Assembly: GCA_023247445.1 (NCBI GenBank)
Contig: JAHFGL010000008.1
Coordinates: forward strand, 13,774 to 77,773
DNA length: 64,000 nt
Direction of reading: 5' to 3'
Origin: Candidatus Omnitrophota bacterium
GTDB lineage: Bacteria; Omnitrophota; Gorgyraeia; Zapsychrales; Zapsychraceae
Shown here: positions 1 to 64,000 of the stretch, one piece after another
How the letters are laid out: the number at the start of each line of letters is the position of its first letter
Numbering within the stretch: position 1 is the first letter of the stretch
The notes under the pieces: generated by a model
The model's database searches: none
What the model was told of the DNA's origin: nothing
The model's input: only the letters and a program-made list of their open reading frames with translations
Translations under genes and position numbers: made by a program

Positions 1-412
1 TGATTTCCTTGACAATAAATTCGATCTTGTTCATTCAAGTGGGATTCTCCATCTTAATTCCCGTTACCGGGATATTGTCAAAGAAATGTACAGAGTCTCT
101 GCAAAATATGTTTTATGCGACTTTCGGCTTACCGAAGGTTCTGATGTAATTGGTGAAATGGATGTAAATTTAGTCGGGCAAGAGAAATCTGTAGGAGCCC
201 TGCCTTATATTGTGCTCAATATAGAGCGCCATCTGGAATTTCTTAAGGCATTGCGACCTGCTGCTCTTTCAATTCAAGTCAGAGGATACGCGCACCCTCC
301 TTCAAAATTGGCGCGGATTAAAGTGGGCCGCATCTATATGGCTTTTTTTCTTATAACAAAAGAGAATTCGGCGAATCCTGCCACAAAAGTTGAAATAAAT
401 TTAAATGAGTGA
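1..412 (+). CDS. SAM-dependent methyltransferase, C-terminal fragment (5' end cut by the window edge)
   Basis: Open frame from nt 2 with no stop (DFLDNKFDLVHSSGILHL...), resembling the end of a class I methyltransferase fold. Ends TGA at 412, overlapping the next start. Confidence 0.35.
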   Translation, partial: DFLDNKFDLVHSSGILHLNSRYRDIVKEMYRVSAKYVLCDFRLTEGSDVIGEMDVNLVGQEKSVGALPYIVLNIERHLEFLKALRPAALSIQVRGYAHPPSKLARIKVGRIYMAFFLITKENSANPATKVEINLNE

Positions 413-1503
413 TTTTTATGATTGAACCCAAGGCACTTTTAAAAAAAATATCCCGAGTCTCTGGACATGGTGAGGCACGTATTGGCCGGGCTATGCGTTT
501 GGATCGCAACGAACGGACAACGCCATTAGCTAAGGATATTGTTGAAGCCGTATGGTCCCAAATTTCTCCGGAAGAAATTGTCGCTTATCCCGAACTGGAG
601 CCGCTTTATCAAAAACTGGCGCGATTTTTGAATGTTCTTCGCCAGAATATTCTTCTGTGCAGCGGTTCTGATACGGGTATTAAGAGTGTCTTTGAAACAT
701 ATGTGCAGCAAGGCGATGAAGTGGTCATTTTGACACCGAGTTATGGAATGTTTTCTGTCTATTGCGATATGTTTGGAGCCACGAAGATTCTTATGCACTA
801 CGATGAGGATTTTTTTCTGCCTGTAAAACGAATAACTGAGAAAATTAATCCCAAAACAAAGCTTGTCATATTAGCTAATCCTAACCATACCGGAACGGTT
901 ATCCAAGAGAAAGATATCCATTCCATCATCGAATACGCGGCCCAGTACAACACCCTCGTTCTGGTCGATGAGGCTTATCACCATTTTTATCCAGAGACCA
1001 TTATTTCTTATATCGGCCAATATGATAACTTAATTGTGGTCCGTAGCTTTTCTAAGGCTTTTGGCATTGCGGCGTTACGTGTAGGATATCTTATAAGTCA
1101 GACACAAAATATTCAAAATTTAGATAAAGTGCGATTGACGCACGAAATTACCAGTGTTTCGGCGAAGTTCGCGGCGTATCTTATTGATCATCCAGAAATT
1201 TATCAGGCATATGTGAAGGATGTTGAAGAGGGAAAAAGTTATATTGCCAAAGAATGTCAGAAAATAGGAATTACGGTGCTGCCATCAACGACTAATTTCT
1301 GTTTTTTTCGTCTGCCTGATTTTTGGGACGCGAAAGAAATGGTTCTTAGCTTAAAAAAACGAGATGTCCATATTAAAGGGCCGTTTCAAGAGGTTCCTCT
1401 TAATGGTCTTATACGGATTACCCTTGGTCCCGAAAAGCAGATGCGGGAATTTATGAATATTTTTAAAGAAATTTTAAAGGAGTGTCAAATTGAAGCGAAA
1501 TAA
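409..1503 (+). CDS. Class I/II PLP-dependent aminotransferase, histidinol-phosphate aminotransferase (HisC)/CobD-like
   Basis: Contains the SFSKAFGIAALRVGYLIS motif with the PLP lysine typical of HisC and threonine-phosphate decarboxylase. 364 aa. ATGA overlap with the upstream gene. Confidence 0.75.
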   Translation: MIFMIEPKALLKKISRVSGHGEARIGRAMRLDRNERTTPLAKDIVEAVWSQISPEEIVAYPELEPLYQKLARFLNVLRQNILLCSGSDTGIKSVFETYVQQGDEVVILTPSYGMFSVYCDMFGATKILMHYDEDFFLPVKRITEKINPKTKLVILANPNHTGTVIQEKDIHSIIEYAAQYNTLVLVDEAYHHFYPETIISYIGQYDNLIVVRSFSKAFGIAALRVGYLISQTQNIQNLDKVRLTHEITSVSAKFAAYLIDHPEIYQAYVKDVEEGKSYIAKECQKIGITVLPSTTNFCFFRLPDFWDAKEMVLSLKKRDVHIKGPFQEVPLNGLIRITLGPEKQMREFMNIFKEILKECQIEAK

Positions 1504-2287
1504 TTCTACCATCAAAAAAAGAACAAAAAGAATTCCAGTCCTTGGGGCTATCCCCGCCAGAATGGGTTCCAGCCGTTTTCCCGGGAAACCTCTAAAACTT
1601 ATCGCTGGAAAATCCATGATATGGCATGTTTGGCAGCGGGCTTTGTTAAGTGGTGTTCTGGATGACTTAGTAATTGCCACTTGTGATGAGGAGATTAAAA
1701 CAGCCGCTGAGGAGTTCGGGGCGAAAGTTGTAATGACCTCCGACAAACACACGCGGGCTAACGATCGGGTCGCTGAGGTCGCCAGTAAAATTCCCTGCGA
1801 AATTATTTTAAATATTCAGGGGGATGAACCATGCTTGAATCCACAATTAATCCGCGATGTGGTTAACCATATTCGTAAAAATCCGCATGTGCAATGTTCG
1901 AATCCCGTGGCGGTTATTGAAACAAAGGAAGAAAGAGAAACCCCCCATGATATTAAGGTTTGTTTTGATTTAAATGGAAGAATTGTTTATTTTTCCCGCT
2001 GTCCGGTTCCCTCAGATTCGGTCGTTGAGAGAAAATATCCTTGTTACCGGCAGATCCCTATCTTGGCATTCCGGAGTGAATTTTGTCAAAAATTGGCTAA
2101 GCTTAAACCGGGGCCCCTAGAGTTGCAGGAAGGCACCGATTTATTGCGGGCGGTTGAGCATAATTTACCGGTTCATATTTTAAAAACGAAATATCAAACC
2201 AAAGGCGTGGATATCCCTAGTGATATCCAAGAAGTGGAGAAACGCATGGAGAAAGATCCGATTTACAATCGGTATCGTTTCAAATAA
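1490..2287 (+). CDS. CMP-ulosonic acid synthetase family cytidylyltransferase (KdsB/NeuA-like, CTP_transf_3)
   Basis: N-terminus IPVLGAIPARMGSSRFPGKPL matches the KdsB/NeuA signature (IIPAR..S.RlPgKpL). 265 aa. Confidence 0.75.
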   Translation: MKRNNSTIKKRTKRIPVLGAIPARMGSSRFPGKPLKLIAGKSMIWHVWQRALLSGVLDDLVIATCDEEIKTAAEEFGAKVVMTSDKHTRANDRVAEVASKIPCEIILNIQGDEPCLNPQLIRDVVNHIRKNPHVQCSNPVAVIETKEERETPHDIKVCFDLNGRIVYFSRCPVPSDSVVERKYPCYRQIPILAFRSEFCQKLAKLKPGPLELQEGTDLLRAVEHNLPVHILKTKYQTKGVDIPSDIQEVEKRMEKDPIYNRYRFK

Positions 2288-2306
2288 CCATCAAGAGAGA
2301 TTACAA

Positions 2307-3407
2307 ATGAAAAAGAATATTAAAGTGGCGATTATTGGGTGCGGGCGGGTTTCTTTCCATCATGCAGAGATGCTGCGTGATGTATCCGAGGTTAAAGTAG
2401 TGGCCTGCTGCGATTTAATTAAAGAAAAAGTCGAGAAATTAGCTGGTGAACTTAACTGCCGGGCTTATCTTAATTATCATGAGATGTTGCAGGAAGAGGA
2501 AGTTGATCTTGTGACATTAGCCACACCCACTGGCGTCCATTTTGAGCATGTTCAAGATATATTAAACCATTATAAAGTGAATATCCTTTTGGAAAAACCG
2601 ATGGTTCTTAAAGTCTCGGATGGACTTGAATTAAAACGTTTAGCTGTTCAAAAAGAAGTACGGATATTTCCTGTCTATCAAAATCGTTTAAATAAGTCGG
2701 TTCAAAGAGTTAAAAGTGCCCTTTTGAATGGAGAACTGGGGGATATTGTATTGGGAACAGTAAGGGTTAGATGGTGCCGGCCCCAAAGGTATTATGATCT
2801 GGCCGCTTGGCGGGGAACGTATTCGATGGACGGCGGAGCGTATGTCAATCAGGGAATCCATTTTATTGATATTTTGAGATATTTGGCTGGAGAAATTCAA
2901 GCAGTGAACTCTTGTTTCGCTCGGCTTGGAGCTAAGCCTGAGGCTGAAGATACAGGGGTAAGTTTGCTTCGTTTTGAAAACGGCGCTTTAGGTCAATTAG
3001 AAATAACGATGGCCGCGCGTCCTCATGATTATGAAGCTTCTATTTCCATCGTTGGAAGTAAAGGATTGGCTGTTTTGGGAGGATGGTGCGCGAATAAGTT
3101 ATTGACGTTTTCTCCAAACCCGGAGGATGAACAGATTTTTAGTGAAGAAGTGCCCATGGCTTATGGATTTGGACACCGCGAGGTTTATCGTAGAGTCGCG
3201 AAGGTTTTATTAGAAGAAAATAATCCGCCAGTTGAATTTGAAGATGGGCTGAACACAATACGTTTACTGCACGCTCTTTACCGCAGTAACGAGGAACAAA
3301 AATGGATTAAGTTAGCCGATCAACTGGAATCGTTTCGTTTGGGGGAGCGCAATGAAAAGCTTTTAACCCCTTATCTAATCAAACCTCCACTGGTAAGTAC
3401 TAAATAG
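2307..3407 (+). CDS. Gfo/Idh/MocA family NAD(P)-dependent oxidoreductase
   Basis: N-terminal Rossmann KVAIIGCGRVSFHHAEML, a conserved EKP motif and ~365 aa. Start ATG 2307 with an AAGAGAG RBS. The track ORF extends upstream to 2220, inside the previous gene. Confidence 0.75.
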   Translation: MKKNIKVAIIGCGRVSFHHAEMLRDVSEVKVVACCDLIKEKVEKLAGELNCRAYLNYHEMLQEEEVDLVTLATPTGVHFEHVQDILNHYKVNILLEKPMVLKVSDGLELKRLAVQKEVRIFPVYQNRLNKSVQRVKSALLNGELGDIVLGTVRVRWCRPQRYYDLAAWRGTYSMDGGAYVNQGIHFIDILRYLAGEIQAVNSCFARLGAKPEAEDTGVSLLRFENGALGQLEITMAARPHDYEASISIVGSKGLAVLGGWCANKLLTFSPNPEDEQIFSEEVPMAYGFGHREVYRRVAKVLLEENNPPVEFEDGLNTIRLLHALYRSNEEQKWIKLADQLESFRLGERNEKLLTPYLIKPPLVSTK

Positions 3408-3413
3408 GAAAGC

Positions 3414-4472
3414 ATGGTATCCACAGATGAAAAATTAAAAGTCGGAATCGCCGGATATGGCGTTGTCGGTAAAAGAAGAAGACAATTTATCGATCAAAAT
3501 CTCCATATGAAGACTATCGCGGTATGCGATAAAACGCTGCGTAAATCAGATCTTTTTATCAATGGCGTTAAATGTTGTCGTCATTATAAAGAGCTTCTTA
3601 AAACTCCCTTGGATGTTTTATTTGTGTGTCTGCCTAATTATTTAGCCGCGGAGGTGACGATGGCGGGGTTAGAGAAGGGACTGCATGTCTTTTGTGAAAA
3701 GCCACCGGGACGAAGTGTTGCGGATATCGAAAAAGTTATTGAAGCCGAAAAAAAATATCCAAAGTTGAAATTGAAATACGGTTTTAATCATCGTTATCAT
3801 GATTCGGTGAAAGAAGCTTTAAGGATTATTCAGTCCAAAGAATTCGGCGAGATTATCAACATCAGGGGTGTTTATGGAAAAAGTAAAATCATTTCTTTTG
3901 CCAGTGGATGGCGCGCTAAACGCAAATACGCCGGCGGTGGGATACTCTTAGATCAAGGTATTCATATGGTGGATTTGATGCAGTTATTCTGTGGGAAATT
4001 TGTTGAGGTTAAAAGTTATGTTTCAAATAGCTATTGGCACCACGATGTCGAAGATAATGTTTACGCCATTTTGCGTGATAAGAACAATCGTATTGCTATG
4101 CTTCACTCGAGCGCCACACAATGGCAGCATCAGTTTTCTTTAGATATTACTTTAACCAAAGGATCTCTAAGGCTGCAAGGGATTCTTTCCGGCTCTAAAA
4201 GCTATGGACAAGAACAGCTCGTTAAGGTCCGCCGCAGTGAGGCGGATATCGGCACGCAAAGTGAAGAGGTCATTAATTATCTAAACGACAATTCCTGGCG
4301 GGATGAAGTCAATGAATTTGCCGATAGCATCGTTAATGATAAGCCTACCTATGCGGGAACAATCTTTGATGCCCTTTCCACTATGCAGTTAGTGTACAAA
4401 ATCTATAGCGCCGATGCCGAGTGGAAAGAGAAATTTCTCAAAGAAGATTCCGCTAAGATTTTAACAGTTTAG
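3414..4472 (+). CDS. Gfo/Idh/MocA family oxidoreductase
   Basis: KVGIAGYGVVGKRR Rossmann, CEKP motif, 352 aa. Confidence 0.7.
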   Translation: MVSTDEKLKVGIAGYGVVGKRRRQFIDQNLHMKTIAVCDKTLRKSDLFINGVKCCRHYKELLKTPLDVLFVCLPNYLAAEVTMAGLEKGLHVFCEKPPGRSVADIEKVIEAEKKYPKLKLKYGFNHRYHDSVKEALRIIQSKEFGEIINIRGVYGKSKIISFASGWRAKRKYAGGGILLDQGIHMVDLMQLFCGKFVEVKSYVSNSYWHHDVEDNVYAILRDKNNRIAMLHSSATQWQHQFSLDITLTKGSLRLQGILSGSKSYGQEQLVKVRRSEADIGTQSEEVINYLNDNSWRDEVNEFADSIVNDKPTYAGTIFDALSTMQLVYKIYSADAEWKEKFLKEDSAKILTV

Positions 4473-4486
4473 AAATAGGAGACACT

Positions 4487-5107
4487 ATGAATACATTAGA
4501 AGAAATTTTTAGAGAGAGCAGTCTGCAGACAGATTATTTCAAACGGTATTGTCATTATCTGCAAAAATTGATTTCTGAGATTGATGTTGAATCGGTTAAA
4601 AAAGTTGTGGATTGTTTTCTGGAAGCTCGATGTAATAACAAAACAATTTATTTCGCTGGTAATGGCGGCAGCGCGGCAACGGCCTCGCATTTTGCTCAGG
4701 ACATGGGGGAGATTGGAAGAAAAATCCGCGGCAAAGGCTTCCGAACGCAGAGTATCAATGATAATGTCGCCGCGCTAACGGCTATCAGCAATGACTACAG
4801 CTACGATAGTATTTTCTCTATGCAGATCCAATACAACTTTGACGAAAAGGACATTTTAGTTGTTATTTCAGCCAGCGGCAACAGTCCGAATGTCATTAAT
4901 GCCGTCAATCTGGCTAAAGCTAAAGGCGGAATAACAGTTTGTTTGGTGGGATTTGATGGTGGTCGTTTAGCCCAAATTTGCGACCAGGTCATTCATATCC
5001 AAAGCAAAAAAGGAGAATACGGTCCCGTGGAAGATATTCACCTTATTTTAAACCATATGATTGTTTCCTACTTGATGATGGAATTAAAAAAAGAGAGTGT
5101 GTCTTGA
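4487..5107 (+). CDS. gmhA: SIS-domain sedoheptulose-7-phosphate isomerase (GmhA family)
   Basis: GNGGSAATASHFAQD, ISASGNSPNVINA and VGFDGGRLA align motif-by-motif with E. coli GmhA. 206 aa. Confidence 0.75.
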   Translation: MNTLEEIFRESSLQTDYFKRYCHYLQKLISEIDVESVKKVVDCFLEARCNNKTIYFAGNGGSAATASHFAQDMGEIGRKIRGKGFRTQSINDNVAALTAISNDYSYDSIFSMQIQYNFDEKDILVVISASGNSPNVINAVNLAKAKGGITVCLVGFDGGRLAQICDQVIHIQSKKGEYGPVEDIHLILNHMIVSYLMMELKKESVS

Positions 5108-6030
5108 AACACAAAGTTCTTATATCGACATCAACTTTTGGAGTATCCGATGACACGCCTTTAAAACGGCTTGCCCAAGCGGGATTGGAGGCCAACATTA
5201 ATCCCTACAAGCGTAAACTTTCTAAAGAAGAATTGCTAAATTTGTTGCCTGAGGTGACAGGATTAATCGCGGGCCTGGAAACATTAGATGAGGAAGTAAT
5301 GTCCCGGTCGGATTTAAAAGTTATCTCGCGTTGCGGGTCAGGATTGTCCAATATTGACATGCGGGCCGCAGAGAGATTAGGCATTAAAGTATGTAGCACA
5401 CCGCGGGCGCCGACGCAAGCGGTAGCGGAATTAACAATCGCCTGTCTGTTAAATTTATTGCGAGGAGTTTCCACCATGGATCAGGATTTACATCAAGGCC
5501 GTTGGAATAAACAGACCGGATTGCAATTAGAGGGCAAGACTATTTTGATCGTAGGCTGGGGCAGGATCGGACGGCGTGTGGCTGAATTGTTAAGACCGTT
5601 TCATGTGCGGATTATCGTTGTGGATCCATTTGTGCAAAACATTACCAAGCAGTTTGAATTTTTAACGCTGGCTCAGGGTTTACCTTTAGCGGATGTTATT
5701 ACCCTGCACTGCAGCGGTGAAGATTGTTTTTTTTCCGCTGGCGAGTTTGCTTTGATGAAAAAAGGAGCGTTTCTTTTGAACGCGGCCCGGGGAGGATTAA
5801 TTGACGAAAAAGCGTTAATAAAAGCCATTGATGAAAGACTTGTTGCCGGAGCTTGGTTGGATACTTTTGAACAAGAACCTTATGTGGGAGAATTAATGCG
5901 TTATCATCAGGTCCTTTTGACGCCTCATGTAGGATCTTACACCGAAGAATGCCGAAGGCAAATGGAGTTAGAGGCGGTTGAGAATCTTATTTTTGCTTTT
6001 GAAGAAATAGAAAGTCGATGTCAGATATAG
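5104..6030 (+). CDS. D-isomer-specific 2-hydroxyacid dehydrogenase (phosphoglycerate/erythronate-4-P dehydrogenase-like)
   Basis: NAD-binding motif GKTILIVGWGRIGRRVAELL plus a catalytic-domain R/E/H pattern. Probable TTG start at 5104 after an AAAAAGAGAG RBS. The track ORF start at 4978 overlaps gmhA. Confidence 0.7.
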   Translation: MKHKVLISTSTFGVSDDTPLKRLAQAGLEANINPYKRKLSKEELLNLLPEVTGLIAGLETLDEEVMSRSDLKVISRCGSGLSNIDMRAAERLGIKVCSTPRAPTQAVAELTIACLLNLLRGVSTMDQDLHQGRWNKQTGLQLEGKTILIVGWGRIGRRVAELLRPFHVRIIVVDPFVQNITKQFEFLTLAQGLPLADVITLHCSGEDCFFSAGEFALMKKGAFLLNAARGGLIDEKALIKAIDERLVAGAWLDTFEQEPYVGELMRYHQVLLTPHVGSYTEECRRQMELEAVENLIFAFEEIESRCQI

Positions 6031-6764
6031 ATCTGCTGGAAAATTTAGATATCGCTAAAGTAGCGGCTAAGACAGCTGGACAATTTCTCATCAAGCAACA
6101 GCATTTGGCTCGACGTGTGTCTCAGGAACTCTTTCATGATGTGAAAATCAACGGAGACGTTGAGGCCGAGCAGATCATCCTGGAATATTTAAGGAGGCGC
6201 AGTAATTTTGCCATATTATCAGAAGAAACAGCTTCGCCAGATAAAGGGAATCAAGATTATCGTTGGATTGTTGATCCCATTGATGGGACTTTAAATTATT
6301 TTCAAAAGATTCCATTTTGTTGTGTTTCTATTGGTCTTTGGCAAGGGCAGAAGCCAATTTTAGGAGCCGTTTACGATTTTAATAGAGATGAACTATTCTC
6401 AGGAATCGCTGATGAGAAGGCATGGCTTAATGATGTTTTTGTGAAAGTGAGCAAAACCAAAACCAAAGAAAAAGCGGTTCTCTGTACAGGCTTTCCGGCT
6501 CTCACAGACTATTCTCAGGATGCTATACAAAATTTTGTCAAACAAATACAGAATTATAGAAAGATCCGTCTTTTGGGTTCCGCAGCTTTATCCATTGCGT
6601 ATGTCGCCTCAGGGAAGGTAGATGCTTATTGTGAGCGTGGTATTATGCTTTGGGATATCGCCGGTGGGATTCCTTTGTTGTTGGGCGCTGGTGGAAAAGT
6701 TCACATGGAAAAAGCAACCGAAGATAACAGTTTCAATGTTTATATCAGCAATGGATACATCTAA
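6018..6764 (+). CDS. Inositol monophosphatase family phosphatase (SuhB/CysQ/HisN-like)
   Basis: WIVDPIDGTLNY metal-binding motif. 248 aa. Confidence 0.7.
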   Translation: MSDIDLLENLDIAKVAAKTAGQFLIKQQHLARRVSQELFHDVKINGDVEAEQIILEYLRRRSNFAILSEETASPDKGNQDYRWIVDPIDGTLNYFQKIPFCCVSIGLWQGQKPILGAVYDFNRDELFSGIADEKAWLNDVFVKVSKTKTKEKAVLCTGFPALTDYSQDAIQNFVKQIQNYRKIRLLGSAALSIAYVASGKVDAYCERGIMLWDIAGGIPLLLGAGGKVHMEKATEDNSFNVYISNGYI

Positions 6765-6798
6765 TCCGATGTGAAGCAGAAAGTCATGGGTCATAACT

Positions 6799-7893
6799 AT
6801 GCCAGATTATTGTGAGTATTCTTTTTCTGCCGATTTTGTAAATCGGCTGCGTAAGTACGTAACATCAAGGGAATACCAAGATGTTGCAACTTATTCAAAA
6901 AGCGAATACTGGCAGCATTTTTCCGATGTTATTGACATTCGTTTCCTTGATAACAAGGTCATGTTAAAGGGGGAGTCAGGCTTTTATATCCCACAAAGAA
7001 AAGATGTGCAGAAGAGAGTCAAAAGAAATGTGACTAAGCTCATTCGGGAACCTTTGAGTTTAATACCATTTTTAAGAAGGAAAATTGGAATGCAGACATC
7101 AGAGATAAAATTATTAAATTATTTTGATGCTTTTGATAAAGTGATGGGCCACGATCGTGTTGCCAATATCGTCCTATCTCCCAATCGAATTAATTTCAAG
7201 GAATTGGCACAAAAACCGGGAATAATTTCTTCTGTTGATGATATGCGCCAGCAATTTTTTGCAAAAGACAAGTACAGTTTAAATGCTCAGATAGTTGAAG
7301 CTTATTATTATTACAACCTGTTGTCTGGTTTTCTAGACCCGACTTCAATTAAAACAGCATTGGAGATAGGTGGGGGAAACGGTAACCTGGCGTCATTATT
7401 TTATAGTTCAATGGATAATTGTACCATCATAAATGTAGATTTGCCCAAGACGCTTTGTCTGGCCATTGTGTTTATCGCAGATTTATTCCCGCAGGCAAAA
7501 ATGCTGTTGCCTCATGAAGAGCGTTCACAAGATTTGAATCATTACGATTTTATTTTTCTTACACCAAAGCAAATTTATATGATCGAGGATAACACCATTG
7601 ACTTGGCGATTAATACCGATTCATTTCAAGAAATGCCTCATCGGCAGATTAGTGAATATTTTAAGTTAATTCAAAGATGTTGTAAGAAGAATGCCTATTT
7701 CTTTACTTCTAATAGAGTAGAAAAGATTCCTTGTGGGCCCAATAATCAGCAAGAAACTTCTGAAACGCCCACCCGCTTTTCAGACTATCCATGGGATTCA
7801 GCCAATGAAGTGTTGGTTTACGAAATATGTAGACTAAAGAGGTTAGTTCAATTAGATGATGTGTTTATTCGTCTGGAGAGAGTAAAAAAATAA
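6799..7893 (+). CDS. Putative SAM-dependent (sugar O-)methyltransferase
   Basis: LEIGGGNGNLA looks like glycine-rich motif I of class I methyltransferases, followed by acidic INVDL. Otherwise unrecognised. 364 aa. Confidence 0.4.
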   Translation: MPDYCEYSFSADFVNRLRKYVTSREYQDVATYSKSEYWQHFSDVIDIRFLDNKVMLKGESGFYIPQRKDVQKRVKRNVTKLIREPLSLIPFLRRKIGMQTSEIKLLNYFDAFDKVMGHDRVANIVLSPNRINFKELAQKPGIISSVDDMRQQFFAKDKYSLNAQIVEAYYYYNLLSGFLDPTSIKTALEIGGGNGNLASLFYSSMDNCTIINVDLPKTLCLAIVFIADLFPQAKMLLPHEERSQDLNHYDFIFLTPKQIYMIEDNTIDLAINTDSFQEMPHRQISEYFKLIQRCCKKNAYFFTSNRVEKIPCGPNNQQETSETPTRFSDYPWDSANEVLVYEICRLKRLVQLDDVFIRLERVKK

Positions 7894-7935
7894 TTTTGTT
7901 GGATCTAGAACATCATATTGTAAAAGTTTACTTAT

Positions 7936-9891
7936 ATGTCTGTTGTGGAAAACAAAGGAGAACATAAAATTTTATGGGTATGCTGGGAGAAACCGGATAT
8001 TTCTCCAACGGCCGATATGGTGGCTTTAAGCTTTCTTAAACCCAGCGTTGAAGACGGGTTAAAGGGGCAATGGTCAGTTCCTTTGATTTCAGCGCGAGAA
8101 GTTGTTTCCGAGGTTAAAGAAAAAGCCTTAAATTTGTATATCGATATCATTGCCCAAATAGGCATCGTATCTTTAAATGGCATGACATTTCGCAAAGCTT
8201 TGTGTGGCAGTGATGAAGTGAGTTCTTGGTGGTTTCATAAAGCAGCCTGTAAGGATTGTGAAAGCGAACCGACATTTAATCAGATCATTCAGATTCTAAC
8301 TATTCAGCGGATTGCTCAGGAATATCAATGCACGGACATTATTCTTTGCGGCGGGCCATATGAAATCGCACAGGTTTTAAGCAATATGTTTCCCATAAAG
8401 ATTTTAAATTGTAAAAAGCAATCTTTATTATTTCTCTGCGGATTTTCACTGCTTCGCCGGTTTAAGTTCGTTCTGAAATTTTTATACGAGTGGATGTGTC
8501 TTAAGCGCTGTGTTTGTATTCCCGAGAATAGTATAGATATATTATTTTCCGGTTTCTGGGATTGGAGTGTCAAGGAAAATCCTTTAACGGCTAAACTCGA
8601 AGATCGGTATTTTCGGGCCGTCCCGGAAAAATTGCATAACCAGGGTATGCGGCTTGGTTGGTTAACATGGTTTTATAATAATTATGAAACGAATAAACCG
8701 CGACGATCCATTTTTAAGGTTATCGAACCTTTGGCGAAACATTCCCGCATTATCATCGCCCAATGTTTCTTAAGCATAGGGGAGATTTTTCGATCGGTGA
8801 CGCGGTTTAAGCCGTTCTTTACTTTTCTAAGGTATCAGCACCAGGAAGCGTTCAAAAATATTTTTAAACGGAACGGTTTAAATTTTTATCCGCTCCTCAA
8901 GAAATGGCTGTATGCCGGGTTTTTAGATGGGACACTTCCTTATCATGAATTAATTTGTTTGGCTCATAGAAAGGCAGTTCAAAAATATCAGCCTAAGGCC
9001 GTTGTGAGTTTTCTTAATTTTTTCCCGTATGCCCGTGCGTTGTGTGCCGGTGTCAAAAAAGGGTGTCCTTCATGTGCGGTGTATGATATGCAGCACGCGA
9101 GCTATGCATGGGAAGATACTATTGGAAGGCTCGATAGCCGTTGGGAATTCGATGGCATCCCGGATGGATGCTCAATACCGCATGCGGATTACATGTTTGT
9201 GATGGGGGAATTAGGCAGGGATATTTTTATGAAAAGCGGGTTTTCGGACAAACAAATACTATTGACAGGGTCATCCCGTTATGACGAGGCATCTTCGGTG
9301 GATGTGAATAATGGCCGAGACCGCAAATTTGGGAAAAATATTCTTATCGTGGCCGCGCTCAATAAGGAATTGGAGTTGGAGATGGTCGATTGTGTCTATA
9401 TGGTATTTTCTCAATTTCCCGATGTGTCAATTCATCTGCGTTCCCATCCTTTTTCTGATATCCGCTCAGCCATTCAGGCTCAACGATACGGGGACAAAAT
9501 TCATGTTACTTCTGGCACGGCACTCCATGAAGATTTGTCCCATGCCGATATCGTTATTTTTTCATATTCCACGGTTGCGGAAGAAGCTTTTATTCAAGGT
9601 GTTCCGGTTTGGCAGTGGATTTCCACGGGATATAATGCCTCGGCCTTTAGAGATATTAAAGTAGCTCCTGTTTTTTCTTCCGTTAAAGGACTTATTCAGT
9701 TGTATAAACAGTTTTTAAAAGATCCTCAACAGTTTATTCCGACTGTTGAACAGCGACAATTGGTCAAGAAAAAGTGTTTTTATATTAGAGAGGATGGTCT
9801 TCCTTCGGATAATATTGTAGAAGCCTTGGTTTTACAGTGTGGAATAGGAAAGGATCGCAATATTCCCGAACAAAAGGTGACGGTGGGATGA
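7936..9891 (+). CDS. Hypothetical protein with a TagF/KpsS-like GT-B C-terminal domain (possible CDP-alditol or CMP-sugar transferase)
   Basis: 651 aa. The C-terminal HADIVIFSYSTVAEEAFIQGVPVW parallels the TagF 'ADILITDYSSVFFDF...KPIIFY' motif. Confidence 0.35.
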   Translation: MSVVENKGEHKILWVCWEKPDISPTADMVALSFLKPSVEDGLKGQWSVPLISAREVVSEVKEKALNLYIDIIAQIGIVSLNGMTFRKALCGSDEVSSWWFHKAACKDCESEPTFNQIIQILTIQRIAQEYQCTDIILCGGPYEIAQVLSNMFPIKILNCKKQSLLFLCGFSLLRRFKFVLKFLYEWMCLKRCVCIPENSIDILFSGFWDWSVKENPLTAKLEDRYFRAVPEKLHNQGMRLGWLTWFYNNYETNKPRRSIFKVIEPLAKHSRIIIAQCFLSIGEIFRSVTRFKPFFTFLRYQHQEAFKNIFKRNGLNFYPLLKKWLYAGFLDGTLPYHELICLAHRKAVQKYQPKAVVSFLNFFPYARALCAGVKKGCPSCAVYDMQHASYAWEDTIGRLDSRWEFDGIPDGCSIPHADYMFVMGELGRDIFMKSGFSDKQILLTGSSRYDEASSVDVNNGRDRKFGKNILIVAALNKELELEMVDCVYMVFSQFPDVSIHLRSHPFSDIRSAIQAQRYGDKIHVTSGTALHEDLSHADIVIFSYSTVAEEAFIQGVPVWQWISTGYNASAFRDIKVAPVFSSVKGLIQLYKQFLKDPQQFIPTVEQRQLVKKKCFYIREDGLPSDNIVEALVLQCGIGKDRNIPEQKVTVG

Positions 9892-10985
9892 TGCAGAAAG
9901 CAAATGTTCTCATAACCGGTGGTGCAGGATTTATTGCCAGTCATTTGGTTGATCTTTTGGTTTCCCAGGGTCATACGGTTAGCATCATCGATAATTTTTC
10001 GACCGGAAGAAGAGAGAATCTCCTTCACCAAGAAGGTCAAGTGCATATCCTTGAAGCGGACATTACTGATTTCAATGCGATTTTCTCTTATTTTGCCGGT
10101 AAAGATATCGTTTTTCATCTGGCGGCTTTAGCCGATATTGTGCCATCTATCGTCAATCCGCGAGGGTATTATGCCTCGAATGTCATGGGAACGATGAATG
10201 TTGTTGAGGCGGCGCGGTTATGTGGTATTAAAAAAGTTGTATATGCGGCTTCATCATCCTGTTATGGTATCCCTACGGAAGAATTTTATCCCACTTCGGA
10301 AAAGGCGCCGAGTAGTCCGCAGTATCCCTATGCGTTGACGAAATATCTGGGTGAAAAAACTCTTCTTCATTGGGGAAAGGTTTATGATTTGGCGGTTATT
10401 TCTCTTCGGTTATTTAATGTGTATGGACCAAGATCAAGGACTTCAGGAACTTATGGTGCGGTTTTTGGCGTTTTTCTGGCGCAAAAATTGGATGGTAAGC
10501 CTTATACAGTTGTCGGCGATGGCAATCAGACCAGAGATTTTGTTTATGTTACGGATGTTGCCGAAGCATTTACCGTGGCCGCTTTTTCGAACGTCAAAAA
10601 TGAAATTTTCAACGTTGGAACGGGTGATCCGCAAAGTATTAATAAATTAGTCGCTCTTTTGGGAGGCAAAAAGGTTAATATTCCCAAACGTCCCGGAGAG
10701 CCCGACTGCACCTGGGCCGATATTCATAAAATTAAATCCATGTTAGGATGGCAGCCAAAGGTTTCTTTTGAAGAAGGCGTTGGAAAAATTTTGGAGCACA
10801 TTGATTATTGGAAGGAAGCTCCCGTTTGGACACCGGAAACAATTGAAAAGGCCACCGAAGAGTGGTTTAAATATTTGAATGGCCGGGAATTATCGACCAT
10901 TCATCCCGAGAAGCGAAGCGATGAGGGATCTACGCTTCGCGATCCTTTGCCATCCGGGCTTCAGGATGAACGCTTGGGTAAGTAA
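9888..10985 (+). CDS. NAD-dependent sugar-nucleotide epimerase/dehydratase (extended SDR)
   Basis: VLITGGAGFIASHLV Rossmann and YxxxK region. ATGATG start with ATGA overlap onto the upstream stop. Confidence 0.8.
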   Translation: MMQKANVLITGGAGFIASHLVDLLVSQGHTVSIIDNFSTGRRENLLHQEGQVHILEADITDFNAIFSYFAGKDIVFHLAALADIVPSIVNPRGYYASNVMGTMNVVEAARLCGIKKVVYAASSSCYGIPTEEFYPTSEKAPSSPQYPYALTKYLGEKTLLHWGKVYDLAVISLRLFNVYGPRSRTSGTYGAVFGVFLAQKLDGKPYTVVGDGNQTRDFVYVTDVAEAFTVAAFSNVKNEIFNVGTGDPQSINKLVALLGGKKVNIPKRPGEPDCTWADIHKIKSMLGWQPKVSFEEGVGKILEHIDYWKEAPVWTPETIEKATEEWFKYLNGRELSTIHPEKRSDEGSTLRDPLPSGLQDERLGK

Positions 10986-11014
10986 GTCTAATCCCGAGTG
11001 TTCAAAGGACTAAA

Positions 11015-12547
11015 ATGAATAACGGAATTCTAAAAAAAATACAATCACCAGAGAGATTGGCTAAAATCGTTGATGACCTCAAGAAAAAAGGGAAAAAGAT
11101 TGTTCTCTGTCATGGTGTGTTTGACATCGTTCATTTAGGACACATACGACATTTTAATCAAGCCAAACAAAACGGAGACATTCTTATCACCTCATTGACT
11201 AAGGATAAGTATGTCAAACGCGGGCCAGGACGTCCGTTCTTTAATGAGCGTCTGCGGGCTGAGACCTTGGCTTCGCTCGCTATGACCGATTATGTATCCA
11301 TGGTGGATTCACCGACCGCTGTGGATTTTATCAAAAAGGTTAAGCCTAATGTTTATGCCAAAGGCCCTGATTACAAAGCAAAGAATAAAGACGTCACGGG
11401 TAAAATATTTGATGAAGAAGATGCTATTGAAGCGGTGGGAGGAAGGCTTGTCTTTACCGATGATATCACATTCAGTTCCTCAAAACTCTTAAATGATTAT
11501 CTGGATGCGTATCCCGCGCGCACCGTTAAATACTTAAAGGCCATAAATAAGCGTTACACAATTGGCCAGATCGTTGAATCAATCGAGGCGTTAAAAAAAA
11601 TAAAAGTATTGGTGATTGGAGATGCCATCATCGACGAATATCATTACTGTTTCCCATTAGGCAAGTCATCCAAGGAGCATTTGGTTGTTAACCGTTACGA
11701 ATCGAAGGAAATGTTTGCCGGCGGTAGTTTGGCAACGGCTAATAACGCGGCGAGTGTCTGTGGTCAGGTAGATTTAGTGACGGTCCTGGGAAAAAAGAAA
11801 TCCTGCCAGGGCTTTATTGAAAATCATTTGAGTCTGAACGTCAGACCTAAATTTTTTTACCGCTTGGATACAGGAACAATCGTAAAAAGAAGATATGTCA
11901 GTAAGATACAAAATAGGAAGCTTTTTGAAATATGTTATATTAAAGATACGGATATTATTCAGAGCGAAGAAGATAAAATCATTGACCATCTTAAAAAAGT
12001 AATCAAAAATTATGACGTTGTGATCGTTTCCGATTATGGACATGGGTTTCTAACCAAGCGCATACGGGATTTAATTTGCTCCAAGGCCAGATATCTCGCC
12101 TTGAATGTTCAGACTAACAGCGCCAACATTGGATTTAATCTAGTGACAAAATACCCCAGGGCGGATTGCGTGTGCATTGATGAGTTAGAGTTGCGTTATG
12201 CCACTCACGAACGTTTTAGTGATCTGCGGGCGCATGCTAAGAAAGTGTATCAGCAGCTTAGATGCGAACATATCATCGCCACGCGCGGTTCATACGGGTC
12301 TTTGTGTTATTCGGTAAAAAATGGTTTTCATGAAACACCGGCCTTCTCCAGTCGTGTGGTAGACCCTATTGGGGCGGGGGATGCTTTTTTTGCTTTTATC
12401 GCCCCGTGTTTTGCCACCGGGATGCCGCAGGAATTGGTATCCTTTATCGGCAACGCCGTCGGTTCGCTGGCGGTGCAGATTGTTTGCAACCGCGAACCCG
12501 TAAAATCAGTGGATCTTATAAAGTTTATTACAAGATTATTAAAATGA
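11015..12547 (+). CDS. Bifunctional heptose-phosphate kinase/heptose-1-P nucleotidyltransferase, HldE(RfaE)-like with reversed domain order
   Basis: N-terminus LCHGVFDIVHLGHIRHF matches the HIGH-motif nucleotidyltransferase domain II of HldE. The C-terminal 330 aa is a PfkB-family carbohydrate kinase (VLVIGDAIIDEY...DPIGAGDAF). 510 aa. Confidence 0.7.
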   Translation: MNNGILKKIQSPERLAKIVDDLKKKGKKIVLCHGVFDIVHLGHIRHFNQAKQNGDILITSLTKDKYVKRGPGRPFFNERLRAETLASLAMTDYVSMVDSPTAVDFIKKVKPNVYAKGPDYKAKNKDVTGKIFDEEDAIEAVGGRLVFTDDITFSSSKLLNDYLDAYPARTVKYLKAINKRYTIGQIVESIEALKKIKVLVIGDAIIDEYHYCFPLGKSSKEHLVVNRYESKEMFAGGSLATANNAASVCGQVDLVTVLGKKKSCQGFIENHLSLNVRPKFFYRLDTGTIVKRRYVSKIQNRKLFEICYIKDTDIIQSEEDKIIDHLKKVIKNYDVVIVSDYGHGFLTKRIRDLICSKARYLALNVQTNSANIGFNLVTKYPRADCVCIDELELRYATHERFSDLRAHAKKVYQQLRCEHIIATRGSYGSLCYSVKNGFHETPAFSSRVVDPIGAGDAFFAFIAPCFATGMPQELVSFIGNAVGSLAVQIVCNREPVKSVDLIKFITRLLK

Positions 12548-12560
12548 AAGGTATCTCCCT

Positions 12561-13586
12561 ATGCGTAAATTGAATTCTGTTTTTGTGACCGGTGGGGCGG
12601 GATATGTCGGCGCCGTGCTGGTCCCGAAGTTATTAAAGAAAGGATACAAGGTTAAAGTTTTGGATTTATACACGTATGGGCTGGATGTCTTTGACGGTAT
12701 CGAGGATAAATCCAATCTTGAGGAAATTAAGGGGGATATTTGCGATGTAGATTTGTTGCAAAAAAGCCTGCGCGGTTGTGATAGTGTCATTCATTTGGCT
12801 TGTATTTCCAATGATCCGAGTTTTGAACTGAATCCCACGTTAAGCCGTAAAGTAAATTATGAAGCCTTTGAGCCGCTGGTACGTATCAGTAAAGAAAGCG
12901 GCGTGCGGCGTTTTATCTACGCTTCCACATGTAGTGTATACGGATTAAGTGATGCGGAAAATGTCACTGAGGATCATCCGCTGGTTCCTATCACGGATTA
13001 CAATAAATACAAAGGGTTATGTGAGCCTATCCTTTTTAAATACCAATCGCCGGAATTTACCGCTGTGACTATCCGGCCGGCCACTGTCTGCGGTTATTCT
13101 CCGCGGCAGCGATTTGACCTCACGGTCAACATTTTAACAAACCATGCGTATAACAACAATCATATCCTTGTCTTCGGCGGCAGTCAGGAGCGCCCGAATC
13201 TGCATATTGAAGATATGACGGATCTTTATGGCCTACTTCTGGAATTACCCGATGAAAAAATCGCCGGCAAGACCTACAACGCGGGTTATCAAAACCGCTC
13301 CGTTGCCGATATCGCTGAGATCGTTCGGCGTGTCATGGCCGAAGAATTGCCCGAGCGGCCCAAGATTACAGTTGAAACAAGACCTTCAGATGATATCCGC
13401 TCTTACCGCATTTCTTCAGAGAAGATAAAACGTGAATTAAATTTTGTCCCGCGGCACACAATTGAAGACGCGGTGCGGGATCTGATTAAAGCATTTAAGG
13501 CCGGTAAGTTTCAAGATTCCCTAAACAATATCCGGTATTTTAATATTAAAACGCTCAAATCAACGGAACCCCAATGCGCTGTCTAA
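12561..13586 (+). CDS. NAD-dependent epimerase/dehydratase (SDR)
   Basis: VFVTGGAGYVGAVLV. 341 aa. Confidence 0.75.
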   Translation: MRKLNSVFVTGGAGYVGAVLVPKLLKKGYKVKVLDLYTYGLDVFDGIEDKSNLEEIKGDICDVDLLQKSLRGCDSVIHLACISNDPSFELNPTLSRKVNYEAFEPLVRISKESGVRRFIYASTCSVYGLSDAENVTEDHPLVPITDYNKYKGLCEPILFKYQSPEFTAVTIRPATVCGYSPRQRFDLTVNILTNHAYNNNHILVFGGSQERPNLHIEDMTDLYGLLLELPDEKIAGKTYNAGYQNRSVADIAEIVRRVMAEELPERPKITVETRPSDDIRSYRISSEKIKRELNFVPRHTIEDAVRDLIKAFKAGKFQDSLNNIRYFNIKTLKSTEPQCAV

Positions 13587-14689
13587 TGAATATTCCTTAC
13601 GTGGATTTGGCCGAACAGCATACTTCCATTAAAGACGAATTACTAAACGCTGTGGCCAAAGTTTTAGATCATGGAAAATTTATTTTAGGAGAAGAGGTCG
13701 CCGAATTTGAAGAGCGTTTTGCTCAATTATGCGGCGTACAATATGCGGTGGGACTTAATTCGGGGACAGATGCGCTCATTTTAGCTTTACGGGCGCTTGG
13801 CATCGGTTCCGGGGATGAGGTCATTACGGCGGCCAATTCGTTTGTTTCTTCGGCAAGTTGCATTGTGTGTGCGGGTGCCAAGCCCATTTTTGTGGATGTC
13901 GGTGAAGATTATTTGATGGATCCCGCCTTAATTGAAAAAACGATCACGTCCAAGACAAAAGCGTTGTTGCCAGTCCATTGGACAGGTCGTCCGGGGGATA
14001 TGGAGGCTATTAAGACAATTGCTAAAAAATATAAATTAGCCGTCATTGAAGATTGTGCGCAGGCGGTAAATGCCGAGTATCAGGGACAAAAGGTTGGTTC
14101 ATTCGGCGATGCGGGCTGTTTTAGTCTGCATCCCCTTAAGACACTTAATGCCTGCGGCGATGGGGGAGTGCTTACAACTAACCGCCATGATCTTTATGAG
14201 AAAATATTGACGCTGCGGGATAATGGATTTTACCGGCGCAATGAGTGTGTTTCTTGGAGCAATAATTCCCGTCTTGATACAATTCAGGCGGCGATGTTAC
14301 TTGTCAAATTAAATTATCTGGAAAAATGGACGGAGCAACGGCGAAAGAATGCCCGCTTTTATCAACAGCATCTCAAGGATATATCCGGAATACAGTTGCC
14401 GCCTGAAGAAAAAGATATGCGCGCTGTTTATCATACGCTTATCATTCAGGCCGACCGCCGGGATGAATTACAGGCATTTCTCACCGAGCAGGGGATTGGG
14501 ACTAAGGTTCACTACGCTGTACCGATTCATCTGCAGCCGGTGGCTAAAGAATTGGGATATAAAGTGGGAAGCCTGCCAGTGACTGAGCGTCAGGCGGCCA
14601 GGGTTTTGAGTCTGCCGGTTTCTCAATCGTTGCAGCCGGAAATGCTGGAATATGTTGTTAATGCCATACGAGAATTCTACAAAAAATAA
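13574..14689 (+). CDS. DegT/DnrJ/EryC1/StrS family PLP-dependent sugar aminotransferase
   Basis: Typical family architecture with conserved Lys region (SFGDAGCFSLHPLKTL). 371 aa. Confidence 0.8.
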   Translation: MRCLMNIPYVDLAEQHTSIKDELLNAVAKVLDHGKFILGEEVAEFEERFAQLCGVQYAVGLNSGTDALILALRALGIGSGDEVITAANSFVSSASCIVCAGAKPIFVDVGEDYLMDPALIEKTITSKTKALLPVHWTGRPGDMEAIKTIAKKYKLAVIEDCAQAVNAEYQGQKVGSFGDAGCFSLHPLKTLNACGDGGVLTTNRHDLYEKILTLRDNGFYRRNECVSWSNNSRLDTIQAAMLLVKLNYLEKWTEQRRKNARFYQQHLKDISGIQLPPEEKDMRAVYHTLIIQADRRDELQAFLTEQGIGTKVHYAVPIHLQPVAKELGYKVGSLPVTERQAARVLSLPVSQSLQPEMLEYVVNAIREFYKK

Positions 14690-14697
14690 GGGAAATT

Positions 14698-15846
14698 ATG
14701 AACGTACCCTACTCTTATCTTGATGAACAGTTTGCTCAAATTGACGATTACCTTCAGGATGTCCGTAGATTGGTGCAAAGCGGCGATTTTACCTTGGGTC
14801 AAGCGGTGATGGAGTTTGAAGAACGTTTCGCCAAATTGTGCGGTTTGCCATATGCTATTGGTGTCGGGTCCGGTACGGATGCGCTTATCCTCTCTTTAAA
14901 AATTTTAGGGATCGGGCCTGGGGATGAAGTGATTACAACACCCAATACGTTTATCTCAACGGTGGGCGCTATCGCGATGACCGGAGCCCGTCCGGTTTTT
15001 GTCGATAACAATGACGAATACACCATTGATGTCAATCAAATTGAAAAGGCCATTACCTCGAAAACAAAGGCGATCTTGCCTGTGCATTTAACGGGCTGTC
15101 CAGCGGATATGCCGCGGATTATGGACACAGCCAAGAAGCATAAATTGCTTGTCGTGGAAGATGCCGCGCAGGCGATTCTTGCCAAAATCAACGGTAAACA
15201 CGTGGGTTCATGGGGTAAGACGGCCTGCTTTAGTCTGCACCCGCTAAAAAATTTAAATGTTTGGGGGGATGGCGGTGTCATCGTTACGCGTTCGGCTGAG
15301 CTGTGCCGGAAGTTAAAATTATTCCGTAACCATGGGATGACGACTCGCGATGAGATCGAGATGTTTTCACACAATTCTCGCCTGGATTCACTGCAGGCCG
15401 TGATTGGCAATCGGTTGATTAATGAGGTGGAGGATATCACTCAAAAACGCATCGCCAACGCCCGGCAATATGATGAAGCGTTCAAGGATATGAAAGAGTA
15501 CATCACTATTCCTCAACGGTATCCCAGCATTCAGCAGGTTTACCATACCTATGTGCTGCGGGTGAAGAACCGTGACGCGCTTTTGAATCATCTGATTGAA
15601 CGCGGAATTAAGGTCAAAATTCATTATCCCATTCCCGTGCATCTGCAGAAAGCGGCCTCGTATCTGGGTTATAAAAAAGGTGATTTCCCCGTTTGTGAGA
15701 AAGATTCTCAGGCGATTATTAGTTTGCCCGTACATCAGCATCTGACAGCTCAGCAAATAAATTATGTGATTGATTGCGCGCGGGAGTTTTACATTAAGCA
15801 CGACACTAGGAGAACCGCGGACAATGCGTTGTATACTCGGGGTTGA
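14698..15846 (+). CDS. DegT/DnrJ/EryC1/StrS family sugar aminotransferase (tandem paralogue)
   Basis: SWGKTACFSLHPLKNL. About 40% identical to the previous ORF by eye. 382 aa. Confidence 0.8.
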   Translation: MNVPYSYLDEQFAQIDDYLQDVRRLVQSGDFTLGQAVMEFEERFAKLCGLPYAIGVGSGTDALILSLKILGIGPGDEVITTPNTFISTVGAIAMTGARPVFVDNNDEYTIDVNQIEKAITSKTKAILPVHLTGCPADMPRIMDTAKKHKLLVVEDAAQAILAKINGKHVGSWGKTACFSLHPLKNLNVWGDGGVIVTRSAELCRKLKLFRNHGMTTRDEIEMFSHNSRLDSLQAVIGNRLINEVEDITQKRIANARQYDEAFKDMKEYITIPQRYPSIQQVYHTYVLRVKNRDALLNHLIERGIKVKIHYPIPVHLQKAASYLGYKKGDFPVCEKDSQAIISLPVHQHLTAQQINYVIDCAREFYIKHDTRRTADNALYTRG

Positions 15847-16474
15847 TTTTGATAATACCGTTGTTAATTACGACGATGTTCTGTTTAAAACAGCCATGCA
15901 TCTGGGTTTCATCGATTCTAGTGCGGCTAAGGGTAAGAAAAATATCCGTGATTGTATCCGTCAGTTACCAGGAGGGGAAATTAAATGGCAGAAATTACAG
16001 GCGTATGTCTATGGCAAAGCGATGGATGAGGCGATATTAATAGACGGGGTGCGAGAGTTTTTTAATTCTTGCCGGCGGGAGAGTGTCCGCGCTTACATCG
16101 TCAGTCATAAGACTGAATTTGCCGCTTTAGGTATCGAGAAGATCAATTTGAGGGAAACAGCGTTAAATTGGATGAGAAAAAATAATTTCTTCGAAGAGAA
16201 AGGATTGGGGATTTCTGCGGATATGGTGTATTTCGAAGCCAGCCGCTTAGCGAAGATTGAACGCGTTAAACAGTTAGGATGCACGCATTTTATTGATGAC
16301 CTAGAAGAGACGTTTGGTGAAGAGGCGTTCCCAGCGAATATTCATAAAATACTTTATTCTTCTCATCATCATCCTGACGTCGATGTTTGGTCGGCTGATG
16401 CTAAGCCCAATGGTGTAACCGTCATGCGTAATTGGAGGGAGATTTATGACTATTTCTTTAATAAAAGAAGATAG
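15824..16474 (+). CDS. HAD-superfamily hydrolase/phosphatase
   Basis: ILGVDFDNTVV DxD motif at the N-terminus. ATG 15824 preceded by AGGAGA. The track ORF starts at 15770. Confidence 0.5.
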   Translation: MRCILGVDFDNTVVNYDDVLFKTAMHLGFIDSSAAKGKKNIRDCIRQLPGGEIKWQKLQAYVYGKAMDEAILIDGVREFFNSCRRESVRAYIVSHKTEFAALGIEKINLRETALNWMRKNNFFEEKGLGISADMVYFEASRLAKIERVKQLGCTHFIDDLEETFGEEAFPANIHKILYSSHHHPDVDVWSADAKPNGVTVMRNWREIYDYFFNKRR

Positions 16475-17537
16475 CCGGACTATTTCAGAAATCCAAAATT
16501 TGGCGTCGCAGATGCTCAACAGCAGTGTTATTTTAGCCGAGCGTTTCGGTAACGGATCAAATAGCCGGGTATTCCGGCTTCTATGCACCGATTCCAAACA
16601 GTATGTGGCCAAATTTTATTTCCATCATCCGACTGATCCAAGAGACCGTTTAAATATCGAATATTCCAGCTTTTCTTTTTTAAAGGCTCAGGGTATCACG
16701 AATGTCCCTCATCCTATTATTTTGAATCAGGAGGAATCCTGCGCGATTTATGAATTTATTGAAGGGGAGAAAATCTCTTCCGAAAGTGTCACTGCCGAAA
16801 CGATCACCTCAGCCGTCGATTTTCTAGTAAAACTTAAAGAATTGAAAAAAAATCCGCAAAGCCAGAATTTACCACCGGCTTCGGAAGCGTGTTTTTCAAT
16901 TCAAGCGATTATTGACAACATTCTAGAACGGTTGAATCGATTATATAAATTGCCGGAAGAGACAGAAGGCTACGGTGAGTTTAAGTCTTTTCTTATAAGT
17001 GGCATTAGACCATTTCTAAATATCCTCCGGGAATGGGTGCATCGAAGAGCTGTCCAATTGCATATCCCTTTTAATACCGAGATACCATTCGGGCAAAGGA
17101 CATTAAGTCCATCGGACTTCGGATTTCATAATGCCGTTCGGGACAAAAATGGCCGTATCGTTTTTTTTGATTTTGAATATTTCGGCTGGGATGATCCGGC
17201 GAAACTGATTTGTGATTTTCTCCTTCATCCGGCTATGACATTAAGTGATGAGATAAAGAAGACATTTATTCTAGCTATGGCAGAAAGCTTTAAAGAAAAC
17301 GAACAGTTGATCAAGCGCGTGGCATTAATCTATCCTTTTTTGGGTATAAAATGGTGTTTGATATTTCTAAATGAATTTATTCCTGATGACTTTTCTCGGC
17401 GACTTTACGCCGCGGGCGGCCCCCTTGATCGCGCTAGTGTACGTCAAGAACAATTGTTAAAGGCAAGGAATTTGTATCGCAGGATTAAAGAAACGTATCA
17501 AGATTTTCCTTATCAAAAAGGACATAAATGGCTTTAG
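16446..17537 (+). CDS. Aminoglycoside-phosphotransferase/choline-kinase-fold small-molecule kinase
   Basis: HNAVRDKNGRIVFFDFEYFGWDDP is the catalytic-loop and DFG-like motif of the APH fold. 363 aa. Confidence 0.5.
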   Translation: MTISLIKEDSRTISEIQNLASQMLNSSVILAERFGNGSNSRVFRLLCTDSKQYVAKFYFHHPTDPRDRLNIEYSSFSFLKAQGITNVPHPIILNQEESCAIYEFIEGEKISSESVTAETITSAVDFLVKLKELKKNPQSQNLPPASEACFSIQAIIDNILERLNRLYKLPEETEGYGEFKSFLISGIRPFLNILREWVHRRAVQLHIPFNTEIPFGQRTLSPSDFGFHNAVRDKNGRIVFFDFEYFGWDDPAKLICDFLLHPAMTLSDEIKKTFILAMAESFKENEQLIKRVALIYPFLGIKWCLIFLNEFIPDDFSRRLYAAGGPLDRASVRQEQLLKARNLYRRIKETYQDFPYQKGHKWL

Positions 17538-18334
17538 ACCAAAGGTCAAAATATTTACGCCGAAGGATCATCGAAACACTCAATGCCGTGCGGCGCGGCC
17601 ATGTGGGAGCGGCTTTATCGCTTGTCGAGATTCTGCGCGTGCTTTACGATGATGTGCTGCATTACGATATTAATAATCCAAAATGGCCGCAGCGGGATCG
17701 CTGTATTTTAAGTAAAGGGCACGGTTGTTTGGCTCTTTATGTGGTTTTGGTGGATAAAGGATTCTTTGCCCAAGAAGAATTGTGGAAATTTTGCGAATCC
17801 GATGGGATTCTCGGTGGACACCCTGAAATTAAAGTGCCGGGAGTAGAGGCTTCCACGGGAAGTTTGGGTCATGGTTTTCCTATTGGTGTGGGATTTGCTT
17901 TAAACGCAAAATATGAGAAGGTAGATTATCGCACGTTTGTCGTTATAGGCGATGGCGAATGTAATGAAGGCTCGATATGGGAAGCGGCGATGTGTGCCAG
18001 TAAGCATAGATTGGATAATCTCATTGTTATTGTAGACCATAATCAATATCAGTCCTATGGACCCACATGTGGGGTCTTGAATTTGGAGCCTTTTGCGGAG
18101 AAATGGAAGGCCTTTGGGTTTGCCGTCGAAGAAGTGGATGGACATGATGTCGGTGCCATGCGCTCTGTTTTGGGGAGGGTTCCTCTTCAAGCAAATAAAC
18201 CAACAGTGATCATTTGTCATACACTTAAAGGCAAGGGGATACGTTGCACCGAAGGTAATTTAAAATGGCATCACAAAAGCGGGATCAGCGATGAAGAAAT
18301 TCAGCAGCTTTACGAAGCGCTGGAGGTGTCTTAA
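17528..18334 (+). CDS. Transketolase, N-terminal (ThDP-binding) subunit
   Basis: GHPEIKVPGVEASTGSLGHGFPIGVGFA and GDGECNEGSIWEA motifs. 268 aa, split form. Confidence 0.8.
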   Translation: MALDQRSKYLRRRIIETLNAVRRGHVGAALSLVEILRVLYDDVLHYDINNPKWPQRDRCILSKGHGCLALYVVLVDKGFFAQEELWKFCESDGILGGHPEIKVPGVEASTGSLGHGFPIGVGFALNAKYEKVDYRTFVVIGDGECNEGSIWEAAMCASKHRLDNLIVIVDHNQYQSYGPTCGVLNLEPFAEKWKAFGFAVEEVDGHDVGAMRSVLGRVPLQANKPTVIICHTLKGKGIRCTEGNLKWHHKSGISDEEIQQLYEALEVS

Positions 18335-19299
18335 TGCGTAAAATGTGTCTGGAAATGGTTTATGAATTGGCTCAAAAAGACGAGCGTGTTTTTTTTATCG
18401 GTTCGGATCTGGGTGTAGGAACGTTACAAAAATTTAAAAATGAAATGCCGGAGCGATTTTTTATGGAAGGAATTAGTGAAGCTAATATCATCGGTATGGC
18501 CGCCGGTTTGGCTATGGAAGGAAAAATTCCTTACGTAAATACAATTGCCACCTTTTTAACCCGACGCTGTTTCGAGCAAGTTGTGGTTGATTTGGGATTG
18601 CACAATTTGAATGTCCGTCTTTTAGGAAATGGCGGTGGGCTGGTATATGCACCTTTGGGACCAACCCATGAAGCGATCGATGACCTGGCTATTTTACGAA
18701 CGATTCCGAATATGACCGTTATTGCACCCTGTGATGCTAACGAAATGCACCGTGCTATGCTGCAAACGCTCGATTATCAAGGCCCGATCTATCTGCGCGT
18801 TGCCAAGGGCAATGATCCGATTGTCTCAAGAGACGATATTGCGTTTAAAATCGGCAAGGCACTTTTAATGAGTCCCGGATCGGATGCGCTTATTCTCACA
18901 ACAGGGACCACCTTAAGAATGGGTTTAGAGGCCTCGGCAATATTAAAAAAACGAGGATTAGAGGTGGGGGTTGTACATGTTCCAACCATCAAGCCATTGG
19001 ATAAGAGAACCCTCTTAGAATGTATGGAAAAAATACCGATTGTTGTTACCATTGAGGAGCATAGTGTTATCGGCGGGTTAGGGGGAGCTGTCGCTGAGAT
19101 TATGGCTGAAGCCAATTTTTCATCGGCAAAATATTTTAAACGCGTGGGGATTCCCGATGTTTTTCCTGACCAATATGGTTCTCAGGCGAGCTTGATGGAG
19201 TATTTCGGGATTACGACGGAGAATGTAGTTTCGATTATTCATCGATTCAATCAATCAGAAAAATCACAACAAATATTTGAACAGGAATTTGTTAAATAA
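18334..19299 (+). CDS. Transketolase, C-terminal (pyrimidine-binding) subunit
   Basis: EGISEANIIGMAAGLA. 321 aa. ATGA-type junction with the N-terminal subunit. Confidence 0.8.
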   Translation: MRKMCLEMVYELAQKDERVFFIGSDLGVGTLQKFKNEMPERFFMEGISEANIIGMAAGLAMEGKIPYVNTIATFLTRRCFEQVVVDLGLHNLNVRLLGNGGGLVYAPLGPTHEAIDDLAILRTIPNMTVIAPCDANEMHRAMLQTLDYQGPIYLRVAKGNDPIVSRDDIAFKIGKALLMSPGSDALILTTGTTLRMGLEASAILKKRGLEVGVVHVPTIKPLDKRTLLECMEKIPIVVTIEEHSVIGGLGGAVAEIMAEANFSSAKYFKRVGIPDVFPDQYGSQASLMEYFGITTENVVSIIHRFNQSEKSQQIFEQEFVK

Positions 19300-19312
19300 C
19301 AAGGGGGGAACG

Positions 19313-20386
19313 ATGCAAGACAAATTTAACATGGATGGACATAAACTTCATTGGCATCTCGATCGGGTTAATGATTTTATGCAGGGCAAAAGGATCGCGC
19401 CGCTTCACATCGATTTGGGAATCACCACTGGATGTAATATGGCCTGCACATATTGTTATGGCGTCATTCAAGGACGCACCGGTATGAGCACCCGTACCGA
19501 TATGCCGGCAGAAACGATTACCCGTTTTTTCAGAGATGCGAAAGAGGTAGGTGTTCGTTCAATTGCCATTATAGGGGAAGGGGAGAATACGGTTAACCCC
19601 GCTATTTGGGATGCCTTTGCCTGCGCTAAGGAGATTGGTTTGGACATCAGCCTTGCCACCAACGGCATGGTTGTTCCCAAAGATAAGATATATGACATGC
19701 TTTCAGCTTTGATGTGGATTAGAATCAATATCAGTGCCGCCGACCCGGAGGCATTTTACAAACTCCATAGGGTCAGACAATTTGAAAATGTTTGCAACAA
19801 TATTAAGGCGCTTGTGGCAGTCAAGAAGCAACATGGTTTGAAAACAACGATTGGAATGCAGATGGTTGTCATGGACAATAACATGGATCAAATTGTCCCT
19901 TTAGCCAAGTTAGGTAAGGAGCTAGGTGTTGACTATTTGGTCGTGAAAGCCTGTTCGGACACCAAAGAAAAAACTTTGGATTCACCCAGCGAAAAATATC
20001 TCGAAATTGAATCGACTTTAAAAGAAGCGGAGTCCTTAAGCGAAGGAGATTACCGCGTTATCATCAAGTGGCATAAGCTTCAGAATAAAGGAATTAAGGA
20101 TTATAAGGTCTGTTATGGAACAAATTTTATCCTCGCCATTAGCGGGAAGGGATGCGTGTATCCCTGCGGGCATTGGTTTGATATCCGATCGGATGAGTTT
20201 TTTATGGGTAATATCAATGAAACGTCTTTCAAGGACATCGTTGCCAGCGATCGCTACGCCGAGGTACAAAAGAGAATCCAAAAGGTCGATGTCAACTGTG
20301 AATGTGAGAGCAATTGCCGGCCGCACTATGTCAACCGATATTTGTGGCAATTAAAGAATCCGCCGGAACACGTCAATTTTGTTTAA
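19313..20386 (+). CDS. Radical SAM enzyme with a Cys-rich C-terminal (SPASM/twitch-like) region
   Basis: GCNMACTYCYG (CxxxCxxC), plus C-terminal CVYPCGHW and CECESNC. Start ATG 19313 after AAGGGGGG. The track ORF starts at 19277. Confidence 0.7.
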   Translation: MQDKFNMDGHKLHWHLDRVNDFMQGKRIAPLHIDLGITTGCNMACTYCYGVIQGRTGMSTRTDMPAETITRFFRDAKEVGVRSIAIIGEGENTVNPAIWDAFACAKEIGLDISLATNGMVVPKDKIYDMLSALMWIRINISAADPEAFYKLHRVRQFENVCNNIKALVAVKKQHGLKTTIGMQMVVMDNNMDQIVPLAKLGKELGVDYLVVKACSDTKEKTLDSPSEKYLEIESTLKEAESLSEGDYRVIIKWHKLQNKGIKDYKVCYGTNFILAISGKGCVYPCGHWFDIRSDEFFMGNINETSFKDIVASDRYAEVQKRIQKVDVNCECESNCRPHYVNRYLWQLKNPPEHVNFV

Positions 20387-20404
20387 TAGCAAAAAGGATT
20401 ATCT

Positions 20405-21271
20405 ATGAAAATTTTGGTTTTCGGTTCAACCGGGCTTATTGGCACGGCTCTTGAGATTGTGAGCCGTAAAAAAAACATCCAGTGTGTCGGTTTGGGACAT
20501 CACGATGTTGACGCAACGGATGAACAGGCTGTGCGTAAAGCAATCATTGAACACCGCCCAACGGTTGTGATTAATAGTGTCGTGATCATCGGCCCGCCGT
20601 GTGAAGAAGATCCATTAAAGGCATTTCAGGTAAATACATTAGCCGCTTATTACATGGCCAGGGTATGTGCTCAAGAAGATATCCTATTTATTCAACCAAG
20701 CACCCATGCTGTTTTTGACGGGACATTAGATGATTTCTACACGGAATCCGATGAGCCGCGGCCCATGAATATTTATAGCGGCAGTAAATACTTGGCAGAA
20801 ATTTTTGCAGCTAATTTATGTCCTAAACATTATATTGTACGTTTTCCGACGATGTTCGGCCCGCGCAGAAATCAGAAAGGAGGGTTCGTAGACAAGATGC
20901 TTGCTCGAATCAAAAGCGGACAGGAGTTAAGAGTAGTCGTTGATAAAATCGATTCTTTAAGTTATTCCATTGATATTGCCGGGCAGATACTCTTGATGCT
21001 AGACCGCCAGGTTCCTTATGGATTTTATCATCTGGCTAACGCGGGAAAGATTAGTTTTTATGAGTTCATCAGGAAAATGATGCAGTTGTTAGAGGTAAAA
21101 AATAACCTTGTACCGGCCAAGGCAGGCGATTTTTCGACGCAAGGTCATCAATCCTTAAAAACCGCCATGAAATCGGAAAAACTTCCTTCTTTGAGAAATT
21201 GGGAAGAGGCTTTATCCGAATACGTTTCCGTTTATTTAAAACCAGGAATTCATGAGGAGGTAAAAAAGTGA
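20405..21271 (+). CDS. RmlD-like (dTDP-4-dehydrorhamnose reductase family) SDR
   Basis: MKILVFGSTGLIGTAL. 288 aa, the length and N-terminus typical of RmlD. Confidence 0.55.
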   Translation: MKILVFGSTGLIGTALEIVSRKKNIQCVGLGHHDVDATDEQAVRKAIIEHRPTVVINSVVIIGPPCEEDPLKAFQVNTLAAYYMARVCAQEDILFIQPSTHAVFDGTLDDFYTESDEPRPMNIYSGSKYLAEIFAANLCPKHYIVRFPTMFGPRRNQKGGFVDKMLARIKSGQELRVVVDKIDSLSYSIDIAGQILLMLDRQVPYGFYHLANAGKISFYEFIRKMMQLLEVKNNLVPAKAGDFSTQGHQSLKTAMKSEKLPSLRNWEEALSEYVSVYLKPGIHEEVKK

Positions 21272-22497
21272 GCTTTTACGATGTTTCCATGGAAATTATT
21301 TCTCGAGAGATAAAAAATAGGGACAATTTGCAAAAGGTTATTAAAAAAATTGAGACCGCTTCTAAAAATGGAAAGAAAATCGCGTTTTATCCTTCTGGGG
21401 TATACAGCCGAGTTATGTTAAAAGAAATCCGTCAGTACGCGCCGGAGCTTCTCTCAAAGGTGCTCGGTTGCTTTGATCGCTCCTCTGAAGCCACGATGGA
21501 AGGTGATGTTAACGTCTATGAATTGGCGGAATTAAACAAACTTAAAGATAAAATTGGTCTATTGGTGGTTACATCCAATACCTTTCATGCCAAGGAAATG
21601 AGACATATCCAGGAATTGACCAGCTATAAAGGCCGGGTTTTAAACACCTCGCGTTTTGATATCACATTTCCCGAGAAAAATGATAAAGAAATTATTGCTG
21701 ATATTAAAAAAGTTTACGATCTGTTAGCGGATCAAAAATCAAAGATGGCCTATCTTATTACATGGTTGTCACGTTTGCTTAATGACGAAGATTTGACATA
21801 CATATTCGAAAGTGAAGATACCCGGGACGTCGATGTGAGTAATCCTATTTTGAAATATAAAAACTATATGATTGAAGGGTTAGATGATGTATGCAAACAA
21901 GAACTCAACGCTGAACTTTATGAGATGAAATATGTGAAATCTTTACCCGGGGATGTCGTTTTTGACGTCGGCGCTTATAAAGGCGATACCGCGGTCTATT
22001 TCGCCGATCGTGTCGGCAAAAAGGGAAAAGTTTATTCTTTTGAGCCGGTTAAAGCCAATTACAATACGCTCGTCAAAAATATCAAGAGAAATAAACTAGA
22101 AGATATCATCGTTCCCATCAATAAAGGCTGCGCGCCTAAAACGGGCTCTTTAAAAATTGTTTCTTCGAATTCTGGTGCGCCATGGTCTTTTGTGTCGGAA
22201 AACAAGGGCATTGAGAATGTGGAAATGATCGCCCTGGATGATTTTATCCGATCCAATAAAATTGATAAACTTGATTTTATCAAAATGGATGTCGAGGGAT
22301 TCGAAGAGAGCGCTCTTCTTGGCGCCCAAGAAACCATTAAACAGTTTAGGCCCAAATTGGCCATTTGTCTTTATCATCTATCCAGCGATATATTGCGTAT
22401 TCCGTTTATGATCCATAAGTTGGCGGATTACAAGCTGTATGTCCGCTGCCAAATGGAAGGGCCATACGGGATTAATCTATACGGAATTAAAAAATAA
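21268..22497 (+). CDS. FkbM-family methyltransferase with an N-terminal extension
   Basis: FDVGAYKGDTAVYFA and IDFIKMDVEGFEESAL motifs in the C-terminal half. The N-terminal ~200 aa are unassigned. GTGA start overlap. Confidence 0.6.
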   Translation: MSFYDVSMEIISREIKNRDNLQKVIKKIETASKNGKKIAFYPSGVYSRVMLKEIRQYAPELLSKVLGCFDRSSEATMEGDVNVYELAELNKLKDKIGLLVVTSNTFHAKEMRHIQELTSYKGRVLNTSRFDITFPEKNDKEIIADIKKVYDLLADQKSKMAYLITWLSRLLNDEDLTYIFESEDTRDVDVSNPILKYKNYMIEGLDDVCKQELNAELYEMKYVKSLPGDVVFDVGAYKGDTAVYFADRVGKKGKVYSFEPVKANYNTLVKNIKRNKLEDIIVPINKGCAPKTGSLKIVSSNSGAPWSFVSENKGIENVEMIALDDFIRSNKIDKLDFIKMDVEGFEESALLGAQETIKQFRPKLAICLYHLSSDILRIPFMIHKLADYKLYVRCQMEGPYGINLYGIKK

Positions 22498-23750
22498 TGC
22501 GTGAATTTTTAATTTGTCAAATAGAACAAGCGAAAAAAGACCCTTTTAGAGTTTTACCCAAAAAGATAGGCCGGTTTCTGTTACTGATATTGGTCCTGCC
22601 GATTATTGCGGTTATCCGCCTGATCAGTCCCTGGATACTTATTCGATTTGGTCAGTTGCCCAGTAGCCGCCTCGGACCTTTTTCCATGTGCCCGGAGCTG
22701 TATTTCTGCGAACGTGACCAAGGTCTTCAGCCCAAAAGCGTTGATTTTTTTTACTGCAACAATGAAAAGATTGCGAATTCCTATTTAAAGAAAATGTGGG
22801 GACGCTTGCTTCACGTATCTTCTTTGACAAAAACATTTATATCTGCCAGCAAGCTATTACCGGGCCATAAAAGACATGGAATTGAACTTCCCCATGAACA
22901 CGATTATCGCGCGCTACTGGCTACAACAGAGCGGACTCATATTTACTTTACTGATGAAGAAAAAGAAAAAGGAAAGCAGTTTTTGGTCCAAAGAGGAGTT
23001 TCAACGAATCAAAAATTTGTTTGTTTCGCATCCAGAGATTCGGTTTACCTTAATACGGTGCAGCCGCAAAACAATTGGGATTATCATAATTATCGTGATT
23101 TTAATATACACGATTGCCTTCCAGCAGCGGAAGAATTGACCAAAAGAGGCTACACGCTATTTCGTATGGGGGCAATCGTTCAGGAAACGCTTAAGACGGA
23201 TAATCCTCGGATTATTGACTACGCAACACAGTTTCGCAATGAGTTCTTAGATATTTTTTTGTTAGGCAGTTGCCGTTTTTATTTGGGTTCTTTAAGTGGG
23301 ATTAACAGCGTCTCTATGATATTCCGCCGTCCTAAAGCGGTTGTCAACGCCGTTCCCATGGAGACGGTTCATACATGGATGCCAAATGATTTATTTATCC
23401 CAAAAAAGATATGGCATCATCGGGAAGGTCGTTTTTTGACTTTCGAAGAGATGCTCGATTCTAATATTGGAGGTTTTCATCGCGGCGATCAATACGCACA
23501 ACACGATTTGGAAGTGGTTAATAATACGGCCGAAGAAATAATGTCGTTGGCTGTGGAAATGGATGAACGGTTAAACGGTATTTGGCAAACGGCCGAAGGA
23601 GATGAGGCCCTGCAGGAACAGTTTCGAGAAATTTTCAGGCGGAAAACATGCCATCGAAAAATTCTCGCGCGGATCGGCCGAAATTTTTTAAGACAAAACC
23701 GTTGGTTATTAGAGGGGGAAAAGAGTGAAATCGTTAGTATTCATTTGTGA
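22497..23750 (+). CDS. Hypothetical protein, possible GT-B-like transferase
   Basis: 417 aa, no recognised motif except DIFLLGSCRFYLGSLSGINSV, a GT-B-like nucleotide-binding stretch. TAATG coupling to the upstream gene. Confidence 0.3.
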   Translation: MREFLICQIEQAKKDPFRVLPKKIGRFLLLILVLPIIAVIRLISPWILIRFGQLPSSRLGPFSMCPELYFCERDQGLQPKSVDFFYCNNEKIANSYLKKMWGRLLHVSSLTKTFISASKLLPGHKRHGIELPHEHDYRALLATTERTHIYFTDEEKEKGKQFLVQRGVSTNQKFVCFASRDSVYLNTVQPQNNWDYHNYRDFNIHDCLPAAEELTKRGYTLFRMGAIVQETLKTDNPRIIDYATQFRNEFLDIFLLGSCRFYLGSLSGINSVSMIFRRPKAVVNAVPMETVHTWMPNDLFIPKKIWHHREGRFLTFEEMLDSNIGGFHRGDQYAQHDLEVVNNTAEEIMSLAVEMDERLNGIWQTAEGDEALQEQFREIFRRKTCHRKILARIGRNFLRQNRWLLEGEKSEIVSIHL

Positions 23751-25518
23751 AATTTTTAAGAAATTTCCGTTTTTGCTGACCGCCAATGTTCTTTTGTTCG
23801 TGGTGGTAGGCGTCTTGGGGGCATGTTCGCTGTTATCCGCCGGGCCTTTGGTTGATTTTTTTCTCGATCCGCAATTACACAACGCAAGTGCTCTGACGAA
23901 GAAGGCGGTAGCGTTTTTGGCATCTTGGGGAATTCCGGCAACGCTCGCCACTTGGACGATTGTCCTTATCGTTTTTGTTGCTTTGGTCAATGTGTTTCAG
24001 GTTTTAGCCAGGCATTCCATTCTTAAGACCAAATACGCCGTATTGCGGGATTTGATGCTTGGGACATTTGAAGATTTTTTCAATACACGCTGGTATTTTT
24101 TCAGCAGCGGCAGACAGGGAATGTTGCTTAATACCTTTACACGCGAAATTACCGTCATTGGAGATGCCTTTGGAGCCATGGCGCTTTTTTTTGCCAATAT
24201 ATTACAATTGGGTTTTGCTCTTGTTATTCCATTTTATCTGTCGTGGCAGGTTACGTTAATTAGCCTCAGCGCCGCCTTACTGTTCGCCCTGCCGTTTGCC
24301 TTATTTAGCAAATACAGTTATCGTTTGGGAAAGCTTAATACGGCAACGGCTAATGAGATGACTTCGGTCGTGCATGAGAATCTCGCCGCCGCTAAACTTT
24401 TATTGGGATTCGGCAACCAGAAAAAAGGCAATGACCGTTTCGCCGAGGCTTTTGACGCGCACCGTTGTGTGACGGTGAAGTCTCAAATCATCAACATAGC
24501 CATTCCAATTCTCTATCGTCCTTTTGCGATTATTACGGTTGTTATTGCTTTATTTGCGGCACAGCGGTTCCATGTGCCGTTTTCTGAGATAACTATATTG
24601 TTGTTTGCTCTTTTACAAGTGGCGATTTCACTCAGCAGTATTACGACCCAAAAAAACGCCTTGGAGAATTTTTTCCCAAGTTATGAACAAATTAAGCATC
24701 TGCGCGAGCGTGCGCGTGAAATGCGTCAACCGCTGGGCAAAAGAGAATTCAAAGGTTTTAAAGAGAATATTATGGTTGAGCATTTGTCTTTCTCTTATCC
24801 GGGCCATGCGCCTGTCTTAAAAGAAGTAAATATTCGTATTGCTAAAGGTAAAATGATTGCGCTCGTCGGAAAATCCGGCGCAGGTAAGTCAACCTTAATT
24901 GATATTCTCATGGGCTTTCATCAACAGACCGCAGGGCGCATTATGTTCGATGGAATCTCTTTTCAAGAGTATGATACCAATTCATATCGTTGCTGTATTG
25001 GCTATGTGCCGCAGGACAGTGTTTTATTTAACATGAGCATTCGTGACAATTTGTTATGGGCAAACCCGAAAGCATCACAAAAGCAATTAGAAGAGGCTTG
25101 TCGTTTGGCTTATGCCGATGAATTTATCAGCCGTTTGCCGGAAGGGGATAACACCGTTGTTGGAGACCGTGGGGTGCGGCTTTCAGGCGGACAAATCCAG
25201 AGGATGGCCTTAGCCAGGGCTTTTGTCCGCTGTCCGGAACTTTTGATTTTAGATGAAGCGACCAGTTCGCTGGATACGCATTCCGAGAGGTTTATTCAAA
25301 AAGCTATTGAAAATATCGCAACCCAGACGACTGTGGTTGTTGTCGCGCATCGTCTTTCAACTATTAAGAAAGCGGATTGTATTTATGTTATGGAAAACGG
25401 CCAGATCGCAGAAGAAGGGACGTATGCGGATCTTGTTGGCAGCGAGGGCCGTTTTAATTCCATGGTTAAGCTTCAGGAGCTGGAAGTTCTTTCTACGAAT
25501 AATATGATCAAAATATGA
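23725..25518 (+). CDS. ABC exporter, fused permease-ATPase (MsbA/type I exporter-like)
   Basis: About 6 TM helices at the N-terminus. Walker A GKSGAGKST, signature LSGGQIQR and Walker B ILDEATS. GTG start after AGAGGGGGAA. Confidence 0.85.
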   Translation: MKSLVFICEIFKKFPFLLTANVLLFVVVGVLGACSLLSAGPLVDFFLDPQLHNASALTKKAVAFLASWGIPATLATWTIVLIVFVALVNVFQVLARHSILKTKYAVLRDLMLGTFEDFFNTRWYFFSSGRQGMLLNTFTREITVIGDAFGAMALFFANILQLGFALVIPFYLSWQVTLISLSAALLFALPFALFSKYSYRLGKLNTATANEMTSVVHENLAAAKLLLGFGNQKKGNDRFAEAFDAHRCVTVKSQIINIAIPILYRPFAIITVVIALFAAQRFHVPFSEITILLFALLQVAISLSSITTQKNALENFFPSYEQIKHLRERAREMRQPLGKREFKGFKENIMVEHLSFSYPGHAPVLKEVNIRIAKGKMIALVGKSGAGKSTLIDILMGFHQQTAGRIMFDGISFQEYDTNSYRCCIGYVPQDSVLFNMSIRDNLLWANPKASQKQLEEACRLAYADEFISRLPEGDNTVVGDRGVRLSGGQIQRMALARAFVRCPELLILDEATSSLDTHSERFIQKAIENIATQTTVVVVAHRLSTIKKADCIYVMENGQIAEEGTYADLVGSEGRFNSMVKLQELEVLSTNNMIKI

Positions 25519-26630
25519 GTAAAAATCCTTATATAAAAATAGCCAATCGTTTAGTCGGCCAAGACTATCCACCTTTAGTGATCGCTGAAATCGGCATTAA
25601 CCATGAAGGGAGTCTTAAAAAAGCGCTTCAAATGGTCGATGACGCGAAAAAAGCCGAATGTGAGTGCGTTAAGTTTCAATGTCATGTCATTGAAGATGAA
25701 ATGATTCCGGCGGCTAAATCCGTTATTCCAGGAAATGCTAAAGAAAGTATTTGGAATATTATGGAAAGATGCGCCCTTAGCGAAAAAGAGGAGGCGCATT
25801 TAAAAAAATACGTTGAATCGAAAGGCATGATTTATCTTTCAACGCCGTTTTCGCGCTCGGCGGCGGAAAGGTTAGAAAAAATGAAAGTAATAGCGTATAA
25901 AATTGGTTCCGGCGAATGTAATAATTATCCTTTAATCGAGCATATAGCTTCCTACGGCAAGCTCGTCATTCTTAGCACGGGTATGAATGATCTCTCAACT
26001 ATAACGCCAGCGGTTAAAATCTTAAGAAAGATGAGAGTTCCCTTTGCTTTAATGCATTGTACGTCCATGTATCCCACTCCTTACGCGAAGGTACGCTTGG
26101 GCGCTGTTTCCGAATTGGCTAAAACCTTTCCGGATGCCGTTCTTGGCTTAAGCGATCATTCATTGGGAATTTATACATGTCTTGCCTCGGTGGTTTTGGG
26201 CGCTAGTATTCTTGAGAAACATTTCACCTCCGATAAGACTTGGTCTGGCCCGGATGTTCCTATTTCCATAGATCCATTGGAGCTTAAAGAATTAATCGAG
26301 GGATCAAAAGCTATTCACCAGGCTCTGGGCGGGCAAAAAGATATTTTAGCTCAGGAACAGCCGACGATTGATTTTGCCTATGCGTGTGTTGTCTCAACGC
26401 GAGACATCCGCCAAGCAGAAGCGTTAACGAGGGAAAATATTTGGGTAAAACGTCCTGGAACGGGAGAGATTAAGGCAAAAGACTTTAATAATCTTTTAGG
26501 AAAAAAAGTCAACGTTAGTATTAAAAAAAATGAACAGTTAAAGTGGAATCAAATAATCCATGGTAAATATAGTTTAAACTTTAAGGAGGAAGAGTCCAAT
26601 GCGAATTTATCTCGCGCAATTAACACATGA
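25515..26630 (+). CDS. N-acylneuraminate/nonulosonate synthase (NeuB family) with C-terminal SAF domain
   Basis: IAEIGINHEGS signature. 371 aa, consistent with a TIM barrel plus antifreeze-like domain. Confidence 0.8.
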   Translation: MSKNPYIKIANRLVGQDYPPLVIAEIGINHEGSLKKALQMVDDAKKAECECVKFQCHVIEDEMIPAAKSVIPGNAKESIWNIMERCALSEKEEAHLKKYVESKGMIYLSTPFSRSAAERLEKMKVIAYKIGSGECNNYPLIEHIASYGKLVILSTGMNDLSTITPAVKILRKMRVPFALMHCTSMYPTPYAKVRLGAVSELAKTFPDAVLGLSDHSLGIYTCLASVVLGASILEKHFTSDKTWSGPDVPISIDPLELKELIEGSKAIHQALGGQKDILAQEQPTIDFAYACVVSTRDIRQAEALTRENIWVKRPGTGEIKAKDFNNLLGKKVNVSIKKNEQLKWNQIIHGKYSLNFKEEESNANLSRAINT

Positions 26631-28644
26631 AAGAAATAGCGTGTTTCAAAATCATTGCTTTCCTCTCGCGGTTGGTTTTATCGGATCGTATCTTAAAAAA
26701 GAGTTTGGAGAACAGGTTGACATTGAACTCTTTAAATCGACTAAAGATTTAAACGAGGCCTTTGCTAGGGCAACCCCGGATGTGCTTATGTTAAGTAGTT
26801 ATATGTGGAACTATAATCTTACTCTTTCTTACACCGAAGAAGCCCGGGCGCAATGTAAAGATTTATTGATTATCGTTGGTGGTCCTCATATTAGTCTCGA
26901 TCCGGCAGAACGCCAAAGATTTTTAAGAGAACACCCAGCCATTGATGCGTATGTACTATTTGAAGGGGAGAGGGTAGCTAAAGAAATCATAACCACGTTT
27001 CTAAACACCAAAAGCAGGGAAGCTGTTAAAAGACTGGCCGTAACACAGTCGGCAATTATTGCTGTTAATGCCAATGAAGATGTCGCTAAGACTTCAGGCG
27101 ATGTTGACCGCTTCAGCCGGATAGGCCTTAAAGGCTCCTCGCTTTCTTTGAATGATATTCCTTCTCCGTATTTAAATGGTATGTTTGATAAGTTCTTTAA
27201 AGATGCCGAGATCCCTTTGATTGAAACCAACCGTGGGTGTCCCTTTACCTGCTCGTTTTGCCAGCAAGGCGGTGAGTATTATACCAAGGTCGTTCATTTT
27301 GACGTTGAGCGTGTACGTCAAGAGATCATGTATATAGCAGACAAAATTGATAAAGAAAAAATTGATGCCTACGTGTTGGAGGTTGCGGATCCGAACTTTG
27401 GGATGTTTGAACGCGACCGCGAGATATGCGCCGCCATTAGAGAAGCTCAGGAGAAAACAGGTTATCCTAAATATGTCGGGTGTTCAACTGGAAAGAATAA
27501 GGCCGATGTCATTATCGAGAACACTTCTTTACTGCAGTTAGGGACCATTCAATTAAGAAGCGCCATGCAATCTTTGCACACAGAAACCTTGGATGCCATT
27601 AAGCGTAAAAATATAAAAGTAGACGCCTATTATCAGATTCAGAAAGATATGGATGCTAAGGGACTCGAAAATAATACCGACATGATGCTCGGGTTGCCTT
27701 TGGAAACCAAGAGCTCGCATTTTAAAGGGATTTTTGATTTGATTGATGCTGGCATCAGAGAATTTTCCTGCGTGCAAACAATAGTTCTTCCAGGGATAGA
27801 AATGGAACTTAAATCCTACAAGGAAAAATATGGCATAAAGACAAAATACCGTTTTATTCCAGAAGGGATCGGCCAGTACAACATTCTCGGTAAAGAGAAA
27901 AATGTCGCTGAAATAGAAGAAATCATTGTTCAGACAAACACGATGTCTTACGAGGATTATTTTGAATGCCGAAAATTGCATTTATTGTTAATGATATTCC
28001 ATAACACGAGATTATTGTCGACTGTTTATAAATACCTGGAAGACTTAAATATTAAAAAATCCGAAATCGTAAAACGCCTGTACGAATATTATCCTCAAAA
28101 CCAAACGCTTAAGAGTTTGCTTGAGGTTTTTAAACAGGACACAGAGAGCGAATTGTTCAATCAGTTAAGTGATATCAATTTTGATTCTCCCAATAATGAG
28201 GCTGTTTCTTACAATAAGATATTTAAACACTTATCCATTGTCTGGTTTGAACATAAAGATATTATCCTCGAGACTTTGACAACCGTTTTGTTGGATATTT
28301 TAGGCCCAGAAAATGCTTCTGAAATAGATGAATTGGTCGAAATTATCAGAATCGGAATGGTTGATCCCTTCCAATATCTTGAAAGGCGAGTGATTCAAAT
28401 TCAATCCAAGAAGCTGCAACGTGTTTTATCATCGCAGCTTGAATATTATCCCTCAGATAGGCAATTAACGACGATACGGATCATTAATAATTTGTATAAA
28501 ACACCTGAGGATAGGATCAATAAAATGGTTTATAAGCTAAGGCCGGTTAATTTGATGCTAAAGATTAGCTTGACCAAAAGTGAAGAGAGCTCGAACTCGA
28601 TGGCAACCTCGATGGCAACAGAGACCTCCGAAGCAGCTTATTAA
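26599..28644 (+). CDS. B12-binding radical SAM enzyme (class B-like) with a long C-terminal extension
   Basis: N-terminal cobalamin-binding-like domain, RGCPFTCSFCQQG cluster motif. 681 aa. AAGGAGGA RBS. Confidence 0.7.
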   Translation: MRIYLAQLTHERNSVFQNHCFPLAVGFIGSYLKKEFGEQVDIELFKSTKDLNEAFARATPDVLMLSSYMWNYNLTLSYTEEARAQCKDLLIIVGGPHISLDPAERQRFLREHPAIDAYVLFEGERVAKEIITTFLNTKSREAVKRLAVTQSAIIAVNANEDVAKTSGDVDRFSRIGLKGSSLSLNDIPSPYLNGMFDKFFKDAEIPLIETNRGCPFTCSFCQQGGEYYTKVVHFDVERVRQEIMYIADKIDKEKIDAYVLEVADPNFGMFERDREICAAIREAQEKTGYPKYVGCSTGKNKADVIIENTSLLQLGTIQLRSAMQSLHTETLDAIKRKNIKVDAYYQIQKDMDAKGLENNTDMMLGLPLETKSSHFKGIFDLIDAGIREFSCVQTIVLPGIEMELKSYKEKYGIKTKYRFIPEGIGQYNILGKEKNVAEIEEIIVQTNTMSYEDYFECRKLHLLLMIFHNTRLLSTVYKYLEDLNIKKSEIVKRLYEYYPQNQTLKSLLEVFKQDTESELFNQLSDINFDSPNNEAVSYNKIFKHLSIVWFEHKDIILETLTTVLLDILGPENASEIDELVEIIRIGMVDPFQYLERRVIQIQSKKLQRVLSSQLEYYPSDRQLTTIRIINNLYKTPEDRINKMVYKLRPVNLMLKISLTKSEESSNSMATSMATETSEAAY

Positions 28645-29801
28645 TGGGAGAATTAGAAACGATGCCTAAAAAAATACTTTTTATTACGAGTACTCGCGCC
28701 GATTTTGGCAAACTGAAACCGCTGATGAGAAAAGTTGAACAATCATCCGCGTTTGAATGTTATATCTTTGTTACGGGGATGCACATGCTTTCTCGTTACG
28801 GCTCAACGATTAATGAAATCAAAAAAAGTAATTTTAAGAATATTTTTCCCTATATGAACCAGATGGACAATAACGGTTTTGATATGGATATCGTTTTAGC
28901 AAATACCATCCAAGGTATCGGTCATTATAGTCGAGAATATAAGCCGGATATGATTGTTGTTCATGGGGATCGTGTGGAGGCTCTCGCTGGTGCTATTGTG
29001 GGAACATTAAATAATATCCTTGTGGCGCATATTGAGGGAGGTGAGGTATCCGGTACGGTGGATGAACTGATCCGTCACGCGGTCAGTAAATTGGCTCATC
29101 TTCATTTTGTCGCTAATGATGAAGCGCGTATGCGCTTGATTCAGATGGGAGAGACCAAGGATTCGATTTTCGTGATAGGCTCACCGGATATCGACGTAAT
29201 GCTTTCCGAGAGCCTGCCTACTTTACAGGAAGTTAAACAAAGATATGATATCCCGTTTGAGGAATATTTTATTTTTTCCTATCATCCCGTGACAACAGCT
29301 CTCCATAAATTGATACAGGATATTGATGTTGTGGTAGACACGATAAAAGATTCCAGACTCAATTTTATCATCATTTATCCCAACAATGACCGTGGTTCGG
29401 ATATTATTCTGGAATCGTTGAAACGTTTAGAAAACAACATGCGTTTTAAGCTTTTTTCTTCTCTGCGCTTTGAATATTTTTTAACGCTTCTTAAACACGC
29501 TAAGGCTATCGTGGGCAACTCCAGTGCTGGAATAAGGGAAGCGCCGGTTTACGGAGTCCCAACCATCAATATAGGCAATAGACAAATCAATCGATACCAG
29601 TATCCATCCATCGTGGATGTCCGCGAGAATAAGAGTGATATCCTTGGCGCTTTAAGAAATCTTCCTACGGGGATAAAACCGTCTTTGCATTTTGGCGACG
29701 GTAATAGCGCTGAAGCTTTTTTACAATACTTGCAAGATCCTGGATTTTGGTCAAGATCGTGCCAAAAACAATTCCAAAATTTTTCTGATGTTGTTTTATA
29801 G
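28644..29801 (+). CDS. neuC: UDP-N-acetylglucosamine 2-epimerase, hydrolysing (NeuC family)
   Basis: KILFITSTRADFGKL, GDRVEALAGAIVG and HIEGGEVSGTVDE. 385 aa. Confidence 0.8.
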   Translation: MGELETMPKKILFITSTRADFGKLKPLMRKVEQSSAFECYIFVTGMHMLSRYGSTINEIKKSNFKNIFPYMNQMDNNGFDMDIVLANTIQGIGHYSREYKPDMIVVHGDRVEALAGAIVGTLNNILVAHIEGGEVSGTVDELIRHAVSKLAHLHFVANDEARMRLIQMGETKDSIFVIGSPDIDVMLSESLPTLQEVKQRYDIPFEEYFIFSYHPVTTALHKLIQDIDVVVDTIKDSRLNFIIIYPNNDRGSDIILESLKRLENNMRFKLFSSLRFEYFLTLLKHAKAIVGNSSAGIREAPVYGVPTINIGNRQINRYQYPSIVDVRENKSDILGALRNLPTGIKPSLHFGDGNSAEAFLQYLQDPGFWSRSCQKQFQNFSDVVL

Positions 29802-29811
29802 AAAAAGTTAA

Positions 29812-30312
29812 ATGACTGCTCTTAAACATAAAAGAAAACGATTAGAATTTAAGAATATTGATTTAATCGTTTATGATTTTGACGGAGTCATGACCGACAA
29901 CCGTGTTTTGGTTTTTGATGACGGCCAAGAGGCTGTCTGGTGTAACCGCGCTGATGGATTGGCGATCAGTTTAATTAAAAAGGCAGGGATTCCCCAGATT
30001 ATTCTTTCCATGGAAGAGAACCCGGTTGTTGAGATCAGGGCCCATAAGCTCGGAATTGATGTTTTTTACGCAATAGAGGATAAAAAGACGGTGTTAATGG
30101 ATTATTGCCGCAAGAGTAATTATGATTTAAAGAAGGTCGTTTATGTTGGCAACGACATTAATGATTTGGAGGCTATGAAATTAGTTGGCTACGCGTTTGC
30201 GCCGCAAGACGCTAATATCCAAGTCAAGAATATAGCCATGATAGTTACAGAGAAAAAAGGCGGAGATGGTGTTATAAAAGAAATTTATGATCAATTTTTG
30301 AACCTTTCATAG
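29812..30312 (+). CDS. KdsC-family HAD phosphatase (ulosonate-phosphate phosphatase)
   Basis: IDLIVYDFDGVMTDN and GNDINDL. 166 aa. Confidence 0.75.
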   Translation: MTALKHKRKRLEFKNIDLIVYDFDGVMTDNRVLVFDDGQEAVWCNRADGLAISLIKKAGIPQIILSMEENPVVEIRAHKLGIDVFYAIEDKKTVLMDYCRKSNYDLKKVVYVGNDINDLEAMKLVGYAFAPQDANIQVKNIAMIVTEKKGGDGVIKEIYDQFLNLS

Positions 30313-30321
30313 GAGGAGACC

Positions 30322-31170
30322 ATGAGTATTTTTGTCATTGCTGAAATAGGGATTAATCATAATGGCGATGTTAATATAGCCAGACAGCTTATTGATGTCG
30401 CTAAAGATGCTGGTGCCGATGCGGTTAAATTCCAGAAAAGAACGATTGATTTAGTTTATTCTAAAGAATTCTTGGATTCACCGCGCGAAAGTCCATGGGG
30501 AATAACTCAGCGTCATCAAAAGGAAGGTCTCGAATTTGGCAAAAAAGGATACGACCAAATTGACGCTTATTGCAAAGAAAAGGATATCATCTGGTTTGCT
30601 TCCACCTGGGATCTAGAAAGCCAGAAGTTTCTTAGGCAGTATAAGCTTGCTTATAATAAAATTGCTTCCGCTATGCTGACTTACCGTGAGTTGTTGGAAA
30701 TGGTCGCTGAGGAGAGAAAAGACACATTTATTTCAACGGGCATGAGCGGGGAAAAAGAGATTGAAACTGCCATCAAGATATTTAGAAACGCGGGATGCCC
30801 GTTCGAATTGATGCACTGTGTTTCGACGTATCCTATGAACGATGAGGACGCTAATTTAAACTGCATTAAAACATTGCAGGAACGATTTCAATGTAAGGTT
30901 GGATACAGCGGCCATGAAGTCGGTTTAGCCATCTCTTATGCGGCGGCTGCGTTAGGGATTACTTCGCTGGAACGCCATATCACCTTAAGCCGGGCAATGT
31001 ATGGTTCCGATCAGGCGGCATCGGTTGAGCCGGCTGGTTTCCGGCAGTTAGTTGGCGCGGTAAGAAAAATTGAGAAGGCTCTAGGAAATGGGGAAATTAG
31101 CATTCACGAGAAAGAAATTCCTATCGCCCAGAAGTTAAGGGCGCATATCCCTTTAATGGTTAGTAAATAA
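30322..31170 (+). CDS. NeuB-family synthase paralogue lacking the SAF domain
   Basis: IAEIGINHNGD signature. 282 aa, TIM barrel only. Confidence 0.7.
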   Translation: MSIFVIAEIGINHNGDVNIARQLIDVAKDAGADAVKFQKRTIDLVYSKEFLDSPRESPWGITQRHQKEGLEFGKKGYDQIDAYCKEKDIIWFASTWDLESQKFLRQYKLAYNKIASAMLTYRELLEMVAEERKDTFISTGMSGEKEIETAIKIFRNAGCPFELMHCVSTYPMNDEDANLNCIKTLQERFQCKVGYSGHEVGLAISYAAAALGITSLERHITLSRAMYGSDQAASVEPAGFRQLVGAVRKIEKALGNGEISIHEKEIPIAQKLRAHIPLMVSK

Positions 31171-31184
31171 CTTAGAGATTTAAG

Positions 31185-31874
31185 ATGATAGAGATCAATA
31201 AAAAAAGACATGTTGTGGTGATTCCCGCACGCAGAGGGAGCAAAGGGTTTCCATTTAAGAACCGTCTTTTATTTGATGAGACGGCTGATTTTATCGATCG
31301 ACACGGCTGGTTTGATCAGGTGATTGTTTCGACTGATGATGAAATCGTTGAAGAAAAGACCATGGCCAGAGGGTATGTAATCCATGCTCGTCCGCAAGAG
31401 CTTAGCGGCGATGCCGTTTCCATCAAAAGGGTAATGCAATCTGTTATCCATGACTTGAAATTATCAAAAGATACTATCATGTGGTTGTTTTATTTGTCTA
31501 TTGTGTATAAAAATATATCAGATTTTCTAAAGGCAAAACAGATTATAGAAGAAGGGAAAGTCTTGAGCATATGTGGTTTTGTTCCGGCTAAATCGCACCC
31601 CTTCACATGTTGGTCTTATGACCAGAGGAATGGTATATTAAAGCAGTATATTAATAACGATATCTACCGCCGGCAGGATCGTCCCCGGGCTTGGACGTAT
31701 CACCATTACATCAGCTGTTTTAAAACCGCAGAAATAGAGCACCTTAACAGCGAACTTATTAATAATAAGACGTATCCCTTTTTTCTACAAAAGCAGAGGA
31801 TAGATCAACTGCTGGAAATCGATACTCCCGAGGAATATGAACAATGGAAGTCATTAGCTCAAAAAATCGTTTAA
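31185..31874 (+). CDS. Acylneuraminate cytidylyltransferase family (NeuA-like CMP-nonulosonate synthetase)
   Basis: VVIPARRGSKGFPFKN. 229 aa. Confidence 0.75.
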   Translation: MIEINKKRHVVVIPARRGSKGFPFKNRLLFDETADFIDRHGWFDQVIVSTDDEIVEEKTMARGYVIHARPQELSGDAVSIKRVMQSVIHDLKLSKDTIMWLFYLSIVYKNISDFLKAKQIIEEGKVLSICGFVPAKSHPFTCWSYDQRNGILKQYINNDIYRRQDRPRAWTYHHYISCFKTAEIEHLNSELINNKTYPFFLQKQRIDQLLEIDTPEEYEQWKSLAQKIV

Positions 31875-32761
31875 GAAGACAGCCCATTCTCGATAAAACA
31901 GCCGCTATTTACCGCAGATTGGGTATTATTCAAGGCAGATTGTCACCGGCGGTTGACAATAAAATACAATCCTTTCCTAAAGGACAGTGGCAGAATGAAT
32001 TTTTGTTGTGTAAGGAATTAGGGATCAGTTGTATCGAATGGATTTTTGAGTATGATGGAGCAGGAAATAATCCATTGTGTTCAGATTCCGGTATCAGGGA
32101 AATGCTAAGGGTGCAGCAGCAATACGGCGTGGTGATTAATTCCGTATTGGCTGATTATTTTATGGTTAAAAAATTATTTAGTGAGGATAAAAAAGAGACT
32201 GAGGAAGCGATCAGCACTTTAAATTTTATCATTACTCAATGCCAACTGTGTCATATCCCTATAATTGAAATTCCCTTTGTGGATTCCTCTTCTTTAAACA
32301 CAGAAAAAGACAAAGAAAGAGCAGTGCATAATTTAAAACAACCGCTAAGGTATGCTCAGGAGTGCGGCATAAAAATCAGCATGGAAACCTCTTTGGCGCC
32401 AAAGGAGTTTAAAGGATTTATTCATGCCCTTGATTCATCGGCAGTAGGAGCCAATTACGATACGGGTAACAGCGCATCATTAGGTTATGATCCCTATGAG
32501 GAGATTGATGTTCTTGGTGAATATATTGTCAATGTGCATATCAAAGATAGACTAAAAGCTGCAGGAACGGTGCCTTTGGGTTGTGGTGACACAGACTTCT
32601 CTGCTGTTTTTAAAGCTTTAAAAGCTAAGAATTATAGGGGAGATTTTATGCTGCAAGGAGCACGTCAATATCTCGAAGGATTGGAAACAAAAAAAGATAT
32701 TAAAGAAACCATCTGTAGTTATATAAATTTTGTGAAGCCGTTTTTGAGGGAATTCGCATGA
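31844..32761 (+). CDS. Sugar-phosphate isomerase/epimerase (xylose-isomerase-like TIM barrel)
   Basis: IVNVHIKD motif. 305 aa. The true start may be TTG 31919. Confidence 0.6.
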   Translation: MEVISSKNRLRRQPILDKTAAIYRRLGIIQGRLSPAVDNKIQSFPKGQWQNEFLLCKELGISCIEWIFEYDGAGNNPLCSDSGIREMLRVQQQYGVVINSVLADYFMVKKLFSEDKKETEEAISTLNFIITQCQLCHIPIIEIPFVDSSSLNTEKDKERAVHNLKQPLRYAQECGIKISMETSLAPKEFKGFIHALDSSAVGANYDTGNSASLGYDPYEEIDVLGEYIVNVHIKDRLKAAGTVPLGCGDTDFSAVFKALKAKNYRGDFMLQGARQYLEGLETKKDIKETICSYINFVKPFLREFA

Positions 32762-33816
32762 ACGTACTATTTTTTGGTTTAGGCAGTGTTGGACAGCGGC
32801 ATTTGCGCAATTTGTTGAAAATAAATCCGGACGCCCGTATCGCCGCGATAAGAAAAAAGGGACGATTATTTGAAATCGGATATGATTTACAACCCGATTA
32901 TAATACTGATATTGTCAGGAAATATAAGATTGAGCTCTTTTCATCGCTGAAGGAGGCAAAAGCCTTTAACCCTGATTTTGCTATTGTGGCTAATCCAACA
33001 AGCCAGCATGTACCTACAGCGCTGGAATTGGCAGCCAATGATATCCCGATTTTTTTGGAAAAACCTATTTCGGAGAGTTTTGATCAGCTTCAAGACTTGG
33101 TACAGCTTGCTCAAGAACGAGACGTCCCCATCATGGTCGGATATATGATGAGATTTCATCCAGGCGCTATCAAAATGAAAGAATTGATTGACAATAAAAA
33201 AATCGGAAAAATTTATTCGGTTATTTTGATCGTCAATTCTTACATGCCCTCCTGGCATAAGTATGAGCAATACAATGAATCTTACGCCGGGAAAAAATCG
33301 TTGGGTGGTGGAGTGGTGGTTACCGAAATCCATGAACTCGATCTTTTAAACTGGTATTTTGGATCTCCCCAAAGGCTCTGGGCAGTGGGAGGTAAATTGA
33401 GCTCCCTTGATATTGATGTGGAAGATACCGTTGGTATTTTGTTTGAACAAGAGTTCGATAGAGAAAAATTCCCCATTGTGATTAATATGTCATTTGCCCA
33501 AAAGGCCATGTCACGTAAAATGCTGATCCATGGAGAACGCGGAAAAATTGAGTGGGATATTCTTGCCTCAAAAATAACGGTTGAAGATAAGGCGGATAAC
33601 CAACAGCAAGTGTATGACTATCCTGAGTTTCAGCGTAACGACATGTTTATCACCGAGCTTAAATATTTTATAGAATGTCTTAATAAAAAAACAGAGCCGT
33701 CGACTTCTTTGAATAAAGTTCTGGGGGGACATTCAACGGCATTGGCTATAAAGGATTCGCTGGATACCAAATCAATCGTCGAATACCCCGATGTACTAAG
33801 ACGGGTGACAGTGTAA
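32758..33816 (+). CDS. Gfo/Idh/MocA family oxidoreductase
   Basis: VLFFGLGSVGQRH Rossmann, EKP motif. ATGA overlap. Confidence 0.7.
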   Translation: MNVLFFGLGSVGQRHLRNLLKINPDARIAAIRKKGRLFEIGYDLQPDYNTDIVRKYKIELFSSLKEAKAFNPDFAIVANPTSQHVPTALELAANDIPIFLEKPISESFDQLQDLVQLAQERDVPIMVGYMMRFHPGAIKMKELIDNKKIGKIYSVILIVNSYMPSWHKYEQYNESYAGKKSLGGGVVVTEIHELDLLNWYFGSPQRLWAVGGKLSSLDIDVEDTVGILFEQEFDREKFPIVINMSFAQKAMSRKMLIHGERGKIEWDILASKITVEDKADNQQQVYDYPEFQRNDMFITELKYFIECLNKKTEPSTSLNKVLGGHSTALAIKDSLDTKSIVEYPDVLRRVTV

Positions 33817-33826
33817 GGATAGAAAA

Positions 33827-35650
33827 ATGGTCATTCTAGGACTTCATGACAATCATGGTGCAAGTGCCGCGCTTCTTGTGGATGGAAAAGTTGTCGCGGC
33901 CGTTGAAGAGGAGCGTTTCACTCGGCTTAAAATGGATTCTGGATTTCCAAAGATGGCCATAGACTATCTTCGCGGCCAATATAAAGAAGAATTCCGTAAT
34001 CTAGACTATGTCGCCATTGGATGTGTTTATCAATCCCTTAAAGATTTTGCCACTAAACGCTACCCGTTGTTTGGAATCAAAGATTTCTTAATTGAAGAAG
34101 AAAAATTTTGGATTCCGGTTCTTGAAGGAAAGAATCCAAATTACATGGATGTTATGAAAGAATATGTGAATTCCTCTCTCTGCCATTATCCTCTTGATAC
34201 AATTAAAAATCCTTCCAATCATAATGAAATTCGAAAGATACGCCAGACATTTATCGCCGAGTATTTAAACATACCCATCGAAAAAGTTGGATTTGTTGAC
34301 CATCATGCCTGCCACGCGCATCACGCTTATTTCTCGAGCCCATTACGTAAGGATGTCCTTATATTTACCATCGATGGATGGGGGGATTTTACCAATGCTA
34401 CCGTGCACTCTGTAGAAAAGAATGGTGAATTAAAATGTCTTTACCGCACAGAAAATTGCCACATTGGCCACGTTTATCGTTTTATTACGATGCTTTTAGG
34501 CATGAAACCCGCGGAACACGAATATAAGGTAATGGGGCTGGCTGCTTACGCCAAGGAACATTACATCCGTGAACCTTTAAAGGTCTTTGAACAAACATAT
34601 TATGTTGATGGACTTGAATTTAAAATCGGCACGCCAATTAAAAATCACTATCAATATTTTAAGAAGCGTTTGGAAGGATTCCGTTTTGATGCTATCGCCG
34701 GTGCCGTACAGCGTTATACGGAAAATATGCTTGTCCAATGGGTCAAGAATTGGGTGGAACATACCGGATTTTCCAATGTTGTGTTTAGCGGTGGATTAGC
34801 CTTAAATATCAAAGCATCCAAACGGATTTCAGAATTGCCGCAGATTAAAGACATGTTTGTGTGTATGGCCAGCGGAGACGAATCGTTATCCATAGGAGCG
34901 GCTCAGAAAAAGTGGGTGGATTTGGCCGGCGCCGCTGAACTGCAACCAATCACAGCACCTTATTTGGGGCCGGGGTTCGATGAAAAGGATATCAAAGAGG
35001 CCCTGACTCATCCATTTGTCCGTGATCATTACAAGATTATTGAGAAAATTTCTCTTGTGGATATTGCCAAGCTTCTTGTACGCGGGGAAATTGTGGCTTT
35101 TATGATGTCCAATATGGAATTTGGGCCGCGGGCACTAGGCCACAGATCCATTCTCGCAGATCCACGGGATGAAAAGATCGTGCGAGTGATTAATGAAGCG
35201 ATCAAAAACCGGGATTTTTGGATGCCATTTACACCGAGTATCCTAGAAGAGCGCGCCGAGGATTATTTAATAAATCCAAAAAAGCTTAAGGCCCCGTATA
35301 TGACGATGGCTTTTGACGCGACGCAGAAAGCTAAAGACGAACTTAAAGCGGCAATCCATCCTTATGATATGACATTGCGCCCCCAAGTTGTCATGAAAAA
35401 ATACTCTCCCCGTTACCATGCTTTGATCCGTGAGTTTGAATGTTTGACCGGCGTCGGTGGGTTGCTTAATACGTCTTTTAATATTCATGGGAAACCCATT
35501 GTGCGTAAACCCATTGATGCGATTCGTGAGGTGATATCTCATGAGCTAGTGGATTTAAAATATGTCGTTTTGGATGATGTTTTGCTGGAAAAAAATATGG
35601 CGCGCAAACAGAAAACAATTATTAAACAGGAACAGCTGGCAGAGTTATGA
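33827..35650 (+). CDS. Carbamoyltransferase (NodU/CmcH family)
   Basis: MVILGLHDNHGASAALLVDGKVVAAVEEERFTR is the canonical N-terminus. 607 aa. Confidence 0.8.
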   Translation: MVILGLHDNHGASAALLVDGKVVAAVEEERFTRLKMDSGFPKMAIDYLRGQYKEEFRNLDYVAIGCVYQSLKDFATKRYPLFGIKDFLIEEEKFWIPVLEGKNPNYMDVMKEYVNSSLCHYPLDTIKNPSNHNEIRKIRQTFIAEYLNIPIEKVGFVDHHACHAHHAYFSSPLRKDVLIFTIDGWGDFTNATVHSVEKNGELKCLYRTENCHIGHVYRFITMLLGMKPAEHEYKVMGLAAYAKEHYIREPLKVFEQTYYVDGLEFKIGTPIKNHYQYFKKRLEGFRFDAIAGAVQRYTENMLVQWVKNWVEHTGFSNVVFSGGLALNIKASKRISELPQIKDMFVCMASGDESLSIGAAQKKWVDLAGAAELQPITAPYLGPGFDEKDIKEALTHPFVRDHYKIIEKISLVDIAKLLVRGEIVAFMMSNMEFGPRALGHRSILADPRDEKIVRVINEAIKNRDFWMPFTPSILEERAEDYLINPKKLKAPYMTMAFDATQKAKDELKAAIHPYDMTLRPQVVMKKYSPRYHALIREFECLTGVGGLLNTSFNIHGKPIVRKPIDAIREVISHELVDLKYVVLDDVLLEKNMARKQKTIIKQEQLAEL

Positions 35651-36474
35651 ATACTTTAGGAAAATTTCGACTGGATGGAAAAATTGCCGTTATTACTGGC
35701 GGAGCCGGTCTTTTGGGCGTTAAACATGCAACAGTGATCGCCGAAGCTGGAGGCATTCCAGTTCTATGGGATGTTAATGAAAAAGCCATGCAAGATTGTG
35801 CTAAGAAAATGAAGCGTCAATATGATGCGGATTGCTTGGCTATAGATGTTGATATTACCAATCTCGGATCGATTCGCAATGGCCTCAAAAAAGTGTTAAA
35901 AAAGTTTAATAAAATTGACGTCCTTATTAACAATGCTGCCAATAATCCCAAAATGGATGGAAAAAGTAATCCAGCCTGGGGCCGCTTAGAGAATTTCGCT
36001 TTTGATTTATGGCAGAAGGATATTTCCGTTGGATTGACAGGCGCTTTTCTTTGCAGTCAAGTTATCGGATCACATATGGCTGAACATAACGGCGGGATTA
36101 TCCTCAATGTCGCTTCCGATCTTGGCGTTATTGCGCCTGATCAAAGGGTATATCAGAGAAAAGGATTGAGGGACTATGAACAACCAGTTAAACCAGTTAC
36201 GTATTCTGTTGTTAAACACGGTATCATCGGTTTGACGAAATATTTAGCGACCTATTGGGCGCATAAAAGTATCCGTGTGAATGCCATCTCCCCAGGAGGA
36301 ATTTACGCTGGTCAGTCAATAGAATTTGTTCGAAAATTAATTGATAGGATTCCCTTAGGGCGTATGGCTAATCAAGATGAGTATATGGCCGCTGTCCTTT
36401 TTTTGGTCTCGGATGCCTCGGCGTATATGACGGGGTCTAATCTTGTTATGGACGGCGGCAGGACATGTTGGTAG
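35647..36474 (+). CDS. Classical short-chain dehydrogenase/reductase
   Basis: KIAVITGGAGLLG, NNAA and YxxxK. 275 aa. Confidence 0.8.
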   Translation: MNTLGKFRLDGKIAVITGGAGLLGVKHATVIAEAGGIPVLWDVNEKAMQDCAKKMKRQYDADCLAIDVDITNLGSIRNGLKKVLKKFNKIDVLINNAANNPKMDGKSNPAWGRLENFAFDLWQKDISVGLTGAFLCSQVIGSHMAEHNGGIILNVASDLGVIAPDQRVYQRKGLRDYEQPVKPVTYSVVKHGIIGLTKYLATYWAHKSIRVNAISPGGIYAGQSIEFVRKLIDRIPLGRMANQDEYMAAVLFLVSDASAYMTGSNLVMDGGRTCW

Positions 36475-36511
36475 AGATAATGTTGCAGCAGACAGATTTT
36501 AAAGATATAAA

Positions 36512-37693
36512 ATGATTAAAAGAATAATTTTTTTAAGAGAAACTCATTTTAACTTCACGAGAAATCAGACCGCCTGTCTCGACCTTTTAAAAAAGAACGG
36601 TTTCCGAGTTGAAGTGTGGGATATGATGCCTGTGTTACATGCTGAATTTCTAAAAAGTTATACTTATCCGCATTCTTATAATTATGATGAGTTAACTGTG
36701 TTTCATGATAAGACACAAGCGTATCGTGTTTTATCGAATTTGTCGCAAAGTGATTTTGTCATTAATGATATTAGTTATTTATTCTGGAACTTAGGAATCT
36801 ATCAGGCACTAAGCAAATCAAAGGCACTGTACGCCGTTTTTTATGCTAACGCTGTGCCCATCTATAAAGACGGCCGAAAGCAGCTGCTTAAAAAAAGACT
36901 GAGACTCTTTTTGGGTTTTAAGCGCCCCCATTCAAAATTTTTAGTCCTATGGAAAAAATTATATATGCGGTTACCTTTTCGCTGGCTTGGGATTCGGCCA
37001 GCGAGTTTGATTCTCGCTGGCGGCGAACGGTGTTTTATTTACCGCTATCCGGTTGATAAAAATACCAAAGTTCTTCAAATCCATTCCTTAGATTATGATT
37101 TGTATTTAAGAGATAAAGAAAAGCCAACTACGGTAAAACCCACAGCTGTTTTTATAGATGAATTTCTCCCTTTTGCGCATGATAGTCTTTTTGACGGCAG
37201 GGGAATTCCCATCACTGCCGAAAAATATTATCCGTTGCTTAACCGTTTTTTTGATCGAGTCGAAGAGAAGACAGGTTTAAAGGTGATTATCGCGGCCGGT
37301 CCGCGGTCTTATTACGAAAGTTTGCCGGATTATTTTAATGGCCGCCAATGTATTAGAGGAAAAACAATTGATTTGATTAAAGAATCATCCTTGGTTTTAG
37401 CGCATCGCAGTACGGCTGTGAGTTTCTGTAATCTTTATAATAAACCGGTTATTTTCTTGACCTGTTCTGATTTGGAGAAACAATGTGATGGTGGTGAAAT
37501 TAAAGAAATGGCCGAATGGTTTGGCAAAAAACCCGTATTTGTGGAAGATGGCAACACAATTAATTGGCAGGAAGAATTAACTGTCAGTAAAGTTCATTAC
37601 GATCGTTATCGCCAGAGCTATATAAAAACAAAAGATTCCCCGGAATTACCTTTTTGGCAGGTCGTAGCCGATCAATTGAAAGAGAATTTCTAA
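36512..37693 (+). CDS. Hypothetical protein with a TagF/KpsS-like GT-B C-terminal motif
   Basis: 393 aa. ESSLVLAHRSTAVSFCNLYNKPVIFL resembles the TagF nucleotide-binding motif. Confidence 0.35.
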   Translation: MIKRIIFLRETHFNFTRNQTACLDLLKKNGFRVEVWDMMPVLHAEFLKSYTYPHSYNYDELTVFHDKTQAYRVLSNLSQSDFVINDISYLFWNLGIYQALSKSKALYAVFYANAVPIYKDGRKQLLKKRLRLFLGFKRPHSKFLVLWKKLYMRLPFRWLGIRPASLILAGGERCFIYRYPVDKNTKVLQIHSLDYDLYLRDKEKPTTVKPTAVFIDEFLPFAHDSLFDGRGIPITAEKYYPLLNRFFDRVEEKTGLKVIIAAGPRSYYESLPDYFNGRQCIRGKTIDLIKESSLVLAHRSTAVSFCNLYNKPVIFLTCSDLEKQCDGGEIKEMAEWFGKKPVFVEDGNTINWQEELTVSKVHYDRYRQSYIKTKDSPELPFWQVVADQLKENF

Positions 37694-37694
37694 A

Positions 37695-39578
37695 ATGGAT
37701 AAAAATATGGATTCAAATTTGAATAAAGAGTATATCATTATATGCGGGGAAAATAAATTTCAAGGCTTATGGCTTTTTTTGTGGTGCTGGATAAAGAAAT
37801 GCAAGGGTTTGATTATGGATAATGGAAAGAAATCTAGTTTTGCTAGAAATTTGTTGTGGTTTCCTCCTTTCAAGAAATATATCATGGAGCAGGTAAGAGA
37901 AAATCAGGTTGGGTTAGGCCAGTATAAAGGTTTATGGTATAAAGTCAATAAAGAAGCCATTGATCTTACCATAGAATTTTATAATCAGGAAATCGCATCC
38001 AAACCAGCATTCATCGGTTACTACAACAAAATTTTGCGTACCGTTAAATTTGAAGCCTATATTAAAAAAGAAATTTCTTTTCAAATATTTTCTGTGCTTA
38101 AGGAGCTGCACCTTGTAAGGTTACAATCCTTATGTGACACTTCGATTTTAATAGCCCAAACCCCTCTTAATGAGTTTATTGTTGAATACATGTTGAAAAA
38201 TTACGGGACGAAATACCGAGTGAAATATATACGTCCGAGAATCAATCTATTTATTTTATTTTTTTATTACGGTCAATTATTAAAAGAGTTTGTCCATAGA
38301 GGGATAGCCTTTGGAAAGACAAGAAGGAAGTATAAAATTTCCAAGGAGGCTACATGGAATTTTTTTCGGGGGACATTACGGGATGATATCTTGGTCGATG
38401 GCAATCAAATTACGCAGAAGGATGTATTGCTCTTGGAAATCGATTCTGATTCTCCTCAGAGAGCCAGGTCATTTCAGGAAGCAAGAGAGAAAGGATTTGA
38501 TACGGTTTCCTTGCACAAAATTAAAATAAATATTAATAAAGATATTTATCATATCTTATATTTTTATCTATTTGTTCCTTTGATTTTGTATGTTCAATTG
38601 TTTTGGGCGCGCAGAACATATCTTTTTAATTTTATTGTTTTGTTTCATTGGAGATGCTTCCCATGGGAGGTGTTTCTTAATGCTTTTGATGTCGATTATT
38701 ATATCTCTGTTCGAGATTGGGGCGACGTGGAGGAGACAATTATTCTTAACCGCTATGATGCCAAAAGTGTCTTTTTTCAGAGAAGCGATCTCTCTTTTCC
38801 TCACTCACATCTGCACGCTTTTATTGCTCATAATCTCTATTTTATCTGGGGAGATATACATTATGATTTTCATGCGAAGAATTATTTTGTAGATAAAAAG
38901 ATTGATATCGGATGCATCTATAAAAGGGCTTGCAATCAGGCTGTCGATAAAGCGGATAGCGTGCGAAACCGCATCCCATTGTTTAACAAACAGAAAAAAA
39001 CAGTCACTTTTTTTGATAATTCGTTTCAGGATACGATCCATATTACCACGGCTTTTTTCCTGGAATTTTTGGAAATGGTCAAGAAATTCTGCCAGACCCA
39101 TAAGGACGTGAATGTACTATTTAAACCTAAAAAAGATCAAGAGGATGTCTTGCGGATGTTGGATGGCTCGGCGCGGCAGTATAACTTAATTTGGGATGGA
39201 CTTAAAGAATGTGAAAATTTCATTTATTTGGATCCGTGGGAATGGAGCATAGAGAGTGTCATTGCCATTTCCAATGTGTGTGTTAACATGGGAATCACGA
39301 GTCCTTCGACGATTGCCTTAATATGCGGCAAAAATGCTCTTTATTACGATAGCACCGGTAATAGCGAAGAGCATATATTGTTTAGAAAACACGCAGGAAC
39401 AATTGTTTTTGATAATAAGGAGGATTTGTTTCGACAGATCGATAATATTTTGGAAGGCAGATTTAATTGCCTGGATGTTTTTAGCAAAAAAGAGCTTAGA
39501 GAATATGATATATTCGATGATGACAAAGCGCTGGAGAGATTAAATACTTATTTGTCTGATGGTTTAGCCAAAAATTAA
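37695..39578 (+). CDS. Hypothetical protein, possible GT-B-like transferase with a central TM segment
   Basis: 627 aa. Hydrophobic stretch LILYVQLFW. C-terminal ISNVCVNMGITSPSTIALICGKNALYY is GT-B-like. Confidence 0.3.
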   Translation: MDKNMDSNLNKEYIIICGENKFQGLWLFLWCWIKKCKGLIMDNGKKSSFARNLLWFPPFKKYIMEQVRENQVGLGQYKGLWYKVNKEAIDLTIEFYNQEIASKPAFIGYYNKILRTVKFEAYIKKEISFQIFSVLKELHLVRLQSLCDTSILIAQTPLNEFIVEYMLKNYGTKYRVKYIRPRINLFILFFYYGQLLKEFVHRGIAFGKTRRKYKISKEATWNFFRGTLRDDILVDGNQITQKDVLLLEIDSDSPQRARSFQEAREKGFDTVSLHKIKININKDIYHILYFYLFVPLILYVQLFWARRTYLFNFIVLFHWRCFPWEVFLNAFDVDYYISVRDWGDVEETIILNRYDAKSVFFQRSDLSFPHSHLHAFIAHNLYFIWGDIHYDFHAKNYFVDKKIDIGCIYKRACNQAVDKADSVRNRIPLFNKQKKTVTFFDNSFQDTIHITTAFFLEFLEMVKKFCQTHKDVNVLFKPKKDQEDVLRMLDGSARQYNLIWDGLKECENFIYLDPWEWSIESVIAISNVCVNMGITSPSTIALICGKNALYYDSTGNSEEHILFRKHAGTIVFDNKEDLFRQIDNILEGRFNCLDVFSKKELREYDIFDDDKALERLNTYLSDGLAKN

Positions 39579-39592
39579 TAATGGGGGTTGAT

Positions 39593-39769
39593 ATGGCAGA
39601 AGAGCTATTGAAAGGAAATTTTAAAGTTAAAAATCCCGTTAAGGTAGAGAAGCAAGCAAAAAGTGAGCCAGTTCACGAACAGCTTCGTAAAAGGGCGCTT
39701 GCTTCCCTTGGTGGGAGTATGGTTTACATGGAACGAAAAAATCTCACTTGGGACGGAGAAAAAGGTTAA
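39593..39769 (+). CDS. Small Lys-rich hypothetical protein (58 aa), translationally coupled
   Basis: GGGGGTTGAT RBS before ATG 39593. Its stop TAA overlaps the ATG of the next gene (TAATG). Confidence 0.3.
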   Translation: MAEELLKGNFKVKNPVKVEKQAKSEPVHEQLRKRALASLGGSMVYMERKNLTWDGEKG

Positions 39770-40791
39770 TGCTAGATACAGCCGTAAAAGAATTTGAAAA
39801 TATTGTCGAAAAGATCCCACAGATTGGGATAAAGGTTCATGGCCAGAGGATATTAGAGCATGCCCGGTTGAACTTGCCTGATATGACTAAAACGATTAAA
39901 GATTTGCCCGTGCTTGATTCCGTAAAGGCTCGTTCGGCCGTCATTATTAGTGCTGGTCCAAGCGTCCGGCGGCAGAATTCCATCCAGCGTATCGTAGAAT
40001 CAAAATATAAAGGAACAATTATCGTCACGGACGGTTCTTATGCGGCTTCTATTAAAGCAGGTTTATTTCCGGATTTTATGCTGACCCTTGATCCTCATCC
40101 TACCAGAATGGTCCGCTGGGTTGGGGATCATGACTTTGAAAAGCACACGGCTAACGATGATTATTTTACCCGGCAGGATTTAAATATCGAATTCCGCCAG
40201 AATTCCATTCAGCAAAATGAAGAACATATTATTCTTGTTAACAAGCATGGACATTTAACCAAAGCTATTGTGGCCTCTACCGCGCCGCGTAATCTTGTGG
40301 CGCGTTTAAAAGAAGCCAAGTTTGATATGTATTGGTGGCATCCTCTCGTGGATGATCCGTACGCGCCGCAGAGCTTGACGCGCAAACTGTATGCTATAAA
40401 AAAAATTCCTTGCATGAATACGGGGGGAACCGTTGGCGTAGCGGCTTGGGTGTTCGCTAATTCTATTTTAAAAATACCAACCATTGGCCTTGTGGGCATG
40501 GACTTTGGTTACCCTGCAGAAACGCCTATTGAAAAAACTCAGACGTATTATGAGCTTATTGAACATTTAGGCGGCAAAGAAGAGCTAGAACAATGTTTTA
40601 TCGAATATGAGTTTCCATTGACGAAAGAAAAATTTTATACCGATCCGACGTATTTTTGGTACAGAAAAAATTTTTTGGAACTGTTTGCGTATTCGACGAC
40701 GAAAGCCTATAATTGCACGGAAGGGGGGACGCTCATCGACGAGCGCATCCCTTGCGTTACGTTGGAAAAATTTATCAACCACACTAAGTAA
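39769..40791 (+). CDS. MptE-like/DUF115 protein (Maf-like putative nonulosonic-acid transferase)
   Basis: AVIISAGPSV...VTDGSYAASIKAGLFPDFMLTLDPH and GGTVGVAAWVFANSILKIPTIGLVGMDFG match the MptE/Maf fold pattern. The track ORF starts at 39748. Confidence 0.5.
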   Translation: MLDTAVKEFENIVEKIPQIGIKVHGQRILEHARLNLPDMTKTIKDLPVLDSVKARSAVIISAGPSVRRQNSIQRIVESKYKGTIIVTDGSYAASIKAGLFPDFMLTLDPHPTRMVRWVGDHDFEKHTANDDYFTRQDLNIEFRQNSIQQNEEHIILVNKHGHLTKAIVASTAPRNLVARLKEAKFDMYWWHPLVDDPYAPQSLTRKLYAIKKIPCMNTGGTVGVAAWVFANSILKIPTIGLVGMDFGYPAETPIEKTQTYYELIEHLGGKEELEQCFIEYEFPLTKEKFYTDPTYFWYRKNFLELFAYSTTKAYNCTEGGTLIDERIPCVTLEKFINHTK

Positions 40792-40811
40792 AAAGACCAA
40801 AGGGAGAGGAA

Positions 40812-42392
40812 ATGGCCAAAATTTTAATGATCAATCCAGTTATTCGGGAAGAAAGCGCCCCCCAGAATATTCCCTATGGGCTTACTCTCTTAGCTGGTAT
40901 CGCCTTAGAAAAAGGTCATCAAGTCCAATTTTATGATGAAAATGCTTGGCGTAAAGGGGATAAAGTCATCGCTGAGGTCTGTAAAGCTGACGATTGGGAT
41001 GTGATCGCTATCGGCGGTCTGACAACGACGTATGGATCGATAAAAAAGATTTTGAGGATTGTAAAAGAGGTCTCACCGAAATCATTTATTATTGCTGGCG
41101 GAGGTATTATCACCAGCATGCCCAAAGAGATTATGGCATGGTTAAAGGACATCGATCTGGGAATTATCGGTGAGGCTTTTGTTACCTGGCCGGAGGTTTT
41201 AGCTAAGATTGACGATAAAGATTTTGATTTTTCTAAAACCCTTGGTGTCTGTTATCGCGATAAAGAAGGAAATCCGATTCTAACAAACGTTCGTCCAAAT
41301 ATCAAAGATTTGGATGTCCTTCCGTATCCCGCTTGGGATTTGTTGCCGCTGGAAATTTATTTTAAAAATTCCCAGAACCTGTTAAGTGAAGCCGCTTTCA
41401 TGGCTAAAAGACGCATTGATGTCATGGGAAGTCTGGGATGCAGTCTCATCTGCAAATTCTGTTGGCATTTAGGAACAACAGGAGATATGCTTGTTGAGGA
41501 AAATGAGGCAGGCATTAAAGATGTCCGGTTTACCTATGGACGTAATATCCGTTATTTCAGTCCTCGATACATTGTCGACATGGTTAAAATTCTTGTGAAG
41601 AAGTACAATGTTGACCATGCTTATTTTGTTGATGAGAATTTTATGACCATGGATGTTGCCAGCGGCCGCACGTGGCTGAAGGAACTTAGTGATTTATGGA
41701 TCAAGGAGGGATTGCAGCCCACATCGCGCAGGGATGGTGTGCCTGATGACCAGAATAAGGGGGGTGTTTTTTGGTCAGGGACCAGTCATGCCAGTTTGGC
41801 CCAGAAAGAAACTTTGGATAAAATGTATCAGGCGGGTTGCTCGTCATTAGTCTACGGCATTGAGTCATTCGATCCAGTTATCCTCAAGAACCTAGGAAAG
41901 GGTGTCACCCAAAAACATAATCTAGAGGCGCCTAGAATATGTATGGAATCGGGTATTATCCCTGTTCCCAATATTATGATTGGTTTTCCGCAGGAGACAT
42001 TTTTCAGTATACGCACCACTATTGAATGCATGATAAAGCTAGGGATTCATGCCAAACCTCATTTCGCCACACCCTATCCGGGATCAGAATGGTACTATAC
42101 TTATAAAGACAGTATTCTTGAACAATATAATGGTGATCTTGAAGCTTTTATTGAAGATTTAGGGGACGCCTCGAAAATCACGGCTGTTATTTCCCATAAT
42201 TTTTCTCCAGCACAATTGTTAGGATTGCAGATGATTGTCATGCAGCGAAATTTACGCCTATTAGACCAAACAGAAAAACAATGGGCGGCAGCTAATGCGC
42301 TTATGAAACCGCTGGCTGTTCCAAAGGGATCATTTCATATGGTAAACAAGAAAATCCAAGCACCCATAGAAGAGGCCTCCAGGGCGCTATAA
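40812..42392 (+). CDS. B12-binding radical SAM enzyme
   Basis: N-terminal B12-binding-like domain, LGCSLICKFCWH cluster motif. 526 aa. Confidence 0.7.
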   Translation: MAKILMINPVIREESAPQNIPYGLTLLAGIALEKGHQVQFYDENAWRKGDKVIAEVCKADDWDVIAIGGLTTTYGSIKKILRIVKEVSPKSFIIAGGGIITSMPKEIMAWLKDIDLGIIGEAFVTWPEVLAKIDDKDFDFSKTLGVCYRDKEGNPILTNVRPNIKDLDVLPYPAWDLLPLEIYFKNSQNLLSEAAFMAKRRIDVMGSLGCSLICKFCWHLGTTGDMLVEENEAGIKDVRFTYGRNIRYFSPRYIVDMVKILVKKYNVDHAYFVDENFMTMDVASGRTWLKELSDLWIKEGLQPTSRRDGVPDDQNKGGVFWSGTSHASLAQKETLDKMYQAGCSSLVYGIESFDPVILKNLGKGVTQKHNLEAPRICMESGIIPVPNIMIGFPQETFFSIRTTIECMIKLGIHAKPHFATPYPGSEWYYTYKDSILEQYNGDLEAFIEDLGDASKITAVISHNFSPAQLLGLQMIVMQRNLRLLDQTEKQWAAANALMKPLAVPKGSFHMVNKKIQAPIEEASRAL

Positions 42393-42408
42393 TATTCATT
42401 TATTTGTT

Positions 42409-43131
42409 ATGTATGAATCTCTAAAAATTTTATCTTTTATCGGGGCCAGGGTCGGGTCTAAAGGACTGAAAAATAAAAATATTCTTGATCTTGCAGGTAA
42501 ACCCTTGATCGCGTGGACAATTGAAGCTTCCCGATGCTCAAAATATATCGACCGCACCATCGTCTCAACTGATGGCAAGCAGATTGCCGAGATCGCCAAG
42601 CAGGCGGGAGCGGATGTGCCATTTTTGCGTCCCACGGAATTAGCAACGGATGAATCTCTGCTTGATGAGGCGATGCAACATTGCGTCCAATGGCTGGCCA
42701 ACAACGAGCATCGTGTTTATGATTATATTTTGCTTCTTCAGCCGACTTCACCATTAAGAACGGCAGAACACATTGATCAAGCCGTGGAATATTATTTTAA
42801 AAATAAAAAGACACGACAGGATATTCTGATATCCGTTACAAGGGCCCCGAAAAAGGTGGGATGGTTAATGCAGCAGAATCAGTCTGGATATATCGGCTTT
42901 TGCTTTGATGACTCTCAACGAGGTTCGCGGCGCCAAGATTTGCCCGAGTATTATTTTCCTAACGGCGTTATTTATTTGGGGCTAACAACGGTAATGCAGC
43001 ATTTGAGCAAGAATGTTTCCCGCCTGCTGCCATTTATGATGGAAAGCGAAGTTTCCATAGACATTGACTCAAAAAAAGATTTGCAAGAAGCCATGAAAAT
43101 TTTGAGAAATCGGATTGGAATCAATGTATGA
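42409..43131 (+). CDS. Cytidylyltransferase, CTP_transf_3 family (NeuA/PseF/LegF-like)
   Basis: ILSFIGARVGSKGLKNKN. 240 aa. Confidence 0.7.
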   Translation: MYESLKILSFIGARVGSKGLKNKNILDLAGKPLIAWTIEASRCSKYIDRTIVSTDGKQIAEIAKQAGADVPFLRPTELATDESLLDEAMQHCVQWLANNEHRVYDYILLLQPTSPLRTAEHIDQAVEYYFKNKKTRQDILISVTRAPKKVGWLMQQNQSGYIGFCFDDSQRGSRRQDLPEYYFPNGVIYLGLTTVMQHLSKNVSRLLPFMMESEVSIDIDSKKDLQEAMKILRNRIGINV

Positions 43132-43940
43132 ATGTTCTCGGAGAAAAAACTATAACTTCGTATAATATCAGGAAAATAATTCTTGAACAATCAAAGCGTG
43201 CTAATGTTGGTCATATTGGCTCGGCTTTATCTATCGTAGATATTATAGCTGTTTTATATGAGAATATTCTTAGTATTGCTTATCCCGAGGATCTTGAACG
43301 AGATCGTTTTGTTTTATCTAAAGGCCATGCGGCTTTAGCCCTTTACGCGGCTTTTTTTTTAAAAGGATGGTTAACACAAAAAGAGCTGGATAGTTATTGC
43401 GCAGATGGTGGTTGTTTAGGAGTTCATCCAGAGCATTTTCTAAAAGGGGTTGATTTTTCTACCGGCTCCCTTGGGCAGGGTTTGTCGATGGGAGCCGGAG
43501 CCGCTTTAGCGGCCTCTATTAAAAAGAGTTCCTACCGCACGTTTGTCTTGATGAGTGATGCCGAATGCAATGAAGGATCTGTATGGGAGGCTATTATGTT
43601 CGCTGCACAACATAAATTATCTAATCTTATTGTTATCATCGATTACAATCGGCAACAGGCGTTTGGGTACACGAAAGATGTTCTAAATCTTGATCCTTTA
43701 AATAAACGCTGGGAGGCCTTTGGCTGGGATGTACGGCAGGTGGATGGGCATGATGTTTCTGAAATCATGCGAACGATACAAGGGCTCTCTTTGCAAAGTG
43801 GATCGCCCCATGTCATTATTGCTAATACAATTTTTGGTAAAGGGGTTTCCTATATGGAAAATAAAATTAAATGGCATTATTGGCCGATGTCTGATCAGGA
43901 GTATCAATTAGCTTTACAAGAGATCAAGGCTGTAAAATGA
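43128..43940 (+). CDS. Transketolase N-terminal subunit (second copy)
   Basis: FSTGSLGQGLSMGAGAA and DAECNEGSVWEA. 270 aa. Confidence 0.8.
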   Translation: MNVLGEKTITSYNIRKIILEQSKRANVGHIGSALSIVDIIAVLYENILSIAYPEDLERDRFVLSKGHAALALYAAFFLKGWLTQKELDSYCADGGCLGVHPEHFLKGVDFSTGSLGQGLSMGAGAALAASIKKSSYRTFVLMSDAECNEGSVWEAIMFAAQHKLSNLIVIIDYNRQQAFGYTKDVLNLDPLNKRWEAFGWDVRQVDGHDVSEIMRTIQGLSLQSGSPHVIIANTIFGKGVSYMENKIKWHYWPMSDQEYQLALQEIKAVK

Positions 43941-44899
43941 GAAACATATTTATTGAGACATTGATTAAATTGGCCGAAAAAGATAACCGTATTTTATTGT
44001 TAACCGCTGATTTAGGTTATACGGTTATTGAACCTTTCGCAGAGAAGTTCCCACAAAGGTTTTTCAATGTTGGGGTCGCTGAACAAAATATGGTTGGGAT
44101 GTCTACCGGCTTAGCGCAAGCAGGTTTTATTCCGTTTTTGTATTCTATCAATAATTTTGTTTCTATCCGGCCATATGAATTTATTCGTAACGGTCCTATT
44201 CTCCATCAGTTGCCGGTGCGCATCATTGGAGTAGGCGGAGGGTTTGATTACGGATCAGCAGGTGTTACTCATTATGGTTTGGAGGATATTGGTCTTATGC
44301 GTCTTCAAAAAGGCATCGGTGTCGTTGTCCCAGCTGACCGTAATCAGACACAGGCAGCACTTTTAAAAACATGGGATTTACCGGGACCGGTATATTATCG
44401 GCTTGGTAAAGGCAATAAAAATTCTATTGATGGTCTTAATGGAAGGTTTGATTTTGGGGGTCTTCAGCATATCCGCCAGGGAAATGATTTTGTTTTTATT
44501 TCTATAGGGAGTATCACGCAAGAAGTTGTCAGTGCAGCGGATCAACTAGAACAAAAAGGCATTTCGGCTTCGATCGTTGTTGTGTCCAGTTTTAATCCTT
44601 CGCCAACGACGGATTTGATTAAAATTCTTAAAAAATTTCCGTTAGCCATTACAGTAGAGGATCATTATGTGACTGGCGGAGTCGGCTCTTTTGTTGCCGA
44701 AGTAGTTGCCGAAAATAACATCTCTTGCCAGATTAAACGCTGTGCAGTCGATACGCTTATTCCCAATGTGACAGGCAGCAGGGAATTTATGAATAGTCAC
44801 TATGGTATCTCAGCAGCGAAATTGGTCGAAATAGCCTGGCATTGTTTAAGAAATGATAAATTCACATTAAGTAAGGCTGATCTTTTTTTAGAGAAATGA
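43937..44899 (+). CDS. Transketolase C-terminal subunit (second copy)
   Basis: VGVAEQNMVGMSTGLA. 320 aa. Confidence 0.8.
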   Translation: MRNIFIETLIKLAEKDNRILLLTADLGYTVIEPFAEKFPQRFFNVGVAEQNMVGMSTGLAQAGFIPFLYSINNFVSIRPYEFIRNGPILHQLPVRIIGVGGGFDYGSAGVTHYGLEDIGLMRLQKGIGVVVPADRNQTQAALLKTWDLPGPVYYRLGKGNKNSIDGLNGRFDFGGLQHIRQGNDFVFISIGSITQEVVSAADQLEQKGISASIVVVSSFNPSPTTDLIKILKKFPLAITVEDHYVTGGVGSFVAEVVAENNISCQIKRCAVDTLIPNVTGSREFMNSHYGISAAKLVEIAWHCLRNDKFTLSKADLFLEK

Positions 44900-45618
44900 A
44901 AGAATCTTTTGTCTCGATTATACTTCCAGTATATAATCAGGCTGACCACATAAGTGCCGTGATTGAGTGCTACAAAAATGCCCTCTCAAAAATCGCCGTA
45001 CCTAATGAAATGCTTTTGGTTGTTAACGGGTGTCGTGATAATTCCTTAGAGATTTGCCAAAATCTACAAAAAAAATATGACGCCTTAAAAGTTATTCATA
45101 GTGAGAAGGGTGGCTGGGGCCGTGCCATTAAATTAGGGTTAAAAGAGGCTCAAGGTGACTTTATTTGTTATACTAATTCGGCCCGCACATCGGCTGCAGA
45201 ACTTCGGCAGGCCATACTCTATGCCTTAGATAATCCTAATGGAGTGATCAAAGCTAACCGAAAAATCCGGTATAACCTTATGAGGATGCTCGGATCTTAT
45301 TTATTCAATTTTCAATGTCGTTTTCTGTTCGATTTAACCGTTTGGGATATAAACGGTACGCCAAAAGTTTTTCCCCGCAAGTTTGATTATTTGTGCAGAC
45401 TCTCCCGTAACGATGATTTGATAGACCTTGAATTTAATTTTATTTGTAAAATGAAAAATTATCCCATGCTGGAAGTACCCATTTTTTCTTCCAAGCGCCA
45501 TGATGGACGTTCCACAACAGGATGGCATTCTGCTTTAGGAATGTATATGGGGGCTCTAGTCATGTGGCGTGCTAGCCGAAAAGGTCTTAAAGAATATGAA
45601 AGGACACTTGACGAATAA
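44896..45618 (+). CDS. Family 2 glycosyltransferase (GT-A)
   Basis: VSIILPVYNQADHI. 240 aa. Confidence 0.7.
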   Translation: MKESFVSIILPVYNQADHISAVIECYKNALSKIAVPNEMLLVVNGCRDNSLEICQNLQKKYDALKVIHSEKGGWGRAIKLGLKEAQGDFICYTNSARTSAAELRQAILYALDNPNGVIKANRKIRYNLMRMLGSYLFNFQCRFLFDLTVWDINGTPKVFPRKFDYLCRLSRNDDLIDLEFNFICKMKNYPMLEVPIFSSKRHDGRSTTGWHSALGMYMGALVMWRASRKGLKEYERTLDE

Positions 45619-46789
45619 AGAGCAAATGTGGGCTCAACATAACGAGGAATGGCGCGATCCTGCGCAGATTATCAGTCAATGGGAAGATGCCCATCAGTTA
45701 GATCGGAGGTTGCTGGATTATAACATCAAAGGTCAATGGTGGGCTATTTTAAATAGATTGAAGATATATCTTCTGGTCTCCCGCGAATATGAACATTTGA
45801 TGCTGGCAATAGGTGCTAAGGCGCATGGTCCAGAAATATCTTACATGCGCATACCACATCCTTCTGGCATTGTGGTTAATCACAGAAGAGATTTAATTTA
45901 TATTGCCAGCACACGCAACCCCAACCAAATTTTTGAGATGGGGTTAAGTAAGGGACTTGCTGATAGAAAAGATATTCTCAGAAAAAGGACACGGAAGCCA
46001 ATCGGATATAATGTCATGGTCCCTTTAAGGACTTTCTTTTATCCAGGAAGTTTATATATTCATGACCTTGCCATCATTGGGAATAATCTGTACGCTAACG
46101 CTGTTGGACACAATGCGGTTGTTCGGCTTTCTTTATCTTTCGATGGAAGATATGAATATGTGTGGTGGCCAGTATGTATGGAAAATGGAAAAGGCCCCAT
46201 TACTGAAGCGAATTATATTCAATTGAATTCTATTGCTGCGGGACAAACGATTCAAGATTCTTTTTTTTCGGCTTCGGCGGATTCTATCTCTCAGCGTAGA
46301 CCAGGGCATATAAATTTTCCCGTGAACAAGCGGGGTGTCGTATTTTCGGGAAAAACGCGTAAACCTATCTGTTATGGGCTGACTCGGCCGCATTCAGCGC
46401 GCTGCTATGACGGGAAAATATGGGTTGATAACAGCGGTTACGGAGAATTTGGATACATCGAAAAAGAAAAATTTGTGTCTATCGTATCACTTCCGGGTTG
46501 GACACGGGGTCTTTATATAGAGGGGGGAGTTGCCTTTGTCGGTGCCTCGAAAGTGATTCCGCGATTTTACCGCTATGCCCCGGGACTTGATATTGCCAGG
46601 AGTCGCTGTGGAATATATGCCATAGAGTTAAAGACAGGGAAGATTTTGGGGAGTATACAATGGCCGCATGGGAATCAAATCTTTGCTGTTGAAGGGATTT
46701 CAGATAGATTTTGCCATGGGTTCGTCCATCAGTATTTGTCCTGCAGATCTTCTGTGCAAATAAAAAATTTATTTTATGCGTTCAAATAA
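45596..46789 (+). CDS. Hypothetical protein, possibly beta-propeller-like
   Basis: 397 aa. Repeated G-x-hydrophobic strand-like segments. Start ATG 45596, in frame with the track GTG at 45569. Confidence 0.3.
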   Translation: MKGHLTNKEQMWAQHNEEWRDPAQIISQWEDAHQLDRRLLDYNIKGQWWAILNRLKIYLLVSREYEHLMLAIGAKAHGPEISYMRIPHPSGIVVNHRRDLIYIASTRNPNQIFEMGLSKGLADRKDILRKRTRKPIGYNVMVPLRTFFYPGSLYIHDLAIIGNNLYANAVGHNAVVRLSLSFDGRYEYVWWPVCMENGKGPITEANYIQLNSIAAGQTIQDSFFSASADSISQRRPGHINFPVNKRGVVFSGKTRKPICYGLTRPHSARCYDGKIWVDNSGYGEFGYIEKEKFVSIVSLPGWTRGLYIEGGVAFVGASKVIPRFYRYAPGLDIARSRCGIYAIELKTGKILGSIQWPHGNQIFAVEGISDRFCHGFVHQYLSCRSSVQIKNLFYAFK

Positions 46790-46800
46790 AGGAGTGATAG

Positions 46801-47727
46801 ATGACTGAAAAATTTAAACTTCTCATGTTAGGGGCTATGTACGAAAACGGAGGTAACACAACACATCGATTTTTGGATGGACATCCTGAAATGTTTGTTT
46901 ATCCATTCGAATCCCAGCTCGGGACGCGGTTTGTTATTGACAGTTTATCTTCTTTGTTTCCATTAAAATACCGCTGGCCAGTTTTTCCGCTGGAAGGGAG
47001 TCCCTATGAAGATTATAAGTTGATTATCGATGAAGAAGGAAAAGTCCGCACGCGCACTGCGCATGTGAGTAAATTCCGTCATATGCCATTCGAGTTATCT
47101 GATGATGAGCGCTGCTTGATATATCAAAAATATATCCAGCGTCTGGGACGCTCACGCGCGCACAATGTACAAGCATTTTTTCAAAGTATTTTTGATGCCT
47201 GGAAAAATTATAAACGGACCGGGAAAGAAAAATTTTATGTTGGGTATAGTCCCATTTTAGTCGTTGACGCCGGGAAGATTCTGGAGGAATTGCCCGGAGC
47301 GCATTTTCTTCATGTCGTACGTAATCCCTGGTCAGCTTATGCCGATACCAAAAAAAGACCTGTTCCTTTGTCTTTAGAAAACTATATTTTCTGTTGGAAT
47401 ATAAATCAGTATTTCGCTTTACTCTGCCAAAAAAAATACCCTCGTCGCATGCATATCCTACGTTTGGAAGATATATTGCAAAATCCTTACAAAGAGCTGG
47501 GGACGTTATGTGAGAAATTAGGCCTCAAAAAAAGCAATTCTTTAGAAATTCCCAGTTGGAATGGCCAAGAATTAGAAGAAATTTATCCATGGGGAACCAT
47601 CCGTAAGGCGACGCCGAAAGCTAATAAGGAAACAGCGAGGGAGCTCTCTAAAGAAGAACAGCAAGAAATTCGGGAAAGGACATGGCAGTATCTTAAAGAA
47701 TACCGCTATGATAAATTTTTGGCCTAA
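46801..47727 (+). CDS. Putative sulfotransferase
   Basis: LGAMYENGGNTTH is a PAPS 5'-phosphate (PSB) loop-like motif, and HVVRNPWSAYAD is RNP-type 3'-PB-like. 308 aa. Confidence 0.4.
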   Translation: MTEKFKLLMLGAMYENGGNTTHRFLDGHPEMFVYPFESQLGTRFVIDSLSSLFPLKYRWPVFPLEGSPYEDYKLIIDEEGKVRTRTAHVSKFRHMPFELSDDERCLIYQKYIQRLGRSRAHNVQAFFQSIFDAWKNYKRTGKEKFYVGYSPILVVDAGKILEELPGAHFLHVVRNPWSAYADTKKRPVPLSLENYIFCWNINQYFALLCQKKYPRRMHILRLEDILQNPYKELGTLCEKLGLKKSNSLEIPSWNGQELEEIYPWGTIRKATPKANKETARELSKEEQQEIRERTWQYLKEYRYDKFLA

Positions 47728-47742
47728 AAATAAGGCTGACTT

Positions 47743-48726
47743 ATGAAAAAAATTGTGTTAACCGGCGGGACAGGATTCATCGGGGCTAATTTGGCACGAC
47801 GCCTTTTGCGTGATGGACATCAAGTCCATCTCTTTGTGCGTAAAGGATGCCAAAATTGGCGCATCGATGAAATTCGCAAGGATATTGTTTTATATGAATT
47901 GGACTTTAATGATCAAGTCCAGTTAGAGAAAACTCTCAAACAAGTCAGCCCGAATTGGATATTTCATTTAGCCGCTTACGGGGCCTATTCGGTGCAAGAT
48001 AATTTGCGCCAGATGATAAGTACGAATATCCTTGCAACGGTCAATTTAGTAGAAGCCGCTTTAAAAATTGGATTTCAAGCGTTCATCAATATCGGTTCAT
48101 CATCCGAATACGGCTGGAAAGATTATCCCCCAACGGAAACGGAATGGTTAGATCCCAATAGTCATTATGCATTAACCAAGGCTAGCTCGACGATGTTTTG
48201 CCGATACACAGCTATAGCTAGGAAGGCCAATATAATAACGCTTCGCCCCTATGCTGTATTTGGTCCTTATGAAGATTTTGGTCGATTTATGCCGACTCTT
48301 ATTGTTAAAGCTTTGGATGGTTATTTGCCGCATTTGGTAAATCCACGCGTCGCCCGTGATTTTCTTTATGTGGATGATTTTGTGGAAGCTTGTATCTTGG
48401 CCGCGACCCATATCAATCAAGAGCCCGGTTCTATTTATAATTGCGGCACAGGAATTCAAACAACTATTCAAGAGGTTGTTGAATTAGCCAAGCGCTTACT
48501 GCCTATTATCGATGAACCAAAGTGGGGATCTATGGAAAACAGAATTTGGGATACGCAAGTCTGGGTCAGCGACACTCAGCGAATACAAGAAGTTTTAGGT
48601 TGGCGCCCGCGTTATAATTTAGAGGAAGGATTTAAATGTATGATTTCTTGGTTTAGGGATAATCCATCATTTTTGAAGATTTATAAAAACATTATTAGCC
48701 CCGAAAGGATCCAGCAAGAAGCATGA
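47743..48726 (+). CDS. NAD-dependent epimerase/dehydratase (SDR)
   Basis: IVLTGGTGFIGANLARRLL. 327 aa. Confidence 0.8.
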   Translation: MKKIVLTGGTGFIGANLARRLLRDGHQVHLFVRKGCQNWRIDEIRKDIVLYELDFNDQVQLEKTLKQVSPNWIFHLAAYGAYSVQDNLRQMISTNILATVNLVEAALKIGFQAFINIGSSSEYGWKDYPPTETEWLDPNSHYALTKASSTMFCRYTAIARKANIITLRPYAVFGPYEDFGRFMPTLIVKALDGYLPHLVNPRVARDFLYVDDFVEACILAATHINQEPGSIYNCGTGIQTTIQEVVELAKRLLPIIDEPKWGSMENRIWDTQVWVSDTQRIQEVLGWRPRYNLEEGFKCMISWFRDNPSFLKIYKNIISPERIQQEA

Positions 48727-50948
48727 AAGATTTAAAGACATTTATTCGGCAAAAATTTTCGCCTTTAACATGGGTTGGTTTAATTATTATCGGCTATGCT
48801 GTCCTCTTTTTCCGCAATGTTATGCAACCGAATTGGGTATTTGTCGGTGACACGCTCAATAATTTTGGTGTCTATTATTATCAATATGCGGGATTTGCCA
48901 GGGGTGAATATCCGCTATGGAATCCACTGGTCAGATCCGGCCAGCCGGAGATCATCCATCAAGGTATGCAGTTGGCAAATCCCATTTCTAATATGGTGAT
49001 GCTTATTTCTGTTTTAAGTGGAATTCAAAGCATAATTTTTTCTTACGCCATCTGCATCTTTGTTTATATTGCACTCTATGTCTCAGGGGTTTATTTGCTG
49101 GTTTCCTGCTGGACGAATAACCGTTATGCCGGGGTTTTTGCGTCTTTTTTAGCGATAGGTTCTTCCACGGTTTTCTATGGTACGTACCACGTGTCCTTTA
49201 TTCTTATGGTTCATGCGGTCCCATGGATATTTTACTCTTTTATGATGTATTTTCGAACGTTTCGATTTAAATATTTACTTATTTTTATTTTAGCGAGCAT
49301 CTCGATGTTATATTCCTATGAATTTTTTCTGGGGGGCGCATATATTCTAATGCTTTCAGTCGCGCTAATGTTTTTTTATTATAAAAAACTACCAGGTGTT
49401 GTTGACACATTTAAAAAAATTCCACTTCGGCATATAGTGATTGCGGCGGGTATTTTGGTTATCGCCATACTTCCCAATTTAATTATATTTACGCAGCTAA
49501 GAGAGAAATTTCTGGTTTTTTCAAGGTTAAGCAATGTTAATCTAACGGAACAATACACCTTAACGTTCCAGAATTTGTTTCATGGCAGACATTTTTCATT
49601 CCCGATTATTTTCTCCGGATTTTGGGCGTCGCTATTTACCGGGGTCTTTAGAAATACTTTTGAATCTCTGCGGCATTACGTTGGGCCTTTAACTTTTCCT
49701 TTCATTCTTCTCGCGTTATTCTCTAAAAAAAAAATTGTCTGGTGCCTAGTCTTATCGGGGATTCTTATTGCGATGCTGGCCGGAAATATTTTTCCCGCTA
49801 ATCTTCTTCTAGAACTACCCATTTTTTCTCTTATAGGCAATGCCCATTTTTTGTTACAATTTTTTGTTCTCGTTTTAATTGTTATTGCTGGTTTTGGTTT
49901 TGATGTCCTGATTCAGGAAAAGGATAAAAAGGTATTTAACGCCGCTTCTATCTTGTTAATCCTTATATCATTTATAATACTCTTTTCACGATTTGTTTCT
50001 TCTCCTTATAATGATGGGATTTTATGGATAACAATTGTATCAATTTTAGGAAGTCTTTTGCTTGTCAATTTTTGTCCATCAAGATTTTTTATCCATTCTT
50101 TTTTTGCTTTAGCCTTTATAACTACTTTGCTATCGGTGTTTTGGATTTTTCATCTGCCGATGTCGGGCTATATAAGCCGTAACCCTTCAACGGCTATTGT
50201 TTCCAACCGTTCGGATTATTCTCTGCAATTCCAATACGAAAGACCGCGGGATATCGAAACGATTAAACTATCCAATGAATCCGCATCTTTTGGATACGAC
50301 GAATTTTCTTCTTATGTAACTTTAAAAGATAATTCGTATAAAACAGCAAAAGGAGTTGAGGGGGGGCTTTCCACTTACCCGGTCATGCAATCCTATTATT
50401 TGTTTTTATTTCTGCCATGGCATGAAGGAATCATGAGTAAAAAATTTTTCTTTTTCCCACGGTCCTATATCTCCGATAACCCAAAACAGATGATCGCATT
50501 CCGGGATGTCCGTGTTCTTTCTGCCATGCTTGCTCAAGGCATAGGAATCGTCGATAAACTTAAGAATACAGATATTTCTCTTGGGCCTTTTTATCCGGAA
50601 TCTGCTGCAGGTTTGGTCAATAAGACTTTTGAAAACAAGTGGGATGTTCATGTAACCGAATATAAGGCAAATAGTCTGCGGGCTAGTGTGTCTATAAAAC
50701 AGCCTGGTCTATTTATGTATACAGACCTTTGGGATAATGGGTGGAGAGTGCGTGTGGATGGAAAAGAAGCGCCTTTGAGAAAAGTCTTTCATACATTTAA
50801 GGGTGTTGAACTGCCGGTGGGAATTCATGAAATTTTATTTTATTACAACAATCAACTTTTCTTTTTTATTATGCTTATGAATGCCACTTTCATTTTGTGT
50901 GTTTTATTGCTAATCTTTAATAGAAGAGGGCTGGAAGCAATTTCTTAA
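48723..50948 (+). CDS. Polytopic membrane protein with a C-terminal extracytoplasmic domain (YfhO/GT-C-like)
   Basis: 741 aa. At least 12 hydrophobic helices in the first ~470 aa, then a soluble domain. GEYPLWNPLVRSGQPE near the N-terminus. Confidence 0.4.
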   Translation: MKDLKTFIRQKFSPLTWVGLIIIGYAVLFFRNVMQPNWVFVGDTLNNFGVYYYQYAGFARGEYPLWNPLVRSGQPEIIHQGMQLANPISNMVMLISVLSGIQSIIFSYAICIFVYIALYVSGVYLLVSCWTNNRYAGVFASFLAIGSSTVFYGTYHVSFILMVHAVPWIFYSFMMYFRTFRFKYLLIFILASISMLYSYEFFLGGAYILMLSVALMFFYYKKLPGVVDTFKKIPLRHIVIAAGILVIAILPNLIIFTQLREKFLVFSRLSNVNLTEQYTLTFQNLFHGRHFSFPIIFSGFWASLFTGVFRNTFESLRHYVGPLTFPFILLALFSKKKIVWCLVLSGILIAMLAGNIFPANLLLELPIFSLIGNAHFLLQFFVLVLIVIAGFGFDVLIQEKDKKVFNAASILLILISFIILFSRFVSSPYNDGILWITIVSILGSLLLVNFCPSRFFIHSFFALAFITTLLSVFWIFHLPMSGYISRNPSTAIVSNRSDYSLQFQYERPRDIETIKLSNESASFGYDEFSSYVTLKDNSYKTAKGVEGGLSTYPVMQSYYLFLFLPWHEGIMSKKFFFFPRSYISDNPKQMIAFRDVRVLSAMLAQGIGIVDKLKNTDISLGPFYPESAAGLVNKTFENKWDVHVTEYKANSLRASVSIKQPGLFMYTDLWDNGWRVRVDGKEAPLRKVFHTFKGVELPVGIHEILFYYNNQLFFFIMLMNATFILCVLLLIFNRRGLEAIS

Positions 50949-51064
50949 CGAAGCACAAATTTTATATGAAAAGAATATTAGTCGCTGGTGGTTGCAGATT
51001 TTAGGTTCAAGAAAGCCAGGGGTTAAAGGTCATTTAATATTTCCATTAATATTTCAATTATTCC

Positions 51065-51093
51065 TTGACAATACTTTTGGGCACGAGTATAGT
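51065..51093 (+). promoter_or_regulatory. Sigma70-like promoter: TTGACA, 17-nt spacer, TATAGT
   Basis: Consensus -35 at 51065-51070 and -10 at 51088-51093, in the only >150-nt intergenic gap, about 40 nt upstream of the AAGGAG RBS of the 51135 gene. Confidence 0.4.
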
Positions 51094-51134
51094 ACATCTT
51101 ATATTTAATAAAAAATTTTAAAAGATAAAGGAGA

Positions 51135-52769
51135 TTGATGTTACTAATTAATCCTTGTCAAGAAAAATTCGGCGGTTTTCTCTCTCGTTATATGCAAGTC
51201 GGCATCCCAGTTGCCATAGGTATTATATGCGCCTACATGGAAAAATATGGTGTTAAAACTAAGGTTTTTGATGAGGAAATTGCAGAACTTACTCCTTCTA
51301 TCTTGAATGATCTTGTCAAAGATATGGAAAAGCCTTATGTTTTCGGCTTTACCTGTATGACCGCCCATGTTGTACGTGGTTATCAATTGACTAAAATGTT
51401 AAAAACACTTTATCCGGATTGCTATGTGATTGCCGGAGGTCTCCAGGCAACCGCTTTACCGGAAGAACCATTATCTTACGGGGTCGATTTTGTTATCCGC
51501 GGCGAAGGTGAAGAGGTCTTATTGCAGCTGTACAGGGCTATACGCGGTGATAAAGATTACACTCAGATTAAGGGGATCACCTACATGCCGGATGGTAAAG
51601 TTGTCCATAATTGTGATGCCCCGCTTATTCCTGATCTTAATTCAATTCCCATATTTCCTTACCAATATTTTGAGCACCCTAAATATGACAGAGGATTTAT
51701 GGTTTCTTCACGAGGCTGTCCATACCGCTGTAATTACTGCAGTATCCGCATGATGAATGGAACAACATACCGTTTTCTTTCTCCCGAACGTATTGTTACC
51801 GAACTGGATATTTTGATTAACAAATATGGTCAGAAACAGGTCGTGTTTTATGATGATAATTTTTGTTTCAAAAAACGTCGTGTCAAGGAAGTCTGTGATG
51901 CGATCATTAAAGCAGACCTGCATAAAAAATGCGCCTTTTCAATCCAGACCCGCGCAGACAATTTCTATCCTGATGTTGTTCCCATGATGGCTGAAGCCGG
52001 ATTTAAACATGCGGGATTTGGGATGGAAACAGGTATTGACCGGTTGCATCATATTATTAACAAAGAAGAAACCGTCCAGCAGCACCGCGATGCCGTCAAT
52101 CTGGCTAAAAAATACGGCATGACAACTGCTCTTTTTATGATTTTCGGCTTGCCAACAGAAACTCACGAAGATCGTAGGGAATCATTTAAGATCGTTGACT
52201 CCATGGGAACAACGGAATCTAAATATAATAATTTGATTCCTTATCCAGGAACACCAATGTATAAAACTTTAAGCACTAACGATCGGATTCATATTCAACC
52301 GGCTTGGGCAAATTTTATCAGTACTCTCTCGATAACGCGCAGTATTTTTGATAAGACGCCGCTTCCTTATGTTCCTGATTCAGCTTCAGAATGGGAACTT
52401 AAACGAGATATTATTTTATTTAATTTAAAAACATATTTTACTCCGCGAGTTATGTTCAGCATAGTAACCGGTAAAAAGGGGATGGGATGGACGAAGTTGC
52501 CTGCTCGTTGGTACTTGAATCCCGTGGAGCTTTATCATCTAACGAAAACCGTTTTTGCATTAATGACCAATTTGATTATTGCCGTTTTGCCTTTGTGGAT
52601 AACCGAACCTATTATGTGTGCGTTTAATCCTGTTTTAAGAAGACGTCAACGCATTCCTAATGCGCCCAAAGAAGCAGAAATTGAAGGTTGGGACGCTGTT
52701 TCCGCAGTACGTTACCGTCCTGGTCCTGTTACTCAAGTCAAAGAAAAGTCTCAACCTGCCTTAACTTAG
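51135..52769 (+). CDS. B12-binding radical SAM enzyme
   Basis: B12-binding-like N-terminal domain, RGCPYRCNYCSI cluster motif. 544 aa. Confidence 0.7.
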   Translation: MMLLINPCQEKFGGFLSRYMQVGIPVAIGIICAYMEKYGVKTKVFDEEIAELTPSILNDLVKDMEKPYVFGFTCMTAHVVRGYQLTKMLKTLYPDCYVIAGGLQATALPEEPLSYGVDFVIRGEGEEVLLQLYRAIRGDKDYTQIKGITYMPDGKVVHNCDAPLIPDLNSIPIFPYQYFEHPKYDRGFMVSSRGCPYRCNYCSIRMMNGTTYRFLSPERIVTELDILINKYGQKQVVFYDDNFCFKKRRVKEVCDAIIKADLHKKCAFSIQTRADNFYPDVVPMMAEAGFKHAGFGMETGIDRLHHIINKEETVQQHRDAVNLAKKYGMTTALFMIFGLPTETHEDRRESFKIVDSMGTTESKYNNLIPYPGTPMYKTLSTNDRIHIQPAWANFISTLSITRSIFDKTPLPYVPDSASEWELKRDIILFNLKTYFTPRVMFSIVTGKKGMGWTKLPARWYLNPVELYHLTKTVFALMTNLIIAVLPLWITEPIMCAFNPVLRRRQRIPNAPKEAEIEGWDAVSAVRYRPGPVTQVKEKSQPALT

Positions 52770-52816
52770 TTAATTAGAATTCCGAAAAATATCTTATTAA
52801 ATGGAGGTCACCTTGT

Positions 52817-53590
52817 ATGAAAGTCGTTATTCTCTGCGGCGGGCAGGGTATGCGGTTAAGGGAAGAAACAGAAGTTAGACCTAAGCCAATGATCTCTATC
52901 GGGGGCATGCCTGTTTTATGGCACATCATGAAGACATATGCCTATTATGGATTTAAGGATTTCATTCTTTGTCTGGGGTATAAAGGAGAAGCCATTAAGG
53001 AATATTTTTATAACTATGAAATGTTATCCAATAATTTTACGATTGAACTTGGCACCAAAAATATTGAATTTTACCCAAAGCATGATGAAAATGGTTGGAG
53101 AGTAACTTTAGTGGACACGGGGCTTCAAGCGATGACAGGCGCCCGGGTTAAGAGAATAGAAAAATTCATCGATTCAGATATCTTTATGCTCACTTACGGC
53201 GATGGTGTCACAGACTTAAACATTAATACTTTGGTGAAATTTCATCAAGCGCATGGGAAAATTGGAACAGTGACGGGAGTATTCCCGCAATCGCGTTATG
53301 GTGAGCTTTCCATTCAGGACGATCATATCTTAGCCTTTGACGAGAAGCCAGTTAACCATAAAAATTTTATCAGCGGCGGCTACTTTGTCTTTAACAAAAG
53401 ATTTTTTAATTATCTCAAGGGTGATGATTCCTGTATCCTCGAACAGGAAGCAGTGCAAAAATTGGCTGCTGAGGGACAACTGAAAGTTTTTGCTCATAAC
53501 GGATTCTGGCAATGCATGGATACCTATCGGGATTATGTTTACTTACAGGACTTGTGGGAGAAAGGTAATCCTTCATGGAAAAAATGGTAA
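52817..53590 (+). CDS. rfbF: Glucose-1-phosphate cytidylyltransferase
   Basis: MKVVILCGGQGMRLREETEVRPKPMISIGGMPVLWHIM matches RfbF/DdhA. 257 aa. GGAGGT RBS. Confidence 0.85.
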   Translation: MKVVILCGGQGMRLREETEVRPKPMISIGGMPVLWHIMKTYAYYGFKDFILCLGYKGEAIKEYFYNYEMLSNNFTIELGTKNIEFYPKHDENGWRVTLVDTGLQAMTGARVKRIEKFIDSDIFMLTYGDGVTDLNINTLVKFHQAHGKIGTVTGVFPQSRYGELSIQDDHILAFDEKPVNHKNFISGGYFVFNKRFFNYLKGDDSCILEQEAVQKLAAEGQLKVFAHNGFWQCMDTYRDYVYLQDLWEKGNPSWKKW

Positions 53591-54708
53591 ATCATTCAGA
53601 ACATTTTCTGGGAGTTTATAGAAACAAAAGGGTCTTAGTCAGCGGTCATACAGGATTCAAGGGATCCTGGCTGAGCCTATGGCTTCTTAAACTGGGTGCC
53701 GATGTCGCCGGTTTTTCCAAATATCTTCCATCGCAGCCTTCTCATTTTGAAGTGACCCGGCTGCGCCAAAAAATGGTTCACTATGAAGGCGATATCTGTA
53801 ATATTAACGAGTTAAAAAGAGTGTTTAAAAAATTTCAGCCTCAGATCGTTTTTCATCTGGCGGCGCAGCCTATCGTCCGCACCGCGTACGATGCTCCTAA
53901 ATTGACCTTTGATACTAATTTGGGAGGGACCGTCAACATTTTGGAATGTATCAAAGAAAATCCCTGTGTGAAAGCAGGAGTTATCATTACAAGCGATAAG
54001 TGCTACCAAAACGTCGGCTGGGATTGGGGATATCGCGAGAGTGATCGGCTGGGAGGAGATGATCCGTATAGCGCCTCAAAGGCATGTGTGGAAATGGCGT
54101 GTCAGGCTTATTTCAAATCATTTTTTCATCAGAAAAATGCTTCTCAAATCGCCACAACGCGGGCCGGGAATGTGATCGGCGGCGGCGATTGGGCGAAAGA
54201 TAGAGTTGTTCCGGATTGCGTTAGGGCATGGAGTCGAAACAAAGTGCCTCTTATTCGTAAACCCAAGGCCACGCGGCCGTGGCAGCATGTTCTAGAGCCG
54301 GTGAGCGGTTATTTATGGTTAGGGGCCCGCCTGGTAAAGAAGCCGGAGGGATTGGCCGGCGAGGCATTCAATTTTGGGCCGGATGGAGAAATCGTCAAGT
54401 CTGTCGGAGAGCTGGTGGATACGTTTTTGCAATATTGGGGTAAAGGAAACTGGAAACACGATCCCTGGGACGGGCAAAAGAAAGAAGCTTCTTTATTAAA
54501 GTTGTCATGCGATAAGGCGTTGCGCAGACTGGCATGGCGGCCTCTTTTGAGTTTTGAGGAAACAGTCGAATTCACGGTTGAATGGTATAAAAATTATTAT
54601 CGTACTCCTAATGATGCTTACGGCTGTACAAATCGTCAAATCGATCGGTATATTTATAAAGCGATTAGTGAAAAGATGGCGTGGGCCGGTAACGGGAGCG
54701 GCCGATGA
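53575..54708 (+). CDS. rfbG: CDP-glucose 4,6-dehydratase
   Basis: YRNKRVLVSGHTGFKGSWLSLWL matches RfbG/DdhB. 377 aa. Confidence 0.85.
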   Translation: MEKMVNHSEHFLGVYRNKRVLVSGHTGFKGSWLSLWLLKLGADVAGFSKYLPSQPSHFEVTRLRQKMVHYEGDICNINELKRVFKKFQPQIVFHLAAQPIVRTAYDAPKLTFDTNLGGTVNILECIKENPCVKAGVIITSDKCYQNVGWDWGYRESDRLGGDDPYSASKACVEMACQAYFKSFFHQKNASQIATTRAGNVIGGGDWAKDRVVPDCVRAWSRNKVPLIRKPKATRPWQHVLEPVSGYLWLGARLVKKPEGLAGEAFNFGPDGEIVKSVGELVDTFLQYWGKGNWKHDPWDGQKKEASLLKLSCDKALRRLAWRPLLSFEETVEFTVEWYKNYYRTPNDAYGCTNRQIDRYIYKAISEKMAWAGNGSGR

Positions 54709-55154
54709 TCGAAGGTGTAAGAATCGAGCCCCGTAAAATATTACCTTACGAAAAGGGCGACGTGATGCAGATGTTGCGCGCTGATGAAAATTTTTTAAAA
54801 CAGTTTGGGGAGATATATTTCTCGTTTATTCATCCTGGCTTTGTCAAAGGATGGAAAAAGCATCAAAAACAGACCCAGCATTTTGTGGTGCCCGTTGGTA
54901 CAATCAAGCTGGTCTTGTACGATGATCGGCTTTTTTCGCGAACCAAAGGACAGTTGCAGGAAATAGAATTAGGAAGATCAAGATATCAATTAGTACGCAT
55001 ACCTCCCGAAGTGTGGTATGCCTTTCAGTCCATAGGTCAAGAAAGTGCCCTCATCGCTAATTGCACGGACATACCTCATGATCCCGCGGAAGCTGTAACA
55101 ATCGACCTTACTGATCAAACTGTTCCTTATACGTGGGATTTGGTAAAACGATGA
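54705..55154 (+). CDS. Cupin-fold NDP-4-keto-6-deoxyhexose epimerase/isomerase (RmlC/FdtA-like)
   Basis: 149 aa. GEIYFSFIHPGFVKGWKKHQ pattern. ATGA overlap with rfbG. Confidence 0.5.
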   Translation: MIEGVRIEPRKILPYEKGDVMQMLRADENFLKQFGEIYFSFIHPGFVKGWKKHQKQTQHFVVPVGTIKLVLYDDRLFSRTKGQLQEIELGRSRYQLVRIPPEVWYAFQSIGQESALIANCTDIPHDPAEAVTIDLTDQTVPYTWDLVKR

Positions 55155-56113
55155 GCATTTTGATCACAGGAGGGCTCGGATATATAGGCGGACGGTTAGC
55201 ATTTTTTTTAAAAGAAGAGACGAATGAAAAAATCTATCTGACCACAACAAGAGAGAAAGAACAATTACCGGTATGGGCTGAAAAATTCAATGTGTTGGCA
55301 ATGAATTTAGAGGATAAAGATTCGATTGGACACTGCCTTAAACAGGTCAGAGTGGATACGATCATTCATCTGGGAGCCATGAATCAAGCGCAGTGTCAAA
55401 AAAATCCTGAACCGGCTGTAGATGTGAATGTGAAAGGAACAGAACGATTATTGGAGGCTGCTCTTTTTAATGGACTAAAACGTTTTATCTATTTATCGAC
55501 ATTTCATGTTTATGGAAAATTTTCGGGCGAGATTACGGAGCAGACGTTAACTTCTCCAGGTAATCCATATTCGCTGAGCAAACGCGCTGCAGAAGATGTT
55601 ATAAGTGATTACCGAAATTCCCATAATCTTCAAACTCTCATTTTAAGATTGTCTAATGTCTATGGCTATCCGATGGATCGTAACGTCAACGCGTGGTCGC
55701 TTGCCTTTAATGCGTTTTGCCGTCAGGTGATGGCCGGTGGTCAGTTGGTCGTCCAATCCAACCCGTATCGGGATTTTATTCCCATGAGGGACGTTGTGAG
55801 AGCGGTTCATCATTTTCTTTTTATTGTCCCCGCTGAGGACTGGGCAGATGGTTTATTTAATTTAGGAGGGGATTGTTGTTTGTCTATTTCTCAAGTAGCC
55901 GACCACGTGGCTGCGGTTTACCAAAGAAAATATAATAAGGCGCTAATTTCCATCGAATATCCTACAAAAGGCGGCCAAAATCCGCAAGATCAACCCTTTC
56001 AATACAATGTCGATAAATTAAAGCGCACGGGATTTAAATGGGTTAACAACATGGAAGAGGAAATTACGAAGACCTTGGTGTTGTGTGAAGAATTTCAAAA
56101 TAAAAGAGCATAA
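55151..56113 (+). CDS. NAD(P)-dependent SDR reductase/epimerase, likely completing the CDP-6-deoxyhexose pathway
   Basis: ILITGGLGYIGGRL. ATGA overlap. The track ORF starts at 55133. Confidence 0.7.
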   Translation: MSILITGGLGYIGGRLAFFLKEETNEKIYLTTTREKEQLPVWAEKFNVLAMNLEDKDSIGHCLKQVRVDTIIHLGAMNQAQCQKNPEPAVDVNVKGTERLLEAALFNGLKRFIYLSTFHVYGKFSGEITEQTLTSPGNPYSLSKRAAEDVISDYRNSHNLQTLILRLSNVYGYPMDRNVNAWSLAFNAFCRQVMAGGQLVVQSNPYRDFIPMRDVVRAVHHFLFIVPAEDWADGLFNLGGDCCLSISQVADHVAAVYQRKYNKALISIEYPTKGGQNPQDQPFQYNVDKLKRTGFKWVNNMEEEITKTLVLCEEFQNKRA

Positions 56114-56114
56114 A

Positions 56115-57080
56115 ATGTCTAGCCCGTTTATATCTGTTATTATGCCAACGTATAATCAGGCCGAATTTATCGGCGAGGCTATCGAATCGGTTTTGAATCA
56201 AACTTATCAATCTCTTGAGCTTATCGTTGTTGATAATTATTCTCAAGATAAGACCCAGGGAATTGTAGAGGCATTCAACGACCAAAGGATAAAATATTAT
56301 AAATTTTCTAATCAAGGAATCATTGCCGCCTCGCGGAATTATGGTATTCGCCAGGCGAATGGTAAGTACATCGCTTTTATTGATTCGGATGATATTTGGT
56401 TTGCCGATAAGCTAAGATTACAAATCGATATGATGGAGAATGACGAGAGCTGTCAAATGGTATTCTGCCAGTTCCAAGCCGCCGATGCGAACGGGCGGAC
56501 TTTGGGTAAGATTTTTGGTCCCAAAGATATCAAGGTCGGTGGATATATTTATGATAAATTGATTCGATACAATTTTGTTGTTTCTTCCTCGGTCGTTGTA
56601 AGAAGAATGTTTTTAAATGAAAGCGGCGGTTTTGATGAAGCGGCGAACCTGCGATGTGTCGAGGATTTTGATCTATGGCTGCGCATCGCGCGCCGCCATA
56701 AAGCCCTATTTCTTCCGAAAGTTCTGGGGATGTCTCGGATACATTCTTGTAATACGAATGTCGGCAGCCAGCGCCTGCAAAAAGCTTTGAATGTTATCGA
56801 CAAACAGCTTGCGGATGGATTTGTATCGAAACCTAGGGCCGATCGGGCAAAGGCGAATTTTTATTTCCGGGAAGGGTGGTTTTCTATCAACAGAGATACT
56901 CAATTGGCACGGTCTTGTTTTTGGAAAGCATGCGAGTTAAACGCGTATAATCCTAAAATCATTTTTTTAAGCCTGCTAGGTGCGGGAATTTCATTTTTCC
57001 CATCCCTGTATAATCGTATTAGAAAAAATGAATTAGACAAAAAAATTGCCTGGTCATTTTTCAATTCACAGAACCTTTAA
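56115..57080 (+). CDS. Family 2 glycosyltransferase
   Basis: ISVIMPTYNQAEFIGEAIESVLNQTY and a DSDD motif. Start ATG 56115 immediately after the upstream TAA. Confidence 0.75.
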   Translation: MSSPFISVIMPTYNQAEFIGEAIESVLNQTYQSLELIVVDNYSQDKTQGIVEAFNDQRIKYYKFSNQGIIAASRNYGIRQANGKYIAFIDSDDIWFADKLRLQIDMMENDESCQMVFCQFQAADANGRTLGKIFGPKDIKVGGYIYDKLIRYNFVVSSSVVVRRMFLNESGGFDEAANLRCVEDFDLWLRIARRHKALFLPKVLGMSRIHSCNTNVGSQRLQKALNVIDKQLADGFVSKPRADRAKANFYFREGWFSINRDTQLARSCFWKACELNAYNPKIIFLSLLGAGISFFPSLYNRIRKNELDKKIAWSFFNSQNL

Positions 57081-57082
57081 AT

Positions 57083-58570
57083 ATGAATAAAACTACTAAG
57101 TTTCTTGATTTGTTTGGTTTAATAAGTATAGGGATATTCTCTCTAGGATATATCTGGCTCAATGTCCCATTGGCTGAACTTCATATCCAATTGTCTTTTT
57201 TGGACTTCCCAATATTTATTGGTGAAATATTACTGTTTATATGCCTAGTGATATTTATTTTTAGATGTGGAATCACGCCCCTCAAACTTAACCGATGGTA
57301 TTATGTGTTGATCCCTTATTTAATTTTTGTCATTACTAAAGCGCTCATAGGATACACACAATATGGCCCGTTGGCATTTCGAGACGCGGCCTTATTTTAT
57401 TATCCTCTCTTTATTCTTTTAGGTTATTGTTTTTATCAACGCGATTATTTTAGCAGCCCATGGATTTTCTTGATTTTCTTACCTATTGTATTAATTTTAT
57501 TTTCTATGGAAAGCACATTTACCGTTCATTGGGCACTGAGTTGTTCTATCCTAGGATTTGCCCTGCTCGTGGCATATCCGAATAAACTCTGGAGATACGC
57601 CCTGTTAGCTGTCCTAGTGGCAGTCACTCCGTATAAACTTTTTTTTCACACGTCTCGAATGATGCTGGTAAGCAATATTATCACGGGAATATATTTGATA
57701 ATTGTCTTCTATATTATTATACCGTTTAATAGAAAAATTAAGCTGATGTTTGTTATTTTAGGAATCCTTTTCTTTGGTGCTGGAACGTTTATGTTGTCAT
57801 ATACAGCTAGAGCAAAATCCATCATCAGTTTGAGAGAATTGATTATTTTGTACAATGAATACGATAAGGTTATTCAACAAAAGATGGATCATTATAAATT
57901 AATGAAGGTAAATAAAATTAGACTATTTAACGAGGAGAGTAAAGAAAACGATTTATATGCGTATTTTAAGATGGAAGAATTTAGGAAAAAAGAACTGCCG
58001 GATTCCCATACAGAAATATCAGACGCCGGTATGCCTAAGGATTTTAAGGGATATTCTACACCCATAGAGATAATACAGGTGGGAGAAAAAGTTGTTAAAC
58101 AATATGGAATCCCAATTGGGTATTATCATAATGCGCTTTTTCGTCTTTTTATTTGGAGAGATATGATAAATGAATTGAAGAAAGGTAAACCCATTTTCGG
58201 CTTTAGTTTTGGGAAGCCATTGCGTTCAATCAGCCTGGAAATTCTTAATTGGGGAACAGTCGAGTGGGAACGAGATGGCTGGATCGCCCCGCATAACTCA
58301 TATTTGCATATCATTTATCGATCAGGTCTTGTGGGAATTCTATTTATATTAACTATCCTTATTATGTTGTTTAGGATGATTATAATATTTATCCAAGCAA
58401 AATCAGTTATCGGCGTACTATTGTGCGGGATTATTATCAATTGGTTTGTAGCGGCGAATTTTTTATTGATATTCGAACTTCCCTACACGGCAATACCTAT
58501 TTGGAGTTTGTACGGGATAACATTGGCTTATTGTTATAAACCTCCTTTGGATAAAAAGAAAGATTCGTAA
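57083..58570 (+). CDS. O-antigen ligase/polymerase family membrane protein (Wzy_C domain)
   Basis: About 10 TM helices. WIAPHNSYLHIIYRSGLVGI matches the Wzy_C 'HNsyL..l.e.G..G' signature. 495 aa. Confidence 0.55.
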   Translation: MNKTTKFLDLFGLISIGIFSLGYIWLNVPLAELHIQLSFLDFPIFIGEILLFICLVIFIFRCGITPLKLNRWYYVLIPYLIFVITKALIGYTQYGPLAFRDAALFYYPLFILLGYCFYQRDYFSSPWIFLIFLPIVLILFSMESTFTVHWALSCSILGFALLVAYPNKLWRYALLAVLVAVTPYKLFFHTSRMMLVSNIITGIYLIIVFYIIIPFNRKIKLMFVILGILFFGAGTFMLSYTARAKSIISLRELIILYNEYDKVIQQKMDHYKLMKVNKIRLFNEESKENDLYAYFKMEEFRKKELPDSHTEISDAGMPKDFKGYSTPIEIIQVGEKVVKQYGIPIGYYHNALFRLFIWRDMINELKKGKPIFGFSFGKPLRSISLEILNWGTVEWERDGWIAPHNSYLHIIYRSGLVGILFILTILIMLFRMIIIFIQAKSVIGVLLCGIIINWFVAANFLLIFELPYTAIPIWSLYGITLAYCYKPPLDKKKDS

Positions 58571-58571
58571 T

Positions 58572-59564
58572 ATGTATTGGAGAAATAAAAAAGTTCTAGT
58601 GACAGGTGCCGATGGTTTTATCGGAAGCCATTTGGTTGAGGAGTTGTTGGCTCGCGGGGCTAAAGTAAAGGCTTTCGTGTATTATAACGCGTTCAATAGC
58701 TGGGGATGGCTGGATACCTTGCCCGAAGAGTTCATGAAGAAAGTTGAAGTGTTTACCGGTGATGTGCGGGATTCCAATGGGGTTTTAAAGGCGTTTGAAA
58801 AAGCAGATGTTGTTTTCCATTTGGCGGCATTGATTGGAATTCCCTTCAGCTATCACTCACCAGATAGCTATGTCGATACCAATATTAAAGGAACGCTTAA
58901 TATTTTACAGGCGGCTAAGAAAAGCCGCGTGGAAAAAGTGATACACACTTCGACGAGCGAGGTTTATGGAACAGCGCAATACACTCCTATCGATGAATCG
59001 CATCCGATTAACCCGCAGTCCCCTTACGCGGCGACAAAATCGGCTGCCGATGATCTGGTCTTGTCATTTTACCGATCCTTTGATGTTCCGGTGGCCATCT
59101 TGCGTCCTTTTAATACTTTCGGGCCGCGGCAGTCCGCGAGAGCGGTTATTCCCACTATTTTATCCCAAATATGCGCGGGCCATAAAGTGATTAGACTTGG
59201 TAATCTGAAAGCTACGCGGGATTTTAATTATGTTAGCGATACTGTTGAAGCTTTCTTGAAAGTCGCTGAAGCTAAACAAACACCGGGTCAAGTTTTTAAC
59301 GCCGGCAGTAATACCGAAATCTCCATTCAAGAACTAGTTGACGTCATTCAAAACATAGCCAAGAGAAAAATAAAAGTGATTACGCAGGACCAGCGTCTTC
59401 GGCCGGAAAAAAGTGAAGTACAGCGGCTGGTTTGTAACGCAGATAAAATCAAGTCGGTCTGCGGCTGGGAAAGTCAAGTTTCTCTTAAAGAAGGGTTAAA
59501 GTTAACCTTGACCTGGATGAAGAAGAATTTACAACGATACAAAACAGGTATTTATAATGTCTAA
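58572..59564 (+). CDS. NAD-dependent sugar-nucleotide 4,6-dehydratase/decarboxylase-type SDR
   Basis: VLVTGADGFIGSHLVEELL and YAATK. 330 aa. Confidence 0.8.
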   Translation: MYWRNKKVLVTGADGFIGSHLVEELLARGAKVKAFVYYNAFNSWGWLDTLPEEFMKKVEVFTGDVRDSNGVLKAFEKADVVFHLAALIGIPFSYHSPDSYVDTNIKGTLNILQAAKKSRVEKVIHTSTSEVYGTAQYTPIDESHPINPQSPYAATKSAADDLVLSFYRSFDVPVAILRPFNTFGPRQSARAVIPTILSQICAGHKVIRLGNLKATRDFNYVSDTVEAFLKVAEAKQTPGQVFNAGSNTEISIQELVDVIQNIAKRKIKVITQDQRLRPEKSEVQRLVCNADKIKSVCGWESQVSLKEGLKLTLTWMKKNLQRYKTGIYNV

Positions 59565-60273
59565 AATCCAAGCGGTTATACTCGCTGGAGGAAAAGGCTC
59601 ACGGCTAAGACCATATACGACCATCTTACCTAAACCTTTAATGCCGTTAGGGGGATTCCCCATCGCCGAGATAATCATCCGGCGGTTACGGCGGTTTGGT
59701 ATTACGAATATTGTTATCTCGACGGGTCATCTAGCTGAACTGATTGAGGCTTTTTTTGGCAGCGGGAAAAAGTGGGGTGTCAAAATTAGCTATATTCGTG
59801 AGGATACGCCTCGAGGAACGGCCGGGGCACTGCGGTTAGTGAAAAATCCGGAAAAAGATTTTCTGGTTATTAATGGAGACATATTGACGGACATATCTTT
59901 TAGCGAGTTACTTAAATTCCATAAAATTAAAGATAATATCGCGACCATTACCATTAAAGAACGCAAGGTTTTGACTGATTTCGGGGTTATTGAAACAAAC
60001 GCCCTCGGGGAGCTCACCGACTACATTGAGAAGCCGGAGCATAAGTCTTTTGTCAGCACCGGAATTTATATTTTCAATACAAGATGCCTGGAATACATCA
60101 GGCCAAACGAATCGGTTGGCATGCCCAAATTAATGTTAAGGATGAAAAACGCGGGTGAAACCATCAGCTGTTTTCCCACAAATTCGTTATGGCTTGATCT
60201 AGGAAGATTAGATGATTTCGAAGAGGCCCAGGCAATATTTACCAAGCACCAAAAGAGATTTCTCGTTGAATAA
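59557..60273 (+). CDS. Sugar-1-phosphate nucleotidyltransferase
   Basis: ILAGGKGSRLRPYTTILPKPLMP. 238 aa. Confidence 0.75.
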   Translation: MSKIQAVILAGGKGSRLRPYTTILPKPLMPLGGFPIAEIIIRRLRRFGITNIVISTGHLAELIEAFFGSGKKWGVKISYIREDTPRGTAGALRLVKNPEKDFLVINGDILTDISFSELLKFHKIKDNIATITIKERKVLTDFGVIETNALGELTDYIEKPEHKSFVSTGIYIFNTRCLEYIRPNESVGMPKLMLRMKNAGETISCFPTNSLWLDLGRLDDFEEAQAIFTKHQKRFLVE

Positions 60274-61198
60274 ATTGAAAGTTCTTATTACTGGGATCAG
60301 TGGTTTTTTAGGCTGCGCGCTATGGCGGTATTTTGAGCGCAGCAAATTTAATGTCCAAGTCTATGGACTGGATAAAGCGATCAAGAATGATACACGTAAG
60401 CTGTTCGGCTGTGACTTGGCGAAAAAAAGTAAACTCCGCCCCATTCTTCACTCTATTAAGCCAGATTTTATTTTTCATTTGGCTGGCGGCCGTATGCCCA
60501 ACTATAAAGCCTTATTTCAATCCAACTATTTGACAACCAAATGTTTACTGGAAACAATTATGGAAATCAGGCACTATAGTCCAAGAGTTGTCATCCCCGG
60601 TTCAGCGGTAGAATATGGACCTAGTCGCGGGAGCCGAAGAAGAATGAAGGAAACGGATATCCCTGCTCCAGAGACGACCTACGGGAGAATTAAACTTAAA
60701 CAGACTCATTTAGGACTGCGGTTTGCGAAGCAGGGAGCCGATGTAATAATTGCCAGAATTTTTAACGTAATGGGAGAGGGGACACCATCGGCTTTAGCCA
60801 TAGGCCAATTCGCCAAGCAGATTGTGATGATAGAACAGGGATGTAAAGAAAAGATAATATATACAAAAAATCTAGAAGGCAAAAGAGATTTTCTAGATGT
60901 TGATGATATCTCTGCGGCGCTTTGGGCTGTTGCGCGCTATGGTCAGTCAGGTGAGATTTATAATGTATGCTCCGGACGGCCATTTGAAATCAGAAAGGCA
61001 TTAAAGAAGCTTTTGTCTTTTTCGCGGGTAAAAAAGACCCTTGTTGTAGAAAATAAAAATAGTGGTTCATCAAGTTTTGATGTCATCGGGTCCAACGCGA
61101 AATTAAGGTCTATATCCGGATGGGTTCCCCAAGTTACTCTAGAACGCAGCTTGATCAACACCTTACACTGGTACCAAAATCAGAAAAATATCAATTAA
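60266..61198 (+). CDS. NAD-dependent epimerase/reductase (SDR)
   Basis: KVLITGISGFLGCAL. Start uncertain: TTG 60266 or 60275, or track ATG 60212. Confidence 0.65.
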   Translation: MNKLKVLITGISGFLGCALWRYFERSKFNVQVYGLDKAIKNDTRKLFGCDLAKKSKLRPILHSIKPDFIFHLAGGRMPNYKALFQSNYLTTKCLLETIMEIRHYSPRVVIPGSAVEYGPSRGSRRRMKETDIPAPETTYGRIKLKQTHLGLRFAKQGADVIIARIFNVMGEGTPSALAIGQFAKQIVMIEQGCKEKIIYTKNLEGKRDFLDVDDISAALWAVARYGQSGEIYNVCSGRPFEIRKALKKLLSFSRVKKTLVVENKNSGSSSFDVIGSNAKLRSISGWVPQVTLERSLINTLHWYQNQKNIN

Positions 61199-61202
61199 TA
61201 CA

Positions 61203-62429
61203 ATGCGAATATTAATCTGTCACAATTATTATAAAGTTCCGGGAGGGGAGGATAGTGTTGTTGAAGCGGAATATTCTCTTTTAAAGGATTTTGGCCACGA
61301 AGTTATTTTGTATAAACGCAGCAATACTGAATTGGATTCTTGTTCCCCAGCAGGTAAACTTAAGCATTTATTTAGCCTGGGATGGTCTTCCCAGACCCAC
61401 AAAGATATAAAGGCTTTGATTGAAAAGTTTAAGCCCGATGTAGCACATTTTCATAATATTTTTTATGTGATCACTCCGGCGGCGTATTTCGCCTGCAAAG
61501 AGCAAGGCGTCAGCGTTGTTCAAAGTCAGCATAATTTTAGGTTATCCTGTTCCAACGGCCTTTTTTACAGAAAAAATAGAGTTTGTGAGGATTGTTTAAA
61601 AAAATCGTTGTGGGAAGGGGTTTATCATGGTTGCTATAGAAATTCGTGTGTCCTAACTACTTTTATCGCTGGTATGCTGATGGACCACTGGAAAAAAGGG
61701 ACGTGGCAAAAAATGGTTGATGTTTATGTTACGGCTTCCCAGTTCGGCCGGCAGAAATTGGCTATGGCTGGTATTCCCGCGGATAAAATTGTTGTAAAAC
61801 CAAATTTTGTTTATCCAGATCCTGGAATGCGTGAAAGATTGCAGACCAAAGGGTATGCTCTTTATGTGGGTCGTTTGAGTCCAGAGAAGGGTGTTAAAGT
61901 CCTCATAGAAGCATGGCGATCTATACCTAATTTTACGCTTCGCGTCATCGGCGTCGGGCCGTTATCGGATTTTTTGAAGTCTTATGTTAAGCAGCATAAC
62001 ATTTCCAATGTGGAATTTCGTGGGTATGTTAATCACGAGGAATATGATAAGAGTATGCGGCAAGCCGCTTTTTTGATTGTGCCATCATTGGCCTACGAGA
62101 ATTTTCCCAGAGTGGTCGCTGAAGCCTTCGCTTATGGGGTTCCGGTCTTGGCAAGCCGTTTAGGGAGCTTGGAGGAAATTATTAAAGAAGAGGAGATGGG
62201 TTTATTGTCTGCACCTGGAGATATTTCGGAACTTAGCCAAAAAATTCATTGGATGATAACACATGAAGATGAATTATTGAAAATTTCTGCCAATGTCCGT
62301 CGGTTGTATGAAGAAAAATATACGGCAAAGAAGAATTATGAATGTTTGGTCAACATATATAACAAAGCTATGGGGCATCGGCAGAATAGCTGTGAGTCAT
62401 TAAGCTGCTTAGGAGGAGCGGATCAATGA
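61203..62429 (+). CDS. Family 4 (GT-B) glycosyltransferase
   Basis: MRILICHNYYKVPGGEDSVV, and the C-terminal EXFP-like region NFPRVVAEAFAYGVPV. Confidence 0.7.
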   Translation: MRILICHNYYKVPGGEDSVVEAEYSLLKDFGHEVILYKRSNTELDSCSPAGKLKHLFSLGWSSQTHKDIKALIEKFKPDVAHFHNIFYVITPAAYFACKEQGVSVVQSQHNFRLSCSNGLFYRKNRVCEDCLKKSLWEGVYHGCYRNSCVLTTFIAGMLMDHWKKGTWQKMVDVYVTASQFGRQKLAMAGIPADKIVVKPNFVYPDPGMRERLQTKGYALYVGRLSPEKGVKVLIEAWRSIPNFTLRVIGVGPLSDFLKSYVKQHNISNVEFRGYVNHEEYDKSMRQAAFLIVPSLAYENFPRVVAEAFAYGVPVLASRLGSLEEIIKEEEMGLLSAPGDISELSQKIHWMITHEDELLKISANVRRLYEEKYTAKKNYECLVNIYNKAMGHRQNSCESLSCLGGADQ

Positions 62430-63886
62430 AAAGAATAGTTCATTTTTTAAAATCACAAAAAGCCTTTATCATCATTTTTTTGTTGTGTTTTTCCTATTGG
62501 GGTTATCTTTTCGTTAATTCCCAAATGGAAATAAAGTATGACGCCGTGGATTACGAGTATCTCGGTACGGTCATTTATCAACATGGGTGGGGACAATTTT
62601 TCAAACAGGGGCCTAACCGCGAACCTCTCTATCCATGGCTGATTGCTTCTTCAATGAATATTGCTCATGGGCTTGATATTCCCTACCAGCAAGTACAGAA
62701 GTTTTTGCAGATTATAATTTTGTTTATAACACAGCTGATGCTTCTTGCGCTGTTAAAGAAGGCAAAAATCCATAACGCCATCATCGGGGCGACGATTTTG
62801 TATTTTGGTTTTTCTCCAGCCATTGTTAATTCCACCTTTAGTCTTTATTCGGAAATAGCAGCTTATCCGTTTGTTCTTGGTATGATTTATTTTGGATATC
62901 TTTCGTGGAGAGATATCCATGTCGGTACCCTCTCCAAAGTTATGTGGTGGGGGATATTAATTTCTTTATCATTTATGGGCGCGGCATTTGTTAAGGCAAT
63001 ATTCCAATACATTTTTTTAATTTACTTGATTCCTTATGGTTATGTCGTACTATATTCTTTGATTAAAAAGGATAAAGGGGTTTTTGTTAAGGCATTCATC
63101 TTCATTATTGTTTCTAGTTCCATGCTTGTGTCGTCCGTTATTTCTTATCGATTTTTGAATAAATATTATAACGGCACGTTTGATTTTACGAACCGCTATG
63201 ATGTAAATCTCTTCGGCACAATAGCCAAACGAGTGGATCATCTAAGTCCGCAGTTGATGATGGCGCATCTGGCTTCGGTGCCAGGAACGGGGGTCTGCCG
63301 TGCATTCTTTAGCGAGGAGAACTGTAAATATTGTGAGTTTTTTGGCATGGATCAATATAGGGCAGCTATCTTGCCAGAGCTTCTTAGAAACAGGAGTATT
63401 ACAGATGGGGAAGATAGAAAGAGGGCAACGCTGTCCTTTGCTTTTGAGAAAATCAGCGAGAATCCTTTGCAGTATTTTTTTCTCACCGCTATTGAGAGTC
63501 TCAAAATGGCCTTTTGGGAATCAACACAGATAGGGTTCGTCCTTTATCCGCATTTTTTAAAACAACTTTTTAATTCCATGCCGATTAAAAATGGGATTAG
63601 ACTTTTAGTGTCATTGTTAACATATTTTTCTTTATTTTATATTATTGGTCAATTATACCGTTGGAGATCAAAACTTCGCGATTTTAAATCGGATGAGGTT
63701 GCGGGAATTCAGATTGGATTTTTTGTTTTGTTGATCATTGTGCCATTTACGGGTTTTTATGCTTTGTTTCCTATATTAACCCGTTTTGCTTTGCCTATTG
63801 CCGCGCTTTATCTGTTTTGCATCGCTTTTACAGCGCAGGGTCTCACATTCGGGAAAAAATTGCATAAGAAACCCGCGCAGGTATAA
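62426..63886 (+). CDS. GT-C-like membrane glycosyltransferase (ArnT/PMT_2-like)
   Basis: About 11 TM helices. First-loop DAVDYEY...REPLYPWL resembles the PMT/ArnT acidic motif and PPL region. ATGA overlap. Confidence 0.45.
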   Translation: MKRIVHFLKSQKAFIIIFLLCFSYWGYLFVNSQMEIKYDAVDYEYLGTVIYQHGWGQFFKQGPNREPLYPWLIASSMNIAHGLDIPYQQVQKFLQIIILFITQLMLLALLKKAKIHNAIIGATILYFGFSPAIVNSTFSLYSEIAAYPFVLGMIYFGYLSWRDIHVGTLSKVMWWGILISLSFMGAAFVKAIFQYIFLIYLIPYGYVVLYSLIKKDKGVFVKAFIFIIVSSSMLVSSVISYRFLNKYYNGTFDFTNRYDVNLFGTIAKRVDHLSPQLMMAHLASVPGTGVCRAFFSEENCKYCEFFGMDQYRAAILPELLRNRSITDGEDRKRATLSFAFEKISENPLQYFFLTAIESLKMAFWESTQIGFVLYPHFLKQLFNSMPIKNGIRLLVSLLTYFSLFYIIGQLYRWRSKLRDFKSDEVAGIQIGFFVLLIIVPFTGFYALFPILTRFALPIAALYLFCIAFTAQGLTFGKKLHKKPAQV

Positions 63887-63928
63887 TCAGAAGATTTCCC
63901 CTAATAACAAAAGATTAAGGAGCTGAGA

Positions 63929-64000
63929 TTGATTAATATCGGAATTATTGGTTGCGGCCATTGGGGGCCCAATTATATACGCGTCTTTTCTCAATTACCA
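63929..64000 (+). CDS. Gfo/Idh/MocA oxidoreductase, N-terminal fragment (3' end cut by the window edge)
   Basis: TTG start after TAAGGAG. INIGIIGCGHWGPNY Rossmann. Confidence 0.45.
   Translation, partial: MINIGIIGCGHWGPNYIRVFSQLP

Follow-up and report, generated by a model that had tools for sequence, protein, structure and literature searches.

The run of co-directional glycan genes in this uncultured Omnitrophota bacterium raises the question of what it produces and whether it is one locus or several. We addressed this across the whole 64-kb stretch of DNA (the window), assigning families by Pfam and NCBIfam profile matches, the latter against curated cut-offs, and picking gene starts by SD motifs (Table 1). 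The reading that we favor, and hold to be probable, is that the genes of this locus make, tailor, assemble, and export at least one nonulosonate-rich (sialic-acid-like) cell-surface glycan, in a one-strand array of at least 68 kb.

Table 1. Genes and other features of the window (rSAM, radical SAM)
Feature	Description	Position	Strand	Basis or remark
g1	3' part of ORF	2..412	+	no family match
g2	class I/II PLP aminotransferase, HisC/CobD-like	409..1503	+	Pfam Aminotran_1_2 1e-46; hisC-like, below curated cut-off
g3	KdsB-type ulosonate cytidylyltransferase	1490..2287	+	CTP_transf_3; NF003952 242 bits (cut-off 193)
g4, g5	GFO/IDH/MocA sugar oxidoreductases	2307..4472	+	g4 start as in gene call on separately assembled contig
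g6	SIS-domain isomerase, GmhA-like	4487..5107	+	SIS_2; gmhA 109 bits, below cut-off of 209
g7, g8	D-2-hydroxyacid dehydrogenase; IMPase/HisN-family phosphatase	5104..6764	+	profile matches
g9	NanM-type sugar O-methyltransferase	6799..7893	+	TIGR04371 121 bits (cut-off 44)
g10	651-aa "surface carbohydrate biosynthesis" protein	7936..9891	+	weak TIGR04326, TIGR04396, BFO_1060 family, all below cut-off
g11	SDR epimerase/dehydratase	9888..10985	+	profile matches
g12	nucleotidyltransferase (N-terminal) fused to PfkB sugar kinase (C-terminal)	11015..12547	+	HldE-like, domain order swapped
g13	SDR epimerase/reductase	12561..13586	+	profile matches
g14, g15	DegT-family sugar aminotransferases (PseC/LegC-like)	13574..15846	+	49% mutual identity
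g16, g17	HAD-like protein with motif GVDFDNT; APH-family kinase	15824..17537	+	profile matches
g18, g19	split transketolase pair 1 (N-terminal, C-terminal subunits)	17528..19299	+	profile matches
g20	rSAM enzyme with SPASM domain	19313..20386	+	profile matches
g21, g22	RmlD-like 4-ketoreductase; FkbM-family methyltransferase	20405..22497	+	profile matches
g23, g24	TIGR04372-family glycosyltransferase; fused TMD-NBD ABC exporter (HepA/MsbA/PglK-like)	22497..25518	+	profile matches
g25	NeuB-family nonulosonate synthase with SAF domain (LegI/NeuB-like)	25515..26630	+	TIGR03569 364 bits, just below cut-off of 399.65
g26	B12-binding rSAM enzyme (KedN5-like C-methyltransferase family)	26599..28644	+	between synthase g25 and epimerase g27
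g27	NeuC-type hydrolysing NDP-HexNAc 2-epimerase	28644..29801	+	TIGR03568 415 bits (cut-off 236)
g28, g29, g30	KdsC/Kdn-9-P-type HAD phosphatase; NeuB-family synthase without SAF; weak CMP-transferase	29812..31874	+	profile matches
g31, g32	sugar-phosphate epimerase/isomerase TIM barrel; GFO oxidoreductase	31844..33816	+	profile matches
g33	NodU/CmcH-type carbamoyltransferase	33827..35650	+	profile matches
g34, g35	SDR (PtmA-like, below cut-off); conserved protein without assigned function	35647..37693	+	profile matches
g36	PFTS-motif protein (PF27878)	37695..39578	+	Pfam; predicted GT-B fold
gS	conserved 58-aa protein	39593..39769	+	62 aa from alternative start 39581; motifs LKGN[FY], LGGS[MI]
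g37	340-aa MptE-like/DUF115 protein	39769..40791	+	Maf catalytic core without acceptor-binding domain
g38	B12-binding rSAM enzyme	40812..42392	+	profile matches
g39	PseF/LegF-like CMP-nonulosonate synthetase	42409..43131	+	profile matches
g40-g47	variable cassette	43128..52816	+	presence/absence in relatives
within cassette	split transketolase pair 2	43128-44899	+	profile matches
g42	GT2	44896-45618	+	profile matches
within cassette	DUF4915/TIGR03032 protein	45596-46789	+	profile matches
within cassette	sulfotransferase	46801-47727	+	profile matches
within cassette	SDR	47743-48726	+	profile matches
g46	741-aa polytopic YfhO-like membrane protein	48723-50948	+	profile matches
gap	only true non-coding intergenic gap	50949..51137	+	189 nt; before g47
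g47	B12 rSAM enzyme	51138-52769	+	profile matches
g48-g51	glucose-1-P cytidylyltransferase; CDP-glucose 4,6-dehydratase; RmlC-like epimerase; SDR reductase	52817..56113	+	Pfam and NCBIfam
g52, g53	GT2 glycosyltransferase; 495-aa polytopic membrane protein, weakly Wzy-like	56115..58570	+	g53 Wzy_C 24 bits, below Pfam 31.7
g54, g55, g56	LegB NDP-GlcNAc 4,6-dehydratase; sugar-1-P nucleotidyltransferase (PtmE-like role); SDR	58572..61198	+	LegB TIGR04180 487 bits (cut-off 475)
g57, g58	GT4 glycosyltransferase; 486-aa membrane protein	61203..63886	+	g58 ~10 hydrophobic segments, no family match
3' of window	GFO, GT2, rSAM/SPASM, one more		+	separately assembled contig

In the ORF listing of the whole window, 58 non-nested + strand ORFs of at least 100 aa tile positions 86 to 63886, and with one conserved 58-aa ORF (gS) they make 59 genes and about 98.5% coding sequence, in line with a preliminary description of co-directional glycan genes with almost no intergenic DNA. 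That description had named strand switches as evidence that would count against it. All credible genes are on the + strand and none on the - strand, whose 12 ORFs of at least 100 aa (the longest 142 aa) each lie within a + strand gene with a strong family match. By chance, such a run would have a probability of about 1e-4 in a genome with 85% of its genes on one strand and about 1e-17 in one with 50% (calculated with 57 junctions), and GC skew is positive across the whole window. The g1 ORF is open at position 2, so the array runs off the 5' end, and at least four further + strand genes follow the 3' end on a separately assembled contig. The window is an unbroken part of a one-strand array of at least 68 kb. 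Because separately assembled contigs, from one Logan run and two ENA assemblies, show the same order of genes over 928-13126, over about 24.8-30.6 kb, and from about 54.9 kb on, the arrangement is not an assembly artefact. The picked starts also agree with gene calls on separately assembled metagenome contigs wherever these cover the same genes.

The claim that most junctions overlap holds for just over half of them (31 of 58 with gS counted, mostly ATGA or TAATG), while nearly all others are gaps of 20 nt or less (21 junctions). Leaving gS out, there are 57 junctions, of which 30 are overlaps (4 nt of ATGA, GTGA, or TTGA type in 14 cases and 1 nt, TAATG, in three), and there are 20 gaps of 1-20 nt, five of 21-50 nt, and two of about 190 nt. 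The apparent 190-nt gap ahead of g37 is filled by gS, and with gS counted the sole gap above 50 nt is 50949-51137. An SD-like 4-mer lies ahead of 34 of the 58 starts, compared with 9.7 +/- 2.9 for randomly chosen positions. The overlaps, together with SD motifs located inside upstream genes, would fit translational coupling.

Judging from this layout, expression may proceed from a small number of very long polycistronic transcripts in which coupling is widespread. The gap at 50949-51137 holds a sigma-70-like site, TTGACA-17-TATAGT, at 51065-51093 (11/12 consensus match), and AGGAG precedes the g47 ATG at 51138, making the site a likely candidate for an internal promoter ahead of g47. Since this near-consensus promoter-like site occupies the one genuine intergenic gap, the array is likely to comprise two or more transcription units, and the site speaks in part against the preliminary description, which had named promoters inside the array as contrary evidence. 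Neither promoter-like sites (145 found, 163 expected) nor terminator-like sites (68 found, 58.5 expected) are enriched in the window, and 51065-51093 is its one strong intergenic promoter-like site. No RNA families, tRNAs, or DNA repeats were found within the 64 kb, and there is no transposase family among the Pfam and NCBIfam matches of its proteins.

The NeuC, LegB, RfbF, RfbG, KdsB-subfamily, NanM-MT, and TIGR04372-GT assignments score above curated NCBIfam cut-offs, and those to LegC, LegI, LegF, GmhA, HldE, and PtmA fall below. CMP-nonulosonate genes had been proposed, and this is borne out by NeuC and LegB, both above cut-off, by two synthases of the NeuB family, and by three or four cytidylyltransferases. 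From these assignments we infer at least five routes of precursor supply. The first would lead from NDP-GlcNAc through LegB g54, aminotransferase g14 or g15, NeuC-type g27, and the SAF-bearing synthase g25 to CMP activation by g39, giving a legionaminic-type acid. Di-N-acyl nonulosonate pathways need an N-acetyltransferase, and none was detected in the 64-kb window. Genes g28-g30 together look like a 9-phosphate-type nonulosonate route, a second, Kdn/Neu-like path in which a hexose phosphate would be remodelled by g31, g32, and g34 and then pass through synthase g29, phosphatase g28, and CMP activation by g30. A KdsB-type module (g2-g9) may form the third. The fourth, from CDP-glucose to a CDP-6-deoxyhexose by g48-g51, had been predicted and stands firmly, with cytidylyltransferase and 4,6-dehydratase both above cut-off (TIGR02623, 336 bits against 300; TIGR02622, 461 against 278), followed by the RmlC-like epimerase and SDR. 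The proposed NDP-heptose pathway survives in part, as a plausible heptose-like fifth route through g6 and g12. The best solved relatives of g6 are all phosphoheptose isomerases (GmhA) and those of g12 are HldA heptose-7-P kinase and RfaE-II-like cytidylyltransferases, but both genes score below cut-off, the g12 domains are swapped, and no GmhB was identified in the 64-kb window.

The tailoring set had been called unusually rich, and it does comprise three B12 radical SAM enzymes, one SPASM enzyme (g20, for which no solved relative was found), carbamoyl-, sulfo-, and methyltransferases, and two split transketolases. The B12 enzymes would probably carry out C-methylation; the SPASM enzyme, O-methyltransferases, carbamoyltransferase, sulfotransferase, and kinase may add further tailoring, and the transketolases may transfer two-carbon units or supply precursors. 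Several enzyme types of the window are frequent in aminoglycoside clusters, namely its IolG-like oxidoreductases, IMPase-family phosphatase, HisC-like aminotransferase, APH-like kinase, carbamoyltransferase, and B12 radical SAM methyltransferases. This could suggest that the product is a secreted small molecule, such as an antibiotic of aminoglycoside, aminocyclitol, or nucleoside type, rather than a surface glycan. We give this reading almost no credence, as the window holds NeuB, NeuC, LegB, several CMP-transferases, a Wzy-like protein, and GT2, GT4, and GT-B transferases, matches the surface-polysaccharide families TIGR04371, TIGR04372, and PFTS (above cut-off or in Pfam) and, weakly, TIGR04326, and has no regulator, resistance gene, or 2-deoxy-scyllo-inosose synthase-type gene. 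Its relatives also differ by cassettes, like serotype loci.

Assembly of a surface glycan would draw on about eight transferases, one Wzy-like protein, and one ABC exporter. Transfer may be carried out by g10, g23, g36, g37, g42, g52, and g57; g53 and g58 may polymerise or flip the glycan (g58 is a candidate flippase or polymerase), g24 may export it, and the g42-g46 pair may modify it after export. The best structural match of the predicted g36 structure is a bacterial polysialyltransferase, making g36 a candidate CMP-nonulosonate transferase or polymerase. We also consider g10 a candidate nonulosonate transferase; its family matches are weak, and it has no Pfam match, no solved relative, and no similarity to g36. 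Across the 64 kb we recognised neither an initiating phosphoglycosyltransferase nor Wzz/Wzc/Wza nor an O-antigen ligase. The glycan could be attached to lipid A-core, to a capsule anchor, or to a protein.

A side finding is the small three-gene module gS, g37, and g38. The gS stop overlaps the g37 start (TAATG), gS is kept across phyla under purifying selection, and g38 shares 62-90% identity with counterparts adjoining g37 homologues in other phyla. The three genes are a conserved module that accompanies legionaminic-acid genes across phyla and seems to be uncharacterised so far. In the published tripartite GlfM/Maf-2 system, too, a short Maf is paired with a small protein from a neighboring gene, and in Thalassotalea piscium the gS and g38 homologues lie within a flagellar region, beside FliE, FliF, FleQ, and two long Maf proteins. 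With the Maf core of g37 and the LegB, PtmE-like, and PtmA-like genes, this could indicate that the locus is mainly a protein O-glycosylation island (for flagellin, pilin, or S-layer), like the flagellin glycosylation islands of Campylobacter or Aeromonas, instead of a polysaccharide locus. We think this improbable: neither the 64 kb nor the 17-21 kb stretches of relatives contain any flagellar, flagellin, pilin, or S-layer gene, poly-G/C phase-variable tracts like those of Campylobacter maf genes are absent, and the Wzy-like protein, GT2/GT4/GT-B transferases, ABC exporter, and YfhO-like protein point to lipid-linked polymers.

Returning to the surface-glycan reading, the two export routes and the candidate internal promoter hint at several products. 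At least two independent glycan loci, each with its own promoter, could follow one another head to tail along the leading strand, for example, one for an ABC-exported nonulosonate-rich polymer and one for a Wzx/Wzy-type polymer containing a CDP-6-deoxyhexose. This possibility, which we rate as real but unlikely, is favored by the fact that g24 and g53/g58 are export or assembly proteins of different types, the near-consensus site in the sole intergenic gap, cassette borders at g39/g40 and g47/g48, and the 30 kb separating LegB g54 from the other legionaminic-type genes. However, of the 58 junctions, 52 are overlaps or gaps no longer than 20 nt, which leaves room for a promoter or terminator in one gap only, and legionaminic-type pathway genes are spread over both halves, making the halves interdependent. 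The halves are also directly fused in the metagenomic relatives L006 and L009, where cassette g40-g47 is missing and the g39 homologue directly adjoins the g48 homologue.

Known systems also offer precedents for the favored reading. The preliminary description held that co-directional glycan loci of this size exist; some Leptospira strains have rfb loci of more than 100 kb (PMC13111663). The locus is a real, very large, mosaic surface-glycan locus of an already known kind. Leptospira rfb and nonulosonate loci have a similar overall logic, with several synthases, aminotransferases, and CMP synthetases, and in Leptospira the synthase and phosphatase (here g29 and g28) are fused (PMC3438082). The combination of modules had not been recognised, and we found no published locus with this gene order; it is not unique, however, as L003, L006, and L009 have long syntenic stretches in common with it and the Omnitrophica MAG L007 shares parts. 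Metagenomic relatives have a common backbone at 46-90% amino-acid identity and differ in their cassettes. For example, g33 is missing from L003, L006, and L009, g26 occupies the same position in L003, and g23 and g24 are also neighbors in L003, L007, and L014. Cassette swapping on a conserved backbone, as in O-antigen and capsule loci, may account for this pattern, and hypervariable polysaccharide cassettes have been described in Omnitrophota (bioRxiv 10.64898/2026.05.20.726742). The best named matches of g36 (44-45%) and g37 (59-62%) are from Omnitrophica.

Fifty-eight non-nested ORFs of at least 100 aa, numbered g1 to g58 from 5' to 3', tile positions 86..63886 of the + strand (ORF listing and six-frame scan), and a shorter ORF, gS, lies directly before g37. 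On the - strand, only 12 ORFs reach 100 aa; the longest has 142 aa, and each falls within a + strand gene that has a strong family match, so a - strand gene was rejected. GC content is ~0.41, and GC skew is above zero in every 2-kb bin, as expected for an array on the leading strand. Even at 85% strand bias, the chance of such a same-strand run is ~1e-4. The array extends beyond both ends of the window, and its layout does not stem from misassembly, since three stretches recur on separately assembled contigs. The preliminary description had called the locus a co-directional array, and this was borne out, with 59 + strand genes and no credible - strand gene.

Gene starts were set by SD motifs; SD-like 4-mers precede 34 of the 58 starts compared to 9.7 +/- 2.9 for random positions, and five of them match genes called on metagenome contigs that were assembled separately (see table). 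Leaving gS aside, there are 57 junctions. At 30 of them the genes overlap, in 14 cases by 4 nt (ATGA/GTGA/TTGA) and in 3 cases by 1 nt (TAATG); the gapped junctions measure 1-20 nt (20 cases), 21-50 nt (5) or ~190 nt (2). One of the ~190-nt gaps holds gS, so that the window has 59 genes in all; of their 58 junctions, 31 overlap and only one is a real gap, in agreement with the overlaps first proposed. Coding density is ~98.5%. At the g55/g56 junction, an ATG start for g56 gives an unusually long overlap of 62 nt; the Pfam domain starts at residue 24, and one of two TTG codons may be the true start.

Several other accounts of this layout were rejected. Per-gene GC ranges from 0.34 to 0.47 without a sharp break, which does not fit the composition of a foreign island, and paralogues are at most 49% identical, which does not fit recent duplication. 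The window contains no Rfam family, tRNA, long repeat or homopolymeric G/C tract, and no transposase family appears among the Pfam/NCBIfam matches of its proteins; mobile-element and phase-variation explanations were set aside on the lack of repeats, poly-G/C tracts and transposase families.

Consensus scans of the window found promoter-like sites 145 times, where shuffled sequence led us to expect 163, and terminator-like sites 68 times, where the expectation was 58.5; neither is an enrichment, and no terminator-like site was intergenic on the + strand. The sole real intergenic gap in the 64 kb, inside the variable cassette g40-g47, carries TTGACA-17-TATAGT (11 of 12 consensus matches) and AGGAG ahead of an ATG. 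Very long transcripts had been proposed for the array, and this is its one strong intergenic promoter-like site. There is probably a second promoter before g47, and transcription would yield a small number of very long mRNAs whose genes are translationally coupled.

All 58 proteins of at least 100 aa were scanned with Pfam and NCBIfam, and the resulting assignments are listed in the table together with the positions of the features discussed below.

Features of the window, with + strand positions (nt) and level of family assignment
Feature	Position	Assignment	Level or score
g3		KdsB-subfamily cytidylyltransferase	above curated cut-off
g4, g7, g11, g51, g52 (starts)	2307, 5104, 9888, 55151, 56115	starts matching separate gene calls	
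g6		GmhA-like isomerase	family level
g9		NanM-type O-methyltransferase	above curated cut-off
g11, g13, g21, g45, g51, g54, g56		epimerase/dehydratase-type SDRs	family level
g12	11015-12547	HldE-like fusion, swapped domain order	family level
g14, g15		DegT aminotransferases	family level
g16		carries HAD motif	
g17		APH-like kinase	family level
g18/g19	17528-19299	split transketolase, pair 1	family level
g20		SPASM radical SAM enzyme	family level
g22		FkbM methyltransferase	family level
g23		TIGR04372 glycosyltransferase	above curated cut-off
g24		fused MsbA/PglK-like ABC exporter	family level
g25-g27	25515-29801	synthase, radical SAM enzyme, epimerase	
g25, g29		NeuB-family synthases, with and without SAF domain, respectively	family level
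g26, g38, g47		B12-binding radical SAM enzymes	family level
g27		NeuC hydrolysing epimerase	above curated cut-off; TIGR03568 415 bits (cut-off 236)
g28		KdsC/Kdn-9-P-type phosphatase	family level
g28/g29	29812-31170	phosphatase and synthase	
g30, g39	g39 ends at 43131	further CMP-transferases	family level
g33	33827-35650	NodU-type carbamoyltransferase	family level
g34		short-chain SDR	family level
three genes		GFO oxidoreductases	family level
g36	37695-39578	PFTS-motif family PF27878	
gS	39581/39593..39769	small ORF with alternative starts	
gS-g37-g38	39593-42392	triad	
g40/g41	43128-44899	split transketolase, pair 2	family level
g40-g47	43128-52816	~9.6-kb cassette: split transketolase pair 2, GT2, DUF4915 protein, sulfotransferase, SDR, YfhO-like protein, B12 radical SAM	
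g42, g52, g57		GT2, GT2 and GT4 transferases	family level
g44		sulfotransferase	family level
intergenic gap	50949-51137	sole real gap	
promoter-like site	51065-51093	ATG follows at 51138	
g48		glucose-1-P cytidylyltransferase	above curated cut-off; TIGR02623 336 bits (cut-off 300)
g49		CDP-glucose 4,6-dehydratase	above curated cut-off; TIGR02622 461 bits (cut-off 278)
g54		LegB 4,6-dehydratase	above curated cut-off; TIGR04180 487 bits (cut-off 475)
g55/g56	59557-61198	g56 start: ATG 60212, or TTG 60266 or 60275	

At least three nucleotide-sugar pathways had been proposed for the locus. The CMP-nonulosonate pathway is supported by NeuC (g27) and LegB (g54), and further legionaminic-type candidates score below their cut-offs: g14 and g15 reach 188 and 174 bits for LegC (cut-off 420), g25 reaches 364 bits for LegI (cut-off 399.65), and g39 reaches 132 bits for LegF (cut-off 205.7, PseF model). 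The CDP-6-deoxyhexose pathway is likewise supported, as g48 and g49 are followed by g50 (dTDP_sugar_isom match) and g51 (SDR); since the window has no E1/RfbH-type gene, the product of g48-g51 is not a 3,6-dideoxyhexose. The NDP-heptose pathway is plausible. Among solved proteins, g6 and g12 come closest to GmhA and the heptose-7-P kinase HldA, but g6 (109 bits, GmhA cut-off 209) and the two g12 domains (128 bits, cut-off 345; 104 bits, cut-off 181.5) fall below curated cut-offs, and no gene in the window could be named GmhB, with g16 and g28 as HAD candidates. In g12, the nucleotidyltransferase precedes the PfkB kinase, whereas HldE fusions usually have the opposite order.

The KedN5-like B12 radical SAM gene g26 lies between a NeuB-type synthase and a NeuC-type epimerase, and this position is kept in the related metagenomic locus L003 (4277-8568 of that locus; 74% identity). 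Its best named relative comes from a Gammaproteobacteria MAG (51%), where the counterpart in locus L004/L005 lies one gene upstream of a NeuC-type gene. The placement of g26 hints at radical methylation inside the nonulosonate pathway. The SAF-less NeuB-family synthase g29 adjoins the Kdn-9-P/KdsC-type phosphatase g28. The two split transketolase pairs share 48% identity in their N-terminal subunits and 32% in their C-terminal ones; these enzymes might supply sedoheptulose-7-P or move a two-carbon unit onto a keto-sugar.

In the model that we propose, at least five activated-sugar routes would feed ~8 transferases, with tailoring by radical SAM enzymes and by methyl-, carbamoyl-, sulfo- and phospho-transfer. 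Such pathways need an N-acetyltransferase and an initiating phosphoglycosyltransferase, and neither was detected among the 58 proteins: there was no hexapeptide or GNAT match for a LegH/PglD-type enzyme and no Pfam/NCBIfam match of the WbaP/WecA/PglC type. The initiating gene could sit outside the window, as the source contig is 81.6 kb long. As in Wzx/Wzy-dependent O-antigen and capsule clusters, nucleotide-sugar synthesis genes and several glycosyltransferases occur together in the window. By hydropathy, g46 (741 aa, YfhO C-terminal match), g53 and g58 are polytopic membrane proteins; g53 has ~9 hydrophobic segments and a weak Wzy_C match (24 bits, below the 31.7-bit threshold), and g58 has ~10 segments and no family match. 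Flipping or polymerisation would fall to g24, g53 and g58, and a GT2 and YfhO-like pair possibly decorates the glycan outside the membrane. No chain-length regulator, outer-membrane exporter, or Wzm/Wzt or KpsM/KpsT exporter pair was found in the window, where g24 is a fused MsbA/PglK/HepA-like half-transporter; the distant locus L004, unlike the window, has a Wzt_C protein.

The PFTS-motif protein g36 has a predicted GT-B fold (pLDDT 90.5), and the best structural match of its model is a bacterial polysialyltransferase. Bacterial polysialyltransferases and GT-B capsule polymerases (PDB 5wcn, TagF, 8a0m) are the best fold matches overall, and the setting is also alike, as g36 sits among CMP-nonulosonate genes. 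It differs from these enzymes, however, in its ~10% sequence identity, a query-normalised TM-score of ~0.36, and a length of 627 aa with extra N-terminal parts, and it is a candidate transferase. The family is small, with 45 homologues at E <= 1e-10, the sole named members and best named relatives being from two Omnitrophica MAGs (44-45%). PDB sequence searches with g10, g36, g43 and g20 gave no match, and a paralogous relationship between g10 and g36 was rejected.

Measured against a textbook Wzx/Wzy cluster or a Maf flagellin island, the window lacks several features or shows them equivocally. Consequently, we class it no more narrowly than as a large locus for surface-glycan biosynthesis, which we consider likely. 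The acceptor, which could be O-antigen, capsule or protein, is the main uncertainty of this model. For the preliminary description as a whole, the observed layout was borne out and its interpretation was supported in part.

A side result that deserves attention is the triad formed by gS, g37 and g38. The gS product is 58 aa long, or 62 aa from an alternative start, and its stop overlaps the start of g37. It is conserved in the relatives and across phyla (pN/pS 0.19-0.33) and belongs to a family of ~59 clusters of proteins of 54-86 aa. The small protein has two motifs joined by a variable linker, LKGN[FY] with an Asn that never varies and LGGS[MI] in which Gly-Ser is likewise invariant. The 340-aa g37 contains the MptE-like/DUF115 catalytic core and only that core, with no acceptor-binding region such as a TPR or another C-terminal domain, and a PDB sequence search with it returned MptE alone, weakly. 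Proteins of its family are ~340 aa long, 43-80% identical, and found in Omnitrophica, Deltaproteobacteria, Thalassotalea/Colwellia and one planctomycete; the best named relatives of g37 are from Omnitrophica (59-62%) and Deltaproteobacteria (60%). We surveyed 83 loci, 80 from a metagenome scan plus L006-L008. A gS homologue lies directly upstream of the g37 homologue in 70 of the 76 loci with sufficient upstream sequence, and a g38-type B12 radical SAM gene lies directly downstream in 51 of the 53 with sufficient downstream sequence. The triad is frequently followed by a CMP-transferase, which is g39 in the window, and LegB-, PtmE-, NeuB- and NeuC-like genes are near it in longer loci.

Our best guess is that the triad is a nonulosonate-modifying or -transferring complex tied to legionaminic-type sugars. 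That it is an undescribed nonulosonate-handling system, with sugar chemistry lacking a characterised precedent, is a stronger proposal that we regard as doubtful, and it could take two forms. In the first, the Maf core g37 may load a nonulosonate onto the invariant LGGS serine of gS, which would serve as acceptor or carrier, with the highly conserved g38 modifying the bound sugar. In the second, a gS-g37-g38 complex may C-methylate a CMP-legionaminic-type sugar, and the product, if so, would be a new carbon-extended or branched sialic-acid-like sugar. We know of no characterised B12 radical SAM enzyme, carbamoyl- or sulfotransferase, or split transketolase that acts on nonulosonates, and a targeted literature search found no such tailoring enzymes. 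Literature searches also found no published study of the triad and nothing relevant on B12 radical SAM enzymes in flagellin or nonulosonate loci or on nonulosonates in Omnitrophota. The nearest published idea to gS is GlfM, an 89-aa adaptor encoded beside Maf-2 in the tripartite flagellin sialylation system of Shewanella oneidensis (bioRxiv 10.1101/2023.12.03.569772), which likewise combines a short Maf without an acceptor-binding domain and a small conserved soluble protein. Going by its description, however, GlfM differs from gS in size and motifs, and its system has no radical SAM partner, unlike gS-g37-g38. Characterising the triad might uncover a nonulosonate modification, or a way of Maf-type transfer, that is new, and the triad is directly testable because it occurs in cultured Thalassotalea.

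The Maf core in g37, together with the flagellar context of triad homologues in Thalassotalea (in T. piscium, the triad lies within a flagellar region), makes a protein-glycosylation island the most serious rival to the surface-glycan classification. The flagellin islands of Campylobacter, Aeromonas and Shewanella similarly have Leg/Pse-type genes adjoining Maf-family (MptE-like/DUF115) proteins, and a PtmA-like SDR is a further shared feature. The window, however, contains polymer-assembly genes and neither flagellar genes nor phase-variable tracts, and g37 is a 340-aa catalytic core compared to 822 aa with a TPR domain for Maf-1 and 441 aa for Maf-2. We consider a protein-glycosylation island quite unlikely.

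A large surface-glycan locus has parallels in a different organism, Leptospira, where rfb genes are nearly all co-directional. Some window proteins match TIGR04326 (its NCBIfam name has LIC13510), TIGR04371 NanM, TIGR04372 and PFTS, in some cases weakly, and these families were, we presume, first defined on Leptospira surface-glycan genes. The Leptospira rfb and nonulosonate loci appear to be the closest analogues of the window. In some strains, the rfb locus of Leptospira is larger than 100 kb (PMC13111663). The nonulosonate cluster of L. interrogans has multiple genes each for aminotransferases, nonulosonate synthases and CMP synthetases; it contains a legionaminic pathway as well as a 9-phosphate-type synthase that is fused to a phosphatase (PMC3438082). 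The window is similarly very large, with multiple aminotransferases, synthases and CMP synthetases, whereas its synthase g29 and phosphatase g28 are unfused. It is a further case of a known pattern, in which dozens of surface-glycan genes lie on one strand with few spacers and swap cassettes. Its novelty is modest, and what makes it interesting is mainly the conserved triad and an unusual range of tailoring enzymes; for the catalogue, it documents an uncultured lineage, possibly Omnitrophota-like to judge by the best named relatives, that spends at least 68 kb on sialic-acid-like surface chemistry.

Loci from other metagenomes (L003, L006 and L009) are 46-90% identical to the window in amino acid sequence, and the backbone g23-g39 and g48-g55 keeps its gene order in all of them. 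L003 and L006, the relatives with gene calls, are co-directional, with a GC content of ~0.46, and the Omnitrophica MAG locus L007 has g23-g25, gS-g39 and the one-strand layout in common with the window. The cassette g40-g47 is missing in L006 and L009, where the g39 homologue adjoins the g48 homologue. The 5' junction of this cassette retains an ATGA overlap. The carbamoyltransferase g33 is specific to the window and missing in the relatives; near its position (L003 9952-13047, L006 1652-2986) are a class III aminotransferase (L003 and L006) and a formyltransferase (L003), and L006 has an extra methyltransferase. This swap suggests a different N- or O-acyl decoration of the same sugar. An exact-protein look-up of g33 gave no match, and a scan of reference genomes with g33 gave a sole match, 52% identical, in a Rhodobacteraceae single-cell genome, so that the source is not one of the GTDB representatives. 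By analogy, a stable backbone with swapped cassettes is the behaviour of serotype-determining glycan loci. The polysaccharide cassettes of Omnitrophota and SAR11 strain swarms likewise combine a conserved backbone with cassette differences among close relatives, although the published hypervariable Omnitrophota cassette (bioRxiv 10.64898/2026.05.20.726742) differs in its genes, which include Wzc, AlgI/J and a heptosyltransferase.

Exact copies of window proteins are confined to one 81.6-kb NCBI contig, one Logan run and a pair of ENA metagenome assemblies. The source samples are ERZ27296333, ERZ27280176 and SRR14366772. In the assembly ERZ27296333, the locus is split into contigs of at most 12.5 kb that cover 928-13126, ~24.8-30.6 kb and ~54.9-67.4 kb, and the breaks may reflect strain-level variation of the locus. 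One ERZ27296333 contig has a gene called at window position 12544, where the window has a 13-nt gap.

Follow-up and report, generated by a model that had tools for sequence, protein, structure and literature searches.

A conserved, apparently uncharacterized cassette of HisC-, KdsB-, PGDH- and IMPase-like genes in Candidatus Omnitrophota, with a replaced module

Results

Examination of the 64-kb stretch of DNA analyzed here (the window) shows that seven adjacent genes near its start, AT, CT, GFO1, GFO2, SIS, HADH and IMPase, are members of one cassette (Table 1), which begins upstream of the window, the methyltransferase gene MT0 being truncated at the window start. An identical arrangement, IMPase included, is present in an independent ENA assembly (12.2 kb contig), which also confirms the 308-aa call for HADH, and a 361-aa protein, P0001, is 100% identical to AT. 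The original prediction had named four of these genes, AT, CT, the PGDH-like HADH and IMPase. All four lie on the + strand where it had placed them, and Pfam and structure matches agree with its assignments of AT (with the motif SFSKAFG), a KdsB-like CT, a PGDH-like HADH and an IMPase (with DPIDGT). The gene set was incomplete, omitting GFO1, GFO2 and SIS of the same cassette.

Table 1. Genes of the cassette and its downstream neighbors (window coordinates)
Gene	Assignment	Length (aa)	Position	Strand	Basis or remark
MT0	Class I SAM methyltransferase, 3' part	136	2..412	+	Gene start upstream of window
AT	HisC-like class I/II PLP aminotransferase	361	418..1503	+	PF00155 E 1.4e-46; alternative GTG start 409
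CT	KdsB-like cytidylyltransferase	265	1490..2287	+	PF02348 (CTP_transf_3) E 2.8e-48
GFO1	WlbA/WbpB-like Gfo/Idh/MocA oxidoreductase	366	2307..3407	+	WlbA structures
GFO2	Second Gfo/Idh/MocA oxidoreductase	352	3414..4472	+	Pfam
SIS	GmhA-like sugar-phosphate isomerase	206	4487..5107	+	SIS_2 E 3e-18
HADH	PGDH-like D-2-hydroxyacid dehydrogenase	308	5104..6030	+	PF02826 and PF00389
IMPase	IMPase-family phosphatase	248	6018..6764	+	PF00459 (Inositol_P) E 6.9e-47; motif DPIDGT
NanM-like	Sugar O-methyltransferase	364	6799..7893	+	TIGR04371 121 bits (cut-off 44)
X651	GT-B fold protein, candidate transferase	651	7936..9891	+	TIGR04326-like
SDR	Epimerase/dehydratase	365	9888..10985	+	PF01370 E 1.4e-60
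HldE-like	Bifunctional nucleotidyltransferase + PfkB kinase	510	11015..12547	+	Domain order reversed

The best NCBIfam match of AT was hisC (TIGR01141), for which the score of 242.6 bits did not reach the cut-off (276.55). AT retains Lys213, Arg221 and Arg333, and contains Lys320 in place of Arg322 of E. coli HisC. Its family carries the signature NERT/NPNHTG/IKGPF, versus NEN(P/T)/NPNNPTG in the 80 genomic HisC sequences compared. A methyltransferase occupies the MT0 position also in L100, L101 and the P0006 contig (68% identity between MT0 and the protein preceding AT in L101), and is fused to AT in P0087.

CT scored above the cut-off for NF003952 (242 versus 193 bits) and below that for kdsB (TIGR00466, 155.0 versus 155.2). 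Its closest solved structures are KdsB/KpsU (E about 5e-37), with NeuA much farther. CT conserves the motifs PARxxSSRxPGKPL, QGDEP and GVD, but carries RAN for SGT and RQ-P-L for the RH-G-Y segment. KdsB-type cytidylyltransferases activate 2-ulosonic acids, whereas the TagD, IspD and LicC types make CDP-alcohols. CT-AT fusions are present in P0098, P0106 and P0110, and because of these AT and CT are functionally linked, as originally suggested.

The best solved relatives of GFO1 are WlbA structures (3q2k, E 2e-65; 3q2i, E 3e-62), with far weaker matches to inositol dehydrogenases (E 1e-21), and GFO1 directly adjoins AT in L003, L083, L087, L089, L090, L092 and L093. Solved relatives of GFO2 include inositol dehydrogenase, DgpA, glucose-fructose oxidoreductase and aldose-aldose oxidoreductase, and relatives with 56–84% identity are present in L083, L085, L087, L089, L092–L094 and L100–L103. 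IolG is the top NCBIfam match for both GFO1 and GFO2, far under its cut-off in each case. SIS matches phosphoheptose isomerase structures (E 4e-26), but scores below the cut-off for gmhA (TIGR00441, 109 versus 209 bits); it is present in the cassettes of L083, L085, L092, L093, L100, L101 and L103. The best structural match of HADH is the PGDH 1wwk (E 2e-46). HADH falls under the PGDH equivalog cut-off and is without the Arg-Ser found in the 'VRS' motif of PGDH, having 'I-AGLE' in place of 'IVRS', as do all of the cassette homologs.

IMPase scores far under the cut-offs of the SuhB, HisN and CysQ equivalogs. Its gene shares its first 13 nt with the end of HADH, and a similar overlap occurs in L102. 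Further downstream, X651 is as similar to TarL and TagF as to glycosyltransferases. The SDR epimerase matches heptose_epim (TIGR02197, E 9e-34), and is 75% identical to the gene in the same position in L101. The HldE-like protein (68% identity in L101; gene also in the P0006 contig) contains rfaE_dom_II at residues 18–149 and rfaE_dom_I at 190–489, both under the cut-offs.

The cassette genes co-occur in more than 12 loci from several phyla, some of them fused, and because of this recurrence the clustering is not due to chance. AT, CT, GFO2, SIS and HADH are found together in Pedobacter yonginense (L083), L092, L093, the P0012 JGI contig, L082 and L103. No NeuB or KdsA was found near the L083 cassette, which is followed by a D-2-hydroxyglutarate-dehydrogenase-like FAD oxidase, and a GNAT adjoins AT in L083, L085 and L091. 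HADH directly follows a CT-AT fusion in L001 and AT in L095. L085 contains AT, CT, GFO2, SIS, SDR, a dehydroquinate synthase (DHQS)-like protein and GFO1, with no HADH found within 21 kb. A third variant (L102, L103) contains AT without GFO1, adds an HpcH/HpaI pyruvate aldolase, and retains IMPase (56–59% identity). Its combination of aldolase, SIS, IMPase and CT resembles the logic of KdsD, KdsA, KdsC and KdsB. In L102, a TagF-type Glyphos_transf gene adjoins CT.

The close relatives L100 and L101 share the gene order, with proteins 61–89% identical, and the closest relatives (70–89% protein identity) contain an SDR and a DHQS-like protein between HADH and the 650-aa GT-B protein. IMPase and the NanM-like methyltransferase fill the slot of the adh_short SDR and the TIGR04425 DHQS-like protein of L101 and the P0006 contig. 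The DNA is colinear with that of the relatives over window positions 20–5991, at 72–76% identity, and colinearity restarts at 8227. The NanM-like methyltransferase, with the lowest G+C of the cassette (0.363), lies inside the non-colinear segment (5992–8226). IMPase and the methyltransferase have thus replaced a DHQS-like module in this genome. The DHQS-like partner in the sister loci scores 429 bits against TIGR04425 and 267 bits against aroB, and retains the DHQS motifs DSxxGGK, KN, RxxxNxGHTFGHA, HGxA and DKK. These scores and motifs fit a DAHP-like substrate, i.e. a 2-ulosonate 7-phosphate. The Arg of RxxxNxGH is presumably a carboxylate ligand, lost in sugar-phosphate cyclases; the carboxylate- and phosphate-binding roles given here to DHQS and PGDH residues are likewise assumed.

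Discussion

The HisC-, KdsB-, PGDH- and IMPase-like genes are parts of one conserved, apparently uncharacterized cassette. A chance placement of housekeeping hisC, hisN, serA and kdsB copies in a glycan locus is most improbable. Annotation rules of the NCBI type would call CT KdsB, its NF003952 score being above the cut-off, but the hisC, PGDH, hisN, suhB and gmhA equivalogs all fall under theirs, the AT signature is distinct from that of genomic HisC, synteny across phyla and gene fusions connect the genes, and the 64 kb window yielded no further his or ser genes. The expectation that these genes are dedicated glycan-locus paralogs, rather than stray his or ser genes, is thus borne out by their sub-threshold scores, the AT motifs and the cross-phylum synteny.

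The function originally assigned to these dedicated genes, supply of a serinol, serine or glycerate substituent, fared less well. In that scheme, SerA-like HADH, SerC/Cj1437-like AT and SerB/HisN-like IMPase would produce a small phospho-amino-alcohol or amino acid, and serinol phosphate, phosphoserine or a glycerate derivative would undergo cytidylylation before being added as a non-sugar substituent; we consider both the route and its products quite unlikely. PGDH and HisC are the best family matches of HADH and AT, the anion-binding Arg333 is retained and Arg322 conservatively replaced by Lys, HADH directly follows AT or a CT-AT fusion in two loci and overlaps IMPase here, Glyphos_transf beside CT and the TarL/TagF likeness of X651 suit a non-sugar substituent, and Cj1437 provides a precedent (PMC11800397). 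However, IMPase is not a conserved partner, most cassettes lacking it and the closest relatives having SDR and DHQS-like genes in its slot, the VRS motif is missing from HADH in all cassette members, CT is not of a CDP-alcohol-forming type, and the core members SIS and GFO2 are left without a role. The C. jejuni serinol system also requires the ATP-grasp amide ligase Cj1438 (PMC11800397), and no ligase of this type was found in the window. The conserved partners of AT, namely a WlbA-like sugar 3-dehydrogenase, GFO2, a GmhA-like isomerase, methyltransferases, and a GNAT in some loci, suggest instead a sugar-sized substrate.

Another product of the locus could be an NDP-heptose, with IMPase acting as a GmhB analog (7-phosphatase) alongside SIS, HldE-like protein and SDR epimerase, an assignment we regard as unlikely; equally unlikely is its corollary that AT, CT, GFO1, GFO2 and HADH form a separate pathway sharing the locus. 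Candidates for all four activities of the ADP-heptose route lie within 4487–12547, among them the heptose_epim-like epimerase, which is syntenic in relatives together with the HldE-like gene. Those relatives nevertheless lack IMPase, which swaps precisely for SDR and DHQS-like genes and comes after HADH in two variants; SIS is present in the Pedobacter, L092, L093, L085 and L103 cassettes, with no HldE-like gene detected within 10 kb; and the rfaE, gmhA and heptose_epim scores are all far under the cut-offs. Aminocyclitol pathways use an IMPase, dehydrogenase, aminotransferase and methyltransferase, a logic matched here, either swapped module could supply a cyclitol, and IolG is the top, though sub-threshold, match of both GFOs. 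It is nonetheless improbable that IMPase releases myo-inositol from inositol phosphate, or a DHQS-like cyclase and SDR form a cyclitol in sister loci. Similarly improbable are the later steps, IolG-like Gfo/Idh/MocA oxidation, AT-catalyzed inosamine formation and O-methylation, as in the hygromycin A route. The 64 kb window revealed no inositol-phosphate synthase, SIS, HADH and the KdsB-type CT would have no role, GFO1 is far nearer to WlbA than to inositol dehydrogenases, and the DHQS-like enzyme retains its presumed carboxylate-binding Arg.

We tentatively propose that the genes in 2–7893, together with the transferase in 7936–9891, constitute one cassette, whose product would be an acidic sugar that is aminated, methylated and CMP-activated, possibly a 2-ulosonic acid formed with no synthase of the NeuB/KdsA type. 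The steps are all deduced from family assignments and gene-neighborhood logic, and the sugar identity and carbon number are guesses. SIS would isomerize a ketose phosphate, with sedoheptulose-7-P as the likeliest candidate, to an aldose phosphate, which GFO2 would oxidize at C1 to an aldonate phosphate, and HADH at C2 to a hept-2-ulosonate 7-phosphate, as in PdxB or 2-ketoaldonate reductases run in reverse. IMPase, as a KdsC analog, would remove the terminal phosphate. GFO1 would oxidize a ring hydroxyl and AT convert the ketone to an amine, with 2-oxoglutarate from AT re-oxidizing GFO1 as in WbpB/WbpE; the FAD oxidase after the L083 cassette fits such WbpB-type 2-oxoglutarate recycling (PMC8651671). 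The methyltransferases would cap N and/or O, and CT would form the CMP-sugar for transfer by X651. A precedent for this order is Kdo8N in Shewanella, in which, according to Gattis et al. 2013 as cited in PMC5125639, the free ulosonic acid is oxidized, transaminated and then CMP-activated.

Several observations bear on individual steps. The lack of HADH within 21 kb in L085 suggests that HADH may be dispensable for making the substrate of the DHQS-like protein. The lack of GFO1 in L102 and L103 suggests that the ketone for AT need not derive from GFO1; a radical-SAM/SPASM enzyme might substitute for it there, or AT may act on a 2-oxo acid made by HADH. HisC-type enzymes usually take 2-oxo acids or keto-phosphates rather than ring ketones as substrates, which counts against the proposed sugar pathway, as does the possibility that SIS, IMPase, HldE-like protein and epimerase make an NDP-heptose by themselves. 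Carbocycles make poor glycosyl donors, so cyclization by the DHQS-like enzyme, if it occurs, would also count against a glycosyl-donor product.

In the sister loci, the same phosphorylated intermediate would be taken by the DHQS-like protein, as a phospho-lyase, and the short-chain reductase, so that IMPase and the O-methyltransferase would represent a module swap, which would alter the way in which the molecule is completed at its phosphate end. The cassette looks uncharacterized and is therefore a worthwhile lead.

Results

Layout of the locus

All ORFs longer than 150 aa in the window (56 of 56) lie on the + strand and the GC skew is positive along its whole length, as in a single-strand glycan locus. 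The original prediction had joined the HisC-like aminotransferase (AT), the IMPase and the PGDH-like D-2-hydroxyacid dehydrogenase (HADH) into a candidate pathway for a phospho-aminoalcohol substituent. These genes are real and where it had placed them, and they contain the motifs that it had noticed (SFSKAFG in AT, DPIDGT in the IMPase). It skipped the two Gfo/Idh/MocA oxidoreductases (GFO1 and GFO2) and the GmhA-like isomerase (SIS) that stand between the KdsB-like cytidylyltransferase (CT) and HADH, though they are core members of the set. The 64-kb window contains no his genes, and no inositol-phosphate synthase, dehydroquinate-synthase-like (DHQS-like) protein, HpcH aldolase or ATP-grasp protein was found in it.

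Features of the cassette region and of the nonulosonic-acid block in the window
Feature	Position	Strand	Remark
SAM methyltransferase, 3' end	2-412	+	5' end of window
AT, HisC-like aminotransferase	418-1503	+	
CT, KdsB-like cytidylyltransferase	1490-2287	+	
GFO1, Gfo/Idh/MocA oxidoreductase	2307-3407	+	WlbA-like
GFO2, Gfo/Idh/MocA oxidoreductase	3414-4472	+	
SIS, GmhA-like isomerase	4487-5107	+	
HADH, PGDH-like D-2-hydroxyacid dehydrogenase	5104-6030	+	
IMPase	6018-6764	+	
NanM-like sugar O-methyltransferase	6799-7893	+	lowest G+C of cassette
X651, 651-aa protein	7936-9891	+	no Pfam domain
SDR epimerase	9888-10985	+	
HldE-like bifunctional protein	11015-12547	+	adenylyltransferase-like residues 18-149, PfkB kinase 190-489
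NeuB-like synthase	25515-26630	+	nonulosonic-acid block
B12-binding radical SAM enzyme	26599-28644	+	nonulosonic-acid block
NeuC-type hydrolysing 2-epimerase	28644-29801	+	TIGR03568, 415 bits
Small HAD phosphatase	29812-30312	+	nonulosonic-acid block
NeuB-like synthase	30322-31170	+	nonulosonic-acid block
Weak CTP_transf_3 protein	31185-31874	+	nonulosonic-acid block

Relative to E. coli HldE, the HldE-like protein has its two domains in reverse order, and neither comes close to its rfaE cut-off. Further downstream come the nonulosonic-acid block (25515-31874) and, at 39748-43131, three genes for an MptE-like protein, a B12-binding radical SAM enzyme and a PseF-like cytidylyltransferase. The same trio lies directly upstream of the cassette in a JGI contig (that of protein P0012), and may form a second module for tailoring CMP-sugars, one that includes C-methylation. 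Genes for the N- and C-terminal halves of a split transketolase-like enzyme occur as two separate pairs (17528-19299 and 43128-44899), which suggests two-carbon chain extension or branching of sugars. Tailoring and assembly genes at 33827-35650, 45569-47727 and 48723-52769 include a carbamoyltransferase, DUF4915, a sulfotransferase, a YfhO-like membrane protein and a third B12-binding radical SAM enzyme.

Family assignment of the cassette enzymes

AT is a fold-type I PLP aminotransferase (PF00155, 159.8 bits, gathering threshold 19.7) with an invariant K213 in its Schiff-base Lys motif. It scored 242.6 bits against hisC TIGR01141, below the equivalog cut-off of 276.55, and 134-164 bits against other hisC models with cut-offs of 374-540. 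The match to the CobD/Cj1436-type decarboxylase model TIGR01140 (127.2 bits, cut-off 290.55) was weaker than that to hisC. Alignment to E. coli HisC showed that the Schiff-base Lys is kept, with R335 of HisC corresponding to R333 and R322 to K320; we take R322 and R335 of HisC to be its phosphate-binding residues. In AT, NERT replaces NEN(P/T), and NPNHTG replaces SPNNPTG/NPNNPTG with the deletion of one residue. NERT is present in 91 of 120 members of the AT family and in 1 of 80 genomic HisC sequences, and the two signatures are characteristic of this family. Most relatives of AT (38-76% identity) belong to uncultured bacteria, several of them labelled Omnitrophota, and one to Pedobacter yonginense; they include three CT-AT fusions and one methyltransferase-AT fusion. 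An alignment-based contig scan with AT yielded housekeeping HisC (27-36% identity) almost exclusively, since the motifs were generic once back-translated, and the matches sharing further cassette genes were confined to four loci (L003, L004, L014 and L029).

HADH scored 198 bits against PGDH TIGR01327 (cut-off 454). It and eight cassette homologues have 'I-AGLE' where PGDH has 'IVRS', with the catalytic Arg (NAARG) and His (TPHVG) kept. SIS scored 109.1 bits against gmhA TIGR00441 (cut-off 209.45), and its solved relatives are only GmhA structures (E 4e-26) and the GmhA-related DiaA. The IMPase matched PF00459 (160.6 bits, threshold 27) and has LWDIAGG as its WD motif, and fell below the cut-offs of HisN TIGR02067 (109.7 against 275.15 bits) and SuhB NF008027 (127.9 against 332 bits). 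Judged by these scores and residues, AT, HADH, SIS and the IMPase are very probably not housekeeping enzymes.

CT exceeded the cut-off of the KdsB subfamily NF003952 (242 bits, cut-off 193), and narrowly missed those of NF009905 (251.2 bits, cut-off 255) and equivalog TIGR00466 (155.0 bits, cut-off 155.2). It retains the KdsB catalytic and CTP-binding motifs PARxxSxRxPGKPL, QGDEP and GVD. The KdsB segments HxSGTxR and RHxGxYxYR, of which SGT and RH-G-Y presumably line the sugar site, are changed to RAN and RQ-P-L, respectively. This pattern suggests KdsB chemistry with another sugar acid as the substrate.

GFO1 matched two WlbA structures over residues 3-334 (3q2k, E 2.1e-65; 3q2i, E 3.2e-62), and the next match was at E 4e-23. 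By this comparison, it is a near relative of WlbA, the UDP-GlcNAcA 3-dehydrogenase, which has WbpB as its orthologue. WlbA/WbpB acts on a UDP-sugar with WbpA, the DegT-type WbpE, WbpD and WbpI as pathway partners; the window has two DegT genes 10 kb downstream, but the conserved neighbour of GFO1 across loci is the HisC-like AT. WbpB holds its NADH tightly and recycles it with 2-oxoglutarate (PMC8651671). By analogy, a glutamate-dependent aminotransferase adjoining GFO1 would be its natural partner as the source of 2-oxoglutarate. In the P. yonginense locus (L083), the cassette is immediately followed by a gene (17614-19098) for an FAD oxidase similar to GlcD and D-2-hydroxyglutarate dehydrogenase, consistent with the disposal of D-2-hydroxyglutarate from a WbpB-like GFO1.

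The conserved cassette and its variants

AT, CT, GFO1, GFO2, SIS and HADH occur together in the JGI contig of P0012, in L083, L092 and L093, and in the sister loci L100, L101 and the contig of protein P0006. All of these loci also have an adh_short reductase and a DHQS-like protein, except L100, whose contig ends inside the reductase gene. The carriers are Omnitrophota-like MAGs, Planctomycetes-like MAGs and the cultivable Pedobacter. A GNAT acetyltransferase lies beside AT in three loci (L083, L085 and L091). No paper describing the cassette and no curated family for it were found in our literature searches.

Among the relatives that could be read, L100 and L101 stand closest, with proteins 61-89% identical to those of the window and the same gene order from the upstream methyltransferase to the HldE-like protein. 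The DNA alignment of the window with them is continuous over 20-5991, breaks, and resumes at 8227 inside X651. The slot between HADH and the 650-aa protein contains the adh_short reductase and the DHQS-like protein in the relatives, and the IMPase and the O-methyltransferase in the window. An independent ENA contig has an arrangement identical to that of the window, which rules out misassembly as the source of the module swap.

The DHQS-like protein of the sister loci scored 429 bits against TIGR04425, a hypothetical equivalog named 'AroB-related putative sugar phosphate phospholyase (cyclizing)', and 267 bits against aroB. It keeps nearly all DHQS active-site motifs, including RxxxNxGHTFGHA and DKK. 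These motifs and the aroB score point to a DAHP-like substrate, i.e. a 2-ulosonate 7-phosphate. The window has all other genes of the TIGR04425 neighbourhoods, but has neither the TIGR04425 gene nor the SDR that goes with it, and carries the IMPase and O-methyltransferase instead. Our literature search found no paper mentioning TIGR04425.

Two loci (L102 and L103) represent a third variant, in which IMPase homologues (56-59% identical) are accompanied by CT, GFO2 (66%), HADH (57%), an HpcH/HpaI aldolase, an FkbM methyltransferase and radical-SAM enzymes. L103 additionally contains SIS (46%) and AT (51%), and GFO1 is absent from both. In L102 the IMPase overlaps the end of HADH, as in the window. 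The aldolase is paired with the FkbM methyltransferase at 1681-3408 in L102 and 11920-13645 in L103; in the window, FkbM-domain and radical SAM/SPASM proteins occur at 21268-22497 and 19277-20386, respectively, but there is no HpcH aldolase. A further locus (L085, Ga0265338_10000365, 10001-18213) contains AT, a divergent CT, GFO2, SIS, an SDR, a DHQS-like protein and GFO1, but the 21 kb read includes no gene for a D-2-hydroxyacid dehydrogenase.

A candidate transferase after the cassette

The predicted structure of X651 is a confident GT-B fold (pLDDT 90.5), with R502-x-H504-P505 and E549-E550 as invariant residues. A search gave about 90 homologues of ~650 aa, and in close relatives homologues with 57-68% identity come after the cassette. 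A fold search returned glycosyltransferases, TarL/TagF, WaaA and KpsC at similar scores; the fold is a generic GT-B, matching CMP-sugar glycosyltransferases and TagF-type phosphotransferases about equally. In L102 (10783-12744) and L103 (16669-18627), the slot after the cassette is occupied by 652-653-aa proteins with no Pfam domain, which gave no tblastn match to X651.

Discussion

We propose that the cassette makes a CMP-activated, aminated and methylated 2-ulosonic acid without a NeuB- or KdsA-type synthase. SIS would isomerize a ketose phosphate, probably sedoheptulose-7-P, after which GFO2 would oxidize C1 and HADH C2 to give a 2-ulosonate phosphate. The terminal phosphate would be removed by the IMPase in the window, and by the DHQS-like protein and reductase in the sister loci. 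GFO1 and AT would install an amine to be capped by methyltransferases, CT would form the CMP-sugar, and X651 would transfer the product. We infer that SIS, GFO2 and HADH form the simplest route from a ketose CH2OH to a carboxylate, which needs exactly these three enzyme types.

Known pathways offer partial parallels. PdxB and the 2-ketoaldonate reductases are precedents for the proposed HADH step. In PdxB/SerC (PLP) and SerA/SerC/SerB (serine), a D-2-hydroxyacid dehydrogenase likewise oxidizes a phosphorylated aldonic acid beside an aminotransferase, followed by a phosphatase; HADH, however, lacks VRS, AT is HisC-like rather than SerC, and the phosphatase is dispensable in relatives. The CMP-Kdo pathway (KdsD, KdsA, KdsC, KdsB) also proceeds from an isomerase through an ulosonate phosphate and a phosphatase to a KdsB-type enzyme, and the aldolase variant of L102 and L103 mirrors it stepwise with non-orthologous enzymes. 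In the window, by contrast, SIS is GmhA-like without CBS domains, the phosphatase has the IMPase rather than the HAD fold, KdsA is absent, and two oxidations (GFO2 and HADH) are proposed in place of PEP aldol condensation. WbpB/WlbA with WbpE/WlbC (UDP-ManNAc(3NAc)A) share the pairing of a WlbA-type oxidoreductase with an adjoining aminotransferase, but WbpE/WlbC is DegT-type and acts on a UDP-sugar, whereas the window has the HisC-like AT and an adjoining nucleotidyltransferase predicted to be CMP-type.

For the closing steps, the Kdo8N route of Shewanella is the nearest known logic. There, KdnB oxidase and KdnA aminotransferase reportedly act before KdsB; KdnB is said to be an Fe-alcohol dehydrogenase that works at the primary C8-OH, KdnA not to be HisC-like, and the backbone to be ordinary Kdo from KdsA. 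A free 2-ulosonic acid is oxidized and transaminated before KdsB-type CMP activation, the logic that we propose for GFO1, AT and CT and an order that fits the CT-AT fusions. The pathway is credited to Gattis et al. 2013 in PMC5125639. The window differs in its WlbA-like oxidase and HisC-like aminotransferase, and in the absence of KdsA or NeuB from the cassette.

That these genes are dedicated and linked, as the original prediction held, is borne out, and the pathway probably does pass through a phosphorylated intermediate and an oxidation of the PdxB/SerA kind. A serinol-, serine- or glycerate-type substituent, on the other hand, leaves the conserved SIS and Gfo genes, the KdsB-type CT, the dispensability of the IMPase and the DHQS-like alternative unexplained. 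The Campylobacter jejuni system for serinol-phosphate/ethanolamine-phosphate amidation (Cj1435-Cj1438), in which Cj1437 is presumably a HisC/CobD superfamily member, resembles the locus in having a non-housekeeping PLP enzyme and a dedicated phosphatase within a glycan locus. Its components as described (PMC11800397) include an ATP-dependent amide ligase (Cj1438) and an HAD phosphatase acting after ligation (Cj1435), with no cytidylyltransferase; the window matches none of this, Cj1437 being compared by description. No ATP-grasp or ligase domain, the kind that forms the C-terminal part of Cj1438, was found among the window ORFs scanned.

A role for HADH in recycling 2-hydroxyglutarate for GFO1 was rejected, because it would provide no net redox sink and a separate FAD oxidase would serve that role in Pedobacter. 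A Kdo-derived 8-carbon product made via a housekeeping KdsA is not preferred, because SIS is GmhA-like rather than KdsD-like and a DAHP-type DHQS-like enzyme cannot eliminate the phosphate of Kdo8P. Alternatively, SIS, the IMPase, the HldE-like protein and the epimerase could make up a pathway to an NDP-heptose. The usual substrates of HisC-type enzymes are 2-oxo acids or keto-phosphates. Given this substrate habit, the NDP-heptose alternative, the lack of HADH in L085, which our working model does not explain, and the occurrence of AT without GFO1 in L103 (GFO1 being absent from L102 too), the specific scheme from sedoheptulose-7-P to the CMP-sugar is put forward only tentatively. Much better supported is a single dedicated cassette with CMP activation at its end and the IMPase as an exchangeable module for phosphate removal.

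It is rather unlikely, though worth stating, that the cassette defines an aldolase-independent route to a new class of CMP-activated C7 amino-ulosonic acids, by C1 and then C2 oxidation from sedoheptulose-7-P with natural swaps of the phosphate-end module. The window would then finish the phosphate end by hydrolysis and O-methylation, and the sister loci by a DHQS-like phospho-lyase, which could yield a deoxy or carbocyclic 'carba-ulosonic acid' donor. The new CMP-ulosonic acids described for Magnetospirillum in a preprint are larger sugars, and that work does not deal with this cassette.

The cassette would belong to CMP-ulosonic-acid biosynthesis, a process already known in kind. Automated annotation names its genes hisC, serA, kdsB, gmhA and suhB, which would mislead metabolic reconstructions of uncultured lineages. 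To our knowledge, PEP-dependent aldol condensation is the route to all known ulosonic acids of bacterial surfaces (Kdo, sialic, legionaminic and pseudaminic acids). By apparently reaching KdsB-type activation without such a synthase, the conserved cassette would introduce a different logic of biosynthesis, and probably surface sugars of a new family. The swap between the IMPase with the O-methyltransferase and the DHQS-like protein with the reductase provides a ready-made natural comparison, and a testable role for the hypothetical-equivalog family TIGR04425 and for the large family of ~250-aa IMPases in glycan loci.

Follow-up and report, generated by a model that had tools for sequence, protein, structure and literature searches.

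Three divergent KdsB/NeuA-superfamily cytidylyltransferases and probable separate supply lines for CMP-activated sugar acids in one surface-glycan locus

The DNA analysed here is a 64-kb stretch from an uncultured bacterium, which we call the window; it forms a single long surface-glycan locus encoded on one strand. All 56 open reading frames of at least 150 aa run in the same direction (every feature named below is on the plus strand), with tight spacing and many overlaps, an arrangement suggestive of coordinated expression. Three genes encode cytidylyltransferases of the PF02348 (CTP_transf_3) family, CT1 (1490-2287; 265 aa), CT2 (31185-31874; 229 aa) and CT3 (42409-43131; 240 aa), with coordinates exactly as in the initial annotation. 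The window also contains a fourth CTP-using enzyme (52817-53590), a glucose-1-phosphate cytidylyltransferase that scores 284 bits against 1tzf; this enzyme is of an unrelated family, and its product is a CDP-sugar.

CT1, CT2 and CT3 all pass the Pfam gathering cutoff of PF02348 (22.6 bits) with 165, 28.6 and 96 bits, respectively, the match in CT2 being restricted to N-terminal residues 10-85. Alignment to characterized enzymes is full-length in each case: residues 20-255 of CT1 match KpsU 6-239, and residues 8-218 of CT2 and 6-232 of CT3 match residues 21-237 and 21-244 of Vibrio cholerae NeuA. The N-terminal motif is IPARMGSSRFPGKPL in CT1, IPARRGSKGFPFKNR in CT2 and IGARVGSKGLKNKN in CT3, so the common IPAR...SxRhPgK N-terminus described in the initial annotation is loosely present, CT3 departing from "IPAR". 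The same annotation called the three clearly diverged, and they are: identity is at most 25% over most of their length (CT2 and CT3, 25% over 212 aa, 30 bits) and 29-33% over short N-terminal stretches, only 66 residues being alignable between CT1 and CT3 (29%) and 61 between CT1 and CT2 (33%). In the tree they fall into clades set apart with bootstrap values of 96/100 (CT1), 100/100 (CT2) and 97/100 (CT3). The IspD model gives 16.7 bits for CT3, against a cutoff of 27, and no score for CT2, and the IspD, TarI and LicC-type models score weakly or not at all for the three enzymes. None of them is truncated or clusters with IspD/TarI-type enzymes; all are distinct, intact members of the KdsB/NeuA superfamily and apparently active. 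The labels first given to them stand in part: CT1 is KdsB-like, CT2 is no ordinary NeuA, and CT3 is NeuA/LegF-like and fails as PseF. The substrates, step order and enzyme-transferase pairings proposed below are those we infer.

By sequence, CT3 is probably a conventional NeuA/LegF-type CMP-nonulosonate synthetase. It features a P-loop (aa 11-24), LLLQPTSPLR (aa 108-117), RRQDLP (aa 174-179) and DID (aa 218-220), and scores 145 bits against V. cholerae NeuA (6ifd), 105 against 1eyr, 102 against the Pse synthetase 9ftb and 59 against the Kdn synthetase 9t4z. Assignment as PseF was rejected on the equivalog model (132 bits, cutoff 205.7). Upstream of CT3 lie a small conserved ORF of 58 aa (39593-39769), an MptE/Maf-like protein (39769-40791; PF01973 59 bits, PseD domain model 49.5 bits) and, directly adjoining, a B12-binding radical SAM protein (40812-42392; Pfam); this gene order is kept in L010 and L011, where the radical SAM gene occupies the same position with 74-88% identity. 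At a distance of 12-17 kb are NeuB-1, a nonulosonate synthase with a SAF domain (25515-26630; PF03102 244 bits), and a NeuC-type hydrolysing UDP-GlcNAc 2-epimerase (28644-29801; TIGR03568 415 bits, cutoff 235.9). NeuB-1 is NeuB/LegI-like, with 364 bits against the NeuB_NnaB model (cutoff 399.65) and 234 against PseI. Between NeuB-1 and NeuC, a position kept in L002 and L003, is a second B12-binding radical SAM protein of the KedN5-like C-methyltransferase family (26599-28644; Pfam; NF033712 194 bits, cutoff 700). The set of SAF-containing NeuB, NeuC, MptE, B12-radical SAM protein and CT3 recurs in the Omnitrophica MAG locus L010, in which the CT3 homologue has a NeuB-1 homologue (73% identity) 8 kb upstream, and partly in L011; it is this synteny in a few relatives that suggests the pairing of CT3 with NeuC and NeuB-1. 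It is proposed that NeuC generates a free 2-acetamido sugar, that NeuB-1 condenses it with PEP, and that CT3 activates the product, which the two B12-radical SAM enzymes may modify and for which the Maf/MptE-like protein is the likely nonulosonate transferase.

Sequence and structural model suggest that CT2 is a deep-branching enzyme of the CMP-nonulosonate-synthetase fold, in what we call subclade A, rather than a plain NeuA. Its clade is rare, with 166 representatives at E <= 1e-30 among 1.84 billion proteins, and CT2 scores 45 bits against PseF and 37 bits against the nearest solved NeuA. The P-loop (aa 13-27), RRQDRP (aa 162-167) and EIDT (aa 211-214) are present, and residues R16, S19, K25, D52, R69, R162, Q164, D165 and D213 are invariant in the family alignment of 36 CT2-family members, while FYLSIVYK takes the place of the QPTSP sugar-pocket motif of NeuA. 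In a Foldseek search the AF2 model (pLDDT 94.4) matches 1eyr best (TM 0.81); fold similarity falls from NeuA (0.81) to KdsB (about 0.65) and IspD (about 0.57), and only CMP-nonulosonate synthetases (Neu, Kdn, Pse, mouse CMAS) stand among the best matches, ranking above KdsB and IspD. The placement of CT2 outside all characterized nonulosonate synthetases has a bootstrap of only 58/100. Members of the sister subclade B are often fused to GT29 sialyltransferase-like domains, and such fusions do not occur in subclade A.

CT2 is preceded by a KdsC/Kdn-9-P-phosphatase-like HAD-IIIA phosphatase (29812-30312), whose best profile model is KDN-9-P phosphatase (99.8 bits, cutoff 180), followed by the KdsC subfamily (93.8, cutoff 106.95), both cutoffs being failed, and by NeuB-2 (30322-31170), a NeuB-family synthase that lacks the SAF domain (PF03102 236 bits) and shows 32% identity to NeuB-1. 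Downstream are, by Pfam, an AP_endonuc_2 (xylose-isomerase-like TIM barrel) protein (31844-32761), a Gfo/Idh/MocA oxidoreductase (32758-33816), a NodU/CmcH-type carbamoyltransferase (33827-35650) and a PtmA-like SDR (35647-36474; PtmA model 115 bits, cutoff 350), and then a pair (36512-39578, with PF27878 among its precomputed matches) formed by a protein of 393 aa and, at 37695, a PFTS-motif polysaccharide biosynthesis protein of 627 aa (TIGR04417 34.9 bits, cutoff 100). Of 19 loci with a CT2 homologue, 15 have a NeuB-2 homologue (35-88% identity) beside it, and three of the four remaining loci are truncated contigs; the AP_endonuc_2 protein recurs in 14 and the SDR in 13 of the 19, and the cassette is usually accompanied by a phosphatase or an isomerase. 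Homologues of the HAD phosphatase adjoin CT2 homologues in L002, L003, L013 (51%) and L025, the oxidoreductase recurs in L002, L003, L013 and L017, and both the 393-aa and the PFTS proteins are kept in L002, L003 and L011. The 19 loci span SAR11, Desulfovibrio, Marinimicrobia, Thermoplasmata and a thaumarchaeote.

We propose that CT2 acts in a phosphorylated, Kdn-like route, for which there is precedent in B. thetaiotaomicron and Prymnesium (PMC6200933): NeuB-2 would catalyse the condensation of a sugar phosphate with PEP and, after dephosphorylation by the HAD phosphatase, the acid would be activated by CT2; the oxidoreductase, the TIM-barrel protein, the SDR and the carbamoyltransferase may tailor it. 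That CT2 and CT3 instead overlap, activating the same nonulosonic acid or closely related forms such as an unmodified and a modified one, is unlikely. They share the NeuA fold and catalytic residues, are 10.5 kb apart in one co-directional locus, and have two NeuB genes between NeuC and CT2; against this stand their low identity, the exchanged QPTSP motif in CT2, the finding that CT2 homologues keep a SAF-less NeuB and a tailoring set of their own in lineages without CT3-type synteny, and the phosphatase of the CT2 cassette, an enzyme that a phosphorylated route would need and the NeuC/NeuB-1 route would not (PMC6200933).

CT1 appears from its sequence to belong to a large paralogous "Q-motif" subfamily of KdsB-like cytidylyltransferases. 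It begins with a TTG codon, unusual yet credible because AGGAG stands 7 nt upstream and the sole alternative start would remove the P-loop. The P-loop (aa 21-35) and QGDEP (aa 108-115) are retained, with RQIPILAFR (aa 187-195) and TDLLR (aa 216-220) as the pocket motifs. Directly upstream, overlapping CT1 by 14 nt, is a HisC-like class I/II aminotransferase (409-1503; PF00155 160 bits; hisC model 242.6, cutoff 276.55) with HisC enzymes as its best PDB matches, a pairing kept in close relatives only (L006 and L007). Downstream lie two Gfo/Idh/MocA oxidoreductases (2307-3407 and 3414-4472; Pfam) with IolG/UDP-GlcNAc 3-dehydrogenase-like NCBIfam scores below cutoff, a SIS_2 (GmhA-like) sugar-phosphate isomerase (4487-5107; PF13580 66.6 bits; gmhA model 109, cutoff 209), a PGDH-like D-2-hydroxyacid dehydrogenase (5104-6030) and an IMPase-family phosphatase (6018-6764; both by Pfam and NCBIfam), a putative sugar O-methyltransferase of the NanM family (6799-7893; TIGR04371 121 bits, cutoff 44) and a LIC13510-type "surface carbohydrate biosynthesis protein" of 651 aa (7936-9891; TIGR04326 63.6 bits, cutoff 250), for which a PDB profile search returned only sub-threshold GT-B matches.

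Outside the window, six contexts of CT1-clade genes were examined, each of them a glycan cluster with a distant LIC13510-type homologue (500-650 aa); five carry a 2-hydroxyacid dehydrogenase, five a Gfo gene, and an IMPase-type phosphatase is usual. Near CT1 homologues the second Gfo gene recurs in L006 (85%), L008 (42%) and L009 (65%), with further Gfo genes in L092-L094; SIS or SIS+CBS genes adjoin in L006, L008 and L009, the dehydrogenase in L006, L009, L092-L094 and L095, and the phosphatase in L009 and L092-L094. KdsA, WaaA and lpx genes were found in none of the six. No DAHP_synth_1/KdsA domain occurs among the window ORFs of at least 150 aa, and no C-C bond-forming enzyme for the CT1 product was identified in the window, which leaves room for a supply of Kdo from a KdsA encoded in another part of the genome; an HpcH/HpaI aldolase is present only in the relatives L009 and L095.

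Two rival readings concern CT1, the second of them the other two enzymes as well. The first, that CT1 is a housekeeping CMP-Kdo synthetase for the LPS core at the edge of the locus and that only two special ulosonic acids are made here, fits the missing KdsA as well as the profile scores, CT1 passing the NCBIfam KdsB subfamily model NF003952 (242 bits, cutoff 193), falling only 0.2 bits short of the kdsB equivalog TIGR00466 (155.0 against 155.2) and having only KdsBs as best PDB matches (101-131 bits), though it fails the equivalog NF003948 (154.6, cutoff 281). We consider it improbable, as CT1 and all of its 120 nearest homologues carry other residues in place of the pocket motifs H-x-G-(I/L)-Y and LEQLR, which the canonical KdsBs from Pseudomonadota, Aquificota, Bacteroidota and Fusobacteriota retain, as does a Streptomyces plasmid copy, and as the housekeeping kdsB genes of Bacteroides, Fusobacterium and Prevotella have housekeeping neighbours in place of the recurring glycan-cluster partners of CT1. 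Going by the KpsU and KdsB complex structures, the changed residues may serve in Kdo binding. The second reading, that among the three enzymes at least one activates no ulosonic acid and makes a CMP- or CDP-linked non-sugar or phosphodiester donor, would draw on the resemblance of the CT1 neighbourhood to amino-acid or amino-alcohol phosphate metabolism (HisC-like aminotransferase, PGDH-like dehydrogenase, HisN/IMPase-like phosphatase) and on the lack of an identified keto-acid synthase for CT1 in the window. It is very unlikely: all three lie within PF02348, every characterized relative recovered activates a 2-keto sugar acid, the IspD, TarI and LicC-type scores are poor, CT2 and CT3 each have a NeuB-family synthase as partner, and the aminotransferase is confined to close relatives. 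The phosphodiester-forming role offered as an alternative in the initial annotation found nothing in its favour. We propose instead that CT1 activates a non-Kdo 2-keto acid made without KdsA, for which the isomerase, the oxidoreductases, the 2-hydroxyacid dehydrogenase and the phosphatase would be available, with the LIC13510-type protein as candidate transferase.

Taken together, the locus probably supplies CMP-activated 2-keto sugar acids along three separate lines, a different PF02348 cytidylyltransferase serving each. Because each enzyme sits in its own conserved biosynthetic cassette, three different acids are the most economical reading, and the "up to three" of the initial annotation is likely correct. 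Its placing of them "in one glycan" goes further than the locus does, as there are several export and assembly candidates and nothing ties the three sugars to one polymer. A distribution among different glycoconjugates, such as an O-antigen or capsule plus a protein glycan, is a serious possibility, if one we rate somewhat below even. Independent candidates include an ABC exporter (23725), a Wzy-like protein (57083), a YfhO protein (48723) and the Maf/MptE-like protein, besides the PFTS and LIC13510-type proteins and GT2 and GT4 enzymes, and modules vary independently between relatives: 43128-52769 is missing in L011, and in L002 and L003 an Aminotran_3 gene and methyltransferases replace the carbamoyltransferase. 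The co-directional packing of all 56 ORFs, with the coordinated expression it suggests, weighs on the other side.

CT1 and CT2 represent uncharacterized branches whose conserved partner genes point to not-yet-identified sugar acids. In CT1 the catalytic motifs are those of canonical KdsB, but, unlike in every canonical KdsB examined, the two motifs H-x-G-(I/L)-Y and LEQLR, located at the level of domains in the Kdo-binding domain (PMC3149649), are replaced.

The three CMP-transferase genes of the window, encoding the KdsB-like CT1 (1490-2287, 265 aa from a TTG start), CT2 of the NeuA fold (31185-31874, 229 aa) and the NeuA/LegF-type CT3 (42409-43131, 240 aa), all lie on the + strand. Their products pass the PF02348 gathering threshold with 165, 28.6 and 96 bits (Pfam), respectively, and each aligns over near-complete length to solved enzymes of the family. 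An AGGAG precedes the TTG of CT1 by 7 nt, and the sole alternative start would delete the P-loop. The initial annotation had read these genes as three distinct and clearly diverged CMP-transferases, and this holds: the ORFs occupy exactly these coordinates, CT2 and CT3 are 25% identical over 212 residues, and the alignment of CT1 with either of the others is confined to about 60 N-terminal residues. The N-terminal IPAR motif described for all three is shared only loosely, since CT3 starts with IGAR. For the three proteins, the nearest named relatives belong to Omnitrophota, Deltaproteobacteria and Elusimicrobiota MAGs. No truncation or visible inactivity is seen in any of them, nor does any group with IspD/TarI-type enzymes; inactivity or truncation of two of them, or such a grouping, is what the initial annotation had named as speaking against it. 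CT3 stays below the cutoffs of PF01128 (16.7 against 27) and of the ribitol-5-P cytidylyltransferase model (18 against 166), CT1 and CT2 match neither, and in the fold search with CT2 the IspD structures rank under every NeuA and KdsB structure; that at least one of the enzymes performs non-ulosonate chemistry is, on these results, very improbable. The most economical explanation, which we consider probable, is three separate CMP-activated 2-keto sugar acids with one cassette each. Campylobacter has several such CMP-activating enzymes within one organism, and their number is unsurprising; the interest lies in two uncharacterised clades with conserved cassettes.

Against thirteen solved KdsB/KpsU sequences CT1 reaches 101-131 bits, its P-loop IPARMGSSRFPGKPL lies at aa 21-35, and the catalytic motif NIQGDEP (aa 108-114) and the C-terminal GVD are intact. 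It passes the KdsB subfamily model NF003952 (242 against 193), so annotation pipelines would call it KdsB, and it misses the cutoffs of three further KdsB models: TIGR00466 as a borderline case (155.0 against 155.2), NF003948 (154.6 against 281) and NF009905 (251.2 against 255). The canonical motifs xH(I/V)G(I/L)Y(A/G)(Y/F) and LEQLR are lost, with RQIPILAFR and TDLLR in their place. The clade consensus reads xQ(V/I)(P/C)I(L/I) and xD(L/M)(L/M)R, with IPARM replacing IPAR(Y/F), and motifs of this type occur in all 120 nearest homologues of CT1 (43-100% identity). The canonical motifs are kept across four phyla, in both E. coli enzymes (KpsU and KdsB) and in those of H. influenzae, V. cholerae, P. 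aeruginosa, Aquifex, Bacteroides, Prevotella and Fusobacterium; the Aquifex one, a verified enzyme, is the closest solved match to the C-terminal domain of CT1 (58 bits). The C-terminal domain of KdsB, as described at domain level, binds Kdo and forms the dimer (PMC3149649). Phylogenetically, the CT1 clade (bootstrap 96/100) falls within a KdsB superclade (100/100). By its sequence, CT1 appears to be KdsB-like and not a canonical KdsB, and the motif pairs H-x-G-(I/L)-Y / LEQLR versus Q-x-(P/C)-I-(L/I) / D-(L/M)-(L/M)-R could serve in annotation to tell true KdsB from the paralogous CT1 family. The best plasmid match of CT1, at 38%, is a Streptomyces 'kdsB' with canonical motifs and an uninformative context. 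A plasmid of Streptomyces sp. NBC_01471 (L096, 8983-9726) carries an isolated canonical-motif 'kdsB' annotated with an LPS-core GO term, in a Gram-positive host without LPS.

Gene context bears on whether CT1 is the housekeeping KdsB of this bacterium. The housekeeping kdsB genes of Bacteroides, Prevotella and Fusobacterium are set among unrelated housekeeping genes, whereas the CT1 clade resides in glycan clusters that also encode dehydrogenases and phosphatases. Each of the six CT1-clade contexts beyond the window (L006, together with its short duplicate L007, and L008, L009, L092-L094 and L095) is such a cluster; five of the six have a Gfo/Idh/MocA enzyme, five a PGDH-like 2-hydroxyacid dehydrogenase, and IMPase-type phosphatases and SIS or SIS+CBS isomerases also recur. 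Among these contexts a KpsF-like SIS+CBS gene is found in L009 only and a DHQ-synthase-like gene in L006 only. No kdsA, kdsC, kdsD, waaA or lpx gene was found in the window or in the six contexts, nor is there a KdsA (DAHP_synth_1) domain among the window's 56 ORFs of at least 150 aa. With KdsB-type scores and intact catalytic motifs on one side, and the altered motifs and glycan-cluster setting of the clade on the other, we regard a housekeeping KdsB as an unlikely identity for CT1.

For a CT1 that instead activates a sugar acid of its own cassette, no recognised synthase of the keto-acid substrate was found in the window. In two distant relatives an HpcH/HpaI-type pyruvate aldolase is encoded directly 3' of the CT1-clade gene (L009, 8756-9526; L095, 9769-10545), suggesting an aldolase-based, KdsA-independent route to a Kdo-like acid. 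As an idea, the CT1 product could be a KdsA-independent 2-keto sugar acid formed via two successive oxidations of an isomerase-derived aldose phosphate, and in the relatives the aldolase could offer an alternative route. Distantly related 500-650-aa proteins of the LIC13510 type are present in all six contexts, which makes the window copy (7936-9891) the best candidate for the cognate transferase of CT1. Searched against the PDB, its family profile yielded sub-threshold GT-B matches only (E ~0.3), and its single-sequence AF2 model has a pLDDT of 34. A paralogous relationship between this protein (651 aa) and the PFTS protein at 37695 (627 aa) was considered and rejected, similarity being undetectable. 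A Kdo8N (KdnA/KdnB-like) origin of the CT1 partners finds no support either: the aminotransferase upstream of CT1 is HisC-like, the 60 listed of its 73 PDB matches include no KdnA-type structure, and an Fe-ADH gene is absent from the window.

CT2 is caught only weakly by family models: PF02348 covers residues 10-85 only, the PseF equivalog TIGR03584 gives 45.2 bits against a cutoff of 205.7, and the nearest solved NeuA scores 37 bits. Across 36 aligned family members, R16, S19, K25, D52, R69, R162, Q164, D165 and D213 do not vary; from the alignment of CT2 with NeuA and the known features of that enzyme, we take these residues to correspond to the NeuA P-loop, RRQD and C-terminal acidic motif. 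The pocket motif QPTSP of NeuA, LegF and CMAS is replaced by FYLSIVYK, the consensus at this site being LFYLPxxYK in subclade A and LYLTYPxR in subclade B. The AlphaFold (AF2) model built from the 36-member alignment (pLDDT 94.4, pTM 0.89) has as its best Foldseek matches 1eyr (TM 0.81), 6ifd, 9t4z, 1qwj and 9ftc, all of them CMP-nonulosonate synthetases (N. meningitidis and V. cholerae NeuA, Prymnesium CMP-Kdn, mouse CMAS and Aeromonas CMP-Pse enzymes), with KdsB (TM ~0.65, rmsd ~8 Å) and IspD (TM ~0.57) lower. A NeuA-type three-dimensional fold is thus predicted for CT2 by the model. The CT2 family is monophyletic (100/100), as is its subclade A (100/100), and its branch lies outside every characterised Neu, Pse, Kdn and CMAS enzyme, a placement supported by just 58/100. 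CT2 and CT3 could still overlap in function, the predicted fold of CT2 being that of NeuA; with the two only 25% identical, and with QPTSP replaced in CT2 and retained in CT3, we think such an overlap improbable.

The CT2 family is rare. When 1.84 billion representative proteins were searched exhaustively with a profile, 166 were returned at E <= 1e-30 and 7,275 at E <= 1e-10, the latter representing the wider NeuA family; only about 10 of the best 70 matches inspected carry the subclade A motifs, and cultured or plasmid-borne relatives of CT2 reach 27.7% identity at best. Five of the ten long proteins scanned from sister subclade B contain a GT29 sialyltransferase-like fusion, and others have RgpF, GT8 or GT2 domains, which lends indirect support to a role of the CT2 family in feeding sialyltransferase-like enzymes. 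The GT29 fusions with a CT2-family domain (P0331, P0340, P0341, P0346 and P0360) belong to proteins of up to 1,161 aa, some of which have RgpF, GT8 or GT2 domains as well.

The context of CT2 was compared across 19 loci holding its homologues, drawn from close relatives, Pelagibacteraceae single-cell genomes, the cultured Candidatus Pelagibacter sp. HIMB1495 (L015), a Desulfovibrio MAG, Marinimicrobia, Thermoplasmata and a thaumarchaeote. Fifteen of them encode a homologue of NeuB-2 (30322), the SAF-less synthase (35-88% identical), three of the four exceptions being truncated contigs; an AP_endonuc_2 TIM-barrel protein occurs in 14/19, an SDR of the 35647 type in 13/19, a SIS_2 isomerase and/or KdsC-like HAD in most, and a Gfo/Idh/MocA enzyme or class-III aminotransferase in some. 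SAF-less NeuB proteins constitute a known environmental group without assigned product (PMC8208679). In the phosphorylated Kdn route of B. thetaiotaomicron and Prymnesium, a sugar phosphate and PEP are joined, followed by dephosphorylation and CMP activation, while many bacterial pathways use unphosphorylated sugars and do not need a phosphatase (PMC6200933). The presence of a phosphatase in the CT2 cassette would, by analogy, match this phosphorylated route; the HAD phosphatase in question (29812) has the Kdn-9-P phosphatase equivalog NF058599 as its best-scoring model, though below the cutoff (99.8 against 180 bits).

From the gene set, the conserved Gfo, TIM-barrel and SDR enzymes suggest that the CT2 sugar is tailored by oxidation, epimerisation and reduction, and late amination is suggested for those relatives that carry the aminotransferase. 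The cassette of the window includes a NodU/CmcH-type carbamoyltransferase (33827-35650), where the close relatives L002 and L003 instead have a class-III aminotransferase and two methyltransferases, so the tailoring of the CT2 sugar differs among strains. We consider it possible, if short of an even chance, that at least one of the CT1 and CT2 cassettes makes a previously undescribed ulosonic acid. Within this reading, the CT2 product may be a nonulosonic (or higher) acid that is made from a sugar phosphate by the SAF-less NeuB and then reshaped and carbamoylated, the reshaping comprising oxidation, epimerisation and then reduction or amination by the Gfo, AP_endonuc_2 and SDR enzymes with or without a class-III aminotransferase.

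Of the three enzymes, the conventional one is CT3. Its scores are 145 bits against V. cholerae CMP-Neu5Ac synthetase 6ifd (query 6-232), 105 against N. meningitidis 1eyr, 102 against Aeromonas CMP-pseudaminate synthetase and 59 against Prymnesium CMP-Kdn synthetase, and it possesses the full NeuA motif set (P-loop at aa 11-24, LLLQPTSPLR at 108-117, RRQDLP at 174-179 and DID at 218-220). Like CT2 it fails the PseF equivalog (132.3 bits), so its former label of PseF/LegF-like should read NeuA/LegF-like. The CT3 clade has a bootstrap of 97/100, its pairing with V. cholerae NeuA specifically just 49/100, and cultured or plasmid-borne relatives are at best 39.8% identical. The NeuC-type epimerase (28644) exceeds its equivalog cutoff (415 against 236), and the SAF-containing synthase NeuB-1 (25515) is by model scores more NeuB/LegI-like than PseI-like; together with CT3, these two would make a set that is minimal yet complete for an acid of the Neu5Ac type. 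The CT3 product may also be of the Leg type, the sequence having no power to tell Neu from Leg; no LegB, LegC or LegH equivalog was found in the window with the NCBIfam models, and its two DegT aminotransferases fall under every model cutoff. The order small ORF, MptE-like gene, B12-radical SAM gene and CT3 is kept in L011 and in the Omnitrophica MAG L010, which has, just upstream, a NeuC-type gene and a NeuB+SAF gene whose product is 73% identical to NeuB-1. The small ORF (39593-39769, 58 aa; 57-64 aa in relatives) lies directly 5' of the MptE/Maf-like gene in the window, L002, L003, L010 and L011. A split transketolase (43128-44899) was considered as a conserved CT3 partner and rejected, as it is missing from L011, where the CT3 homologue abuts an RfbF homologue.

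Three mutually distant B12-radical SAM enzymes are encoded in the window (26599-28644, 40812-42392 and 51135-52769). The first is KedN5-like, of a C-methyltransferase family, and lies between NeuB-1 and NeuC; the second is immediately 5' of CT3, a position kept in relatives. These enzymes may C-methylate nonulosonic acids, and through the B12-radical SAM genes at NeuB-1/NeuC and CT3 the locus could yield sialic-acid-like sugars that are C-methylated and have ten carbons, of the type to which the unexplained CMP-activated C10 acids of Magnetospirillum belong (10.64898/2026.04.20.719630). In L006 a cobalamin salvage and transport gene set (1116-7337) is located just upstream of the glycan locus.

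The window belongs to a contig of 81.6 kb. Taken as a whole, the glycan locus is co-directional over an unusual length: every one of the 56 ORFs of at least 150 aa lies on the + strand over 64 kb, tightly packed and with frequent overlaps, at a GC content of about 41% and a steadily positive GC skew (0.09-0.16) that falls to 0.04 at 48-52 kb. Family scans portray a very rich surface-glycan locus, with two NeuB-family synthases, the NeuC-type epimerase, a KdsC-like phosphatase, a Maf/MptE-like protein, the three B12-radical SAM enzymes, one radical SAM/SPASM enzyme, two split transketolases, several SDR and DegT enzymes, a carbamoyltransferase, a sulfotransferase, an HldE-like bifunctional enzyme, two sugar-1-phosphate nucleotidyltransferases, an ABC exporter, a Wzy-like protein, YfhO and several glycosyltransferases. 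Several assembly systems are present, and modules vary independently among relatives; the three sugars may end up in a single glycan or in more than one. The block at 43128-52769 (split transketolase, GT2, DUF4915, sulfotransferase, SDR, YfhO and a B12-radical SAM enzyme) is absent from L011 (8001-9499), which marks it as a variable or inserted module. A fourth CTP-dependent enzyme (52817-53590) is an RfbF-type glucose-1-phosphate cytidylyltransferase (284 bits to 1tzf) with an SDR (53575-54708) following it, which indicates that the locus also has a branch for a CDP-hexose (6-deoxy sugar). The two split transketolases (17528-19299 and 43128-44899) have their halves encoded as separate genes, the N halves being 48% and the C halves 32% identical, and the first adjoins an APH-type kinase (16446) and the radical SAM/SPASM enzyme (19277); they may serve two-carbon transfer in sugar biosynthesis. 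In the HldE-like protein (11015-12547) the two domains come in the opposite order to that of the HldE model, the adenylyltransferase at residues 18-149 and the kinase at 190-489.

Ulosonic acids, including sialic, legionaminic, pseudaminic acid, Kdn and Kdo, are key surface determinants involved in recognition, phage adsorption and immune evasion. According to a 2026 preprint, the CMP-activated form is the only one observed to date, which makes a cytidylyltransferase a good genomic marker for each ulosonic sugar. Current annotation flattens two such markers into 'KdsB' and 'acylneuraminate cytidylyltransferase family protein'. CT1 and CT2 each have a conserved, portable gene cassette, and a literature search found no publication describing either one. 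The CT1 family, currently annotated as KdsB, is large and spread over many uncultured lineages, GCA_041690595.1 being one genome that carries it; the CT2 clade is rare, yet its cassette is shared by the abundant marine SAR11 bacteria and archaea. A recent preprint reports CMP-activated C10 ulosonic acids from Magnetospirillum that are unexplained and to which it assigns no genes (10.64898/2026.04.20.719630), so that ulosonic chemical space is not exhausted. If the products of these cassettes are new sugars, they would widen the chemical space of microbial surface glycans and provide ready-made sets of synthase, phosphatase, activating, tailoring and candidate transferase genes for enzymatic synthesis.

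Compared with known systems, CT1 resembles KdsB/KpsU (EC 2.7.7.38; E. coli 3k8d and 1gq9, Aquifex 2y6p) in fold family, length, the P-loop IPARxxSxRxPGKPL, QGDEP and GVD, and differs in the replaced motifs of its clade in the Kdo-binding domain (PMC3149649). The CT2 cassette follows the same three-step logic as the Kdn pathway (BT1713/BT1714 type), with a NeuB-family synthase, a C0-type HAD phosphatase and a NeuA-fold cytidylyltransferase; unlike in that pathway, AP_endonuc_2, SDR and Gfo enzymes are added, with or without an aminotransferase or carbamoyltransferase, and against the solved CMP-Kdn synthetase 9t4z CT2 itself reaches just 17.8 bits, at 19-20% identity, and branches outside it. 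CT3 aligns end to end with NeuA/LegF, and its locus also has NeuC, NeuB+SAF and a Maf-like protein, as classical nonulosonate clusters do; unlike in those clusters, the window and its relatives keep B12-radical SAM genes beside CT3 and NeuB-1. The flagellar glycosylation island of C. jejuni encodes PseF, PtmB/LegF, Maf proteins and the PtmA SDR, and has more than one CMP-nonulosonate synthetase. The window likewise has more than one such synthetase, a Maf/DUF115-type transferase (the MptE-like protein, 49.5 bits to the PseD model) and a PtmA-like SDR (115 bits to the PtmA model); no flagellar gene and no PseB, PseC, PseH, PseG or PseI equivalog was seen in it. In contrast to the C. jejuni island, the third enzyme of the window is KdsB-like, and CT2 represents a clade absent from Campylobacter-type clusters.
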